From positions 158,164,001 through 158,228,000 of the forward strand of contig CM059431.1 of the NCBI GenBank assembly GCA_030390025.1: DNA of 64,000 nucleotides, read 5' to 3'. This DNA comes from Squalus acanthias (taxonomy: Eukaryota). Shown piece by piece: positions 1 through 64,000 of this stretch; the stretch's first letter is position 1, and every line of letters starts with the position of its first letter. The notes beneath the pieces are model-generated. The model was not told the DNA's origin. It saw only the letters and a list, made by a program, of their open reading frames with translations, and ran no database searches. Made by a program: the position numbers and the translations under genes.

Positions 1-664
1 AAGCAGGAAAATAATTAATACAATATTTGATAAAGGGCGTTAGACGAAATGTTAGAAATTGAGTATAATGCTTGATTTGAAGTACAACTAACAGGTAAGA
101 GACAATTCGCTTTCCCAATGTTTATTCGCACCATCCTTCTTTTCTAATTCTGCTTGCTGACCCCACGAAGAGACCTCATCTCCACTTCTCTCAACTTTCA
201 TTCGTCACCTGTTAATCTGGGTGACTGTCAGGTGATTGTTTTCGCGTGGGTTGGAGAGTTGTCACAGCGGAATCTAAAGCTTTCTTTCGGGAACAATGGA
301 TAGAAATAGGAGCTGGAATCCTGGGAGAGATTTCACCCTTTAGGCAGAGTTGTTGAGGCTTATTCTAGCATTTCTAGTGCCAACCTATTTACTTCGTTTC
401 AGTCAATTGCAACTCGGTGCCAAGCCCCTCAAATATATCTCCCATTATTCGCTAATATATTCGAGAATTATAGCCACTGACTCCCTTGCCGCCCAATGCA
501 AATAAAAGCAGCAATTAACATTTCACTGTCGGCGTAACTTGTTGTTTTCTAAACGGAAGCGCTTCTTCCTGTATTAGCTTTTCAGTGATCTCAAATATTT
601 TCTTGAAGTCCAACTTGTCATTTGTCTTAAGAATCTTAAATAGTTAAATAAGACCCCTTCACTA

Positions 665-2480
665 ATAGGAACATAGGAACATAGGGACAGGAGTAGGTCA
701 TTTCGTCCCCCGAGCCTGTTCCAAAATTTAATGCAATCATGGCTGATCTGTGATCTTACTCCATAAACTTGTGTATGCCCCATATCCCTTAATACCTTTG
801 GTTATCAAAAATCTATCAATCTCCGATTTAACATTGACAATTGATCCAGCATCAACTGCCGTGTGCAGAAGGGAGTTCCAAACCTCTACCGCCCTTTGCA
901 TGTAGAAGTGTATCCTAACTTCACTTCTGAAAGGCCTGGCTCTAATTTTTAGACTAGGCCCGCTAGTCCTAGAATCCCCAACCAAAGGAAATCATTTCTC
1001 TCTATCTACCCAATCAGTTTCACTTAATATCTTGAAAACTTCTATAAAATCAACCCTTAACCTTCTAAATTCCAGGGAATATAACCCTAGGTGGTGCAAT
1101 CGAACCAAGGCCAATATATCCTTCCTAATGTGTGTCCCCAGAGCTGCTCACAGGAGTCAAGGTGTGGTTTTACCAGGGCTTCATATAGTTGTAGCATAAC
1201 TCCTACCCGCTTGCATTCCAGTTCTCGAAATATATAGGCTAGCATTTCATTAGCCTTTTTGATTATTTTCTGTACCTGTACATGACATTTTATTGAACTT
1301 TGTACGTGGACCCCAAGTCTCTTTCGACCTCCACTATTTCTAGCTATTCGCCATTATGAAATTACTCTGTCGTATCCTTCTTAAGTCCAAAGTGGATGAA
1401 CTCATATTTGCCAGCACAGAAATCCATTTGCCAGAGCTTTGCCCAATCGCTTAATCCATTAATATATCTTTGTAATTTTATGCATCTAGAACTACTAAAA
1501 ATGCTGTCTATCTTTGTGTCATCGGCAAACTAGGAGATGTGGCTTTCTATACCATCATCCAAATTTTAGTAATTACAGTGAATCGTTGAGGCCCCAGCAC
1601 AGATCATTGCGGGATACCACTAATCACATCCTGTCAATTAGATACCAGCCCATTATCCCAGAACTCTGTCGCCTGCCACTCAGCCAATTTCCTAACCAAA
1701 TCAATAGGTTGCCTTCAATTCCATGAGCTGAAAATTTAGTTAACAGTTTCTTATGTAGGACTTTCTGAAATGCCTTCCGGAAATCCATATTAATAACATT
1801 CAGACATTCCCCTGTCCACTACTTTAGTCAACTTATGCTTTATAAATCCTTGCTGGATCTCTCCGATAAGCTGCAAAATTTTCAAGCTTTTCAGTCACTC
1901 TATCCATAATTATAACCTCTATTAATTTTTCTACAATACACGTTAGGCTAACTGGTCTATAATTCACTGGTTTCTTTATTTCACTTTTCTTAAATAGCGG
2001 AGTGACATGCGCAATTTTCCAATCTAATGTAATGGTTCCCGAATCGATGAAAGATTGGAAGATTATAGTTAGGGTACTGCAATACTCTCACCTACCTCCT
2101 TGAAATCGCTGGGATGGAACTATCTGATCCTGTGGAGTTGTCACTCTTTAGTGCCATAATTTCCTCCATTTTGCTTACGTTAATTTTGGTGATTCCCAAT
2201 CCCTGATGCAATATTGGTTTCCTTGGGATGTCTGCATGCTACCCTCTTTCGCTATCATAAATATTGACTAAAAGTAATTATTCAACATGTGTAACATTTC
2301 CTTATTTTCATTTGCAATAACACTGTTATCAGTTTTCAAGGGGCCCACATTGCTTCTGATCATCCTTTTTTCCTACTATAATTTAAAAAAACATTTGTGT
2401 GTTGATTTTGATATCCCTTGCAAGTTTCTCTTAATGCCCTCTTTTTGTAGCTCTTACTATCTGATTTTTCCCCTTTTGTT
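665..2480 (-). mobile_element. Decayed 5'-truncated CR1/HER1-type LINE (RT and 3' UTR)
   Basis: (TATGTTCC)n-type tail at about 665-682, 3' UTR stem-loop region, broken RT motifs, RT C-terminal ORF 737-985. Confidence 0.85.
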
Positions 2481-2921
2481 CTTCTTTGTATCTCTCCCAG
2501 TGGCCAGTCTTCTTCAAACGCACAAATGAATTTTACTTTCCCTGGTTGAGCCTATTATCTATCCACCTCACAAGTTATCTTCTGTTGCAAGTCTTCCAAC
2601 TCTTTAAATTAATAGCTTTCGTGATACAATATCAAAAGCCTTCCTGAAATCTCAATGTATCAATCACGATATTGATGTTGGTAAGAAGCCTGCAATTTGC
2701 CTCAAATAACTGCAGTACTTTGTTAGGCAATTGCTGTTGTTAATCATTACGATTGTTCTTCTTCCATGCCATACATATTTAAGTGTTTCATTACAGAACA
2801 CCGTAAGTGTGCATTGACCTGCCGTTTTAAGGATTATCCTTACGCACCCATTTAAAGATTTGTGTTACATAAGCTAATTCACATTGCTATAGCATGACAC
2901 CTGTTTTAACTATTTGCTAAA

Positions 2922-3340
2922 GATCATAGAATCATAGCAATTTATATCACAGACGGAGGCCATTCGACACATCGTGTCTGTGCCGGCCGAAATATAGCTA
3001 TCCAGCCTAATCCCACATTCCAGGTCTTGGTCCATAGCTTTGCAGGTTACGGCACTTCAAGTGCATATCCAAGTACTTTTAAAATGTGATGAGGGTTTCT
3101 GCCTCTACCACCCTTTCAGGCAGTGACTTCCACACCCCCACCACCCTCTAGGTGATCATTTCCCACCCATCCCAACTCCCCTTTAATCCTTCTACCAATT
3201 ACTTTAAATCTACGCCCCCTGGTTATTGAACTCTCTGCTAAGGGAAATAGGACCTTTCTATCCAATGTAGCTAGGCCCTCATCATTGTATACACCTCAAT
3301 CAAATTTCCACTCAACCTTCTCTGTTCCAAAGAAAACTTT
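2922..3340 (-). mobile_element. CR1 3' fragment, (TATGATTC)n-tail subfamily
   Basis: Closely similar to 11908-12310 and to the reverse complement of 28800-29216. Confidence 0.85.
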
Positions 3341-3466
3341 TACCCACAATCATAGATTCCTAGAATCATACTGGCAAGGTCATGATCGACCTCGCTAGCC
3401 ACTTCATAATTATTTTTTTCCTCAAATCCATCTTTCCGTACTGCATTGTGTTTCTTAGGTAATCAG

Positions 3467-3670
3467 TGGTCTGAAATTTGTACTTATATTAGTCTTCTTT
3501 CCGGACGGCCGTAGATTCAACATGAGTGGGAGATGACCCTTGATCTCATCCACGAACGGAGAAAAAACGCTCTTCGTGTTAGTGGAAACGAAAATCGGAT
3601 GTGATATGAAACGGGCAGCCAATTCACTACTGCCCCTTACATGCTACTGGCGATAACAAATTTTAGCCCC
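3467..3670. mobile_element. Short MITE-like element with imperfect terminal inverted repeats (TIRs)
   Basis: ggtctgaaatttg ... caaattttagccc. Confidence 0.5.
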
Positions 3671-3883
3671 AGATGTCTCATAACACCGCACTGTATTATG
3701 ACTATCAGAAAATTGACATCACTGTATTAATGACTGTGTTTTGAAATTCTGGCAAAGACTCCAAACTTTGCTGCACACTCGGCAGCTAGACGGTAATACA
3801 TGACAATACATTCACGACATGCAATCAATGTATTGTAGTGATTGTCCAGTACTTCGTGGACATCGGCTAATGTATCAGATAGT

Positions 3884-4646
3884 GGGCTGGAATTTGCGGA
3901 CGGAAGAATTCGTTGGAGTACACCTCCGGGCTGAGAACGGCTAAAATATCCGTACGTACAGTCAGGCTCCCGTGCTTCGGGTCCTGGACCTGCAGAAGGA
4001 TGCCTGCATCAAGGCCCACCGATCCCAGGGATGCAGGCGTTCCGGAAGCGTCCCTGTGATCACGTGCGCCAGATCCTCCAATCAGAAAGGAGCTTTCCGT
4101 GTATGCTTATGTGGTTTATATTTACAAACTTAATGCCCATAAGTTTATTAGGAATCTCCAAATTATTACATAATTTATACAAGTGCAATAAAAATAAATA
4201 TTCCCATTTACAAATGTAATTAAAAGTCCCTTCAATATAGCATTACTAATAAATATTAAAATTTTTGTAACATACTTTTAAACATTTTAATCCGGGCCGA
4301 AATGTACATAAACTCATTTTAAATGTTTGTGCATGATTGTTTCATTTTTTAATTTTAAATTTATAATTGATATTAACCCTTACGGGGCCCTACGGCTGTT
4401 AGTACCGTGCATAAGGATTTCGTGAACATTTGCTGGGTAGTAGCTGGGCAAATAGCCCAATATTGCGCCAGTGAAGTAATTTTGGAGGTGGAGTGGTAGA
4501 TCTGTCAAGGCGAACATTGGCAGAAGTTCGTGGTTTTTGCACATGCACAGCGCATGCAGAAACCTGGAATTTGTGGGGCCTTTTACAGGGATTACGATAG
4601 CATAAACTTTGTGTATGGCACCATGGCGAATTCAAAATCTGGGCCA
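3884..4646. mobile_element. Non-autonomous Harbinger-type MITE
   Basis: Begins gggctggaattt; internal blocks shared with 21553-22193 (ggaagcgtccctg..atcacgtg) and 50029-50607 (gcgca..gcatgc..aaac). Confidence 0.6.
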
Positions 4647-4755
4647 AAAAGATATACTTGTTTTAACCAACAGGTAAATTAATATCGTAGCAACCTAAAG
4701 AAAGGCAGAAACCATCACATTGTGAAACATTTACTCACTAGGAAACAATACATAC

Positions 4756-4821
4756 CTTGCAGAAATGCTGGGACTGTTGCTTTCACGTCACTCCATGTTG
4801 CATCTCCTGGCAAATTGGAAC
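4756..4821 (-). CDS. CARD/NLR-like gene short linker exon (expected to precede a NACHT exon)
   Basis: Acceptor atttcaatag|GT, donor CAAG|gtatgt; 66 bp, phase 1 to 1. Encodes (G)SNLPGDATWSDVKATVPAFLQ, in frame with B2. Confidence 0.72.
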
Positions 4822-4902
4822 CTATTGAAATCAATGTCCTCAGATTCAGTATTGTGGACTTCTTGGGGTTTCTTTTAACTTTTACCGGTAGTGTGAATTG
4901 CC

Positions 4903-5690
4903 TGGATGTTTGCAACTGCAACAACACTCAATAAGCTTGAAGCCTTCCAGAACAAAGCCTTCCACCTGACCCACACCCCATCCACCACCTCATACATTCA
5001 CTCCCTCGACAAATGGCGCACAGTGGATGCAACGTGTACTGTCTACAGGATGCACTACGGCAACTATTTCCCCTGGCTGGGGAGTCTAGAACCAGGGGTC
5101 ACAGTCTCAAAATAAGCAGTCTGCCATTTAGGACTGAGATGAGGAGAGATTTCTTCACTCAGAGGTTGGTGAATCTTTGAAATTCTCTACCCTAGAGGGC
5201 TGAGGAGGCTCAGTAGTTGAGTAATTTCAAGAGAGAAATCAATAGATTTTGAGATATTCAGGAAATCAAGGGATATGGGGATAGTGCAAGAAAGTGATGT
5301 TGAGATCGAAGATCAGCTATGATCTTATTGAAAGGCGGAGCAGGCTGAGGGGCCGAATGGCCTACTCCTGCTCCTATTTCTTATGTTCTTATTATGTTCT
5401 AACTCGCCAAGGCTTCTTCGACAGCACCTCCTAAACCAAAAACATCCACAACCTCGAAAGAAAAGTGCAGCAAGTCCATGGGAACACGACCATGTCCAAG
5501 TTTCCCTGTAAGTCACACATCATCCTGACTTGGAAATGTATTGCTTTTGCTTCATCATCGCTGGGTCAAAGTCCTGGAACACCCTCGCTAGTAACACTGT
5601 GGGATTACCTCCACCACATGGACTGCAAAGGTTCAAGTTGAAGGCCTAGCACCACCTTCGCAAGGGCAACTAGGGATTGGGTAATAACGC
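4903..5690 (+). mobile_element. 3' fragment of a second CR1-group (Zenon-like) LINE family, interrupted at 5066-5400
   Basis: TLNKLEAFQNKA..HSLDKWRTVDATCTVYRMH; homologous to minus-strand copies at 51724-52740 and 54912-60830. Confidence 0.75.
5066..5400 (+). mobile_element. CR1/HER1 3' fragment nested in the older LINE
   Basis: RT C-terminus, 3' UTR and tatgttct tail; aact duplicated at 5062-5065 and 5401-5404. Confidence 0.85.
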
Positions 5691-6204
5691 ATCAACTACT
5701 GTCTGCCTAATGCTTGGCCCATCTGATATAGACTATTTTACACTAACAAAAAAATTTTAAAATTCTGGTATTAATGTATTCAAAGTTGGCGTAAATTTAA
5801 CTTTACTTGATGTTGCAAAATTGACGCTTATAGGACCGGTCGCCCATTATGCACCACACACGCTAATCGTTTCCACTGAAGTGAATGGAAGAAAAATGGG
5901 GGTGGGGTGAGGGGTGTGCGGGTAGGGTGTATATTATGCGGACAATAAGCAATCGCCCGTTTTTCACCATTACACAAGTTTAAAATTATCCCCAACATTT
6001 CTTAGAAAACGAAATTTAATGTCCCTGGGTTAAGATTTGACATGAGCGAGGACACAAAATAGGTACTATCGCTTAGGTCGCCTGTTATATGCTCCGCCGG
6101 ATATTGAGTTCCATTGAGTTCAATAGAACATATTATCAGGCGTGTCATATAATGTTCGACAATTAGTGAGAATACATTTGTGTCAGCATTTCATCTGAAT
6201 AAAA

Positions 6205-7090
6205 AACAACACCGGGAAAGAACTCAACCTTTCAATCTGCAGAAGGCGACTTGCCCATGAACCCCACTTAAAATACCTGGGCGTCACCCGTGACAGGACA
6301 CTATCGGCCTCATCTCAACAACACCGGACAAAAAGTAAAAACCAGGGCGAACCTGGTGCGGAAACTCACTGGAACGTCATGGGTGAGCACGGCCAGAAGA
6401 TTGTGCACTACAACAGTGGCCCTATTTAACTCTTCGCAGAATACTGCTCTACCTCATGGTCCCGCAGCGACCACACAAAGATCGTGGATGGACCGATAAA
6501 CGCTGGCATGAGCAGTGTGTTAGGAACGCTCAATTCTATTCCAACTGAGCGGTTCTCGTTGCTTACCCAGACTCCCCCGCCTGCCATTCGTCATGATGCT
6601 ACTGTGCTCCGTGAGATGGAAAAATCATGAGCAGCATTGCCCTTTCCATTCATTAACACTTGAAAACTCTACCACGAAGTGCTTAAAATCGAGTCGACCA
6701 TTCTGGGAAACAGTAGAAATATTCATGCAGCTGGAATCAATCCACTATCGTGGGACGCATGCAACATAATGAACCATAGCCTCATCACTGACCCAACAGC
6801 GAAGGTCCTTGGTTTCGACCTCCCTCGAAGACAGTGGACAGCGTCAACAGAATACGCGCAGGGCATGGACGATGCGAACACCTGCTCCACAATTGGAAGA
6901 TGAAGGACTATACGAAATGGAACTGTGGCCAAGAGTCCCAGACCATGGAGCACATTGCACCAACCTACTCACTAACATCTATTGCAGTAGGCACCTCATT
7001 TCTGCACTCGGCATCTCAGGATGTCATCGAGTGGGTAGTCAAACGAGACATCCCATCATAAGCTTTTCCCCTCATACAAAACAACAAAAA
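6205..7090 (+). mobile_element. Vingi/Ingi-like LINE 3' fragment
   Basis: KYLGV, NLVRKLTGTSW, GFDLPRRQW, NRIRAGHGRC, CGQESQTMEHI motifs; ends in a CAA-rich tail. Confidence 0.7.
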
Positions 7091-7164
7091 AAAGATATTC
7101 CCTTTATGCGAAAGTAGTAGTTGTACGATCCCGAACCTGTCGAGTTTCACCCGCTTGTAATATG

Positions 7165-10100
7165 AGAACTAATAGTAAGATTGGGCTGAGTCAACATGGA
7201 TTTATGAAAGGGAAATCCTGTTTAACAAACCTATTGGAGTTCTTTGAGGATGTAAGTAATGTAATAGACAAAGGAGAACCGGTAGATATGGGGTATTAGA
7301 ATTTTCAAAAGAACTTCGATAAGGTCCCACACAAGAGTTTGGTGAACAAAATTAGGGCACATGGAATTGGGGGTAATATACTAGCATGGATAGAGATTGG
7401 TTAACAGACAGAAAACAAAGAGTATGGATAAACGGGTCTTTTTCAGGATGGCAGGCTGTGACTAGTGGGATACCGCAAGAATCGGTGCTTGGGCCCCAGC
7501 TATTCACAATCTTTATCAATGATTAGGATGAAGGGACTAAATGTAACATTTCCAAATTTGCTGACGACTCAAAGCTAGGTGGCAGTGTCAGTTGTGAAGA
7601 GGCTGTGAAGAGGCTTCAAGGGGATCTCTACAGGCTCAGTGAGTGGGCGAGAACATGGCAGTTGGAATATAATGTGGATAAATGTGAGGTTATCCACTTT
7701 GGTAGAAAAAACAGAAATGCAGAGTATTTCCTAAATGGTGAAAGATTGGGAAATGCAGATGCTCAAAGGGTACTGGGTGTCCTTGTACATGAATCATTGA
7801 AACTGAATGTGCAGTTGCAGCAAGCCATTAGGAAGGCAAATGGTATGCTGTCGTTCATTACAAATGAATGTGTGTACAGGAGTAAAGAGGTCTGACTCCA
7901 ATTATATTAGGCCTTGGTGAGAGCCCACCTGGAGTACAATTTTGCTATGCTTACTTAAGGAAGGATATACTTGCCATAGATGGAGTGCAACAAAGGTTCA
8001 CGAGATTGATTCCTGGGATGGCGGGAATGTCGTATGAAAAGAGATTCAGTAAACTAGTCCTTTATTCTCTTGAATTCAGAAGAATGAGAGGGGATCTCAT
8101 TGAAGCATACAACATTATTACAGGCTTGATAGGGAATTTGCTGGGAGAATGTTTCCCACGGCTGGGGAGTCTAGAACCAGGGGCCACAGCCTAAGGATAA
8201 AGGGTAGGCCATTCAGGACTGAGATGAGAAGAAATTTCTTCACACAGAGGATGGTGAACCTTTGGAATTATCTGCCCCAGAGGGCAGTTTAGGCTCAGTC
8301 ATTGATTATATTCAAAACAGAAGTCGATAGATTTCTGACTAGTAAAGCCATCAAGGGATATGGCGATACATAGATACATAGATACATAGAAGATAGGAGC
8401 AGGAGAAGGCCATCCGGCCCTTCGAGCCTGCTCCGCCATTTAATGAGATCATGGCTGATCCTCCAATTCAGTATCCCGTCCCCGCCTTCTCTCCATAACC
8501 CTTAACCCCTTTTGCCTGTAGAAATATATCTAATTCCCTCTTAAATATATTTAATGAGCTGGCGTACACTGCCCTCTGTGGCAATGAGTTCCACAGGTTC
8601 ACCACCCTCTGAGTGAAGAAATTCCCCCTCATTTCTGTCCTAAATGGTTTAGCCCTTATCCTTAAATTATGTCCTCTAGTTCTGTTCTCACCCGCCAAGG
8701 GAAACATTCCTTCTGCATCTAGTCTGTCTAGACCTGTCAGAATTTTATACACTTCTATGAGGTCCCCTCTCAATCTTCTAAACTCCAGTGTGTACATCCC
8801 TAAATTACATAGTCTCTCCTCATAGGTCAATCCCGCCATTGCTGGTATCAGCCTGGTGAATCGCCGCTGCACCCCCTCCATGGCAAGAACATCTTTCCTC
8901 AGATGAGGCGACCAAAATTGTACACAGTACTCGAGGTGTGGTCTCACCAGTGCCCTGTACAGCTGCAGCAAGGTATCCCTGTTCCTGTATTCCAACCCTT
9001 TTGCTATGAAGGCCAGCATACCGTTTGCCTTCTTGAACGCCTGTTGCACCTGCATGCTCGCCTTCAGTGACTGGTGTACAAGAACACCCAGGTCTCTCTG
9101 TACTTCCCCCTCTCCCAATTTATTGCCATTTAAATAATAATTTGCCCTCCCGTTCCTGCACCCAAGGTGGATAACTTCGCACTTGTCCACATTATAGTGC
9201 ATCTGCCATTTATCCGCCCAATCACCCAGTCTTTCCAAATCGCTCTGGAGCTTCCTGGTCTCCTCCTCTGAGCCCACCCCCCCTCCTAGTTTAGTGTCGT
9301 CTGCAAATTTGGAAATGCTGCATCCGACTCCCTGATCCAGGTCATTAATGTAAATTGTGAACAGCTGGGGATCCAGGACAGATCCCTGTGGTACCCCACT
9401 TGTTACTGCCTGCCATTCAGAAAATGAGCCGTTTATTCCAACTCTCTGTTTTCTATCTGACAGCCAGTTCTCTATCCACGTCAATACTTTCCCCTTTATC
9501 CCATGAGCTTCAATTTTCCATGCTAATCTTTTATGTGGGACCTTATCGAAGGCCTTTTGGAAGTCCAGGTACACCACATCTACTGGCTCTCCCCCATCTA
9601 TTTTACCAGTTACTCCCTCAAAAAATTCCAATAGATTAGTCAAGCACGATTTACCCTTTGTAAATCCATGTTGACTCTGTCATATCCTGTCCCCATTTGC
9701 TAAGTGCTCCGCTATTTCATCCTTAATGATGGACTCCAGCATTTTGCCCACAACTGATGTAAAGCTTACAGGTCTGTAATTACCTGCTTTTTCCCTACCC
9801 ACCTTTTTGAATAGTGGGGTAACGTTAGCTACCCTCCAATCCATGGGCACTGTTCCCGAGTCTAATGAATTCTGAAAAATCATACTTAGTGCATCCGCTA
9901 TCTCTAGGGCCACCTCCTTCAGTACCCTAGGATGCATGTTATCAGGCCCTGGGGATTTGTCCGCCTTCAATCCCTTTAGCTTCCTTAACACCATATCCTT
10001 AGAGATATTGATTTGCGTCAGTTCCTCCTTTGCCAATGTCCCTATTTTTCCCGATATCCCAGGGAGGTTTTTTGTGTCTTCCTTCGTAAAGACTGACCCA

Positions 10101-11008
10101 AAGTATGCATTTAGTTGGTCTGCCATTTCCTTATTTCCCGTTATATATTCCCCCGTATCTGACTGCAATGGACCAACTTTGGTTTTCACCAGTCTTTTCC
10201 TCTTGATATACTTATAAAAGCTTTTGGAGTTAGTTTTTATATTTTCCGCCAGCTTGCTTTCGTAAGCTATTTTGCCCCTCTTGATTAAGCCCTTTGTCCT
10301 CCTTTGCTCTATCTTAAACTGTTCCCAATCTTCCGCTCTGGCGCTTTTTTTGGCTATTTTATACGCCCTATCTTTGGATTTTATGCTGTCTCTAATTTCC
10401 CCTGTTATCCACGGTTGAGTCACCTTTTTAGATTTCCTTTTATGCCAGATTGGTATAAACAATTTTTGCAATTTTGTCATTCTATCTTTAAATGCTTGCC
10501 ATTGTTTATCTACCTCCAGTCCTCCCAGGAACGTTGTCCAATCAGACCTACTCAGTTCCCGTCTAATGGCATCATAATTCCCCTTGTTTAAATTCAGGAC
10601 CTTAGTCTCTGAGACAATTTCTTCGCTCTCCATTTCGAGCGAGAAATCGATCATGTTATGATCGCTCTGACCCAAGGGTCCCCGTACAACAAGATTACTA
10701 ATTAGTCCCTTCTCATTGCACAGTACCCAGTCCAATATAGCCTGTTCCCGAGTTGGTTCCTCGACATATTGATCCAGATAACCATCCCTTAAACACTCAA
10801 GGAACTCCTCCTCCTCATTATTTTTACTGATTAGGCTAGTCCAATCTATATGTAAGTTAAAGTCACCTATGATGACAGCTGTGCTCTTAGGGCGGGTGAA
10901 TGGAGTTGAGGCAGAAGATCAGCCATGATCTCATTGAATGTCGGAGCATGTTCAAAAGGCCGAATGGCCTACTCCTGCTCCTATTTCTTATATATTTATG
11001 TTCTTATA
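7165..11008 (+). mobile_element. Older CR1 RT/3' fragment split by the young insertion at 8365-10889
   Basis: QHGFMKGKSCLTNL to the RT C-terminus at 7165-8364; the 3' UTR resumes at 10889 and ends in a tatgttct tail. Confidence 0.85.
8365..10889 (-). mobile_element. Young 5'-truncated CR1 LINE, near-identical to 56004-58524
   Basis: ORFs 9680-10735 and 8468-9643 are separated by one GGA>TGA stop; FADD RT motif; (TATGTATC)n tail; constant 47635 bp offset to the full-length copy. Confidence 0.95.
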
Positions 11009-11057
11009 AGAATCAAAACAAAACCCTTGTATCATGAGATGGGAATCAGAACAATAC

Positions 11058-11229
11058 CTTTCTCCGTGATTTCTTTCAGGATTTTTTTCAACTTTGGTAT
11101 CCTGTTCTGCAGTGTCCCAAACGTGTGCCACATCGTTTTTGCTGCACTGATTCCTTTATCTAACACCGCATTGAAAAGCAGTTTGGCAGTTTCGCTGCAG
11201 ATTTTGCTTTCAGCTCCTTCACTGATTTT
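11058..11229 (-). CDS. CARD/NLR-like gene exon B2: second half of CARD-like domain 2 (absent from the supplied ORF track)
   Basis: Acceptor ttgatttctag|AAA, donor AAAG|gtattg; 172 bp, phase 0 to 1, same length as B1. Encodes KISEGAESKICSETAKLLFNAVLDKGISAAKTMWHTFGTLQNRIPKLKKILKEITEK. Confidence 0.85.
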
Positions 11230-11907
11230 CTAGAAATCAAATAGTGGAGTTTTTGATCCAACAATTGCATGATGAAGCAATAAATTATGGAATTAATAAA
11301 TATGCAACTACGTAAAAAAAGGCAGGATTTTAGTGGTAATTCAGTTTATCAACTAATTTTCGTTGTTAGAAACAACACCGTGGCTACAAAAATTTTTAAT
11401 GAAACTACATTTTTGACCAATTAAATTCCAATGTTATACAAGGAGAATAACGCCTTAATGGGCACCAGGGATTCAGACTCTATGGACAGAAAAATCGCGA
11501 TACTGATGGTTTTCTTTTCAATACTGCACTTCCATAGCTGAAACAGTAAGAAAAAACATTTAATTCGAAGCATGATCATTTTGTTTGGAAATGACTAATG
11601 ACTCTTTCCGCTTTGTTTGCAATGGCTGTATTGCTATGGGTGACGTTGACACTTCATTTCTGTTTCATTCAAACATATCCTCCCATATTTACTCAATCCA
11701 GCAGCCAAAATATGCTTGAATCTGGTGTAAAACTCTAGGGAGCGAGTTTGTACCTGTACGCGGAAGCAAAATGGCGGAAATGTGTTTCCAGCCCATTATA
11801 GAACAGTTCTATTAAACGCAAATAATGGCCGATGCGAGTCCGCCTGGTTTGTATCCACGGCCATGTATAATTTCCCCACCATGAGCACTTGACCCCTCCG
11901 AATACTA

Positions 11908-13030
11908 TCATTGAATCATAGGAGTTTACGACACAGAAAGATGCCATTCATCCCATCGTGTCTGTGCTGTCCAAAAAAGAGCTATCCAGCCTAATTCCAC
12001 TTTCCAGCTCTTGGTCCGTAGCATTGTAGGTTACGGCACTTCAAGTGCATATCCAAGTACATTTCTAAATGTGATGAGTGTTTCTGCCTCTACCACCCTT
12101 TTAGGCCGTGAACTCCAGAAGCGCACCACCCTCTGGGTGAAACAACATCTCCTCAACTCCCCTCTTTACCTCCGACCAATTACTTTAAATCTGTGCCCCC
12201 TGGTTATTGACCCTTCTGCAAAAGGAAATAGGTCATTTCTATCCATTCTATCTAGGCCACTCATAATTTTATACACCTCAATCGAGTCTCCCCTCAGCCT
12301 CCTCTGTTACAAATAAAGCAACACAGGCCTATCAAATCATAGCTAATATTAACCAGTCCTGGCTAAATCCTCGTAAATCTTCTCTATACCCTATCTATTG
12401 CAATCACATCTTTCCTGTAAAGTGGTGACCAGAACTGTACGCAGTACTGTAGCTATGGCCTAACTAGTGTTTTGTACAGTCGAAGCATAGCCCCCTGCTC
12501 TTGTATTCTATGCCACGGCAAAGGAAAGTATCACGTATGCCTTCTTAAACACCTTACCTCCCTGTCCTGCTGCATTCAGGGATCTGTGGGCATGCACTCC
12601 AAGGTACCTCTGTTTCTCTACACTGCTCAGTATCCTACCATTTATACTGTATTCCCTTGCCTTGTAAGCTATCCGCAAATGCATTACCTCACACTTCTCC
12701 GGATTGAATTCCATTTGACACTTTTCTGCCCACCTGACCAGTCCATTGATATCTTCCTGCAGTCTACAGCTTTCTTCCTCACTACCAATCACAAGCCCAA
12801 TTTTTGTATACTCTGTAAACTTTTTAATCATGCCCTCGACATTGAAGTCTAAATCATTGATGTCTATCACAAAAAGTAAGGAACCTAATACTGAGCCCTG
12901 CGGAATCCCACTGGAAACAAGTTTCCAGTCACAAAAACATCCTTGGTTTAGCTTCGGGACACTGAGACTATTTTGCCACTTTCCCTTGAATCCCATGGTC
13001 TTTCACTTTTCTGACCAGGCTGCCATGTGA
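11908..13030 (-). mobile_element. Decayed CR1 RT/3' fragment
   Basis: SGIPQGSVLG, MEFNPEKCEVMH; atgattc tail. Confidence 0.88.
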
Positions 13031-13865
13031 GAAGATCTGCAGGTTTATTCGAATTCATAGAAATGAAAGGGTGATGACCAGCAACCGTTCTCTACCCATA
13101 TTGCGTGTAATTCGGCTGTGAAGATTGAATCAATTCTGAGCGGAATGCCAGAGCGGTCCACTCCTTCACTGAATTTACATTACAAGAGCAGCGTTAGAGG
13201 AAAGCCAAATTGATGCGTAAAGTTCCTATAGTTGTAGTGTGAATGTAACTTTAAGACCAGCCGCAATCTTTGCAGGAAAGAGGATACTCAGCTTTTAAAA
13301 ATGCAAATATGCAAGTCGTGCATTCACAGGGACCGCATGCAGGGAAATTGTGCATTCACATCCCGATTTTTATAATTTATGATTGAAAAATCGGAAGCTC
13401 TGAGTAGTAATTTGCAGTTTCCGCTTTCACTATGGACTGTAGTGGATTTTCTACCGCTTATGTATCAATATTTTACTGTATATAATGCTGTAGTGGGAAC
13501 TTTTAATGCCATAACATCAAATTGCTGTATACATAATATTAAGGAACCGCACTGTTAATTTTATAGGATTTAATGTTTTTCCATAAATTAATGCAGGGAG
13601 GAAATATTGTTACATTATTGACAGGAAGTATTATACCTTAAAGACACAGAAGTATCATCCCTACAGATCTATGTACCTGGTTTATGAACTAATGTTTGGA
13701 ATTATTGAAAACTAAAGATGGCCGTGATATTCTCTGAGCAAGTTTAAGCAACAACGCGATCTTTAGGAAGTATCCACTTTAACAATTGACACAGGTCAGT
13801 TTCCATCCCTTCCGTTTCATATTTCATCTCAAAATTATTAATATAACTATTTTTCTTCAACATAC

Positions 13866-14044
13866 CGCAAGTTCTGAGTCATCCAATATCTTTGCATTTA
13901 ACAATTCTTTGGCTACACGTTCCACATGATCTTCAACAGCATCTTCTAATCTTTGACGGTAGAAATTGGTGACTTTGCGTAATTCATTGTTACTGAAGCT
14001 TTGAAGAATCGGTCTAATGTCAACGTCATCGTCTACAACTAGAC
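13866..14044 (-). CDS. CARD/NLR-like gene exon A0: first half of CARD-like domain 2
   Basis: Acceptor tttcgttatag|GT, donor GCG|gtatgt; 179 bp, phase 1 to 0. Encodes LVVDDDVDIRPILQSFSNNELRKVTNFYRQRLEDAVEDHVERVAKELLNAKILDDSELA. Confidence 0.85.
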
Positions 14045-14529
14045 CTATAACGAAATATATATATAGATAAAATAAATCCATTCGCCAACTAACATTCATA
14101 GATTTGATTTCCTACCTTTTATAAAATATGATTCACTCAACGAAATAATATTCCTCAACTTTGTGCCTACATTTCCGAATGCACGGAAATGCAGAAAACA
14201 ACCTACTAAACTTACATGCTGCAGTTTAAATCATGGTGCAGTTACCATCCCGACCATGAAACGGGAATCGCCGCAAAAGCCCCAAATCATGATATTGGAG
14301 ATTTGGTGATGAATTTGAACCTGGGCGTGCGACGCAAAACGGGAGGCATCACATCAGTCGCCTGTTATACGCGCCGACTGATATTCAGTTCATTAAAGTC
14401 GATGGAACTGATTGTCGGAAATGTCATATAAAGGTCTGCCAATGAGAAAACGCCTGTTGTGCGTCACTTTCCGGTTGCAATTTCACCCACTTTCAACGCT
14501 CCACTAATAATGTTTCAGACAACATTTGG

Positions 14530-15070
14530 CGGAACTACATGCAATAGAATTACATTGTACGTTACAACACAGCAATATGCTATTCTTCCGAAGAAGTCTA
14601 TGTGGTGTTAATCGTCCTTACGAATTCCCTCCCACGATAATTCATCTCACCCTATCAATGTAGTATTCTACTCCTTTCTCCCTCCTATACCTATCATGCT
14701 TTCCCTTAACTGCATCTCTGCTAATGACCTCAAGCACGCCATTTGAAAAAAACTTCAACATTCTCGGCATACTCTGAGTAAAGAAGTTTCTCCTGAATTC
14801 CCTGCTGGATTCATCAATGACTATCTTCTATTTATGTTCCCTCGTTTTAGATTCTCCAAAAAAGTGGAAACATTTTATCTACGTATAATCGACCGAAACC
14901 CTTCATAATTATAAAGTGGTCTATCAGTTTTTCCCTGAGCATTCTTTTTTCTAGAGAAAAGAGCCCCAGCCTCGTCAGTCTTCCTAATAGAAGTACGTAG
15001 CCTGCGTTGCACTGAATGGACTTTAGATTGGTTGAACAATTCCAGTCCATTGTGCAACGTCAGGTTTTGT
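14530..15070 (-). mobile_element. Old CR1 3' fragment
   Basis: RLGLFSLEKRMLR..LI..FIIMKG RT C-terminal motif. Confidence 0.7.
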
Positions 15071-15768
15071 AGCATCTGGTCAAATTATAAATTTAGTATT
15101 GCGTGGCTTATTACTTTGGAAATGCAGAAGATGAACTAAACTCTTTTGAAAGGTAACAAATAGCTACAAGAGAGAAAAGCACTGGGTGGTAATTGCACAC
15201 CAAGTTTAACTCTAGTCTAAGCTTTACACTCCGCAGTTGACAACGACCAGACAACAGTGTAAAGGAAGTAAAGCCTTTATGTTATGTGAACACCTCCGTC
15301 ATTAGTGCAGGTCATTTTAAATGCAAGAAATTCTCCTACACTAAATCGATTGTTACATTTAGAAACTTTAAAACATAAAGTAGTGTAATTTTCTCTATAT
15401 TTTAAACGAATAGCAGGAAGGGTTTTTGTCAAGAGCTAATTTAATAGATAGTGTTATGTTTATGGTCAACAATAGTTTGCCCATTGAATATTAACTCCGA
15501 GATTTCCTCTTGAACTACTGTCAATCAAATTAGCTAATTGTTACCTTCATTCCATTTGGGTCAAATCTCTTTAGAAGATTGTTATCGCAAATAATGTTAC
15601 ATTGTAAGAACAACACAAATATCTATTGTGATCATGACATATCGAATTAACCACATGCAATTTAGTGGAAATCTACCCTCTCATTACCTTTCATAGTATG
15701 CTTTTTATATGATATATAAGGGTGGAGTTTAAATTCATATCTAATGACAGTGTGCTACATTGCTGTAC

Positions 15769-15940
15769 CTCTTCTCTGTATTGCTTGCAATATTTCTTTC
15801 AGCTTTTGATTGCTGTTTTGCATTTGCTGAAATGTGTTCCACATTATTCTTCTTGCCCGGTCTCCTCTTTCTAATACCATATCGAGTAGGAGTTTAGCAG
15901 CTTCCGTTCTGCTATTCTTTCCCAGAAGTTGTCCAATTTG
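15769..15940 (-). CDS. CARD/NLR-like gene exon B1: second half of CARD-like domain 1
   Basis: Acceptor ttttcttttcag|CAA, donor AGAG|gtacag; 172 bp, phase 0 to 1. Encodes QIGQLLGKNSRTEAAKLLLDMVLERGDRARRIMWNTFQQMQNSNQKLKEILQAIQRR, with the CARD-type LLD-x-V-x2-G-x2-A pattern. Confidence 0.85.
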
Positions 15941-18168
15941 CTGAAAAGAAAATCTTCTTAAAACATTCAGTTGTATTGTTAACAAACAAGCTTGCACGGG
16001 GGTTACGAAAAAGTCTACGAATCTGAAGCATTATATATGAAACAGTTCGGGATCTTTTGATTTCCAATATAATTTACAATTTTTGGGGGCAATAACATCC
16101 GGTGGAACCATAATAAACTGACATGACAGTTGGAGTGGGTCTAATTGGTTAGCACCTTCAAAGAGCCTGCAAAAGGACGATGGACCAATTGCCCTCCTTC
16201 TCTGCTGTATGCTTCTACGATTATATGAATCAATGACAAGGCGATACTTGAATTAACAGCGCATCCGATAGTTTTAACACGGATTTAGAAATGGGGCCAT
16301 TTGAAGACCAAACTAGCTAGCTAGGATGCAGGATTAACATAGTGATATGGGGAAAGCTACACTAAAAATATAAGAGACTAATGTGAGAGTTTATACACCA
16401 AGAAGGGGCGCACTCGTTGAAGATTATAGCAAAAATATGATTAGTTTTAATAGGTCTGAATTTTCGGATTCTGGGCTGACTAAGCCGCAAATCTACCCAG
16501 CCAGTGCTGCAATGGACAATGACATTTTGAGAGTCCCCAGGGCGGAATTACGACAGGTGATGTAGAAATTAATCGTGATGGCGATCGTAATAGCAAAAGC
16601 AAACACTACAAATGCAAGAACGTTGTTTGAGAAGATGATTGAATTAAGACTGGAGTAGAAGTGATCACAAAAATTTGATTTTTCTCTTTAAGGGAGCATT
16701 CGCTTGTATCATTGGGATGAGCAAGTTTTTAAAGGAAAATTCACACACATCTGATGAGACAGCTCTGAGCAGAGGTGAGCAGGTATCGCTGCAGAAACAG
16801 GAATAGAACAGCTGAAGCATAACCAATAAATGTAACTCGCATAGATGTAGAAAAGCTGAGAGCATAGGCATATTTCGATTCCAATGCTTCAGACTAAATC
16901 TCTGTTTAAATAAATGCCGGGCCCCAAATGGCGGAGCCAAGAAAGGTTAAACCTGGAAGCAAGTCGGAAGTTGGCGGGCGAAACGCAGCAAGATTGACTA
17001 TTGGAGTGGCGATTGAATTTCAATATAAAATGAACCGATTAGGGGCAAGGTTGCAGATACAATGCGGAAATTCTGATTGGAGGCGAAGCTATAAATTCAA
17101 GGTAAGAGTTGGAGTTAGAGGTGAGGAGACAGATGCAGTCGAAGCGTTGGGAAAGGAAGGGAGCGACATGAACAAGGGATTATTTAGTTACTCGGCGAGA
17201 AGGATGTATCATAAGTCGAGCAAAATGAGGGAAAGAACGATGATTGATGTTTTGCTCAAAGTTAGGCTGGACAACAAAACAATGAGCATTAATGTGGTCT
17301 GATCTGTAAAACAGCTTTAACTGAACGTCCTCAATTATAATAAAGAGCTCCCTGTAAAACAGATGTCCATGAACATCGAAGTGCAGTGCCCGTTGGTGAT
17401 GAACACGGAAGTCGATCAAACGGTACGTTCAGAAGAGTGCTGGTTCCGGTCCGTTAGGTTATGGGGGACATATTTGGGCAAAACTAGTGTCTGAGAGCCA
17501 CCCGAGCGGAAATTAGGTAAGAAAGTGGACATCTCAGCAACCATCCTCTCCCCTCATGTAAAATATCGCAGAGGGAGAGATGGCCCGTCTAATCATTGCG
17601 CTGAGCAATTCGCCTTCTTCAGGAAAGAAAGGGCAAGAAAGCGTAAATCAAATTGGTTGGGCGATAAATTCGGCTCTGCAGCACTGGCTTTTTCCGCGAG
17701 ACGGTGCCGTTTTGTGTCGAAAATGGCGCCTGCATCGGGCGCGCACACTTCTGGCGCGTACTGCGCCGAACGCAATCTAGGTGGGGGCTGTACACCGGGC
17801 GTTAGGAGCGTACAGCAGAAGTATGATGAGTGCACAAATCCTGATGTCTATCAGCGCTCAACGTCGATTTGAAGTCAGCGCTGCTATTTTTGTCCTCAAC
17901 GCTGGAAGTAACGCCCAGTGATAACCTCCGAGAGCTGAACATGCCTTCACCATTGGCCAGGACCCCCGGCAGCGTTGTTTCAATGGATTAGCAATCACTC
18001 TAAGCTTAGTTGCTGATTGATTTGTACTGTTTCTGTGTAAGTTTGTGGAACTGTTTGGAACTTTCTTGAGTTGTTTAAAGTTGGTGATGTGACAGAGATT
18101 GGAGATGGAAGTGGAGAAAACCTGGCTTCTGACTTAAACGGTTCAGGTCAGACCACGTGCTCCCAGTC

Positions 18169-19280
18169 ATGGGAGCTCTAGTTGTCATCCACCTTGAACT
18201 GCAGGACGGCAGGGAGATGGAGCAGAGGCAGCAAAGACGAGGACAAGCTGCTCGCAGAGCGGTGAGGAAGAGGGTGGGAGAAGGGCTCTCAGCAAATCTC
18301 TTACCTCAGTCTGAGCAAGGAGCAGTGTGTGAGGCGACTCTGCTTTACGAAGAATGTGCTCACAGAACTGTGCCAGCTCTTACAACCAGACCTGCAGCTT
18401 CACACCAGGGCAAGGACAGCGCTGCCAGTGGCTGTGAAGTTGACTGTGACCCTGAGTTTCTTTTTGTCGGGAACTTTCCAGGCTGGAGCAGGCGACATAT
18501 GTAACATCTCAGTGTTCGACATTCACTACTGCATAAGAGAGTTGACAAATGCCAGGATAGGGGCTTCATTGTCACCCCTCTAAAGAGAGAAGCATTCGGC
18601 ACATGCAGGTGCCTTTGTCAGGATAGCGGGCTTCCCCATGGTGCAGGGTGCAATCGACTGCACGCACGTGGCTTTGCGGGCACCACTTTTAAATTCTCAT
18701 ATGTACTGCAACTGCAGATGTTTCTACTAGCTGAATGTGCAGTTGGTGTGTGACCATGCTAAGCGTATCATGATGATGTATGCCCGCTATCCTGGTAGTA
18801 GGCATGATGCTTTTATTCAGCGCAGTCCACTATTCCCGCAGTGTTTGAGCCTCCATATCAGAACAGGGGATGGCTGCTGGGCGGCAAGGGCTATCTCCTT
18901 ACCACCTGTCTCATGACTCTGCTCTGCAATCCAACCACACTTGGGCAACATGCGTACAATGAGAGCGATGCTGCCACACAAAACATCATAGAGCAAACGA
19001 TTGGGTTGCTCACGCAACGGTTCCACTGTGTGGACCGTTCTGGAGCAGCACTGCAGTGATCAACATCGTGGTCTGCAACATGTTCCCAAACCTTGCCATA
19101 ATGAGGGCATAACACTTGGCACCAGGCCTACGGTGACCAACTGAGGAGAAGGAGGAGCAGATGGAGGAAGAAGCAAAAGAGAAGGACGAGGAATAAATTG
19201 AATAGGAGGAAGTGGAATGGAGGAGGCAAGCCAGACTGCCCCTTTCTGCCCGGGCAGTCCGTGATCGATTCATCTGACTG
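18169..19280 (+). pseudogene. Harbinger DDE transposase remnant (HARBI1-like)
   Basis: RRLCFTK..LQPDLQ..TALPVAVKLTVTLSFFLSGTFQ, GFPMVQGAIDCTHV, GWLLGGKGY, IIEQTIGLLTQRF; stops and frameshifts. Confidence 0.88.
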
Positions 19281-19483
19281 CGGTTCCTGTGAACACAACC
19301 CCAATTCTATATTCACCAATAGTCCCAGTTCTTACCATCCTTCTGCTATGGACCATCGCAGCGTCTGTTTCGCCACAATGTAGAAATGAAAGGCACCACC
19401 TAACAAGCACTCCAATTCAACTTTATACATCAATCTATCCAAAATTAAAAAAACAGTCAACTAATCACCCTTGCACATTCGAT

Positions 19484-21345
19484 TAGTGCCTGTCTTCTAT
19501 GTGCCATTGCCTGTGCTAGTGCTCCTATGAAGTGCTACCCAGTGCCTTCAGCATGGCTGGTGGAAGGCTGCTGACTTACAGTGGGCGAGATTGCAGATAG
19601 CCTTGCTAGACGGCCTCTTGCAGCTGTCGGTCTAGATGGCCCGGCTATAGTCTGCACCAACTCGGCGCCTGCAGTCTGGGAAGGCTGGCTGACTGGCCAA
19701 CAGCAAGGGTACTGGCGGACTGGCAGTGGTGGGAGAACGAATGCTGTCATTCTCAGAGAGGGAAGTGTGTTCGTCCTGCAAGGAATCGCTGCCATTCCTC
19801 TGCGGCGTTGCCTCGGCAATCCTCAGCAATCTGTTGGAGGAGAGGTTGCCGGACCGCTGTGACATCCTGCAAGCTGCTTTCCACACTAGTAAACACAACG
19901 ACTATGGCACCAGTTTGAACTTGTTTGGCAGCAAGCTGAACCTCCATGAGAGCAGTGTGAAAATGCATAACAGAAGTCTGAGCCTCCACATCAGCACTCA
20001 GACGTTGGGTCGTTCCGCCTGTGCTGCAATGGAAGCTGAGACATCGGTCATCAGGCAGTGCATCATGGTTGGGTCCACAAGTGCGGTAATGGAGCTGACC
20101 ATCAATGCCATGCTGGAATTCATGGGCTTCAAGCTCGGCACAAAGCCCTGTGCAAGGTTTGTGCCGGCCTCCTCCATACTCCTTGACCTTGCACTCAGGC
20201 TCCTGGCAGGCATGAAGCATTTCATTATGCATAAAATCAGCTTTCTTCTGTAGGCCACCTCATCAAGGTTCTCATCTAGTCCTCTGCAGCAGAACTCGTG
20301 TGGGACATCGCCCTCCGAGGAGCTGGCACCCGCGCTACCCTTTCCCCTGGCCCTGGCTACAGGGCACTCGAACCCGGTGGCTCATCACGTGCAGACACTC
20401 TGTCTAACCTATCCTCTAAAGTACGCAGTGTCTCGGTATCTGAGCTGCTGGCTGTGAGTGTGAAATCGATTGTCGTTGTGTATTCATGATCACTGCTTTC
20501 CTGCTGCTCCACCAGTACCTGGCCAGGTGGCAGTTCTTGGCTATGTGAAAGGAGAAAGGCACAAGTCTAAGGTTGTGGTGAAGGGAGGAGCAAGAGGTGC
20601 ATGCTTACACCATCTGCTGCTGTACGTCAGAAGAGATAGTATGATGAGGTGGAAGTGCGAAGTGGGAAGGATTATAAATTATGAGGATACCATCATCTTG
20701 GATTGCTTCAGCCCCACCACTGGCCACGGGCGCAGCGATTGCCCTCCCAAGAATGCCCAGCACCGTCTCCTCCACGGGGATTCTGCAAGCGCCTGTGACC
20801 CTTCGGGTAGAACCTGCTAGCTTCGATTGTGTGCCACGTTGATCTGCTAGAGAAAGGAAGTTTGTCAGTGAGTGAGGTGATGTGCCTGTCATGATTGAAT
20901 AGCTGACTATGTGCAAACTGTGAGATGTGGATGTGAATCTTCCAGCAGAGGTAAGTGTTTGAGGGTGGGATGAAGCTATGAAGGTGAGGTATGAGTCGTG
21001 TTTGGTAGCAATTGTTGGTAGATGAGTGATATGTTATGGTGCATTGAGCCGTGTGTGCAGCTAATGGTGCAGATGGTGAGATAGGCATTTGAAATTAATT
21101 CACTGAACGTGACCCCTAGTTTTATGTCATTAAACTTCTTGCTGCTCTGCAGCCAGGTCCTCGCGGCGGCACTGCGGGTATTGACAGCTGTGGCTATCTG
21201 CTCTCATTGGCGTTTTCAGTTTTGCCTGAGGACATCCTGGACCCCGATTGAAATAGGTCATCTCTCCTCCTTTCCACCTCCTGCACCATGGCCTCCAGTG
21301 CTGCATCAGAAAACCTTTCTGCAGGCTCTACCTACTGTTGTGGCA
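19484..21345 (-). pseudogene. Harbinger second gene remnant (Myb/SANT-like DNA-binding protein, intron-containing)
   Basis: Minus strand near 21310 reads FSDAALEAMVQEVERRRDDLF, later KKFNDI; coiled-coil-like tail at 19750-20250. Confidence 0.7.
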
Positions 21346-21552
21346 TTTGTAGTTGTTTTGTACTTCCTCCCCCAGCCAGTTGAATGAGCTGCTGTGAGCA
21401 GAATGTACCTCTCCTTTAAAAGGTGCAGATTGCCTTTAAGTAGTGGAGGTCAGCTTCCATTGGAACTGAACTCGCACAAACCTGAGCACCCTGCTGAGCG
21501 TTCATCCACTCAACTGCGCATTCAGCGCTGGGCTGAACGCTACAATCATATT

Positions 21553-22193
21553 GGAGCGGATTTTCCGATCGGAGGCTTCTTACTGGCGGATGCATCCGAT
21601 GGGAAAAAAACTCTACGCACTTACCTCTGCCTCCGTAGATCTCGAGACTTCCGATCATGGGCCTCTCCACTACAAAATGCGCAGAGGCCCAGGGATCCTG
21701 GGGCAAATGCGGTTCGGAAGCGTCCCTGGGATCACGTGGGCCATTGGGAACCAATCAAAGAAGGGAATCTCCCTTCACCCTTTTGACAGGTCTCTCCGCA
21801 GAGATCTGTCAAAAGTATGAATGGGGATCACTTCAAAAACACAGTTAAACATTAAATATTTTTTTAAAAAGCATCACTATTTAAAATTAGTTCAAATTAC
21901 ATTAAATTAAATATTTTTAACAATAATGAAAATTTTAACGGAGCTAAAAATAAAATTAGCTTTTTTAACAGGCGTAAAATCTTTTAAGGTTTTCAGCGGG
22001 CGGAAGTTGTGCAGAGAGTGGAACTCTGCCCGCGGAGGCCCTTTTCCGGGGGCAGGGGGATGATCTGTCAAGAGAATACGGAAGTGCTGGGTTTTAGCGC
22101 ATGCAATCCGCATGCCTGAAACCGGCACTTGCGATGCCCCTACCGATGCGTACGCACCTCGTACGCACCCGTGGGCGTCGCAATATCCGGCCC
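21553..22193. mobile_element. Harbinger-type MITE nested in the Harbinger right subterminal region
   Basis: TIRs ggagcggatttt / aatatccggccc; 3-bp target-site duplication (TSD) att at 21550-21552 and 22194-22196. Confidence 0.72.
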
Positions 22194-22372
22194 ATTAATT
22201 AGCAGGTAGTACGAAGGTCGCGTGCTGCCTACATTCCTTTCAATGTACGCGAGTTGTTCGCACTTTGCGATCCCTGCCCCCGTTTTCGGCGGCAATCCAA
22301 TTTTTAGCCCATTAAGTCAAGTCAAATCATCGTAGGTTAAGATAGATCCAATTCCATTTATGTCAGACGTAC

Positions 22373-22542
22373 CTCATATTCTTTCCGAGTGAATACACTT
22401 TTATGAAGCAGATTTGCACTGATACCGTCCAAAGATGCTTCCATAGCTTCACTTATTCTATCCCGATACATGTCCGTATCTTTGGACAACTGAATGTCAC
22501 CGTCCGCCGAAACAGTTGGTACAACCCCAGTAATATCATCCA
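22373..22542 (-). CDS. CARD/NLR-like gene exon A1: first half of CARD-like domain 1
   Basis: Acceptor ttttatag|TG, donor GAG|gtacgt; 170 bp, phase 1 to 0. YRDRISEAMEASLDGISANLLHKSVFTRKEYE matches CARD helices 1-3. Confidence 0.78.
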
Positions 22543-23364
22543 CTATAAAATACAAGTGGAGCAAAAAACATCTGAGTAGTTACAATAAATGACGATAAAT
22601 GGAAGATGTACTTAGAAATCTCTTCCAATGTATCAAAATAATTTATAAAACGAGGATAAAGTTAAATTATTGATAATTATTATGAATAAATCTGTCTATC
22701 TGTCTGTTGTCTGCCTGTCCCGCTGTCTGTCAATCTGTCTATCTAGCACGTTACCTATTATCTACTTATCCATCTGTCTTTCTGCTTATCCGATTTATGA
22801 ATAGGCTAACCCGTACTCTGGTGTAATGGAATACACGGCAGGTTACTGTATGCAGTCGAAGCATCATCATAAGCAGACTGCAGGGGGCAGGCTTAAAGCA
22901 AATCAGTGAATTTCTCGACAATTGTTTTGTGCCGGCTGGCGCGAACTGGGTATGGGGGAGGGGGTGTAATTGTGACTTTATGAGATAATTTAAAAGTAAA
23001 GTGAATGGGCAGCCCCTTTTAAATCTCCCGGATTTTTAAAACATAAGTTTTGTGGCATTCCGCAGTGGTCCCTTTAACGTCTGGTGTTAAGATTGATCGA
23101 GTTAGCCAGAACTTTAACCGCCATAGACAATTTAGCGAAGAAAGCAAACATGGTTGAATAAAGGTTGAGTGCAAAATTTGGCAGATGGAAAAGACATGAC
23201 TTCTGAAACTTTCTTGAGCATTTAGAGTATAAATATGAGTGAAAAGTCTCCGATAGTCGGAATCCACAACAGAACGAGAAGGGATTGAAAACACGGATTG
23301 AGGTTTACTGGATTGCATACAAATACTGACGGATATATCAGTTCAACACAAAGAGTAATCTCAC

Positions 23365-23512
23365 CTGATGTGTGTGCGCCTATGTCATATCCGCCGGTTC
23401 CCTTTTCTTGCAGTCCCGGCTGTAGATCTTCATTCACTCTGCGTGTGGGGCTGACCTCACTGATAGTATCCGTGCTGACATGAGATTCTGTAGGAGCATT
23501 TTCCTCTTTTTG
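23365..23512 (-). CDS. CARD/NLR-like gene exon C1: polar low-complexity spacer
   Basis: Acceptor ttcttgttataatcag|CAA, donor CAG|gtgaga; 148 bp, phase 0 to 1. Encodes QKEENAPTESHVSTDTISEVSPTRRVNEDLQPGLQEKGTGGYDIGAHTS. Confidence 0.68.
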
Positions 23513-24804
23513 CTGATTATAACAAGAATATCATTAGAGATAATGAGGCTGAATTTCTCTTTCTGAGCTGGCTAAGTCACAAATTTCCCCAGCCAGTGCA
23601 CAACGGACAGTTGTATTTTAAGAGTCGGCAGGGCGGAGGTACAACACATAACGTAGAAATAAATCGTGACGCCGATCATGATAGCAAAAACGAAAGCACG
23701 AATTGCAAGAGAGTTGTTTCACAAGATGTTGTAATTAAAACTGGCGTTGAAAAGATCCCAAACGATGATTTTGTTTTTAAGAGAACAATCAGTTGTATCA
23801 GCGGGATGAAACATTAATAAGGTAAAATTCACACACATCTGATGAAACCGCTTTGACCCGCGGCGAGCAGGAAGCGCTGCACAAAAACAACAGGACAGTG
23901 TAAGCACAATCAAAAAATATAAATCCCGTAGACATAGGAGAGCTGGGAGCAGAGATACATTTCGCTTGCAATACTTCAGTCTAAATCTCGGTTTAAGTAG
24001 ATGCCTGGTCCCAAATTCCGGAGCCAAGAAAGGTGAAACCGCGACACAAATCGGGCATTAGCGTGAAAAAAAACCGAATAAGATTGAAGATTGCAGTGAC
24101 GGTTGGAAAGGATTATAACAGTTAGAGATTAGCGGGGAATATGCAGATGCAATGCGAGAGTTCTAATTGGAGGCTACACTACAAATTCAAGGTAAGAGTT
24201 GGGGTTAGAGGTGCGGAGGCACATGTAGCCTAATTATTCGAACTGGAGGGGAGGGACTTGAATAAGTTACTCGAACAACGAGATTCTGGAAAAGTAACGG
24301 ATAGAATTATGATTGACGATTTGCTCAGTTCTTCTAGACAAGAAAATAATGAGCATTAATGCGGTCTGATATGTAAAACAACTTCTCCTGAATAACTTCA
24401 ATAAGCTTCCAGTGAAACAGATAGTCCTGAATATCGAAGTGCAGTTGCTGTTGGTGATGAACACGGAAGTCGACCAAATGCCACTTTCAAAAGAGTGCTG
24501 CTTCCTATTCACGGGGCTGCCTCCGCATTAGGTTCGTGTGAAAATTCGGACAAAATTAGCGTCTGAGAGGCACCCGAGCGAACATTAGTTAAGGCAGTGG
24601 AAATCTCAGCAATCATCCTTTTCCCTCATGTAAAATGCCGCAGAGGGAGCGGTGTCCCGTGTAACAATTGCGTAGTGCAATCGCCTGCCTCAAGAAAGAC
24701 GGGGCTAGGAAGCGTAAAATAAACTGCTCCTATTTCAACAATAGAATTCGAGTCTATTCTGCCATATCTTAAGATAGATCCAGTTCCATTTATGGCAGAC
24801 ATAC

Positions 24805-24974
24805 CTTATATTCTTGCTGCGTGAGTACATTATTATCAGGCCGATTTGCACTGAAACGGGTCACAGATTCATGCATATCTTCGCGTATTCTATCCGGATA
24901 CAATTCCCTATCTTTCGACAACTGAATGTCAGCTTCTGTCGACACAGTTGGTCCTACAACAGTAATATCTTCCA
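24805..24974 (-). CDS. CARD/NLR-like gene exon A2: degenerate half-CARD
   Basis: Acceptor ttttatag|TG, donor AAG|gtatgt; 170 bp, phase 1 to 0. Encodes EDITVVGPTVSTEADIQLSKDRELYPDRIREDMHESVTRFSANRPDNNVLTQQEYK. Confidence 0.68.
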
Positions 24975-26154
24975 CTATAAAATACAAGTGGAACAAAAAA
25001 CATAGGAGCATTTACCATAATCGAAGATATTTGGAAGTTGCACTTCGAAATATCTTCCACTACAACAAAATAATTCATAAAAAGGATCGGCTAAACTGTA
25101 CTCTGGTGAAAAGGAATACACGTCAGCTTACTGTATGCAGTCGAAGCATCATCATAAGCAGACTGCAGGGTGAAGGCTTAAAGCACAATCCTTGAATGTA
25201 TCAACGCTGGCCCAGCAATTGGATCGTACTGGCTGCTGCAAACCTGGCACGGGGCAGGGGGTGTAATTCTGACGTCCTGATATAAATTAAAACGTGCTGA
25301 ATTGAATGGGCAGCAACGTTTACATCGGTCCCGATTTATATTTCCATTGCTTATATTCTCTCGTACTTTCGATTCGATATCGCCCTATTTGCACTATCAC
25401 ACGAAGCCAAAATTAAGGTGGTACGATCCCTGCGGCGTAAAGGTCGGCCTGACACCCACCCGATATTGGGGTTCGGGCCTCGTTTATACCGGACCGGCGA
25501 GGTGCAGTCACCTGCTGCCTCTCCCCAGGCATCGTGGCCGGTTTCGACGATGGGAATGTCGACGGTCCCGGAAGGGGAGACTGGGAGAGGTGAACGTGAG
25601 GGGGGCTTCCGGTTGAAGACCAGTGGGAAGTGATCGGCAGAGGGATGCAGGGTGGCGTGAAATAAGTGAGGGAGGCAACGAAAGGGAGTGTGAGAGAGGC
25701 AATCGGTTGTAGTGGGCGGCAATGGCCCGCTGTTTTAACATGGAGCCAGAAGGAGAAATGCGCAACACATTGGCTCCAAATTCAGGTAGGTATTGAAACA
25801 AACGGATCTTTTGATGGGGGTCTGCAGAGGTCCCTTTCCCGTTCGGCTGTCAGATGAATCGAGTTAACCAGAACTTCAGGCGTTGCTGACATTTCCCCAG
25901 AGAAAGGAAACGGACAACCAATGGCTGAACAAAGATTGAGTGTAACATTTGGCAGAGGAACAAGTCGTGAATTCTGAACCCTTCTTTAGCATTTAGAGCG
26001 TAAGTTACCTCACTGGTATAGATATGATTTAACTGTCTCAGATAAGCCGGAATCCAGTACAGAAAGAGAAGAGAATGAATACAAAGATCAACGTTTACTG
26101 GATTGAATTTTAATAATGGCAGATATATAAGTTCAGCACAAAGAGTAATCTCAC

Positions 26155-26302
26155 CGGATGTGTATGCACTTCTGTCATATCTGCCGGCTCTATTTTCTTG
26201 CAGTCCTGGATGGCGATCTTTATTAACTATGGGTGCGGGGCTGATGTCACTGTCAGCATCCTTGCTGACCAAAGGTTCCGTAGCACAGTTTTCCTCTTGG
26301 TT
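26155..26302 (-). CDS. CARD/NLR-like gene exon C2: polar low-complexity spacer
   Basis: Acceptor ttcttgctttaaatag|AAC, donor CCG|gtgaga; 148 bp, phase 0 to 1. Encodes NQEENCATEPLVSKDADSDISPAPIVNKDRHPGLQENRAGRYDRSAYTS. Confidence 0.65.
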
Positions 26303-26548
26303 CTATTTAAAGCAAGAATATGATTAGATATAATAGGACACACTTTTTTGTTTCTGAGTGTATAAGCCGCAAATTTCCTCAGCCAGTTCAGCAACATACA
26401 ATTATACTTTGAGTCTACCCAGGGCGGAACTATGACAGAAACAGTAGAAATACATCGTGATGCCGATCACAATAGTAAAAGCGAAAACTACAAATGCAAG
26501 AAAGTTGTTGGCTAAAATGATTTAATTAATGCTGGAGTCGAAGTGATC

Positions 26549-29216
26549 CGGAGATAGAGAGGGGGATAAAAAAGGAGGGGTGGGGGGTCGCAATATTGAT
26601 TAAATAATCAATTACCGCTGTGAGGAAGGAGGATATCTTAGAAGGATCATCAAATGAGGCCATATGGGTTGAAGTGAAAATCAAAAAAGTGGCAATCACA
26701 CTGCTGGGAGTGTACTATAGACCTCCGAACAGTCAGAGGGAGATAGAAGAGAAATATGTAGGCACATTTCTAAGACATAAAACGATAGGACAGTAATAGT
26801 ATTCGAATTCAACTTCCCCAATTTTAACTGGGATAAAATTAAAGTGAAAGGCATCGAGGGTGCAGAATTTTTAAATGCATTCAGGAAAACATTTTTAGCC
26901 GGTATTTAGCAAGTCCAACAAGAGAGGGGCGGTTCTGGACCGACGTTTAGGGAATGAAGCTGGACAGGTGGAAAAGGTATCAGTGGGAGAGCATATTGGT
27001 GGTAGTGATCATAATTCAGTTCAATGTAGGGTAGTTATGGAAAAGGACAAGGATGGACCAGGAATAAAAGTTCTCAATAGGGGAAAAGCTAATTTTACTA
27101 CGCTGAGAGGTGATTTAACCAAAGCGGACTCGAGACAGAAAATTGAAGGTAAATCAATGTCAGAGCAGTGGGAGGCATTCAAGGAGGAGATAGTGAGGGT
27201 TCAGAACAAGCATGTTCCCTTAAAGAAAAATGGTGAGACTAACAAATCTGGAGATCCGTGCATGTCAAGGGGCATACAGGGTAGGATAAAGAGAAAAAGG
27301 GAAGGTTATGACAGATACCGAGTACTCAATACTGCAGAAAGCCGAGAGGAGAATAGAAAATTCAGGGGTGAAATCAAAAAGGAAATTAGGAAAGCAAAGA
27401 GAGGTCATGAAAAAATATTGGCAAGTAAAATCAAGTAAAACCCAAAGATGTTTTATAAATACATTAGGATCAAAAGGATAACTAAAGTAAGAGTAGGGCC
27501 TATTAGGGACCATAAAGGTAAACTGTTTGTGGAAGCGGAAGACATGGTTATGGTTCCTAATGAATACTTGGCGTCTGTTTTAACAAAAGAGAGGGACGAT
27601 GCAAACATTGCAATCAGGGAGGAGGAGTGTGAAATATTAGATGAAATAAACATAGTGAAAGAGGAAGTATTAAGTGGTTTAGCATCTTTGAAAGTGGATA
27701 AATCCCCGGGCCCGGATTAAATGTATCCCAGAATATTAAGAAAAGTGCAGAAGAAATAGCAGAGGCTCTGACCATCATTTTCCAATCATCTCTGGCTACA
27801 CGTGTGGTGCCGGAGGACTGGAGGATTTGGAAGTGGTACCTTTGTTTAAAAAGGGAGAAAGGGATAGAGCGAGTATTTACAGGCCAGTCAGCCTAACCTC
27901 AGTAGTGGGAAAATGATTGGAAAAAATTCGGAGGGACACGATAAATCTTCATTTAGAAAGACACAGATAAATCAGGGATAGTCATCATGGATTTGTTAAG
28001 GGAAGGTCGTGTCTGACTAACTTGATTTAATTTTTTGTGGAGGTAACAAGAGGGGTCGACGAGGGTACTGCGTTTGATGTAGTCTACATGGATTTTAGAA
28101 AGGGTTTTGATAACGTCCCGCACAAAAGTACCAAGCTGGATCCAAAATTGGCGCAGAGGCAGGAAACAAAGGGTAATGGTCGAAGGGTGTGTTTATGACT
28201 GGAAAGCTGTTTCCAAAGGATTCCGCAGTGCTCAGTACCGGGCCCTTTGATTTTCGTGGTATACATCAATGATTTGGACTTGAATGTAGGAAGTATGATT
28301 AAGAAGTTTGCAGATGATACAAAAATTGGCTTGATAATGAAGAAAAAAGTTGCAGACTGCAGGAAAATATCAATGGACTGGTCTGGTGGTAAGAACAGTG
28401 GCGAATGGAATACAATCTGGAGAAGTGTCAGGTAATGCATTTGGGGAGGGCTAACAAGGCAAGGGAATGTGTTATAAATAGTAGGACACTGAGAAGTGCA
28501 TAAGATCAGATGGACATTGGAGTGCATGTTCACAGGTCCCTGAAGGACAGGATGTTAAGGTGGATAAGAAGGCATACGGGATACTTGCCTATATTAGCCG
28601 AGGCATAGAATATTAGAACAGGGAGGTTGTGCTTGAACTGTATAAAACACTAGTTAGGCCGCAGCTAGAATACTGCGTGCAATTCTGGTCACAACATTAC
28701 AGGAAGAATGTGATTGCAGTAGCGGGGGTGCAGAGGAGATTTATGTGGATGTTGCCTCGGCTGTGGAATTTTAACTATGAGGAAAGATTGGATAGACTGG
28801 GGTTGTTCTCTTTGGAACAGGGGCGGCTGAGGGGAGACCTAATTGAGGTGTATAAAGTTATGAGGGGCCGAGATAGAGTGGATAGGAAGGATTTATTTCC
28901 CTTAGCAGAAGGTTCAATATCCAGGGAGCACATATTTGAAATAATTGGCGGAAGATTTAGAGGGGATTTGAGGGGAAATTTCTTCACCCAGAGGGTGGTG
29001 GGGGTCTGGAACTCACTGCTTGAAAGAATGGTAGAGGCAGAAACCCTCACCACATTTAAAAAGTACTTGGACATGCATTTGCAGTGCCGTAACCTACAGG
29101 GCTACGGAGCAAATCTGGAAAGTGGGATTAGGGTGGATTGCTCTTTGTCGGCCGGCACGGACAAGATGGGCCGAATGGCCTCCTTCTGTGTTGTAAATTT
29201 CTATGATTCCATGATT
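26549..29216 (+). mobile_element. 5'-truncated decayed CR1 (APE endonuclease + RT)
   Basis: YYRPP, SDHN, KSPGPD, FADD and RT C-terminus; ctatgatt tail; interrupts the duplicated intron. Confidence 0.92.
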
Positions 29217-29870
29217 TTATGAAAAGCTATTTTTTCTTTAAGAAACCCATCACTTTTATCATCCGGATGAAAGAGTTATAAAGTAAAATTCGCACACATC
29301 TGATGACACAATTCTGAACAGAGGTGATCAGGAATCGATGCACAACAAACAGGACAATTGAAGCGAGATCAATAAATGTAAATGCCTTAGACACAGGCAA
29401 GCTGGGAGCACAGGTACATTTCGCTTTTAATTCTTCGGTGTAATTATCGTTTTAAATCAATACATGGCCCCAAATTCCGGAGCCGAGAAACGTGAAAACG
29501 GCAGCAAGTCAGAGAGTAGCGGGCGAACCAAATTAGATTGAAGATTGAAGTGACGATGGAGATAGTGATTAGCAGCGAGGAAGCAGATACAATCCGAGAG
29601 TTCTGATTGGAGCCGAAGCTGCAAATTCAGGGTAAAAGTTGGGGTTAGAGGTGAGGAGGCAGTTGCAGTATAAGTGTTGGGATTGGAGGGGCGGGACGTG
29701 GCCAAGGGATTATTTAGTTACTCGACCCGAAGGGTGTATCGTAATTCTAGCAAAATAAAGAATATAAATATGATTAAAGCAATGTCCAATGCTATTCTAG
29801 ATAACAAAACAATGAACATTAAGGCTGTCTCGTCTGTAAAGCAGATCTTCCTGAATATCTTCAATGATGT

Positions 29871-32800
29871 GTCCGGAGCGAAAAGAGCCACGGTACAGTG
29901 AGTATTTAAACTCACTTTTGCGTGCTTTTTTCAGAGGCTTACCAATCTCGCAGACCGGCGGCCGTGTTCCAGAACCACTTCACGATTCAAAAAGTGACGC
30001 GGGCAAAAGGAAGCAGCTGATTGGCTGAGTACGGCCAGGTGAGTATTTATACAACTCTATAGTTTGACAGTTAAGGTTAATAATGTATAAAGTTTTGAAG
30101 ATCTTAATTTGGTGGTTATAGTTTTGAAGGTCTCAGTGTAGTGTAATTTGTGGTATTGATTTGCTTTAATTTAATTTAAATTAATTAAAGAATAAGTAAT
30201 GGCAGCACAGGTCGTCCCCGTGGCATGCTCCTCCTGCATTATGTTGGAAATCAGGGACACTTCCTGTGTCCCTGACGACCATGTGTGCGGGAAGTGTATG
30301 GAGCTGCAGCGACTGGCAGACCGCATTGCAGCGCTGGAGTTGCGAATCGATACATACTGGAGCATTCGCGATGCTGAGGACGTCGGGGATATCATGTTTA
30401 ATGAGTTGGGCACACCCCAGGTAAAGGCTGCACAGGCAGGAAGAGAATGGGTGACCGCCAGGCAGAGTAGTAGGCGCAGGCAGTTAGTGCAGTTGTCCCC
30501 GGTGGCCATCCCCCTCTTAAACAGATATGCCACTTTGGATATTGTTGAGAGGATGGCTTAACGGGGGAAGGCAGCAGCAACCAACATCCTGGCACCATGG
30601 GTGGATCTGCTGCACAGGACAGGAGGAAAAAGAGCGGGAGATCTATAGTGATAGGGGATTCTATTGTAAGGAGAAGAGATAGACGTTTCTGCGGCCACAA
30701 ACGAGACTCAAGAATGGTATGTTGCCTCACTGTTGCAAGGGTCAAGGATGTCTCAGAGCGGCTGCAGGGCATTCTGGAGTGGGTGGTTGAACATCCAGTT
30801 GTCGTGGTGCATATAGGTACCAAGGATATAGGTAAAAAGCAGGATGCGGTCCAAAAAGTTGAATATAGGGAGTTAGGAGGTAAATTAAAAAATATGACCT
30901 CAAAGGTAGTAATCTCAGGATTGCTACCAGTTCCACGTACTCGTCAGAGTAGAAATAGAAGGATATTTCAGATGAATACGTGGCTAGAAGAATGTTGCAA
31001 TGGGGAGGGATTCAAATTCCTTGGACATTGAAACCGGTTCTGGGGAAGGTGGGACCAGTACAAAGTGGACGGTTTGAACGTGGGCAGGACCGGGACCGAT
31101 GTGCGCGTGGGAGTGTTTGCTAGTGCTGTTGGGGAGGGTATAAACTAAAATGGCAGGGGGTTGGGAACCTGTGCCTGGAGAGAGAGGAAGGGGTAGCAAG
31201 GATAGAAGCAAAAGACAGGAAGGAGAAAAGAAAAAGTGGAAGTCAGAGAAATCAAGGGTTTAAATCAAACGTGAACACAATAAATAATAATTCTAAAAGC
31301 TCTAAGAGTGTTAAAAAACAAGCCTGAAGGCTTTGTGTCTTAATGCGAGGAGCATTCGTAATAAGTTGGATGACATAGCTGTGCAAATAGATGTAAACGT
31401 ATATGATATAATTGGGATTACAGAGACATGGCTCCAGGGTGACCAAGGCTGGGAATTGAACATCCAGGGTTATTCAATATTCAGGAAAGACAGGCAAAAA
31501 GGAAAAGGAGGTGGAGTAGCATTGCTGGTTAAAGAGGAGATTAACACAATATTAAGGAAGGATATTAGCTCAGCTCTGATGATGTGGAATCTGTATGGGT
31601 AGAGCTGAGAAATACCAAGGGGCAGAAAACGTTAGTGGGAGTTGTATGCAGACTCCCAAACAGTAATGCTGTGGTTGGGGATGGCATTAAACGGAAAATT
31701 AGAGATGCGTACAATAAGGGGACAGCAGTTATCATGTGTGACTTTAATCTACATATAGATTGGGCTAACCAAATTAGTAACAATACCGTGGAGGAGGAAT
31801 TCCTAGAGAATATATGGGATGGTGTCCTGGACCAATATGTCGAGGAACAAACTAGAGATCAGGCCATCTTCGACTGGGTATTATGTAATGAGAAAGGATT
31901 AATTAGCAATCTTGTTGTGCGAGGCCCCTTGCGGAGGAGCGATCATAATATGATAAAATTCTTCATTAAGATGGAGAGTGAAGTAGTAGTTGACACAGAG
32001 ACGTGGGTACTGAATTTGAATGAAGGAAACTACGATGGTATGAGGCGCGAGTTGGCTAGGATGGATTGGGGAATGTTACTTAAATGGTTGACGTTGGATA
32101 GGCAATGGCAAACATTTAAAGATCGCAAGGATGAACTACAGAATTTGTTCATCCCTGCTCGGCATAAAAATAAAACAAAAAAGGTGACTCAACCGTGGCT
32201 AACAAGGGAAATTAGGGAAAGCATAAGCTCACAGGAGAGGACATATAAATTGGCCATAAAACGCAGCAAACCTGACGATTGGGAGCAGTTTAGGATTCAG
32301 CAAAGGAGGACAAAGGGATTAAATAAGAGGGGGAAAATGGAGTATGAAAGTAAGCTTGCGGAGAACATAAAAATTGACTGTAAAAGCTTCCATAGATATG
32401 TGAAGAGAAAACGATTGGTGAAGTCAAGCGTAGGTCTCTTGCAGTCAGAATCAGGGGAAATTATAATGGGGAACAAAGAAATGGCAGACCTATTAAATAC
32501 ATACTTTGGTTCTGTCTTTACAAAGGAGGACAGAAATAAACTCCCAGCGATGTCGGTGAACATAGTATTTGATGAGTGGGAGGAACTGAATGAAATCAGT
32601 ATTTGTAGGGAAATGGTGTTTGGGAAATTGACGGGACTGAAGGGCGATAAATCCCCAGGACCTGATAATTTACATCCTAGGGTAATTATAGAAGTGGCCC
32701 TTGAAATAGAAATGCATTGCTGTTCATGTTCCAAAATTCCATAGACTCTGGAACAGTTCCCATGGATTGGAGGTTAGCTAATGTAACCCCACTATTTAAA

Positions 32801-34213
32801 AAAAGGTGGTAGAGAGAAAACGGGGATTATAGACCGGGAAGCCTGGCATCGGTAATGGGGAAAATGCTAGAGTCCATTATAACAGCAAAATTATAAAAAC
32901 AGTGACAGAATCGGACAAAGTCAACATGGATTTACAAAAGGTAAATCATGTTTGACTAATCTACTGGAATTTTTTGAAGATGTAACTGATGGAATAGATA
33001 AGGGAGAAACAGTGGATGTGGTGTATTTGGACTTTCAGAAGGTTTTTGATAAGGTCCCACATAAGAGATTAGCGTGCAAAGTTAAATCACATGGGATTTG
33101 GGTGTAAGGTACTGTCTTGGATAGATAACTGGTTGGCAGACAGGAAGCAAAGAGTTAGAATGAACGGGTATTTTTCCGAGTGGCAGGCAGTGACTAGTGG
33201 TGTACCGCAGGGATTGGTGCTAGGACCCCAGTTATTCACAATATATATTAATGATCTAGACGAGGGAACTAGATGTAATATTTCCAAGTTTGCAGACGAC
33301 ACAAAGCTGGGTGGGCGTGTGTCCTGTGAGGAGAATGCAGAGAAACTCCAGCATGATTTGGACAGTTTGGCTGATTGGGCAGATGCATGGCAGATTCATT
33401 ATAACGTGGATAAATGCGAGGTTATTAACTTTGTTGGGAAAAACAGGAAGGCAGATTATTATCTGAACGGATTGGGAAAAGAGGAAGTGCAACGAGACCT
33501 AGGTGTCCTTGTGCACCAGTCCCTGAAGGTAAGCGTGCAGTTGCAGCAGGCTGTTAAGAAGGCAAATGGTATATTGGCCTTCATAGCGAGAGGATTCGAG
33601 TACAGGAGCAAGGATGTCTTGCTGCAGTTGTACAGGGCATTGGTGAGACCACAACTTGAGTATTGTGTACAGTTTTTCTCGCCTTATCTGAGGAAGGATG
33701 TTCTTGCCGTGGAGGGAGTGCAGTGACGATTCACCAGACTGATAATTGGGATGGCAGGAATGACGTATGAAGAGAGGGTCGAATGGGCTTATATTCGCTA
33801 GAGTTTAGAAGAATGAGAGGGGATCTCATTGAAACTTATACAATTCTAACAGGACTAGACAGACTAGATGAAGGATGGCTGTTCCCGATGGCGGGGGAGT
33901 CCAGAACCAGGGGTCATAGTCTAAGGATAAGGGGTAAGCCATTTTGGACTGAGATGAGGAGGAATTTCTTCACCAGCGAGTGGTAAACCTGTAGAATTCT
34001 CTAGCACAGAAGGCAGTTGAGGCCGATTCATTAAATATATTCAAGAAGGAGATAGATATATTTCTTAAGGCTAATGGGATCAAGGGATATGGGGAGAAAG
34101 CAGGGACAGGGTACTGATTTTGAATAATCAGCCATGATCGCGTTGAATGGCGGAGCAGGTTCGAGAGGCTGAATGGCCTACTCCTGCTCCTGTCTTCTAT
34201 GTTTCTATGTTTC
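29871..34213 (+). mobile_element. Full-length decayed CR1 (5' UTR, ORF1 zinc-finger/SGNH esterase, ORF2 APE-RT)
   Basis: ORF1 pieces from 30199 (CxxC..CxxC, GDS, IGT); ORF2 pieces about 31320-34117; (TATGTTTC)n tail. Confidence 0.93.
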
Positions 34214-34596
34214 GATGATATTTCGGAGCTTCTCTTACAGCAGATATTCCCGAATATCGAAGTTTTGGTGACGGACACGAATTTCGACCAAATACCTCTT
34301 TCAGATTAGTGCTGTTTTCGAATCACGGAGTTGCCTCCGCATTAGGTTCGCGGGGCAGATAGGACAAAATTAATTCCTATGAGACAACCAAGCGAAAATA
34401 GAGAAGGAAGTGAAAATCGCATCAATCATCCTTTTCACTTATGTGAAATGTCGCAGAGTGAGCGCTGGCCCGTGTAACCATTATGCAGTGAAAGTCACCT
34501 ACTTCAGGAAAGAAAGGGTGATAAAGCATAAAAACCTGCTTATATTTAAACAATAGCAGTCTAGTCAATGCTACCGTAGGTTAATGTCAGACATAC

Positions 34597-34766
34597 CTCA
34601 TATTCTAGCCGAGTGAAAGCATTTTTATGAAGCCAATTTGGATTGATACCGTCCACAGATTCTTCCATAGGTTCAAGTATTGTACCCGGATACAATTCCG
34701 TATCTTTGGATTGCTGAGTATCATTGACTGTTGACACAGTTAGTTCAACTCCAGTAATATCATCCA
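34597..34766 (-). CDS. CARD/NLR-like gene exon A3: degenerate first half of a CARD-like domain
   Basis: Acceptor ttttatag|TG, donor GAG|gtatgt; 170 bp, phase 1 to 0. Encodes DDITGVELTVSTVNDTQQSKDTELYPGTILEPMEESVDGINPNWLHKNAFTRLEYE; paralog of 24805-24974 and 22373-22542. Confidence 0.65.
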
Positions 34767-36397
34767 CTATAAAATATAAGTGGATCAAAAGATATCGTAG
34801 CAGTTACAATAAACGGTGATATTTGGAAAATTTACTCAGAAATCTCTTGCACTGCATCAAAATAATTAATGAAAGGAAGAGAGAAAGTCAAATAATTAAT
34901 AATCATTATGTATATATCTATCTCTCTGTCTGCCTGTTTGCCTGTCTCGTTCTCTGTCTTTCTCTCTATCAATCTATAACTTATCTATATATCTATCTGT
35001 CTACCTTATTTATGGATCGGCTAAACTGTAGTCTGGTGTGATGAGAGATGCAGCAGGTTACTGTATAGATTCGATGCATCATCATAAGAACAATGCAGGG
35101 AGAAGGCTTAAAGAACAATCAGTGAATTTATCGACACTGGCCTAGCAATTGTTTAGTGCCGGCTGGAGAGAACTGGGGATGGGGGAGAGCGTGCAATTGT
35201 AACGTTTTCAGATGATTTAAAACCTGGTAAAGGAAAATGGCATCCCCTTTTAAATATTATATTCGCTGTAATTTTTGATTGGATAACGCACATTTTACAC
35301 ATTAAGGCTAAATTAGCGGTAGTAAAGATTATTTCTGGGTAAAGGGTAGGCCTGAGACCCAGCCTATTTGGGTCTCGGGCCTAGTTTACATCAGACCGGC
35401 GAAGTGCAGACACCTGCGAAGCCTCCCCAGGCAGCTTGGACTGTGACGATGATTTGAATGTCGGCGGTCTCTGCACGGGCAACTGGGAAAGATGAAAGTG
35501 AAAGGGAAGGAAGGGCTACCGGGTGAGGCAGAGATATCAGTGGCCGACACTGGAATGGAAGGGGGACCGGTGGAAGAGCGAGGGAGCCAACGATAGGGAG
35601 AGTGAGGGAGGCAAGCGGGAATAGCGGCTGGCAATGTCCCGTGGTTTTAAACTGGACCCTGGGAGGATAACTCCAGAACTAGTTACCGGAGAGAGATGAA
35701 AGTGATCGGGAAGGAGGGGTTACCGGGTGATGGGGCAGCGAAGTTTTGAAAGAGAGAGGGAAAGGGTCGGGTGAAGAGTGTGGGAGGAAACGTAAATGAG
35801 GGTGAGTAAGGCAATAGTGAGTAGCAGCGGACAATATTTCGTTGTTTTAATATGGAGGAAAGGAGGAGAATTCCTATACATATTGGCAGCGAAATTCGGC
35901 TCCTTTGCGCCTGCTTTAGCGTCTCCTGGGCGCGCTTACAGGGCGCAAAGCGCTTATCCCCAGGGGAGGAGCGGCCTCGTATCACTCCGGCGTTACCGGT
36001 CCTTGGGCACCCAACACCGCCCCGAGAGGAAGTTGAGCGCACGAGTTAGCGCTCTAGTTCCTACTCTGGGGCAGCAAGACAAATTTACCGGCCGGGGCGG
36101 AACTTCTGCGCCGGAAGCTAAATCTGCGGCACTAATTCGGTAACTATGTCCAAACGCTCTACATTTATGCAAACATTTGTTTAAAACTTATATTATGGTG
36201 GCGGTATGCAGATATCCCTTTAAGGACATCCGGTTTGAGGTCTTTTATTTGTCAGTATATTGCTGTGAGATTTAGTCCCAGTAGGAACTATTTGTTCCAT
36301 TTCTGTGTTGAGACGTTTAACCATGTCACGAGATGTCACTGTTCCCCTGTCATATCCTGCACATATATTCTGACTGTAGTCCTTTTCTTTAAGACTC

Positions 36398-36533
36398 TTG
36401 TTCTCTCTGGAAACACTGATCAACACAGATACTTCCAGTGACATCAGCCCCACACACAGAATGAATGAAGATCCACAGCCGGTGCTGCAAGAAAAAAGAG
36501 TCTGTGAATATGACAGAAGTGCACACACATCCG
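36398..36533 (+). pseudogene. Inverted, 5'-truncated third copy of spacer exon C
   Basis: Plus-strand translation ETLINTDTSSDISPTHRMNEDPQPVLQEKRVCEYDRSAHTS, donor CCG|gtgaga, followed by about 110 bp homologous to the intron behind C1/C2. Confidence 0.8.
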
Positions 36534-36642
36534 GTGAGATCACTCCCTGTGTTGAACTGATAAAGCCGCCTTTATTGAAATTCAATCCAGTGATCCTCAC
36601 TCTGTGTTTTCAGTCTCTGCTCATTCTGTTGTTGATTCTGAC

Positions 36643-37845
36643 TCATCAAAATACTGCGGATGCTGGAAATCTGAAATAACAACAGAAAGTGCTGGAGACA
36701 CTTAGCAGATCAGACAGCATCGAGGAGAGAGAAACAGAGTCAACGTTTCGGGTCCAACCCTTCGTCAGAATTGGAAAAGGTTAGGGAAGTGATATTTTTA
36801 ATCAGGGGCAGGGAGGAAGTGAGGAAAGAACAAAGGAAAAGTCTGTGATAGGATAGATGGCAGGAGAGATTGATTGACAAAAGGGATGATAGTGCAAGTC
36901 AAAAGGAGAGGTAATTGAATAAATGAAGAAACAAAAGATGGCTCCAGATGATGTGTGAATGATGATGGCAGCAACAGTAACAGCTACCATGTGAGGAAAC
37001 AACAGAAACATATATATATGAAGAAATACAGGGACCAATTTATAGTCTGAAATTGTTGAACTCGATGTTAAGTCCAGAAGGTTGTAAACTACCGAATAGA
37101 AAGATGAGATGCTGTTTCGCGAGCTTATGTTGAGCTTCGGTGGAATAAAGTAAGAGGCCGAGGATTGAGAGATCAGAGTGAGAGTGGTGGGGAGAATTAA
37201 AGTGACAGGCGACCGGAAGCTCGGTGTCACCCTTACGGACTGAACGGAGGTGTTCTGCAAAGCAGTCACCGAATCTGTTTTTGGTCTCCTGAATGTAGAG
37301 GAGACCGCATTGTGAACAGCGATTACGGTATACTAAATTGTAAGAAGTACAAGTAAATCGCTCTTTCACCTGGAAGGAGCGTTTGGGGCCCTGGACATTA
37401 GGAAGGGAGGAGGTTAAAGGGCAGTTGTTGCATCTCCTGCACTTGCATGGGAAGGTGCCGAGCGAATGGGAAGTGGTGTTGGGGGTGATAGAGGAGTGTA
37501 CCAGGGTGTCGTGGAGGGAGCAGTCTCTTCGGAATGCTGAAAGGGGGGTGGAGGGAAGATGTGCTTGATGGTGGAATCACGCTTGAGTTGGCAGAAATGG
37601 CGGAGGATGATCCGGTGAACGGTGGGGAGAAATGTGAGGACAAGGGGAACCCTATCGTGTTTCTGGGAGGGAGGGGAAGGGGTCAGAGCAGAAGCGCGGG
37701 AAATGGAACGGACACGATCGAGGGCCATGTCAACCACGGGAGAGGAGAATCCTCGGCTGAGGAGAAAGGAAGACATACTGGAAGCAATGGTATTGAAGGT
37801 GACATCGTCAGAACAGATGCGGCGGAGACAGAGTAACTGGGAGAG
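36643..37845 (-). mobile_element. Penelope-like element fragment (RT C-terminus, GIY-YIG endonuclease, terminal repeat)
   Basis: FTCTSYNLVY..CSQCGLLYIQET..R...FAEH..PVACHFN; SQLLCLRRICS..FLLSRGF. Confidence 0.88.
36742..36768 (-). ncRNA. Minimal type I hammerhead ribozyme core in the Penelope terminal repeat
   Basis: Minus strand CTGACGA-a-GGGT-tgg-ACCC-GAAA-CGTT. Confidence 0.65.
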
Positions 37846-37999
37846 TTTATCTAACACTCGCTCATGTTTTCTTCAAATCAATTTAAATAATAGACATACA
37901 CCTTGCCCTGTCCACTACTTTTCAAAAATTTCATCCAGGTTCGTCAGGAATGACCGGTCCTTTACAAATTTAAGCTGGTTCTGAAAATGCCCCCTTCAA

Positions 38000-38525
38000 G
38001 TCTTTATCCAATTCTCTTTACAAAATTACTATTGAATCTGCTTCCACCACCCTTTCAGACAGTGCATTCAAGATCATAATAAGTCCGCTGGTTCTTTTTT
38101 CATTTGTCTTAAATCTGTATCCTCTGGTAACCCATCTTCTACCACTGGAAGCATTATTTTACCTCTGTTCATGAAGCCCAGGATCCCGTAATTCTTTTTC
38201 AAACGCTTTCTCAGACTGCTCTGCCACCGTCAATGATTGGTGGACACATCCCGCCAGGTCTCTCTGTTCATGCACCCCCTTTAGGATTCTACCCTTTAGT
38301 GTATATGTCCTCTCCTCATTCTTTCCACCATAATGCATCACTTCACATTTTTCAGCATTAAATTTCATCTGCCACGTATCTGCCCATTTCACCAGCCTGT
38401 ATCTGTCCTCTTGAAGTCTATCAGTCTCCTCACTGTTCATTATACTTCCAAATTTTATGTCACCTGCAAACGTTGAATTTGTGACTTGTACATTCTGTTC
38501 CATATCATTAATATTGATCAAGAAA
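38000..38525 (-). mobile_element. Decayed CR1 RT fragment
   Basis: WADTWQMKFNAEKCEVMH. Confidence 0.8.
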
Positions 38526-38736
38526 AGTCATCAAATTATCTATGTCCTGTGATAGTTTCCAAGTTACAAGGCTCCCTGAACAATGTTTTAAATTGTCCTG
38601 TCTATGATGTTTGGGGATTACTTCTATATTAATGTGTTAATGCAGTTGACGACGGTATGAGTTCACTCTGCGAACATAAAAAAATATATTTCCAATACAA
38701 TGAAATTATGGTAGCTTTTCGCTCACTCCCTTTTCA

Positions 38737-41720
38737 TAGCATTCGTAACAAGATAGACGAACTAATGGCACAAATACAGATAAATGGAGTTTATCTAATA
38801 GTCATTACAGAGACATGGTCGCAAGGTGGCCAAGGTTGGGAAATAAATGTTCCAGGGGACTTGACGTTTCGGAAAGACAGGCAGAATGGAAAGGTCGGGG
38901 GAGTAGCCCTGATAATAAAGGATGACATAAAGACAATAGCGGGAAAGGATCTGGGCTCAGAAGATCAGGAGGTAGAGTCAGTATGGGTTTAACAAGGGGC
39001 AGAAAACACTTGTAGGAGTAGTATATAGCCCCCCTAACAGTAGCTATTCCATTGGAGAGAATATTAATCAAGGAATAGTAGGATCTTGCAACAAAGGTAA
39101 TGCAATATTCTTGGGGGTCTTTAATCTTCACATAGACTGGACAAATAAAATTGGCAAAGGTAGTCTGTAGGACGAGTGCATGGAATGCATTTGGGACAGT
39201 TTCCTAGAAGAACATGTCCTGGAATCAACCAGGGAACAGGTTATTTTAGATCTTGTATTTTGTAATGTGACAGGGAAGTATTTAGCAATCTCATATTAAA
39301 GAATCCTCTGGTGCAGAGTGATCATAATATGATAGAATTGCACATTAATTTTGAGAGTGACTTGCCTAAGTCCGAAACTAGAGCCTTAAACTTAAATAAA
39401 GACAATCTCATAGGTATGAGGGGCGAGTTGGCTAAGGTAGATTTGAAAAATAGATTAAAAGGTATGGCGGTAGGTAAGCAATGGTTAGCATTTAAAGTTA
39501 TATTTCATACTTCTCAACAAAGATACATAGCATTGAGAGAAAAAAACTGCATGGGAAAAGTGATTAAACCGTGGCTAACTGAAGAATATAAGGATAGCAT
39601 TAGATTGAAAGAAGAAGCTTATACTGTTGCAAAGAATAATAATAAGCCTGAGGATTGGGAGTTTCAGAAACCAGCAAAGGTTGACCAAAAAATGGATAAA
39701 AAGGGAATAAATAGAATATTAGAGAAAACTAGCAAGACTTATAAATGCATATTGTAAGAGTTTCTACAAGTATGTAAAGAGTAGCAAAAGTAAATGTTGG
39801 TCCCTTAGAGGCTGAGATAGGAGAAGTTATTATGGGGAATAAGGAAATAGCAAAAATGTTGAACAAATATTTTGTATTTATCTTCACAGCAGAAGACATA
39901 AAAAGTATACCAAAAATGGTGGGGAAGCAAGGGTCTAAAGAGGATGAGGAACTTAACGTAATTATTATAAGTGGAGAAAAAGTACTCGAGAAACTAATGG
40001 CACTAAAAGCCGGCCAATCCCCTGGACATGACGGTCTAGATCCTAGGGTTCCAAAAGAGGTGCCTGAAGAGATAGTGGATGCGTTAGTTTTGATCTTCCA
40101 AAATTCCCTAGATTCTGGAATGTGCCCAGCGGATTGGAAGGTTGCAAATGTAACAGCGTTATTCAAGAAAGGAGGGATAGAAAGAAAAACAAGCAACTAC
40201 AGGCTAGTTAGCCTGACATCAGTCGTCGGGAAAATGCTGCAATCCATTGTTGAGGAAGTGGTATCAAGTCACTTAGAAAATCATAATATGATTAGACAAA
40301 GTTAACATGGTTTTATGAAAGAGAAATCCTGTTTGACAAATTTATTAGAGTTTTTTGAGGGTGTAACTAGCAGGCTAGATAAAGGGGAACCAGTGGGTGT
40401 ATTATATTTGGATTTCCAAAAGGCATTTGATAAGGTGCCACATAAAAGGTTATTTCACAAGATTAGGGCTCATGCGGTTGGGTGTAACACAGTAGCATAT
40501 AGAGAGCATTGGTTAACGGACAGAAAACAAAGAGTGGGGATAAACGGATCTTTTTCAGGTTGGTAGGTTGTAACGAGTGGGGTGCCGCAAGGATCAGTGA
40601 TGGGGCCTCAGCTATTTACAATTTATATTAATAACTTAGATGAAGGGACCGAGTACAATGTATCCAAGTTTGCTGATGATACAAAGCTAGACGAGTCAGT
40701 AAGCTGTGAGGAGAACGCAAAGAGTCTGCTGAGGGATACAGATAGACTGAGTGAGTGGGCAGTAAGGTGGCAGATGGAGTATAATGTAGGGAAATGTGAG
40801 TTTATTCACTTTGGTAGGAATAAAAGAAAAACAGAATATGTGTTAAATGGTGAGAAAAGTTCAAAGGTTGGCGTTCAGAGAGATTTTTGGTGTCCTCGTG
40901 TAATAAACACAGAGAGCTAGCATGCAGGTACAGCAAACAAGAAGGAAGACAAATGGCATGGTGGCCTTTATTGCAAGTAAAAGAGTAAGGAAGTCTTGCT
41001 ACAATTGTACAGGGCCTTGGTGAGACCACACCTGGAGTACTGTACACAGTTTTGGCCTCTTTATCTAAGGATGGATGCACCTACCTTGGAGGCGGTGCAA
41101 CAAAGGTTCTGACGAAAGGTCTTCGACCTGAAACGTTAAATCTGTTTCTCTCTCCACGGATGCTGCCTGGCCTGCTGAGTTTTTCCAGCGTTTTCTGTTG
41201 TTATTTCGGATTTCCAGCATCCGCAGTATTTTGCTATCTCACTAGATTGATTCCTGGGATGAGAGGGCTTTCCTCTGATGAGAGATTTTTTTGAATGGGA
41301 CTATACTCTCTGTAGTTTAGAAGAATGAGAGGTGATCTAATTGAAACATATAAGATTCTGTGGGGGATTGACAGGGTAAATGCTGAGCGGTTGTTTCCCC
41401 TGGCTGGTGTGTCTAGAACTAAGGGGCATAGTCTCAGGATAAGGGGAAGAACATTTAAGACTGAGATGCGGAGGAAATTCTTCACTCAGAGGGTTGTGAA
41501 TCATTGGAATTCTCTGCCCCAGGTTGCTGTGAATGCTGAGTCTTTGAGTATATTCAAAGCCGAGATGGATAGATTTTTGGCGTCGGGGGGGATCAAGTGA
41601 TCTGGAGATCCGGCGGGAATGTGGAGTTGAGGTCGATGATTAGCCATGATCTTACGGAATGGCGGATCAGGCTCGAGGGGCCGTGCATCCGATTCCTGCT
41701 CTTTTTTCTCATGTTCATAT
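38737..41720 (+). mobile_element. Decayed CR1 ORF2 (APE-RT) copy
   Basis: SIRNK..ITETW, SDHN, YLDFQKAFDKVPH, FADD, 3' UTR; carries a ~130 bp insert at 41109-41237. Confidence 0.92.
41109..41237 (+). ncRNA. Penelope terminal-repeat fragment beginning with a hammerhead core, inserted in a CR1
   Basis: CTGACGA-a-AGGTC-ttc-GACCT-GAAA-CGTT, followed by the reverse-complement homolog of 36643-36740; removal restores the CR1 QRFTRLIPG segment. Confidence 0.72.
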
Positions 41721-42338
41721 ATTCTATTTTACACCTCTCACAGTAACATTAATTATTTGTGCCGGACAACTAAGAAGATATTTCACTAGTCTCACTTTAG
41801 CCATAGCAGAAGCGTATACACTCCGTGAGATGTTCGTTATCAAACTCTCTCTAAGTTCAATCAATGACCGGAGCTAAAAGAATAATGGTGTGAAATTGGA
41901 CTGCACAGAGTGGCATTAAACGGAGTGGACTTGCACAGAGTGCTTTGTTTGGGAATTTGGGAAGAGTGGGAATTTATGAGAAGTATTGGTAAGTAGAAGC
42001 TGTAAAAAGTGAAATGTATTTGAAGATTTTGGTTTTAAAATCGAACTTTAAATCTTTAAAAACTGTAGTTAACAGAAGCTGACTGCCAGTGGAATTTAAC
42101 TCTCAGTCACGTGTAAGTGTTGGTCTTGAGCAGGCGCTAATCACCAGGAGCAGGGGAGCTGAATCATCACTTGTAAATTGGGTGAGGCTCCAACTGTATA
42201 AAATAAACATTTCTGCAGAACACAGAGCGGTCTGTACAGAATGGGATTGAACGGAGTTGACTTGAACAGAGTGCTTTTGTTGGGAATTTGGAAAGCGTGG
42301 AAATTTGCAGAAGAGAGGGTAGGTGTAGTTGCTTTTAG

Positions 42339-43224
42339 GAACATAGAAACATAGAAGATAGGAGCAGGAGTAGGCCATTCGGCCCCTCGAGCCTGTTCCA
42401 CCATTTAATGAGATCATGGCTGATCATCCAAATCCAGTAGCCTGTCCCTGCTTTCTCCCCATATCCCTTGATCCCTTTAGCCTTAAGAGATATATCAAAC
42501 TCCTTCTTGAATATATTTAATGAATTGGCCTCAACTGCCTTCTGTGGTAGAGAATCCCAGAGGTTCACCACTCTCTGGGTGAAGAAATTCCTCCTCATCT
42601 CAGTCCTAAATGGCTTACACCTTAACCTTAGACTGTGACCTCTTGTTGTGGACTCCCCCGCCATCGGGTACATCCTTCCTGCATCTAGTCTGTCTAGTCC
42701 TGTTAGAATTTTATAAGTTTCAATGAGATCCCCTCTCATTCTTCTAAACTCTAGCGAATATAAGCCTAATAGACCCAAGCTCTCTTCATACGTATTTCCT
42801 GCCATCCCAAGTATCATTCTGGTGAATCTTCGCTGCACTCCCTCCATGGTAGGAACATCCTTCCTCAGATAAGGCAAACAAAACTGCACAATACTCAAGT
42901 TGTGGTCTCACCAAGGCCCTGTACAACTGCAGCAAGACATCCTTGCTCCTGTACTCGAATCCACTCGCTATTAAGGCCAACATTCTATTTCCCTTCTTAA
43001 CCGCCTGCTGCACCTGCATGCTTACCTTCAGCGACTGGTTCACAAGGACACCCAGGTCTAGTTGCACTTCCCCTTTTCCCAATCTATTCCCAGTCAGATA
43101 ATAATCTGTCTTCCTGTTTTTGCCACCAAAGTGGATAACCTCGCATTTATCCACATTATACTGCAAATGCCATGCATCTGCCCAATCACCTAAACTGTCC
43201 AAATTATATTTCTCTGCATCCTCC
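42339..43224 (-). mobile_element. CR1 RT/3' fragment
   Basis: ORFs 42786-43202 and 42335-42898; (TATGTTTC)n tail. Confidence 0.92.
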
Positions 43225-45034
43225 TTTTTGCCTACACTACTTGTAGTGCTTTATGTTAGAGGTAGATATTTAATTTCAGCAACCTTAACTTAATCTCGAT
43301 CAAGTATGTAGTCAGGAAACTACACCATAAAGTAATTTACCGAATTACAAATTTAATTAACTTTAACAAAATAAATCAAGGTCATATCGGGATAGCAGTG
43401 CAGGCGGTGTGCCGCAACTGCAGCATGTGGGAGTTTTTGGTGAGCATTGTTGTCCCGGACAACCACGTTTGTAGTAAGTGCCTGCATCTTGAGGAACGTC
43501 AGCTCAGATTTTTTGAGCTGGAGTCTGAGGTGATGACATTGCGGGGCATCAGGGATGGGGAGAGTTACCTGGACATTTTGATCCAGGAGGCAGTCACACC
43601 CCTTAGGTTAGGTAGTGCTACAGGTCTGGTTAGTGGTCAAGGACAGGAGGGTGTGACTGCCACTCAGGCAGGTAATGTCACCCCAGGTGTAGTGCTCGAG
43701 GAACCTTAGCCTTTGTCCTTGTTCAACAGGTATGAGGTTCTTGCTGCCTGCGTGGATTAGGGAAAAGCCTGCCGGATGAATGAACAGGCTGACCATGTTT
43801 CCATGGTGTAGGATGCCATTCAGTGGGGAGAGTGAAAGGGAATGCAGTTGTGGTAGGGGACATTTTAGTCATGGGGATAAATACTGTTCTCTGCAGCCAG
43901 GACCGTGAGTTCCGCAGGTTGCATTGCCTGCCCGGTGCCAGGGCAAAAGGCATTTCCTCACGGCTGGAGAAGAAGTTGGAGTGGCAAGGGAAGGATCCAG
44001 TTGTCGTGGTCCACGTACGAACCAACGACATAGGTAGAACTAGGAATGATGTTCTGCTGAGGGAGTTTGAGGAGGTAGGATACAAATTAAAAAGCAGAAC
44101 CTTGAAGGTAATAATCTCGAGGTTGTTAACTGAGCCACGCGCAAATTGACAGAGGGACAAACAGATTAGACGTTTAAATGCGTGGCTCAAAGAATGGTGT
44201 GGAAGGAAGGGGTTTCAGTTTATAGGGCACTGGCACCAGCACTGGGGAACGAGGGAGCTGTTCCGTTGGGGCAGGCTCCAATTAATCCGGGCTGGGAACA
44301 GTGTCCTGGTGAACCGAATAACTAGCGCAGTAGACAAGGCTTTAAACTAATGCAGTGGTGGTGGGAGGATTCAGGAAACAGTAAATTTAAAAGCAGCGAG
44401 AGAAATGTCAAGCCTCTCGAGCAGAGTAGAGTTTTGGGTAAAAATAATCAGAGTGGATCAGGAAGGGACAGAGAGAACAACAAAGGTAATAAGGCATCAC
44501 TGACTAAGGTGACACCAGGGAAGAGATAAATAAGTCAAAGCTAAAGGCACGATTTCTGAATGCGTGTAGCATTTGCAACAAAATAGAGGAAATAATAGCG
44601 CAGATAGAAAAGAACAGGTTTGATCTAATAGCCATAATGGAGACGGGGTTGCAAAGTGGCCATGGTTAGGGACTAAATATTCCAGGATATATAATTTTTA
44701 GAAGGGATAGGAAAAATGGAGAAGGAGGAGGGGTTGTCCTGATAATAAAGAATGGGATAAAGACAGCAGAGAGAAAGGAACTTAGCTCCGAAAATCAAGA
44801 AGTAGGATCAGTTTGGGTAGGGCTAAGAAACAGCAAGGGGCAGAAAACATTAGAGGGAGTTGTTTACAGCTCCCCAAACAATAGTTGTAATGTAGGGCGG
44901 ATTATAAATCAGGAAATTAGAGGTGCATGTAGCAAGGGTAATACAGTAATCATGGGGGACTTTAATCTTCATTGAGACGGGGCAAACCAAATTTGCAGTA
45001 ATAGTGTGGAGGACAAATTCATGTAATGTATGCA

Positions 45035-48000
45035 AGGTAAGGCCTCAGAGCGTCGGCGGGAGGTTCAGCGGCGGCAGTTTGCCTGTAAAAGGCTCCAGAG
45101 ACCAGGTAAGGCCTCAGAGCGTCGGCGGGAGTTTCAGCGGCGGCAGTGGGCCTATAAAAGGCTCCAGAGATCAGGTAAGGCGTACCAGTCTCCGAACTCG
45201 GAGGGAAAAATTATCGAAGTTTGACGTCACCAAAAAACAGGTAAGTGATTGGTTGGTGAGTATTCCTCCCTTTTTAAGCTTAAATTCTGTGGTGTTAAAT
45301 TTCTAGGGTCTCTGTGGTGTAGTGGGGACAGTTGGTAAATAAAGCGCCCTATAGTAAATCTGTAACTGGGGTATTGAATACATTTTTAATTTAATTAAAG
45401 GAGTAGTTCATGGCAGGTGAGATCAGCCCCGTGTTATAGAAACATAGAAACATAGAATCTTGGAGCAGGAGTAGGCCATTCGGCCCGTCGAGCCTGCTCC
45501 ACCATTCAATACGATCATGGCTGATCATCCAAATCCAGTACCCTGTCCCCTGTTTTAATCCCCACAGTACACATATCCCACCCTACCCCCGTAACCCCAC
45601 GTATTTAATTCCCCCGAACATATCCCATCCTATCCCCATAACCCCACATATTTAATCCCCCCCTAACACTAAGGGTCAATTTATCATAGCCAAATCAACC
45701 TAACCCGCACATTTTTGGACTGTGGGAGGAAACCGGAGCACCCGGAGGAAACCCACGCAGACACGGGGAGAATGTGCAAACTCCACACAGACAGTCACCA
45801 GTTATGCTCCTCTTGCTCCATGTGGGAATTCAGGGACGCTGCCAGTGTCCCTGGGGACCAGGTGTACGAGAAATGCATCCAGCTGCAGCTACTTGTAGAC
45901 CGCATTGCGGCGCTCGAGCTGCGGGTGGATGAGTTTTGGAGTATACGCGATGCTGAGAGGGTCGTGGATAGCACGTTTAACGAGTTGGTCACGCTGCAGG
46001 GTAGGGCTGCACAGATAGAAGGGAAATGGGTGACCATCAGGCAGAACAGCAGAGGCAGGCAGGGAGTACAGGGGACCCCTGCGGTCATCCCCCTTTTAAA
46101 CAGGTATACCGATTTGGATACTGTTGAGGGGGATGACTCACCAGGGAAGAACGGTAGCAGCCAACTTCCTGGCACCAGGGTTGCTTCTGCTGCTCAGAAA
46201 GGGAGGAAAAAGAGTGGGAAAGCAATAGTGGTAGGGGATTCTATCGTAAGGGGAACAGGTAGGCGTTTCTGTGGCCGTAAAAGTAACTCGAGGATGGTTT
46301 GTTGCCTCCCTGGGGCCAGGGTCGTGGATGTCACTGAGCGGCTACAGGGCATTCTTAAGGGGGAGGGGCTGGAGGCAGAGGTCGTGGTTCACATTGGGAA
46401 CAACTACATAGGTAGGAATGGGGATGAGGTCCTGCATTAAGAATTTAGGGAGCTAGGTAGCAGAGTAAAGAGCATGACCTCAAAGGTTGTAATCTCTGGA
46501 TTACTCCCAGTGCCACGTGCTAGTGAGTATAGGAATAGGAGGATAGAACAGATGAATGCGTGGCTGAAGAGTTGGTGCAGGAGGGAGGGTTTTAGTTTCC
46601 TGGATCACTACACCTGCTTCTGGGGAAGGTGGGACTTGTACAAGTCGGACGGTTTGCACCTGAACCAGAGCGGGACAAGTATCCTTGCGGAGAGGTTTGC
46701 TAGCACTGTTGGTGGGGGGATTAAACTAACTTGGCAGAGGGATGGGATACAGGGTGGAGCTACAATAGGGGGTGATGTACAGTCAAATATAGAGAAAAAA
46801 ACAAGTCAGCTTGGAAGACAGGGCAAACATGTAAGAGCAAGGCTGGAAGGCATCTATTTTAATGCAAGGAGTCTAGCGAATAAGGTGGATGAACTGAAGG
46901 TGTTGATAAACACATGGGAGTATGATATTGTTGCTATCACGGAGACATGGTTGAGGGAGGGGCAAGACTGGCAGCTCAATATTCCGGGGTACAGAATCTT
47001 CAGGCGAGACAGAGGGGGAGTTATAAGAGGAGGGGGTGTCGCAATATTAATTAAGGAATCAATTACTGCCAAAAGGAGGGATGATATATTAGCAGGATAC
47101 TCCAATGAGGCTATATGGGTGAAGCTTAAAAACAAAAAGGGGGCAAGCACTTTGCTGGGAGCGTACTATAGGCCTCCAAACAGTCAGGGGGAGATAGAGG
47201 AACAGATATGTAGGCAAATCTCAGAGAAATGTGCAAATAATAGTGTAATAATAATGGGGGATTTCAACTTCCCCAATATTAACTGGGATAGTCAGAGTGC
47301 GAAAGGCTTAGAGGGTTCAAAATTCTTAAAGTGCATCCAGGAGAGCTTTTTGAGCCAGCATGTAGAAAGTCCTACAAGAGAGGGTGCGGTACTGGACCTA
47401 ATTCTAGTGAATGTGGCCGGCCAAGTGGAAGAAGTGCTAGTAGGTGAGCACTTTGGTGACAGTGACCATAATACGGTTAGATTTAAGGTGGTCATGGAAA
47501 AGGACAGGGATGGGCCGGAAATAAAGGTTCTAAATTGGGGGAAGGCCGATTTTAATAGGATAAGGCAGGATTTGGCCAACAGGGACTGGGATCAGCTGCT
47601 TGTAGGAAAATCCGCATCGGAGCAATGGGATTCTTTCAGAAGGGAGATTGAGATCATACAATGGCAGCACGTTCCCGTAAAGGTCAAGGGTGGTTCCAAA
47701 AACCGCAGGGAACCTTGGATTTCAGGGGATATACGAGAATGGATCAGGAAAAAAAGGAGGGCTTTTGGCAGATACAAAATGCTAAAGACGGAGGAAGCCA
47801 TAGAGGAGTACAAAAAGTGCAGGGGGATACTTAAAAAAGAAATTAGGAGATCAAGGAGGGGCCATGAAATAACACTGGCGAACAAAATAAAGAAAAATAC
47901 TAAGATGTTTTATAAGTATATTAAGGGTAACAGGATAACTACGGAAAAAATAGGGCCCATTAGGGACAAAAGTGGCAATCAGTGTGTGGAGCCGGAAGAT

Positions 48001-49724
48001 GTAAGTGGGGTTCTAAATTAATTTTTTGCATCTGTTTTCACTATGGAGAAGGACGATGCAGACATAAAAATAGGGCAGGGGGACTGTGATATACTCGAAC
48101 ATTTTAACATCGAGAGGGAGGAGGTATTGGCCGTTTTAGCAGGTCTAAAAAGGAATAAATCCCCAGGTCCGGACGAAATGTATCCCAGGCTGCTGTGTGA
48201 GGCAAAGGAGGAGATTGCGGGGGCTCTAACACATATATTCAGAACCTCTCTGGCCACAGGGGATGTGCCAGAGGACTGGAAAACCGCTAATGTAGTACCA
48301 TTATTCAAGAAAGTGACTAGGGAAAAACCGGGGAACTACAGGCCAGTGAACCTAACATCAGTGGTAGGAAAATTATTGGAAAAAATTCTGAGGGACAAAA
48401 TCAGTCTCCACTTGGAGAGGCAAGGATTAATCAGGTTTAGCCAACATGGCTTTGTCAAGGGAAGATCATGTCTGATTAATTTGATAGAATTTTTTGAGGG
48501 GGTGACTAGGTGTGTGGATGAGGGTAACGCAGTGGATGTGGTATACATGGATTTCAGTAAGGCCTTCGATAAAGTCCCGCACAGGAGACTGGTCAAGAAC
48601 TTAAGAGCCCATGGAATCCAGGTGGCCTTGGCACATTGGATACAAAACTGTCTCAGTGGCAGAAGGCAGAGGGTGATGCTCGAAGGTTCTTTTTGTGACT
48701 GGAAGACTGTCGCCAGTGGGGTACCACAGGGATCGGTGCTTATCCCTTGCTGAGTGTGGTCTACATTAACGACTTGGATATGAATGTAAAAGGTATGATC
48801 AGTAAGTTTGCGGATGATGCGAAAATTGGTAGGGTGGTAAATAGCGAGGAGGGTAGCCTCAGTCTGCAGGACGATATAGATGGGTTGGTCAGATGGGCAG
48901 AACAGTGGCAAATGGAATTTAATCCGGAAAAGAGCGAGGTGATGCACTTTGGAGGGACTTACAAGGCAAGCGAATAAACAATGAATGGTAAGACCGTAGA
49001 AAAGACGGAGGGTCAGAGGGATCTTCGTGTGCAAGTACACAGATCCCTGAAGGCGGCGGAACAGGTGGATAAGGTGGTAAAAAAGGCATATGGGATACTT
49101 GCATTCATTAGCCGAGGCATAGAATATAAGAGCAAGGAGGTTATGTATAAAACACTGGTTAGGCCACATCTGGAATACTGTGTGAAGTTCTGGTCGCCAG
49201 ACTAATGGAAGGATGTGATCGCTTTGGAGAGGGTGCAGAGGAGATTCACCAGAATGTTACCTGGACTTGAGTGCTTCAGCTATGAAGAGAGACTGGGCAG
49301 ATTGGGTTTGTTTTCCTTGGAGCAGAGGAGGCTGAGGGGGGACATGATTGAGGTGTACAAAATTATGAGGGGCATGGATAGGATGTATACTAAGGAGCTT
49401 TTTCCCTTAGTAGAGGGGTCTATAACAAGGGGGCATAGATTCAAGGTAAAGGGCAGGAGGTTTAGAAGGGATTTGAGAAATAACCTTTTCACCCAGAGGG
49501 TGGTTGGAGTCTGGAACTCACTGCCTGAAAGGGTTGTGGAGGCAGGAACCCTCACAACATTCAAGAAGCATTTGGATGAGCACTTGAAATGCCTTAGCAT
49601 ACAAGGCTACGGACCAAATGCTGGAATATCGGATTAAATTAAACAGGGCTTGATGGCCGGCGCGGACACGATGGGCCGAAGGGCCTCTATCCGTGCTGTA
49701 TAACTCTATGAGTCTATGACTCTA
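45035..49724 (+). mobile_element. Full-length, mildly decayed CR1 of the (TATGACTC)n-tail subfamily
   Basis: Tandem 5' repeats, ORF1 ATG near 45409, ORF2 to about 49637; aag at both junctions with the host CR1. Confidence 0.93.
45438..45800 (-). mobile_element. HE1-type V-SINE, 5'-truncated, inserted in CR1 ORF1
   Basis: V-domain (gtctgtgtggagtttgcacattctccccgtgtctgcgtgggtttcctccgggtgctccggtttcctcccacagtccaaa) plus CR1-like 3' tail; TSD gttat at 45433-45437 and 45801-45805. Confidence 0.88.
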
Positions 49725-50028
49725 AGATAGTTTTCTAGAACAGTATGTTGAGCAACCAACTAGGGAACAGTCTATTTTAGATCTAGTATTGTGCAAAGGA
49801 AAGGGTTAATTAATAACCTGGTAGTAAAGGGGCCTTTAGGGAAGTGTGACCATAATATGATAAAATTTTATTGTTTGAAAGTGACTTCGTAAAATCCGAA
49901 ACTAGGGTCTTAAATCCAAACAAAGTAAACTACGTAGGTATGAGGAGCGATTTGGCAAAGGTAGATTGTGAAACTACGTTAAAAGGCATGACAGGGGACG
50001 AGCAATGGCTAGCACTTAAAGAATTAAT

Positions 50029-50607
50029 GGGCCAGAAATTCCGTTTTCCGGCTTCCTGCAGGTGCAAGCATCGCGCGCACGCTTACCTACCTGTCAAATC
50101 TATGAATTGAAATCGGCCCCAAAACCACACTTAAACTTCAAATAAATTTTAAAAAAACATCACATTTTAAAAATAACTATAAGTTAAATAAATTAACTAC
50201 TTTAAACAAAAAGTTAAATTTTTGAAAAATTATAAATACTTATTAACGGTGCTAAAAATAAATTTACCTTTCTTTGAAGTATCTAAAAAAGATAAACCTG
50301 TTGAATTTTTTTTTAAACTGTATTTAATTAACCACTTACATTGTTAAAAACGGGTCTGGCACCACCTTTTTAAAAGCGCAGCTTCTTCCATACTTACATT
50401 CCCAGAGAAACCTGAAAAAACCCCGAAGTTTGCTGCATGCGCCCAGCCTCTCCCATGCACGCGGTTCACCTCTGAACCCCTCCCTTCACGTGTCCGGAAG
50501 TTCAGGTTTCAGCGCAGCGCAGTGCATGCAGGAAACGCGCACTTCAAGTGGCCTTATGGGTGAGTACACATCACGTACTCACCCGACAAGCGCGGAATTT
50601 CTGTGCC
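50029..50607. mobile_element. Harbinger-type MITE
   Basis: 15-bp TIRs gggccagaaattccg / cggaatttctgtgcc (13 of 15 match); TSD aat; excision restores CR1 gaattaatacataatt. Confidence 0.85.
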
Positions 50608-51723
50608 AATACATAATTTACAGCAAATATACATTATTTTAAGGCAGAAAAACCCAAGAAGCAAAGTGGTCCAACCGCAGGAAACAAGAGGAGTTAAAGA
50701 TATTATTAGATCAAAGGAAGAGGCTTATAATGTTGCCAAAAAGAGTGGTAAGCCTTAGGATTGGGAAGATTTTAGAATTCAGCAAAGGAGGACCAAGAAA
50801 TTAATAAATAAGGGAAAATAGGATAAGAGAGTAAACTAGCGAGAAACATAAAAACAGACTGTAAAAGCATCGATAGGTATGTAAAACAGAAAAGATTAGC
50901 CCTCCTGTCTGTTTGTTCCTTCTCTCCTGCAGTATCTGGTGCTGCTCTGCTCAGCCTCGTCTCATCCTTCAAATTGTCATGCACCCCAAGGGGGACCCCT
51001 ATCAAGATGCCCATGATCAACCACTTCCTTAATTATGTTGCCCCTATTGGTGCTGCTCACAGGTGCCCGTTGCGTCCCACTATTTCACTCTTTGAAGCGA
51101 ACCTCTAAGATCTCCGCGGTGCCGGTCTCTGAGCTGGTGCCTACGGCAGTGGTTGCCATTGACGTAATGCATTTGTCTTGGCTCTACTTCTCCTCCTCTT
51201 CCTCCGGGAGCGAGGTAGTTGGCGCCCTTCCTAAACCTGAGATGCATCTTGCTCCTCGGAGCCTATAATGATAAAGCTGGAATTTTTAGGGTCCAGTGCG
51301 TGTGGCCAATATAGAAGGATCTGTGTGATGTTACCATGTGGTGCTTAGGAGCGAGGATAGCTTTGGGTGGTTCGGGATAAGGAATAATTGTGTATCTTCG
51401 CGGATGCTGCAGTGGCTGAAACCTTCGACGCGAAATGCCCCTGCTCTGCCTCTAGCTATGGGTATGCAATTCCCATCCCGATGACGGCTAGCACTGCCTG
51501 CTGAATGGAGCGATATCATGAAGTTGTGCTTCCCCTCCACTGGTCAGGAACGGCTGCCCCATGTTATGTGCTACTTTTCCCAGGAAGAGAAAGTATGGTG
51601 ATTCTGAATGAGTATACTGCCAGGTGCGTGCTATTCTAACTTTGTTGAAGAGATGTGTCTGAGGTATGAGTAGTGACCATGAAAGATGCAACAGAGTGGG
51701 CGTGTTAATTGCTGGTTGTGTGT

Positions 51724-52740
51724 TTTTTTATTCGCTTATGTCATCTGGGCGTCGCTGGCAAGAACAGCAATTTTTGCCCATCCCTAATTGCCCTTGAGAA
51801 GGTGTTGGTGAGCCTCTTTCTTGAACCACTCTAGTCCGTGTGCTGAGGGTACTTTTCAGCTATGAAGAGAGACTGGACAGTCTGGGGTTGTTTTCCTTAG
51901 AGCAGAGAAGGCTGAGGGGGGACCTGATTGAGGTGTACAAAATTATGAGGGGCATATATAGGGTAGATAGAAAGGAACTTGTCCCCTTAGTAGAGGGGTC
52001 AATAACCAGGGGGCGTAGGTTCAAGGTGAGGGGCAGGAGGTTTAGAAGGGGTTTGAGGAAAAACTTTTTCACCCAGAGGGTGTTTGGAATCTGGAACTCA
52101 CTGCCTAAAAGGGTGGTAGAAGCAGGAAACCTCACAACATTCAAGAAGCATTTAGATAAGCACTTGAAACGACATAGGCTACGGACCAAGTGCTGGCACA
52201 TTGGATTAGAATAGACAGGGCGTGATGGCCGGCGCGGACACCTTGGGCCGAAGGGCGTCCTTCTGTGCTGTATACCTCTATGACTCTATGACACCCACAG
52301 TGCTGTTAGGAAGGGAGTTCCAGGATTTTGACCCAGCGACGATCAATGATCGGCGATATACTTCCAAGTCAGGATGGTGGGTGACTTGGAGGGGAACTTG
52401 GAGGTGGTGGTGTTCCTATGCGCCTGCTGCCCTTGTCCTTCCAGGTGGAAGAGTTCGCGAGTTTGGGAGGTGCTGTCGAAGAAGCCTTGGCGAGTTGCTG
52501 CAGTGCATCTTGTAGATGGTACACACTGCAGCCACGGTACGCCAGTGGTGGAGGGAGTGAATGTTTAAGGTGATGGATGGGGGACCAATCAAACGGGCTG
52601 CTTTGTCCAGGATGGTGTCGAGCTTCTTGAGGGTTGCAGCTGTACTCATCCAAACAAGTGGAGAGTATTCCAACAGACTCCTTACTTGTGCCTTGTAGAT
52701 GGTGGAAAGGCTTTGGGTAGTCAGGAGGTGAAATACTCGG
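51724..52740 (-). mobile_element. Zenon-like CR1-group LINE 3' fragment, interrupted at about 51853-52291
   Basis: MEYSPLVWMS..LKKLDTILDKAARLIG..HSLHHWRTVAAVCTIYKMHC. Confidence 0.8.
51853..52291 (+). mobile_element. CR1 3' fragment ((TATGACTC)n subfamily)
   Basis: Highly similar to 49275-49724. Confidence 0.9.
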
Positions 52741-53049
52741 AGAACCGGGGCGCCCTCTCCTGTGCTCCTGGCGACATCCTTTCACTCCTAGCCATCGCAC
52801 TCCACACCTTCAGTCGAAGTGGATAGTGCAGGCTACTTATACAGCTCCAGGAAAACTGCATTTAATCAGTGCAGATTTTGGTTTCAGCGCCTGCAGTCAC
52901 GTTCTAACCATGATACTCATCAATTAATCCAAAAATTGAGTGCTAAATTCAGACTTACAAACAGACGTTTCTGATTAACGCAAGACCCATTTTACGCCGG
53001 TGTTCTCTACATTCAAGGCCAAAATAACCACAAATTGTTGCTGTTTTAT

Positions 53050-53340
53050 AGACGCACAATGTACAGGTGCACGATGTACATCTGCACACTATGCAAGTAG
53101 ACAATGTGCAAATGCACAATGCACATGTGCACAATACACATCTGCAGCATGTAGAGTCACACGATCTACAGGTGCACAATATACAGGTGTCAAATATACA
53201 GGTGCAAAATATACAGGTGCACAGTATATAGACATAAGATGTGAAGGTGAACTATGTACAGACACGCAATGTACAACTGCATAATGTACAATTGGAAAAA
53301 CTACAAAGGTCACACAATATAGAAGTGCATAGTGTAGAAG
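53050..53340. repeat. Degenerate ~15-bp minisatellite (consensus near TACAGGTGCACAATA/G)
   Basis: Repeated tacaggtgcacaata / tacaggtgtcaaata / tacaggtgcaaaata units. Confidence 0.8.
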
Positions 53341-53519
53341 CGTTCAACATTCATCAACAACTATCTAATTATATGTACACATTCACACAAAAAAACACAT
53401 AGAGAATGACACTTTCTCTCACTCGCAGTCATAGATATTGGTCCGCTGAGTTGCAGACCTTTATCGAAGATTTTATAATGCTAAATACCACTGTCAATTT
53501 TGGCATGTAAGAATTATTA

Positions 53520-54070
53520 AATAGAATTAGGTAGAATTTACAGCTCACAAAGAGGTCATCCGGTACAACAGCTCCATGCCGGTGCTTATGCTCCACACGA
53601 GCGTCCGGCTACCACCTTCATCTAACTCTATCAACACATCTATTCATTCTCCCTCAAGTGCTTCCCTGGCTTCCCTATAAATGCATCTATGCTATTCGCC
53701 TCACCTACTCCTTGTGGTAACGTGTTCCACGTGTGTACTAACCTTTGTGTCAAGAAGTTTCTCCTGAATCCAATACTGGATTTATTGGTGACTATCTTTT
53801 GTGTATGGCGCACAATTTTCATCTCGCCCACAAGTGGAAAAGCCCTCTTTATGTCTACCCAATCAACACAATTTTTCATTAATTTTAAAGACTTCTATTA
53901 GGGCACCTTCAGCCTTTTCTTCTCCAGTGTAACGTCTCAGTTCCGGTTTCATCTTAACTCTTTTTGGACCGCCTCCATTGCCTGGACATACATTTTTGTA
54001 AAATATAATTTCAGCGCCAGAATTGTGCACATGATTACAAGTTTGGTCTAACCAAGGTTCCATGTAAGAT
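53520..54070 (-). mobile_element. Old CR1 3' fragment
   Basis: FRRNFLTQRLVHTWNTLPQ. Confidence 0.75.
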
Positions 54071-56102
54071 GATGTTGATATTTGTTTCTCCGCAAATGTT
54101 AGACTTGCCCTTCTTGCAAAGCAAAGATCGCAGGAACCCAAGTGCCCGGAGACACCTGCGAGTCTCAGGTACTGCCCAGGCCGGTTGTATCGACTGATAT
54201 TATTGAATTGTACACGCAATGACCTGTGGGCTCTGGTCTGCGGTACTGGTGAAAATTCGTCCATCGATCATAAAAGGTAAGTGATATCTGCAGTCCCCTC
54301 CGTCTAATGTAATGGCATTGTAAGGGAATCGCGTTAGTACTGTTGTAATCAATTCAAATTTTCATTTAGCCGGTTATAATGGATAAAAGACGGCCTGTTT
54401 TACAATTTTTTAAAATTTTATCGGACACGAAGATGAAACGCGTGTGTAGCTAAAGGCAGGTATGGATCAAGCAAAGTGCTTATACAGAAACAGGCGACTA
54501 GCCTCTCATGAATCGCTTTTGGATGAACAAACCTTGAAATTGTATTGATAATACGCCTGTAATCCGGTATTTGAAGCGAAATTCGCAAAGTTCCTTTTGA
54601 AAATGTATCATTATCATTTTATGTTACTGCAGGCAATAATCATTATAATCAATATAATGAGAGATAGATTGCCTTAACAGGGCTATTATCCAGAGCACTT
54701 AACAGTGGATGGGAGTTGGAGGGAGAAATATTTAGTCAAATCAACGAAAGGAGTAATATACATAAAACAATATTCATGGGAGATTTCAACTAACCCCTCC
54801 CCAATAAACTGGCGAAGATAGGTGGGGAGAAAGGAAAATGGAATAGAGATTTTACAGTATGTACAGGATTCCTTTCGAACCTGACAAAGGAGGAATTACG
54901 GCAGGATCACGGTTTTATCGTTCCAGGGATGTGGGCATCGCTGGGAAGGCCAACATTTATTACCCATTCCTAATTGCTCTTGAGAAGGTGGTGGTGACCC
55001 GCTTCTTGAGCCGCTGCAGTCCGTGTGGTAAAGCAACTCGCACAGTGCTGTTCGGGAGAGAGTTCCAGGATTTTGACAAATCGACTATGAAGGAACGACG
55101 ATATATTTCCAAGTCAGGATGGTGTGTAACGTGGAGGGAACTTGGAGGTGATTGTGTTCGTATGCGCCTGCTGCCCTTGTCCTTCTAGGTGGTAGAGTTC
55201 GTGGTTTCGGGAGGTGCTGTCGAAGAAGCCTTGACGAGTTGCTGCAGTGCATAGTGTAGATGGTACACACTGAAGCCATGATGTGCCAGTAGTGGAGGGA
55301 TTTAAATTTTAAGGGAGTGGATGTGATGCCAAACAAGCGGGCTGCTTTGTTCTGGATGTTGTTGGAGCTGCACTCGTCCAGCCAAGTGGAGAATATTCCA
55401 TCACACTCCTGACTTGTGCTTTTGTAGATGGAGGAGAGGCTTTGGGGAGTCAGGAGGTGAGACACTCGTCGCAGGATACATAGCCTCTGACCTGCTCTTG
55501 TAGCCACAGTATTTATGTGTCTTGTCAAGTTAAGTTTCTGGTCAGTGGTGACCCCCAGGATGTTGATTTTGGGGGATTCAGCGATTGTAATGCCGCTGAT
55601 TGTCAAAGGGCGGTGTTTAGACGCTCTGTTTTTGGAGATAGTCATTGTCTGGCACTTGTGTGGTGTGAATGTTACCTGCCACTTATCAGCCCAAGCCTAA
55701 TTGTTGTCCAGGACTTGCTGCATGCGGGCATAGACTGCTTCATTTTCTGAAGAGTTGCGAATGGAGCTAAACACTGTGCATTCAGCGAACACCCCCACAT
55801 CTGACCTTATTATGGAGGTTAGTTCATTAATGAAGCAACTGAAGATGGTTGGGCCTAGGACACTGCCCTGAGAATCGATGTCATAGGGCTGAGATGGTTG
55901 ACCTCCAAAAACCACAACCATCTTCCTTTGTGCTCGGCATGACTCCAGCCAGTGGAGAGTTTTTCCACTGATTCCCATTGACTTCAATTTACTCGGACTC
56001 CTTGATACATACATAGATACATAGAAGATAGGAGCAGGAGTAGGCCATCCGGCCCTTCGAGCCTGCTCCGCCATTTAATGAGATCATGGCTGATCCTTCA
56101 AT

Positions 56103-58907
56103 TCAGTATCCCGTCCCCGCCTTCTCTCCGTAACCCTTAACCCCTTTTGCCTGTAGAAATATATCTAATTCCCTCTTAAATATATTTAATGAGCTGGCGT
56201 ACACTGCCCTCTGTGGCAATGAGTTCCACAGGTTCACCACTCTCTGAGTGAAGAAATTCCCCCTCATTTCTGTCCTAAATGGTTTAGCCCTTATCCTTAA
56301 ATTATGTCCTCTAGTTCTGTTCTCACCCGCCAAGGGAAACATTCCTTCTGCATCTAATCTGTCTAGACCTGTCAGAATTTTATACACTTCTATGAGGTCC
56401 CCTCTCAATCTTCTAAACTCCAGTGTGTACATCCCTAAACTACATAGTCTCTCCTCATAGGTCAATCCCGCCATTCCTGGTATCAGCCTGGTGAATCGCC
56501 GCTGCACCCCCTCCATGGCAAGAACATCTTTCCTCAGATGAGGCGACCAAAACTGTACACAGTACTCGAGGTGTGGTCTCACCAGTGCCCTGTACAGCTG
56601 CAGCAAGGTATCCCTGTTCCTGTATTCCAACCCTTTTGCTATGAAGGCCAGCATACCGTTTGCCTTCTTGACCGCCTGTTGCACCTGCATGCTCGCCTTC
56701 AGTGACTGGTGTACAAGAACACCCAGGTCTCTCTGTACTTCCCCCTCTCCCAATTTATTGCCATTTAAATAATAATTTGCCCTCCCGTTCCTGCACCCAA
56801 GGTGGATAACTTCGCACTTGTCCACATTATAGTGCATCTGCCATTTATCCGCCCAATCACCCAGTCTGTCCAAATCGCTCTGGAGCTTCCTGGTCTCCTC
56901 CTCTGAGCCCACCCCCCCTCCTAGTTTAGTGTCGTCTGCAAATTTGGAAATGCTGCATTCGACTCCCTGATCCAGGTCATTAATATAAATTGTGAACAGC
57001 TGGGGACCCAGGACAGATCCCTGTGGTACCCCACTTGTTACTGCCTGCCATTCAGAAAATGAGCCGTTTATTCCAACTCTCTGTTTTCTATCTGACAGCC
57101 AGTTCTCTATCCACGTCAATACTTTCCCCTTTATCCCATGAGCTTCAATTTTCCATGCTAATCTTTTATGTGGGACCTTATCGAAGGCCTTTTGGAAGTC
57201 CAGGTACACCACATCTACTGGCTCTCCCCCATCTATTTTACCAGTTACTCCCTCAAAAAATTCCAATAGATTAGTCAAGCACGATTTACCCTTTGTAAAT
57301 CCATGTTGACTCTGTCCTATCCTGTCCCCATTTGCTAAGTGCTCGGCTATTTCATCCTTAATGATGGACTCCAGCATTTTGCCCACAACTGATGTAAGGC
57401 TTACAGGTCTGTAATTACCTGCTTTTTCCCTACCCCCCTTTTTGAATAGTGGGGTAACGTTAGCTACCCTCCAATCCATGGGCACTGTTCCCGAGTCTAA
57501 TGAATTCTGAAAAATCATGCTTAGTGCATCCGCTATCTCTAGGGCCACCTCCTTCAGTACCCTAGGATGCATGTTATCAGGCCCTGGGGATTTGTCCGCC
57601 TTCAATCCCTTTAGCTTCCTTAACACCATATCCTTAGAGATATTGATTTGCGTCAGTTCCTCCTTTGCCAATGTCCCTATTTTTCCCGATATCCCAGGGA
57701 GGTTTTTTGTGTCTTCCTTCGTAAAGACTGACCCAAAGTATGCATTTAGTTGGTCTGCCATTTCCTTATTTCCCATTATATATTCCCCCGTATCTGACTG
57801 CAATGGACCAACTTTGGTTTTCACCAGTCTTTTCCTCTTGATATACTTATAAAAGCTTTTGGAGTTAGTTTTTATATTTTCCGCCAGCTTGCTTTCGTAA
57901 GCTATTTTGCCCTTCTTGATTAAGCCCTTTGCCCTCCTTTGCTCTATCTTAAACTGTTCCCAATCTTCTGCTCTGGCGCGTTTTTTGGCTATTTTATACG
58001 CCCTATCTTTGGATTTTATGCTGTCTCTAATTTCCCCTGTTATCCACGGTTGAGTCACCTTTTTAGATTTCCTTTTATGCCAGATTGGTATAAACAATTT
58101 TTGCAATTTTGTCATTCTATCTTTAAATGCTTGCCATTGTTTATCTACCTCCAGTCCTCCCAGGAACGTTGTCCAATCAGACCTACTCAGTTCCCGTCTA
58201 ATGGCATCATAATTCCCCTTGTTTAAATTCAGGACCTGAGTCTCTGAGTCAATTTCTTCGCTCTCCATTTCGAGTGAGAAATCGATCATGTTATGATCGC
58301 TCTGACCCAAGGGTCCCCGTACAACAAGATTACTAATTAGTCCCTTCTCATTGCACAGTACCCAGTCCAATATAGCCTGTTCCCGAGTTGGTTCCTCGAC
58401 ATATTGATCCAGATAACCATCCCTTAAACACTCAAGGAATTCCTCCTCCTCATTATTTTTACTGATTAGGCTAGTCCAATCTATATGTAAGTTAAAGTCA
58501 CCTATGATGACAGCTGTGCTCTTATTGCACGCTTCTCTAATTTCCCTCGTGATGCCCTCCCCAACCTCTATTTTACTATTTGGAGGCCTATATACCACTC
58601 CTATTAATGTTTTTCGCCCCTCGCTATTTCTTAGCTCCACCCATATAGATTCTGTATTAACTGAGTTAATATCCTTCCTTTCAATTGCATTTATCCCCTC
58701 TTTTACCAGCAATGCTACCCCTCCTCCCTTTCTTTTTTGTCGATCCTTCCTAAATACTGAATACCCCTGTATGTTAAGCTCCCAGCCCTGCTCACCCTGC
58801 AACCATGTTTCCGTAATCCCAATTAGATCATAATTATTAACCTCTATTTCCACAGCTAATTCATCTACCTTGTTCCTGATGCTTCTCGCATTAAGGTATA
58901 AAACCAT
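56103..58907 (-). CDS. CR1 ORF2p: APE endonuclease + reverse transcriptase (934 aa from the first Met; frame open upstream to the ORF1 end)
   Basis: LNARS, ITETW, YRPP, GDFN, SDHN; DFQKAFD, GVPQGSVLGP, FADD. Confidence 0.97.
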   Translation of the reverse strand: MVLYLNARSIRNKVDELAVEIEVNNYDLIGITETWLQGEQGWELNIQGYSVFRKDRQKRKGGGVALLVKEGINAIERKDINSVNTESIWVELRNSEGRKTLIGVVYRPPNSKIEVGEGITREIREACNKSTAVIIGDFNLHIDWTSLISKNNEEEEFLECLRDGYLDQYVEEPTREQAILDWVLCNEKGLISNLVVRGPLGQSDHNMIDFSLEMESEEIDSETQVLNLNKGNYDAIRRELSRSDWTTFLGGLEVDKQWQAFKDRMTKLQKLFIPIWHKRKSKKVTQPWITGEIRDSIKSKDRAYKIAKKRARAEDWEQFKIEQRRAKGLIKKGKIAYESKLAENIKTNSKSFYKYIKRKRLVKTKVGPLQSDTGEYIMGNKEMADQLNAYFGSVFTKEDTKNLPGISGKIGTLAKEELTQINISKDMVLRKLKGLKADKSPGPDNMHPRVLKEVALEIADALSMIFQNSLDSGTVPMDWRVANVTPLFKKGGREKAGNYRPVSLTSVVGKMLESIIKDEIAEHLANGDRIGQSQHGFTKGKSCLTNLLEFFEGVTGKIDGGEPVDVVYLDFQKAFDKVPHKRLAWKIEAHGIKGKVLTWIENWLSDRKQRVGINGSFSEWQAVTSGVPQGSVLGPQLFTIYINDLDQGVECSISKFADDTKLGGGVGSEEETRKLQSDLDRLGDWADKWQMHYNVDKCEVIHLGCRNGRANYYLNGNKLGEGEVQRDLGVLVHQSLKASMQVQQAVKKANGMLAFIAKGLEYRNRDTLLQLYRALVRPHLEYCVQFWSPHLRKDVLAMEGVQRRFTRLIPGMAGLTYEERLCSLGMYTLEFRRLRGDLIEVYKILTGLDRLDAEGMFPLAGENRTRGHNLRIRAKPFRTEMRGNFFTQRVVNLWNSLPQRAVYASSLNIFKRELDIFLQAKGVKGYGEKAGTGY

Positions 58908-59044
58908 CAGGCTTTTTTTATGCTCACATTTTTTATGAATTAGTTTGGCCCTTTGTTTTTTGTTCCTCTCCTTTTTACCATTTATTTCTGTCTGCCTTTC
59001 ACTTTCCTCTATTTCACTACATGGGTTTCTAGCCCCCTGCCATA

Positions 59045-59992
59045 CTAGTTTAAATGCTCCCGAACTGCTTTATCAAAATTTACCCCGAGAACCTCAGTTC
59101 CATCTTTGCACAGGTGTAGACCGTCCCTTTTGTATAGGTCACACCTACCACAAAACTGGTCCCAATGCCTCAAAAATTTAAAACCCTCCCTCTTACACCA
59201 CTGCTGAAGCCACGTATTTAGCCTAACTATCCTGTTCTCTGTACTCTTACTAGCACGTGGCACTGGTAGTAATCCAGAGATTACTACCTTCGAGGTCCTA
59301 CTTTTTAGCTTGGCTCCTAACTCCCTAAATTCTACTTGTAGGACCTCTTCCCTTTTTTTAGCTACGTCGTTGGTACCAACATGTATCACGACAACTGGCT
59401 GTTCCCCCTCCCCCTCCAGAATGTTCTGCACCCGCGCCGAGACATCCTTGACCCTTGCACCAGGGAGGCAAATTACCATCCTGGAGTCTCGGTCGCGACC
59501 ACAGAAACTCCTATCTATTCCCCTTACAATCGAATCCCCTATTACTATAGCCCTGCCACTCTTTTTCCCTCCCTTCTTTGCAACAGAGCCAGTCATGGTG
59601 CCATGAGCCTGGCTGCTGGTGCCTTCCCCCGCTGAGTCATCCCCCCCGACAACAGCACCTAAGGCGGTGAACCTGTTGCTGAGGGAGACAACCCCAGGGG
59701 ATTCCTGCACTACCTTCCTGCCCTTGCTCTGCCTTTTGGTCACCCATGTACTATCTACTCTGGCCTTAACCTGCGGTGTGACCAACTCACTAAATGTGCT
59801 ATTCACAACCCTCTCAGAATCGTGGATGCTCCAAAGTGAGTCCATCCGCAGCTCAAGGGCCGTCATGCGGTCCCACATGAGCTGCAGCTGGACACACTTC
59901 CCGCACACATGGTTGTCAGGGACACAGGAAGCGTCCATGATTTCCCACATGTTACAGGAGGAGCATGACACAGGTCCGAGCTCTACTGCCAT
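59045..59992 (-). CDS. CR1 ORF1p: zinc finger, coiled coil, SGNH esterase (315 aa)
   Basis: CSSC..CGKC, VIGDSIVR, HVGTND, DGLH motifs. Confidence 0.93.
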   Translation of the reverse strand: MAVELGPVSCSSCNMWEIMDASCVPDNHVCGKCVQLQLMWDRMTALELRMDSLWSIHDSERVVNSTFSELVTPQVKARVDSTWVTKRQSKGRKVVQESPGVVSLSNRFTALGAVVGGDDSAGEGTSSQAHGTMTGSVAKKGGKKSGRAIVIGDSIVRGIDRSFCGRDRDSRMVICLPGARVKDVSARVQNILEGEGEQPVVVIHVGTNDVAKKREEVLQVEFRELGAKLKSRTSKVVISGLLPVPRASKSTENRIVRLNTWLQQWCKREGFKFLRHWDQFCGRCDLYKRDGLHLCKDGTEVLGVNFDKAVREHLN

Positions 59993-60829
59993 GACTTAAC
60001 CCTTATATTACTTATTAATTTTCTAGTTTTAGTTTATTTATTGACTTTTGTTTTCCCGAAGCTTACTTAGACCAATGTATACTGTACTCCTCTTATTCCT
60101 TTTTAAACTAACCAGATCGCACTAGTTTTAGTTGTACTTTCTAGGAAGGTTTGAGGAAAGTACTTACCAGTTAGTCTTACCTCCCTGGTCTTTCGCTGAC
60201 TTCCCGGTCTTGTGTCCCCTTGGTCCTACGCCGACTTCCCGCTCCTCCCGGTTCCTGCTCTGCTGAAAAGAAACTGAGACCAAAAAATTTGTGACCTCTG
60301 TTTTTAGACTACTCTGTAGGAACTCGGGTTTAAGCCACCACCCTCCTTAAATGCCGCTCCAACCAGGTCCGCTCCTCCTTCCCCGCTGCCGACCGCTCTG
60401 TGGGAGAAAAAGAAAGAAAGGCTCCTCCTCCGCCGCTGTCGACGCTGGTCTGAGGCCTACCCGATGCGGGCAAATGCTGTCTTGATGTCAAGGGCAGTCA
60501 CTCTCACCTCACCTCTGGAATTCAGCTCTTTTGGCCATGTTTAACTTAGGCTGCAATTAGGTCTGCAGCCGTGTGATCCTGGCGGATCCCAAACTGAGCA
60601 TCGGTGAGCAGATTATTGGTTTGTAAGTGCCGCTTGATTGCACTGTCGACATCACCTTACATCAGTTTGTTGATAATTTAGAGTAGACAGATGGTGCGTT
60701 AATTGGCCGGCTTAAATTTGTCGCTCTTTGTGTGGACAGGACATAGCTGTGCAGTTTTACACATTGCGGTTAGATTCCAGTGTTGTAGCTGTACTGGAAC
60801 AGCCTAGCTAGAGGCGCGGCTTGTTCTGG

Positions 60830-61702
60830 TGTAATGGGAAGACAACAAGACCTGATCAGAGAAGTAAGTATAGGCGAGTATCCAGACAATATCGACCACA
60901 ACATAATCGGGCTTAAGATAATGATTGAGAGATTCAAAAATAAGACAAGTAGCAAAGTAATTCGCTGGAAGAAAGCTAAAGATGCGATGTGAGGATAAAA
61001 CTAGTGAACGTAATTGTAAATAAAATATTTTAAATATAAAGAGACTGGAGCTTCAGTGTGAAAAATTAAAAGATGTGATAAAAAGAGTTCCGGAGACATA
61101 TATCCCGCGGAAAATCTAAAAAAAACTAGCCAATAATGAGACTCCACTGATAAGGAGAAACGAGCAGCACTGTAACAAAGATAAAAGCACACACTAAGTA
61201 CATAGACAATTAAAGAGTGGATGACGAAAGGGAAGACGAAGAGGTTAAGAAAATAGTAAAAAAAAACAATTAAGAATGTAAAGATGAATTACGAAATGAA
61301 ATAATCAAAGAATATTAAAATAAATAGCTAAGTATCCCATGCAGATATATAACAAAAGTGAAATTAAATTTGTGATAGGGCCACTAAAGAATTTACCAGA
61401 TAAAGTCAGAAGTAATGACAGTAAAATGGCAGATATATTGAGTAGATACATTTGCCAAGTAGGCTAATAATGTGGACATGACATTCGGCTATGAGAACAC
61501 TTAACATAGATAGGAGGGAGATAATTGACAAACGAGACCAACCTAGAGTGGGTTTAAACCTGGTTCCTGATTTGTTGCATGCACGCATGCTAAAATAAGT
61601 TAGGGAAGTGATCGCAAAGTCACTGGTGTGCGTGTGTGTGTGTGTGTGTAATGTGCATATATACATATCTCGCTCGCGCTCTCTCTCTCTTTCTCTCTCT
61701 CC

Positions 61703-61738
<36 letters not shown>

Positions 61739-62155
61739 AATAGAAAAGGCATAGTGCCAAAGTATCAAAAAATGAGCGGGAACAAATCCATGGAACTATT
61801 GACCAGTTAGACAAGTCGGTGGCAGGAAATATATTTAAATCCTTACTCAAATATGTAATACAAAAATCATCTAGAAACCGAAAATATCATTAAAAAGATA
61901 GTCAGAATAGATTTCAGGAGGGAAGGTCATGCTTAGCCAACCTTACTGAATTATTCGTAGAAGTAACAGAACAAATAGATAGGGGCAATGAGGTGCATAT
62001 ATTATACACGGACCTTCAAAAAGCCTTCAATAGGGTACAGCATAGAAGACTCATGACTTCAGAGCATTTGAATTCAGGGGCCTGTAGAAGATTGGATAAC
62101 AAACTGTCTTAATTCAGGAAGCAGGCAGTAGGCGTTAAGGGTAGTTATTCAGGCT
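60830..62155 (+). mobile_element. Highly decayed CR1 ORF2 remnant
   Basis: Traces of DHN, GRSCLANL and DLQKAF motifs. Confidence 0.6.
61626..61735. repeat. Compound microsatellite (GT)n (CT)n (AT)n
   Basis: Seen directly. Confidence 0.95.
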
Positions 62156-62839
62156 ATTTGTATTTTTCTGATGTTTGCTCTGCTAATGTCCTTCACCTTC
62201 TCGCTCAAATTCTAAGCTAAATGGCCTGCTTGTGTCTACATTTCAGATTGCCACACAAAGTCAGTTGCTTTGAAGAAAATAGTTCTTCCTATTTAATTTC
62301 ATCCTTCTACTGCACGAACTCTCTCCATTACAGCATCCAACTAGTTGTAAATTGATTTCTGTGAACCTCTCTTAATTAAATGTTTCTAGTACCCCCGTTA
62401 GCGCTATACACCACCATTTCAACACTTTTCCTTCAAAGCAAACAGTTTTACTTCCGCGAGGCTCTTTTTCAAGTATGCAGACGGTGCTAACTGTGAAGTC
62501 GTTTCTGTTTTAAATTCGTGATGGTGCTCAAAATTGTGAACTGCATCAATCTCAGCTGATGATAAGCCACATATCCTGGGTACTTATAATGACTGCCCAC
62601 TCTCAGATTTATTTGTTTAAATATTATTACTTTTAGACATACCTTTGTGTTACAAGATTATCAGTGGCCAAATGTACGCAACTTTACCCGAAAAAAATTA
62701 AACTGCAGCTATGCTGTTGCCTTTCCATCAATATATGGCATATTACCACGATAATTGATACCAACGGAGCAGCATAACTCCGAATTGAGGCCAAAACGTA
62801 ACTCCGAATGCACCACCGCCATATTTATTGAAATGCATA

Positions 62840-63260
62840 GAATATAATTACGAGAATGTTACAGCACAAAAACTGACCATTCAGCCCAACAGATCTATGG
62901 TGGAGTCTATTCCCCACACAAAACTCTCCCATCTTAATTCATCTCACCCTATCAACACATCCTGCTGTTAATTTCTCTCCCGTGAACTAACCTAGCTTGC
63001 CCTTAAATGCATCTATGCTAATCGCCTAAACCACACAATGTGGCAGCGAGTTCAGCATTCTCACCATTCTGAATAACGATGTTTCTGCTGAATTCCCAAC
63101 TTGATTTATTAGTGGCTATAACATATTTATAGCAGCTAGCTTTGCACTCCCCCAGAACCGGAAATATTTTCTCAACGTCTACCCTATCCAACCCGTTCAT
63201 AACAATAAAGACATATTATGGGTCATACCTGAGGTTTCTCTCTTCACTCTTTCCTGATAG
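62840..63260 (-). mobile_element. Old CR1 3' fragment
   Basis: MNGLDRVDVEKIFP; similar to 53520-53900 and 14530-15070. Confidence 0.7.
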
Positions 63261-63357
63261 TTACACTTAGAAAGTCTTACACTATATGCATTTCAGAATG
63301 TGTGGGTAGTTCCAGTCCATCGTGGAAAGTCGGAGTTTGCAGAATATGTTTAAGATC

Positions 63358-63818
63358 AGCCTCTATGTTATTTAACCATCCGTCGCATCCTTGCCTCTGT
63401 GTCAGAAGGTTGTGGTTTCAAATACCACTCCAGAGACTTGAGCTGAACGGCTAGGCTTAAACTCCAGTGCTGTACTGACGGAGCGCTGCATTGTCGGAGG
63501 TTCCGTCTTTCAGATGAGACGTTAAAACTCTACTCTCTGGTGGACATAGAGATTCCAATGGCACTATTTCGAAGAATAGCAAGCGAGTTATCCCTGATGG
63601 CCTGGCCATTATTTATCCCTCAAGCAACATCACTAAAACAGATTATCGGACCATTATCACATTGCGGATTGTGGGAGCTAGGTGCGCACATATTGGCTGC
63701 CGCGTTCTCTACATTACAACAGTGACTATACTTCAAAGTATTTAATTGGCTGTAAAGCGTTTTGGGATGTCCTGTGGTCATGAAAGGCGCTATATAAATG
63801 CAAGTCTTTCTTTCTTTT
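63358..63818 (+). mobile_element. tRNA-derived Deu-domain SINE (SacSINE1-like)
   Basis: B-box-like ggtttcaaatacc, Deu core (gtctttcagatgagacgttaaa..atggcactatttcgaag), end gaaaggcgctatataaatgcaagtctttctttctttt. Confidence 0.78.
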
Positions 63819-64000
63819 ATCATTGGTACCGATCTTTTATAATACAAACAAACCACCTACAGTGGAGCTGTTGATTTACATTAGATGCATTGAGTTAACC
63901 AATGCTTCTCACGTCACAGACACTTTGCCAGAAAAAGCAAATGGACAGACATTACATAGAATTTCATTGGATATACAGCACATAAACAAGCCATTCGGCC

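Follow-up and report, generated by a model that had tools for sequence, protein, structure and literature searches.

Nine minus-strand exons within a 64,000-nucleotide stretch of Squalus acanthias DNA (the window; contig CM059431.1, positions 158,164,001 to 158,228,000) belong to an NLR gene of the shark and ray type. In our favored reading, held with somewhat more belief than doubt, the gene combines an intact NACHT-LRR core with two likely CARDs and a predicted disordered, acidic tail, and this copy has probably been silenced recently, since its likely start-codon exon is scrambled.

Gene structure and reading frame

An initial annotation of this DNA had proposed nine minus-strand exons with GT-AG sites, chained phases and no internal stop, and this proposal holds in full: E1 to E9 (Table 1) sum to 1,395 nt, AG and GT are present at all nine, and the phases run 1-0-1-0-1-0-1-0-1-1. 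With the downstream exons added, the reading frame continues unbroken over 1,144 codons, and none of the 13 exons of the gene contains a stop or a frameshift or has lost a splice site. Segments bounded by AG and GT and matched in length to E1-E9 are open in the required phase in 12-32% of cases on the minus strand of the window, giving a joint chance of ~1e-7, a figure that overstates the case because duplicated exons are counted as independent. Homology and conservation across paralogues are stronger evidence for the exons than this chance figure, and at the level of sequence the nine exons are confirmed as real, with predicted splicing in frame to an intact NLR core.

Table 1. Exons of the gene and associated features, in window positions unless a contig is named.
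Feature	Position	Length	Strand	Remarks
E1, likely decayed half-CARD (A0 type), repeat 1	34766-34597	170 nt	-	phase 1 to 0; AG/GT, open frame
E2, spacer S, copy of 3' 148 nt of long start exon	26302-26155	148 nt	-	phase 0 to 1
E3, likely decayed half-CARD (A0 type), repeat 2	24974-24805	170 nt	-	AG/GT, open frame
E4, spacer S, second copy	23512-23365	148 nt	-	acceptor at duplication junction
E5, first half of likely CARD1 (A0 type, still module-like)	22542-22373	170 nt	-	family module profile
E6, second half of likely CARD1	15940-15769	172 nt	-	sub-cut-off Pfam CARD match; family module profile
E7, first half of likely CARD2	14044-13866	179 nt	-	AG/GT; family module profile with E8
E8, second half of likely CARD2	11229-11058	172 nt	-	AG/GT; family module profile with E7
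E9, linker exon	4821-4756	66 nt	-	phase 1 to 1; in-frame join to NACHT exon
Intron 9	1..4755, plus 32 bases beyond left window edge		-	ends at NACHT exon
NACHT exon	CM059431.1 (C7) 158,163,968-158,162,249	1,720 nt	-	phase 1; Walker A GVAGIGKT; Pfam NACHT
LRR exon 1	CM059431.1 (C7) 158,153,680-158,153,594		-	phases chain
LRR exon 2	CM059431.1 (C7) 158,153,413-158,153,222		-	phases chain
Likely last exon	CM059431.1 (C7) from 158,152,035		-	stop 13 codons in
Middle piece of shattered start exon	36237..36413		- (gene orientation)	80-82% identical to paralogues' long exon
Inverted 3' piece of start exon	36410..36647		+	S part, donor, ~113 nt intron; 4-nt overlap with middle piece
Candidate substitute start exon over inversion junction	36375..36444		-	ATG, 23 codons, phase-1 donor GTCAGA; speculative
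End of duplicated unit in E5-E6 intron	16422..16425		-	AATC, same as start exon just before S

The NACHT-LRR core and its family

The same annotation had placed a phase-1 NACHT exon with a GxxGxGK[TS] motif to the left of position 1, and such an exon lies directly left of the window. It matches Pfam NACHT at E 3e-36, and a winged helix (PF17779, E 1.8e-14) and an HD2 domain (PF17776, E 2.7e-18) are detected above the Pfam cut-offs. The two LRR exons match an LRR profile built for this analysis at E 4.5e-5 and 4.7, the latter weak, and have equivalents in paralogues h and i. With a NACHT domain carrying a Walker A motif, a winged helix and HD2, and C-terminal LRRs, the predicted product has the makeup of an NLR.

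A kinship with NLRP3-like shark genes had also been suggested, and the homologue search places the gene in the shark and ray 'NLRP3-like' group. Of the 120 best-matching homologues, 114 are labelled as coming from sharks or rays (identity 44-51%) and the other six are frog proteins; the solved sequence closest to the NACHT is NLRP3 (E 1e-51), with NOD2 reaching only E 4e-23. NLRP3 itself combines a pyrin domain with an extended LRR region, whereas in the shark gene the modules are of the CARD type and the LRR region is very short; no Pfam match to a pyrin domain was obtained on any of the nine exons. In the position of its CARDs, N-terminal to the NACHT, the gene resembles NOD2, which has tandem CARDs, and NLRC4, with its CARD-NACHT-LRR order, yet its NACHT is nearer to the NLRPs than to NOD2.

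The elasmobranch models named 'NACHT, LRR and PYD domains-containing protein 3-like' (P0014-P0120) share with the gene the two-exon module, the linker, the NACHT exon (48-51% identical) and the short LRR region. The module is single in 96/120 and present as two or three tandem copies in 12/120; in contrast to the gene described here, none of the 120 matches the S profile. These models probably correspond to the expansion of NLRP-related genes described from the whale shark, part of the NLR expansion of sharks and rays that is known in outline (PMC8455134); the whale-shark NLR tables could bear on how the family is named.

Two likely CARDs and two decayed half-modules

Both CARD1 and CARD2, as initially annotated, match the two-exon module of the family, at E 6.5e-32 for E5+E6 and E 1.6e-28 for E7+E8. 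The predicted fold of this module in a ray homologue (P0021) superimposes on the NLRC4 CARD with a Z of 11.9 and an rmsd of 1.9 A over 87 residues, followed by the ASC and caspase-1 CARDs (Z 11.2-11.3), and the Atlas lead for the same module is CARD (0.89). Judged by the fold predicted for the module of P0021, E5+E6 and E7+E8 are likely to be two CARDs.

Direct searches returned less. Pfam CARD models run on the exons gave a match to E6 below the cut-off (PF00619, E 0.0045, 17.4 bits against a curated 23.9 in a half-domain scan); no single exon reached the cut-off, and 4/19 B exons, the second halves of the module, matched at E < 0.1. No CARD was found when exon profiles were compared with solved sequences, the top Foldseek rows for the whole model were NACHT-LRR matches only, and word-based protein searches with E7 and with the A0 alignment yielded no match up to an E of 10, a weak negative. 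The N-terminal domain of the shark and ray family escapes Pfam, and automatic names read 'PYD'.

The A0 exons, the first halves of the module, differ among themselves. E5 scores 30.9 bits against the module profile, the best of 23 A0 copies scored, while E1 and E3 score 13.6 and 12.9; neither of the latter is followed by a B half, and both carry prolines at helix positions. E1 and E3 are likely decayed half-modules that no longer fold. The half-CARD and spacer repeats of the initial annotation are present as exons, but the half-CARDs are decayed and what was called a spacer derives from the start exon. The region is not a CARD array.

Anatomy and origin of the repeat tail

The repeat unit of the extension comprises 106 codons, made up of a decayed half-CARD (A0) and the 3' end of the exon that bears the start codon (S). 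Among the paralogues, 14 full copies of this long exon end in S, and in 12 of them an ATG lies 126-129 codons before S. A local cluster on CM059431.1 carries the repeat at about ten loci, and longer CARD arrays adjoin it there; because of this, the N-terminus, singled out at first as unusual, is unusual for the family and not peculiar to this member.

The A0-S intron of every repeat ceases to match the A0-B intron at one common point, which for the acceptor of E4 is the position where homology to the E5-E6 intron stops (23515/16422), and in paralogues k and m the A0-B intron is still unduplicated. From this observed homology we infer a series of events. The ancestral gene would have carried, in order, the long start exon, half-CARD A0 and half-CARD B, and a single tandem duplication, with its junction at the AATC microhomology, would have fused the A0-B intron to the final 148 nt of the start exon. 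A pyrimidine tract from the intron and an AG from the exon would then have yielded S, a new in-frame exon, after which the number of A0+S units would have changed by unequal crossing-over and the A0 copies separated from B would have shed the CARD pattern.

Several other readings of the region were rejected. The GC-rich segments at 35,390-35,900 and 25,480-25,780, considered as duplicated promoters or separate gene starts, lie in what is the S-A0 intron of the paralogues; a 31-nt micro-exon before A0 lacks its acceptor in unit 1; and the 4.7-kb insert between E5 and E6, considered as a Harbinger element, has five ORFs without a Pfam match, and no terminal inverted repeat was found in it. Nor does the tail follow an upstream NACHT-LRR: a search of the 88 kb upstream gave neither a NACHT nor an LRR, and in paralogues c and f the LRRs are followed by a likely last exon that carries a stop.

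The S profile matched four of 1.84 billion representative sequences, three of which (P0121, P0122, P0124) proved on reading to be unrelated tandem-repeat sequences. The fourth, from the bamboo shark Chiloscyllium plagiosum, LOC122544084 (P0123/P0125; XP_043539035.1, XP_043539032.1), has three S-like segments ~105 residues apart, A0-like segments and one family module. It differs in that a partial NACHT and the LRRs precede the repeat and the CARD-like module lies at the C-terminal end, and the model may be a fusion of two genes or may represent a different layout; the Atlas gave no usable match for the repeat region of P0125. In the largely open-access literature searched, no account of the repeat was found. 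By analogy only, the arrangement recalls the clustered and expanded zebrafish NLR-B30.2 genes, which have exon-encoded N-terminal peptide repeats of ~30 residues, variable in number and shuffled between NACHT groups, in proteins that carry B30.2 (PMC4852459). The shark repeat differs from these in its length of 106 codons and in deriving from a half-CARD and a start-exon piece.

Start-exon breakage and the fate of the gene

The start exon, whose breakage the initial annotation had not recorded, is split and partly inverted upstream of E1 (Table 1). Its 5' part, containing the ATG, was not found in the assembly, and the conserved region that precedes the start exon of paralogues has no match in the 88 kb upstream of E1. 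The scrambled 5' end may be a local assembly error. Additionally, one paralogue has a long exon without an ATG and the bamboo-shark repeat lies after the LRRs, so that the role of the long exon as start exon may not be universal.

A second feature new to this analysis is the Walker B motif, which reads LIIFDGLHE and departs from the extended hhhhDGxDE by an Asp-to-His change that bears on activity and not on NLR membership. DGLHE occurs once in the genome against 299 matches for DGLDEF, and among homologue motifs DE is found in 121/126 and HE in 0/126. The changed residue aligns with D303 of human NLRP3, and D303H is classed as constitutively active (PMC10966137); by analogy, the change would bias the protein, if made, toward the active state. 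The NACHT dN/dS is 0.43-0.56 relative to the two closest paralogues, against 0.24 between those two. The NACHT exons of paralogues h and i are 84% identical to that of the gene, with a normal Walker B and without the repeat.

The split start exon, the altered Walker B and the raised NACHT dN/dS together suggest that the gene has probably been silenced. Counting against silencing are the 13 lesion-free exons, which by rough lesion rates limit neutral decay to less than ~1% divergence, the NACHT dN/dS below 1, the module pattern kept in E5 and the possible substitute start. These same observations lend themselves to a competing and less probable interpretation, in which the same anatomy belongs to a live gene that uses a substitute first exon (for example, with the ATG at 36444) or an ATG inside E1, E3 or E5; its product, at the same lesser probability, would be a two-CARD NLR with a shortened tail. 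The in-frame ATG with its phase-1 GTCAGA donor, a donor that also ends two S copies, agrees with such use, as does the finding that two other repeat-bearing loci likewise have no start exon within 16-23 kb upstream. However, the candidate donor is weak and the candidate is one of seven ATG-plus-donor combinations between 34767 and 38000, the conserved region before the paralogues' start exon is unmatched, and the Walker B is unique among ~300 pattern matches.

Selection on the tail and its possible roles

Across the repeat copies, lesions are rarer than neutral drift predicts. For A0, in-frame stops occur in 2/25 copies (15.3 expected) and broken splice sites in 1/25 (14.4 expected). For S, in-frame stops occur in 2/21 (8.7 expected), a result that alone is weak (P 0.04-0.06), and broken splice sites in 0/21 (11.7 expected), although these 21 internal copies were picked partly by acceptor context, which biases them toward intact sites. 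Gap lengths that are not a multiple of three number 2/7 in the exons versus 26/32 in the flanking introns. The repeat dN/dS values are 0.86 and 0.79, neither of which differs from 1, and exon identity is 0.76 versus 0.64-0.70 for flanking introns. E1-E4 carry a net charge of -22 and are classed as disordered by the charge-hydropathy boundary. As read from these comparisons, the repeat copies keep their frame and splice sites while their amino acids drift, and the tail most likely acts as an acidic extension, flexible and variable in length, that depends on its frame but hardly on its sequence.

If family members work as NLRP3 and NLRC4 do, a trigger would let their NACHT bind ATP and oligomerize, and the CARDs clustered in this way would seed filament formation by the CARD of an adaptor or an inflammatory caspase. 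That the tail serves as pathogen bait, such that a microbial protease cutting the disordered, fast-changing region would release a repressed, trigger-ready NLR in the manner of the NLRP1 and CARD8 tripwires, we regard as unlikely. Such a role would suit a tail of disordered composition that varies in copy number and has a dN/dS near 1 with the frame kept, as it would the related repeat in the bamboo-shark model, and CARD8 and NLRP1 use disordered N-termini in this way (PMC10249858). That source also has the tripwire depend on FIIND self-cleavage, however, and no FIIND lies between the LRRs and the stop of the chosen last exon, 13 codons in; positive selection is not detected (M2a vs M1a, P 0.17 and 0.52 for 22 and 18 paralogous copies of ~50 codons, with low power); and N-terminal degradation would reach the CARDs first in this layout. 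We give equally little credence to a scheme in which the tail would restrain a receptor left switched on by the Walker B change, so that a sensor lacking a FIIND would be gated by cleavage or by charge. It is very improbable that E1-E4 are untranslated leftovers of partial duplication with use starting at E5: the dN/dS near 1, an exon identity barely above that of the introns and lesions elsewhere at several repeat-bearing loci would fit, but neutral drift would have left many more stops, frameshifts and damaged splice sites, and in the bamboo-shark model a related repeat is translated, its period being 104-105 residues.

Significance

The interest of this particular copy is limited in that the gene may be dead. 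Were the restraint scheme true, the gene would parallel in nature the NLRP3 D303H allele of human autoinflammatory disease, and an NLR subfamily would have built an acidic regulatory tail of variable length from a half-CARD and part of its start exon. Set beside paralogues h and i, the gene offers a simple test pair for shark inflammasome work. The locus shows, base by base, how a new repeated protein segment could arise, in which one duplication junction would have created a splice site, and it points to a folded half-domain decaying into a likely disordered tail whose frame, and not its sequence, appears to be under selection.

Gene structure and genomic setting

The nine minus-strand exons E1 to E9 (34766 down to 4756) lie where the initial annotation had placed them, with the lengths, AG/GT sites and chained phases all borne out, and the NACHT exon predicted to the left of the window begins after 32 more intron bases. 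In this open exon (1,720 nt), NACHT, winged helix and HD2 all clear the Pfam cut-offs; among solved sequences, NLRP3 comes closest to it. Two LRR exons and a likely last exon, with a counterpart in paralogue i (paralogues, given by letter, are related loci), follow, such that the first stop is reached after 1,144 codons across 13 joined exons whose splicing is predicted from sequence. Of the 120 top homologues found for the NACHT exon, 114 are listed under shark or ray species and six are frog proteins. Several ray, shark and frog gene models (P0001-P0013) have two or three NACHT domains per chain, and may be fusions of tandem genes.

The window spans contig CM059431.1 (C7) 158,164,001-158,228,000 in a genome of 3.7 Gb; the contig measures 159.8 Mb and ends about 1.6 Mb away. 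The long open frames in the window are LINE-type. The family of the open LINE is young, as judged from its near-identical truncated copy in intron 8, and two further LINE insertions account for the present 8.3 kb of the E1-E2 intron, which would otherwise measure about 1.3 kb. When the E6 protein was compared with the genome, 432 candidates were returned and all 150 of those scored were matches, which places this exon in a very large family.

Features of the locus and of related loci (window positions, or C7 for contig CM059431.1; L-numbers are loci of the same assembly)
Feature	Position	Strand or place	Remarks
LINE	window 56005-59995	(-)	open ORF1, 316 aa, GDSL-esterase-like; ORF2, 988 aa, endonuclease + reverse transcriptase
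Truncated LINE copy	window 8370-10889	(-), intron 8	98.9% identical to the 56005-59995 LINE
4.7-kb insert	window 17656-22336	E5-E6 intron	absent from paralogous introns
Two LINE insertions	window 26551-29222 and 30179-34210	E1-E2 intron	
Start exon, middle piece	window 36,413-36,237	gene orientation	
Start exon, S part + donor + intron	window 36,410-36,647	inverted	upstream of middle piece
LRR exons	about 8.6 kb beyond NACHT exon		87 nt and 192 nt
Four A0+S repeats, then at least 6 full modules	C7:155,427,000-155,491,000 (L028-L030, L100, L114-L116)		
Whole long start exon duplicated in tandem, two and three times	C7:154,865,000-154,867,300 and 155,664,400-155,668,300		each copy open
Hybrid exon	L022:6576-6746		5' part B half-CARD, 3' part S; second independent junction
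Nine tandem two-exon CARD-type modules	C7:158,025,760-158,089,490 (L014-L008)	+	75-138 kb left of window

Probable CARD modules

The proposal of a tandem-CARD protein most likely holds for the two complete modules, each a first half-CARD exon (of A0 type in E5) followed by a second (B). Specifically, a profile built from 70 modules of NACHT-exon homologues matches E5+E6 (E 6.5e-32) and E7+E8 (E 1.6e-28), whereas E1 and E3 yield weak half-hits only. Pfam does not call the module domain at its cut-off. An AlphaFold2 model of the three-module ray protein P0021 (pLDDT 61.5 for the whole model) is fairly confident within the modules, where most 10-residue blocks reach 70-90. The NLRC4 CARD superposes on the third of these (Z 11.9, rmsd 1.9 A, 87 residues), followed by the CARDs of ASC, caspase-1, ARC and NOD1, and CARD clusters in the Atlas reach 0.89 for the module, a lead only. 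Given the profile matches and this superposition, two CARDs are most likely encoded in the window, with the fold itself predicted on the homologue. Tandem modules are not rare, as 11/120 homologues have two and 1/120 has three.

Origin of the A0+S repeat

E1 to E4 comprise two 106-codon units, each an A0 exon and a 148-nt spacer (S) copied from the 3' end of a long exon that probably held the start codon. DNA searches of the genome returned 25 matches for A0 with its flanks (two covering flank only) and another 40 for S, every one of them within the 153.9-159.7 Mb stretch of C7; the catalogue drawn from fetched loci holds 25 A0 and 41 S copies and leaves out an S match at 155.06 Mb. In 14 copies a long exon (about 570 nt) ends in S, with an ATG 126-129 codons ahead of it in 12 and 140 open codons ahead of it in 11. 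In 21 other copies S is an internal exon preceded by A0-B intron, and in each repeat examined this upstream intron ceases to match the A0-B intron at one common point. At this point AATC occurs in both the A0-B intron and the long exon; at the S junction it is followed by an AG of exonic origin. The unduplicated A0-B intron is retained in paralogues k and m. From these sequences we infer that a single duplication created the S acceptor, and that unequal crossing-over followed.

Among the loci examined, the number of A0+S units ranges from zero to four and that of full modules from one to nine or more. At the four-unit locus no start exon was found within 23 kb upstream, and the stretch examined ends before any NACHT. 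The exons of the nine-module array (about 161 and 199 nt) have AG/GT sites and are open by inspection; past it come two broken NACHT-LRR copies (near 158.10 and 158.13 Mb) that lie in opposite orientation.

An S profile also matches a Chiloscyllium plagiosum model (E 2e-6), whose S-like segments fall at 567, 672 and 776; the second and third of these are followed by A0-like segments. This likely makes the repeat older than the present lineage. Unlike the N-terminal extension described here, that repeat lies after the LRRs, and none was found in the 120 other homologues (0/120).

A probable broken start exon

Because E1 begins in phase 1, an upstream coding exon is needed, yet the long start exon is present solely as two pieces, both overlooked in the initial annotation. 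A search of 88 kb upstream did not turn up its ATG-bearing 5' part, and no orphan 5' piece was seen among the C7 genome matches scored (40 of 460 candidates, the remainder being mostly matches of a repeat at the edge of the query). While the NACHT resembles paralogues h and i (84% identical), the inverted piece falls with paralogue b (97/87), which suggests that the gene may be a recombinant. Adjoining the rearranged exon is a dispersed repeat (window 35885-36144), with copies about 80% identical and numbering 40 or more.

The reading that we favor, at slightly better than even odds, is that of a recently silenced copy; the silencing, if real, would be young by our own rough rates, since the sequence downstream is without any lesion. 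That the gene is instead live with a new start is possible though rather doubtful, and a candidate substitute exon lies across the junction of the two pieces.

Selection on the extension

Pooled dN/dS by a counting method was 1.18 (A0) and 0.97 (S); the corresponding likelihood estimates, 0.86 and 0.79, do not differ from 1. Likelihood site classes on the repeat support purifying selection and do not support a positively selected class. E1-E4 are acidic, and their charge-hydropathy values lie in the disordered range. On the module profile, E5, an A0 that in an open gene is still joined to its B exon, reaches 30.9 bits, against 7.6-22.1 for 20 A0 copies with S next and 7.4 and 5.8 for two more that precede B or a B-S hybrid. 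That the extension serves as a protease bait is unlikely.

Relative to neutral simulations on the copies' trees, which leave out CpG effects and gene conversion, A0 has few stops (2/25 tips vs 15.3 expected) and broken splice sites (1/25 vs 14.4), as do internal S copies, a set picked partly by acceptor context (stops 2/21 vs 8.7, P 0.04-0.06; splice sites 0/21 vs 11.7). An untranslated extension is very improbable. The anatomy common to the silenced copy, the live gene and the protease bait is, taken over all three, very probably correct.

Walker B and possible function

Additionally, the initial annotation missed an altered Walker B: the gene reads LIIFDGLHEL, against DGLDEF in paralogues h, i and p; genome pattern matches number 1 for the former type vs 299 for the latter. 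In alignment, the changed residue falls on the second Asp of the NLRP3 Walker B, where PMC10966137 places D303; the same paper classes D303H as constitutively active, and by analogy the shark protein might be so too. On the model of NLRP3 and NLRC4, the protein would oligomerize on ATP and make its CARDs available to an adaptor or caspase.

Significance

Earlier studies describe an expanded NLRP-related family in the whale shark along with rapid turnover (PMC8455134), zebrafish NLRs with exon-encoded N-terminal repeats (PMC4852459) and a tripwire mechanism (PMC10249858), and no publication on a half-CARD repeat in shark NLRs was among those listed by our literature searches. Doubt over expression of the gene limits the weight of the finding; its kind is already known, and what is new is the traceable origin of its tail.

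What the first reader, a model, noticed from the sequence alone, without database searches (positions are those of the whole stretch)
58907..59056. Candidate programmed -1 ribosomal frameshift joining CR1 ORF1 and ORF2
Seen: in the intact element ORF1 ends CAT TTA AAC TAG, giving the heptamer T TTA AAC (59054-59048). The -1 frame reads KLVWQGARNP... with no stop for 47 codons into ORF2 (SLMVLYLNARS). A possible hairpin (GCA-gg-GGG..CCC-a-UGU) starts about 7 nt downstream. Established: U UUA AAC is a canonical X XXY YYZ slippery site, used by coronaviruses, whereas L1 ORF2 is made by reinitiation. Inference: these LINEs may make a Gag-Pol-like ORF1-ORF2 fusion. Frameshifting may already have been suggested for some CR1s; novelty was not checked.
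Basis: partly seen in the sequence, partly recalled or inferred. Interest (0 to 1): 0.75.

Follow-up and report, generated by a model that had tools for sequence, protein, structure and literature searches.

The report
Slippery frameshift site in CR1 LINEs
A very common jumping gene (a CR1 LINE) in this shark-like genome ends its first gene with a seven-letter slippery sequence and a stop, which distant relatives keep or are predicted to swap for another slippery sequence; its second gene lies one base back and in sister copies has no start codon before its first enzyme domain, so it is likely made when ribosomes slip back one base.

Summary
A young, intact esterase-type CR1 LINE (60462-56007, minus strand) ends ORF1 with CAT TTA AAC TAG; ORF2 runs in the -1 frame. 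The Met at 58907 is private to this copy: 29 of 29 sisters have AGG, and their first in-frame AUG follows the whole endonuclease. T TTA AAC is in 125 of 133 junction copies from 11 subfamily groups, and TTA AAC in 7 of 7 readable metagenome CR1 junctions, while other Leu codons are TTA only 10.5% of the time. Distant ORF1 proteins end in xLN or QGN; the co-change fits T TTA AAC versus a predicted G GGA AAC. The hairpin is not significant or conserved; a G-run 11-15 nt downstream is. Best reading (0.78): programmed -1 frameshift giving a predicted 1296-aa ORF1-ORF2 fusion; no translation data. Main rival: AUG-independent reinitiation (0.13). Not found in print for CR1 in nine searches, but older CR1 papers were unreadable, and Dictyostelium TRE5-A/TRE3-A are reported to need a -1 shift. 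This scan has noted the same site before on other DNA (8 listings, 2 in this genome).

The parts
56007..60462 (-). Near full-length young CR1 LINE, inserted into an older LINE ORF2 fragment; ends in a stem-loop and short TATG/TCTATG repeats
   Evidence: Ends read from the sequence, approximate to a few bases. Sisters are 99.7-99.9% identical; 746 first-look candidates in G000.
59993..60462 (-). 5' UTR, without upstream ATG; lacks about 48 nt (C-rich) that four sisters checked have
59045..59992 (-). ORF1, 315 aa: Cys-rich N-terminus, long helix, disordered linker, SGNH/GDSL esterase; ends ..REHLN-stop
   Evidence: Pfam PF13472 E 1.4e-11; AlphaFold model with last helix 296-314
59048..59054 (-). 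Slippery heptamer T TTA AAC (X XXY YYZ phase)
59045..59047 (-). ORF1 stop TAG directly after the heptamer (TAA, TAG or TGA in relatives)
59033..59037 (-). G5 run 11-15 nt after the heptamer; candidate stimulator
   Evidence: G in 16, 16, 13, 15 and 12 of 16 lineages, including third positions of the -1 frame
58899..59048 (-). AUG-less linker in the -1 frame from the shift site to the endonuclease motif YLNARS (52 codons counted from the heptamer; 23-76 in relatives)
58905..58907 (-). Private ATG (family has AGG); not a family start codon
   Evidence: 29 AGG to 1 ATG
56103..59069 (-). ORF2 frame (988 codons stop to stop): APE endonuclease and reverse transcriptase
   Evidence: PF03372 aa 60-259, PF14529, PF00078 E 1.5e-31

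Best explanation
Esterase-type CR1 LINEs likely make ORF2 by programmed -1 ribosomal frameshifting at U UUA AAC just before the ORF1 stop, which would give a predicted ORF1-ORF2 fusion (1296 aa here) beside an excess of free ORF1. Shown: the phased heptamer, the adjacent stop, ORF2 in the -1 frame, no family AUG before the endonuclease, codon-level conservation and a conserved G-run. Inferred: tRNA-Leu (UUA) and tRNA-Asn (AAC) slip to UUU AAA in a minority of ribosomes, and translation continues at CUA (junction ..EHLN-LVWQGAR). Most speculative: the pause comes from the stop codon plus the G-run, not from a local hairpin.
For: 1) No usable AUG: 29 of 29 sisters lack it. In 5 of 5 sisters checked the first Met is codon 256, after the PF03372 domain. 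The -1 frame closes 1-7 codons upstream of the heptamer in 14 of 16 lineages, with no AUG there. 2) Conservation beyond the protein: 125 of 133 copies carry TTTAAAC. Group majorities have TTA in 11 of 11, T before it in 11 of 11 (codons CAT, GGT, GCT, GAT) and AAC in 10 of 11. Background in the same ORF1 tails: TTA 10 of 95 Leu codons, AAC 18 of 49 Asn codons, T at 77 of 274 four-fold sites. 3) Metagenome loci found by a motif about 400 nt upstream: TTA AAC in 7 of 7 readable CR1-type junctions, T before it in 6, G in L155 (G UUA AAC, a tolerated form per PMC3542737). 4) Frame kept through linkers of 23-76 codons: -1 in 100 of 133 copies and 5 of 6 metagenome loci. Eight group majorities have 0 stops in -1 against 3-7 and 2-12 in the other frames. 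5) Protein co-variation: of 87 distinct tails ending in N, 72 are LN and 10 GN. A residue with no T-ending codon precedes LN in 1 of 72 but GN in 8 of 10 (Q; Fisher p 1e-8, kin not independent), fitting T TTA AAC versus G GGA AAC. An FLN protein sits among QGN proteins. Both heptamers are listed among the shiftiest (PMC5009743). 6) Control: L2-type esterase ORF1s (DGxHP) end in N in 1 of 35; 0 of 5 such loci have a slippery site, and L154 has ORF2 in frame 0.
Against: No translation evidence of any kind. The second element of the canonical signal, a downstream structure, was not found locally or at long range (best partner -21.2 against shuffled mean -21.4; no fixed partner in 19 elements). 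Some groups have an in-frame Met in the linker, and group 2 has TAATG. 33 of 133 copies are not in -1 (13 in frame 0, 19 in +1, 1 unread), and group 8 had 1 of 3. Two of the window's three other, decayed junctions differ by one base. 24 of 110 DGxHL-type tails do not end in N. G GGA AAC is inferred from proteins; no DNA was obtained. The 16-of-16 table used representatives picked for an intact heptamer, so the unbiased counts are those; the genome searches also favoured copies with intact LN.
Confidence: 0.78

Rival explanations
1. Termination-reinitiation: ribosomes finish ORF1 and restart at or near the stop, mostly on non-AUG codons, making a free ORF2 as in SART1 or L1.
For: SART1 uses an overlapped UAAUG, and L1 ORF2 tolerates any sense codon in place of its AUG (passages of PMC3708506, PMC5972666, PMC1965478). 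Group 2 has TAATG in the -1 frame, and group 15 has Met at codon 4. An open linker from the stop region is expected under this model too.
Against: It does not explain invariant TTA and AAC codons, the T before them, or the LN/QGN co-change. The codon after the stop varies freely (GTA, ACT, ATT, GCT, AAG...). A fixed -1 phase is not required for reinitiation.
Confidence: 0.13
2. Both routes operate: the heptamer shifts ribosomes at a low rate, but most working ORF2 comes from lineage-specific AUGs or reinitiation, or the fusion is cut in the linker so that only free ORF2 acts.
For: Met codons occur in the linkers of several groups and in L155, L160 and L172. The linker is poorly conserved in sequence.
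Against: The youngest group (99.8% identity) has no AUG until codon 256; groups 5, 6 and L143/L158 mostly lack one too.
Confidence: 0.05
3. The motif reflects protein constraint on a C-terminal Leu-Asn, another nucleic-acid signal, or a splice acceptor at CTAG; it is not a shift site.
For: L314 and N315 are invariant in alignment A1, and L314 ends the last predicted helix.
Against: Codon choice is fixed where the other conserved Leu columns use 4-6 codons. A Leu-to-Gly change is not conservative. The stop is TAA in 8, TAG in 7 and TGA in 1 of 16 lineages, so no conserved AG. No joint was listed at the junction in 4 runs of contigs (weak).
Confidence: 0.04

Closest known systems
Vertebrate canonical CR1 LINEs with esterase ORF1 (PMC13343379, passages)
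   Same: Esterase ORF1, APE plus RT ORF2, no poly-A tail; CR1-group elements make up 22-34% of elasmobranch genomes.
   Different: That survey's main text has 0 occurrences of frameshift, overlap, translation, start codon, methionine or slippery. The recoding site is the added feature.
Dictyostelium TRE5-A / TRE3-A (PMC5911963, figure-legend passage)
   Same: APE-type non-LTR elements stated to require a -1 frameshift for ORF2.
   Different: Different elements, with an ORF2 zinc finger, an oligo(A) tail and tRNA-gene targeting. The passage gives no shift site or assay; the primary papers were not read.
Viral -1 frameshift signals, X_XXY_YYZ (coronavirus U_UUA_AAC; arterivirus G_UU variant) (PMC3542737, PMC5009743, passages)
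   Same: Same heptamers, same phase, polymerase ORF in the -1 frame.
   Different: No stem-loop or pseudoknot found 5-9 nt downstream; a stop directly after the site and a G-run instead.
SART1 UAAUG coupling and L1 ORF2 reinitiation (passages)
   Same: Bicistronic LINE RNA with a scarce ORF2; one subfamily here has TAATG.
   Different: These give a free ORF2 and need no slippery heptamer; most lineages here have no AUG at the stop.
ZfL2-1-type L2 elements with esterase ORF1 (PMC3905857, passages)
   Same: Same ORF1 esterase.
   Different: DGxHP-type relatives, taken to be this kind by similarity, lack the LN end and the heptamer.

Membership tests
Esterase-type CR1 LINE | ORF1 with SGNH esterase | tested here: met
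   PF13472 E 1.4e-11; homologues named from sharks, rays, alligator, turtles, lizards and a snake
Esterase-type CR1 LINE | ORF2 with APE endonuclease and RT | tested here: met
   PF03372, PF14529, PF00078
Esterase-type CR1 LINE | 3' end in short tandem repeats without poly-A; many 5'-truncated copies | tested here: met
Esterase-type CR1 LINE | RT phylogeny within canonical CR1 | not tested
   No named RT reference set used. The ORF1 tree groups shark-like and sauropsid LN proteins apart from the L2-type.
Canonical -1 programmed ribosomal frameshift | Correctly phased X_XXY_YYZ heptamer | tested here: met
   definition
Canonical -1 programmed ribosomal frameshift | Heptamer conserved at synonymous sites, with pattern-keeping variants | tested here: met
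   (G GGA AAC inferred from protein only)
Canonical -1 programmed ribosomal frameshift | Downstream ORF in the -1 frame, open from the site, without its own start | tested here: met
   some lineages have linker Met
Canonical -1 programmed ribosomal frameshift | Local stimulatory stem-loop or pseudoknot 5-9 nt downstream | tested here: not met
   mean z -0.35 (50 nt) and -0.21 (90 nt) over 16 lineages; the folding tool does not model pseudoknots
Canonical -1 programmed ribosomal frameshift | Long-range stimulatory pairing (luteovirus type) | tested here: inconclusive
   nothing above null, no fixed partner
Canonical -1 programmed ribosomal frameshift | Measured frameshifting or transframe product | not testable with these tools
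   needs a reporter, mass spectrometry or ribosome profiling
SART1-type stop-start reinitiation | Conserved AUG overlapping the ORF1 stop | tested here: not met
   TAGTA in this family; Met at codon 4 in only 2 of 11 groups

The most novel reading that the evidence does not exclude
CR1, one of the most abundant retrotransposon groups of vertebrates, and its invertebrate-type relatives make a Gag-Pol-like ORF1-ORF2 fusion by an ancient -1 frameshift whose stimulator is not a folded RNA but the adjacent stop codon plus a G5 run at a fixed distance, acting through a bound protein or the ribosome's mRNA channel.
Probability: 0.35. Interest if true: 0.85.

Novelty: new variant of a known kind. Interest (0 to 1): 0.7.

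Why it matters
How the second ORF of a bicistronic LINE RNA is translated was called unclear in PMC3708506, and the worked examples use reinitiation. If CR1 uses -1 frameshifting, a dominant LINE of birds, reptiles and sharks sets its ORF1:ORF2 ratio as retroviruses do and would tether the esterase to the endonuclease and RT. That explains why CR1 ORF2 has no usable start, corrects how it is annotated and cloned, and is testable with a short reporter. A heptamer kept from sharks to reptiles and invertebrate-type elements without a local structure would also point to an unusual kind of stimulator.

Tried and rejected
Two-tier G-quadruplex: predicted in 9 of 16 lineages but not in this window's family, so not general. 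Long-range pairing of the G-run: the best partner in this copy is the 3' UTR stem arm, no better than shuffles. Across 19 elements the partners scatter; a site about 420 nt upstream (the CLPGA codons) is in the top four in 8 of 19, at modest energies (caught only 7 elements). Upstream initiation in the -1 frame: closed within 1-7 codons in 14 of 16. ATG 58907 as the ORF2 start: private. The ATG right after the stop (59043) is out of frame. Splicing: no conserved AG; no junction joints in contigs from 4 runs, 3 of them only guessed to be RNA, so no claim about expression. DNA for QGN-type elements: viral contigs gave none. The genome-contig scan gave 25 hits and no LINE. Broad alignments A2-A4 were too diverse for locus search. 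Of 52 metagenome hits, 20 were examined as element-like and 15 had an esterase end: 7 readable CR1-type, 3 cut before the site, 5 L2-type. Seven of 140 genome junction regions were left out as interrupted or unclustered, and the 140 include repeats of the same copy (109 distinct). The tree is the quick version, on 98 of 142 rows; GN proteins lie in one 20-row clade, so they are not independent.
Full report
What it is. The finding lies in a near full-length LINE on the minus strand, about 60462-56007. ORF1 (59992-59045, 315 aa) has an SGNH esterase; the ORF2 frame (59069-56103) has an APE endonuclease and RT. The closest ORF1 homologues are named from sharks and rays. The family is young: 746 candidates, and 29 fetched sisters at 99.7-99.9% identity. 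ORF1-like sequence gave 57,000-79,000 first-look candidates in the 3.7 Gb genome.

Observation. ORF1 ends CAT TTA AAC TAG. T TTA AAC (59054-59048) is in the X XXY YYZ phase, and the -1 frame is open to the end of ORF2. The one in-frame ATG before the endonuclease (58907) is private: 29 AGG to 1 ATG, and contigs of two other runs agree. In 5 of 5 sisters checked the first Met is codon 256, after the endonuclease's SDH motif. The hairpin is -7.8 kcal/mol at z -0.4 to -0.9.

Conservation in this genome. Five searches gave 140 junction regions (109 distinct); 133 fell in 11 usable groups with different linkers. Per copy: 125 TTTAAAC, 3 GTTAAAC, 2 TTTAAAT, 1 TTTAAAA, 1 TTTAAGC, 1 unreadable. Group majorities have TTA in 11 of 11, a preceding T in 11 of 11 although the residue is H, G, A or D, and AAC in 10 of 11 (the two-copy group is split). 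In the same ORF1 tails TTA is 10 of 95 Leu codons, and the other conserved Leu columns use 4-6 codons. The endonuclease is in the -1 frame in 100 of 133 copies; -1 is commonest in 9 of 11 groups, tied in one and a minority in one. Off-frame copies are mostly in the older groups, which fits decay (inference). Caveats: the queries favoured intact LN ends, the representatives were chosen with an intact heptamer, and the groups are related.

Other animals. A scan for an esterase motif about 400 nt upstream gave 52 metagenome hits. Seven CR1-type junctions were readable: L142 TGT TTA AAC TAG; L155 TCG TTA AAC TAG; L160 and L172 TGT or TTT TTA AAC TAA; L143 and L158 GCT TTA AAC TGA; L159 the same heptamer followed by TGC. 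L155 and L172 have ORF2 in one piece in the -1 frame. L143, L158 and L159 end in xALN like the named sauropsid proteins; the others resemble unnamed, probably invertebrate, proteins (inference). Five L2-type loci have no such site.

Protein-only test. Of 253 homologues, 163 had a complete esterase end and 95 end in N (87 distinct tails). The penultimate residue is L in 72 and G in 10; among the 15 non-L tails 11 are G or K, residues with XXA codons (background 0.22, p 4e-5). Residues with no T-ending codon precede LN in 1 of 72, against 64 of 288 at the four positions before, but precede GN in 8 of 10. This is what T TTA AAC versus G GGA AAC predicts. The GN proteins form part of one clade that also holds an FLN and an SKN protein and 7 non-N ends, so this is one or a few events, and their DNA was not seen.

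Stimulator. No conserved local structure was found and no fixed long-range partner. Fixed instead are the stop directly after the heptamer and G at 11-15 nt downstream (16, 16, 13, 15 and 12 of 16), including synonymous positions of the -1 frame. A short motif at about that distance acting through a bound protein is known from arteriviruses (recalled, not from a call); applying it here is speculation.

Mechanism. Most likely (0.78) a minority of ribosomes slip by tandem tRNA re-pairing (UUA AAC to UUU AAA), skip the stop and make a 315 + 981 = 1296-aa fusion, while most terminate and release ORF1. The anatomy is shown; the slip, its rate, the fusion and the stimulator are inferred. AUG-independent reinitiation (0.13) explains the open linker and the TAATG of group 2, but not the codon-level heptamer.

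Literature. Nine searches listed no paper describing a CR1 frameshift site; I judged most from listings. Passages only were read of PMC13343379 (0 hits for frameshift terms), PMC5009743 (first 300,000 of 449,034 characters, 0 hits for CR1), PMC11835228 (first 300,000 characters; CR1 described without frameshifting), PMC5911963 (TRE5-A/TRE3-A require -1), PMC5405496 (Paramecium LINEs, +1 or reinitiation suggested), PMC3542737, PMC3708506, PMC5972666, PMC1965478, PMC3905857 and PMC5006619 (nothing relevant). No supplements were read. Kapitonov and Jurka 2003 and the turtle PsCR1 paper were not held, and the early chicken CR1 papers were not seen; they may note the overlap and suggest a shift, so priority is uncertain. 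Earlier notes of this scan report the same reading; they supplied the TRE lead, which I checked, and are not counted as evidence.

Verdict. A real feature, and a new variant of a known kind: it works like a viral -1 shift site but fails the test for a local stimulatory structure. Interest 0.7.

Noticed in passing
window 44341-44347 (+): Second, older CR1 subfamily with GCT TTA AAC TAA TG: the same heptamer plus an overlapped TAATG in the -1 frame (19 of 20 copies TTTAAAC).
   Followed up: yes
window 31139-31145 (+) and 46720-46726 (+): Two more CR1 junctions in decayed copies, each with a one-base change (T ATA AAC; A TTA AAC); they resemble groups 6 and 1, whose majorities have T TTA AAC.
   Followed up: partly
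window 60311-60310 (-): This copy lacks about 48 nt of 5' UTR, a C-rich tract present in the four sisters checked; with the private ATG it is slightly atypical of its family.
   Followed up: partly
window 60180, 60167, 60066 (-): Three GTAAG splice-donor-like sites in the 5' UTR; similar CAGGTAAG motifs occur in a tandemly repeated CR1 5' UTR fragment at 45030-45250 (+).
   Followed up: no
window 56070-56030 (-): 3' UTR stem-loop (GGAGCAGG...CCTGCTCC) shared by several subfamilies, while others have a different stem; likely the RT recognition site.
   Followed up: partly
window 8468-10918 (-): 5'-truncated copy of the same young family, 98% identical in ORF2 protein, with one stop.
   Followed up: no
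window 60660-60463 and 56003-54950 (-): The element interrupts an older, different LINE ORF2 fragment; only a 3-base ATC match flanks it.
   Followed up: no
proteins P0212, P0226, P0220, P0178: ORF1 relatives ending LNC, LNWI, GFLGRV and RFFR could hide slippery sites one or more codons before the stop (for example U UUU UUA); DNA not seen.
   Followed up: no
protein P0012: A shark/ray-type CR1 ORF1 is labelled as a Pseudomonas aeruginosa SGNH hydrolase in NCBI; probably host contamination.
   Followed up: no
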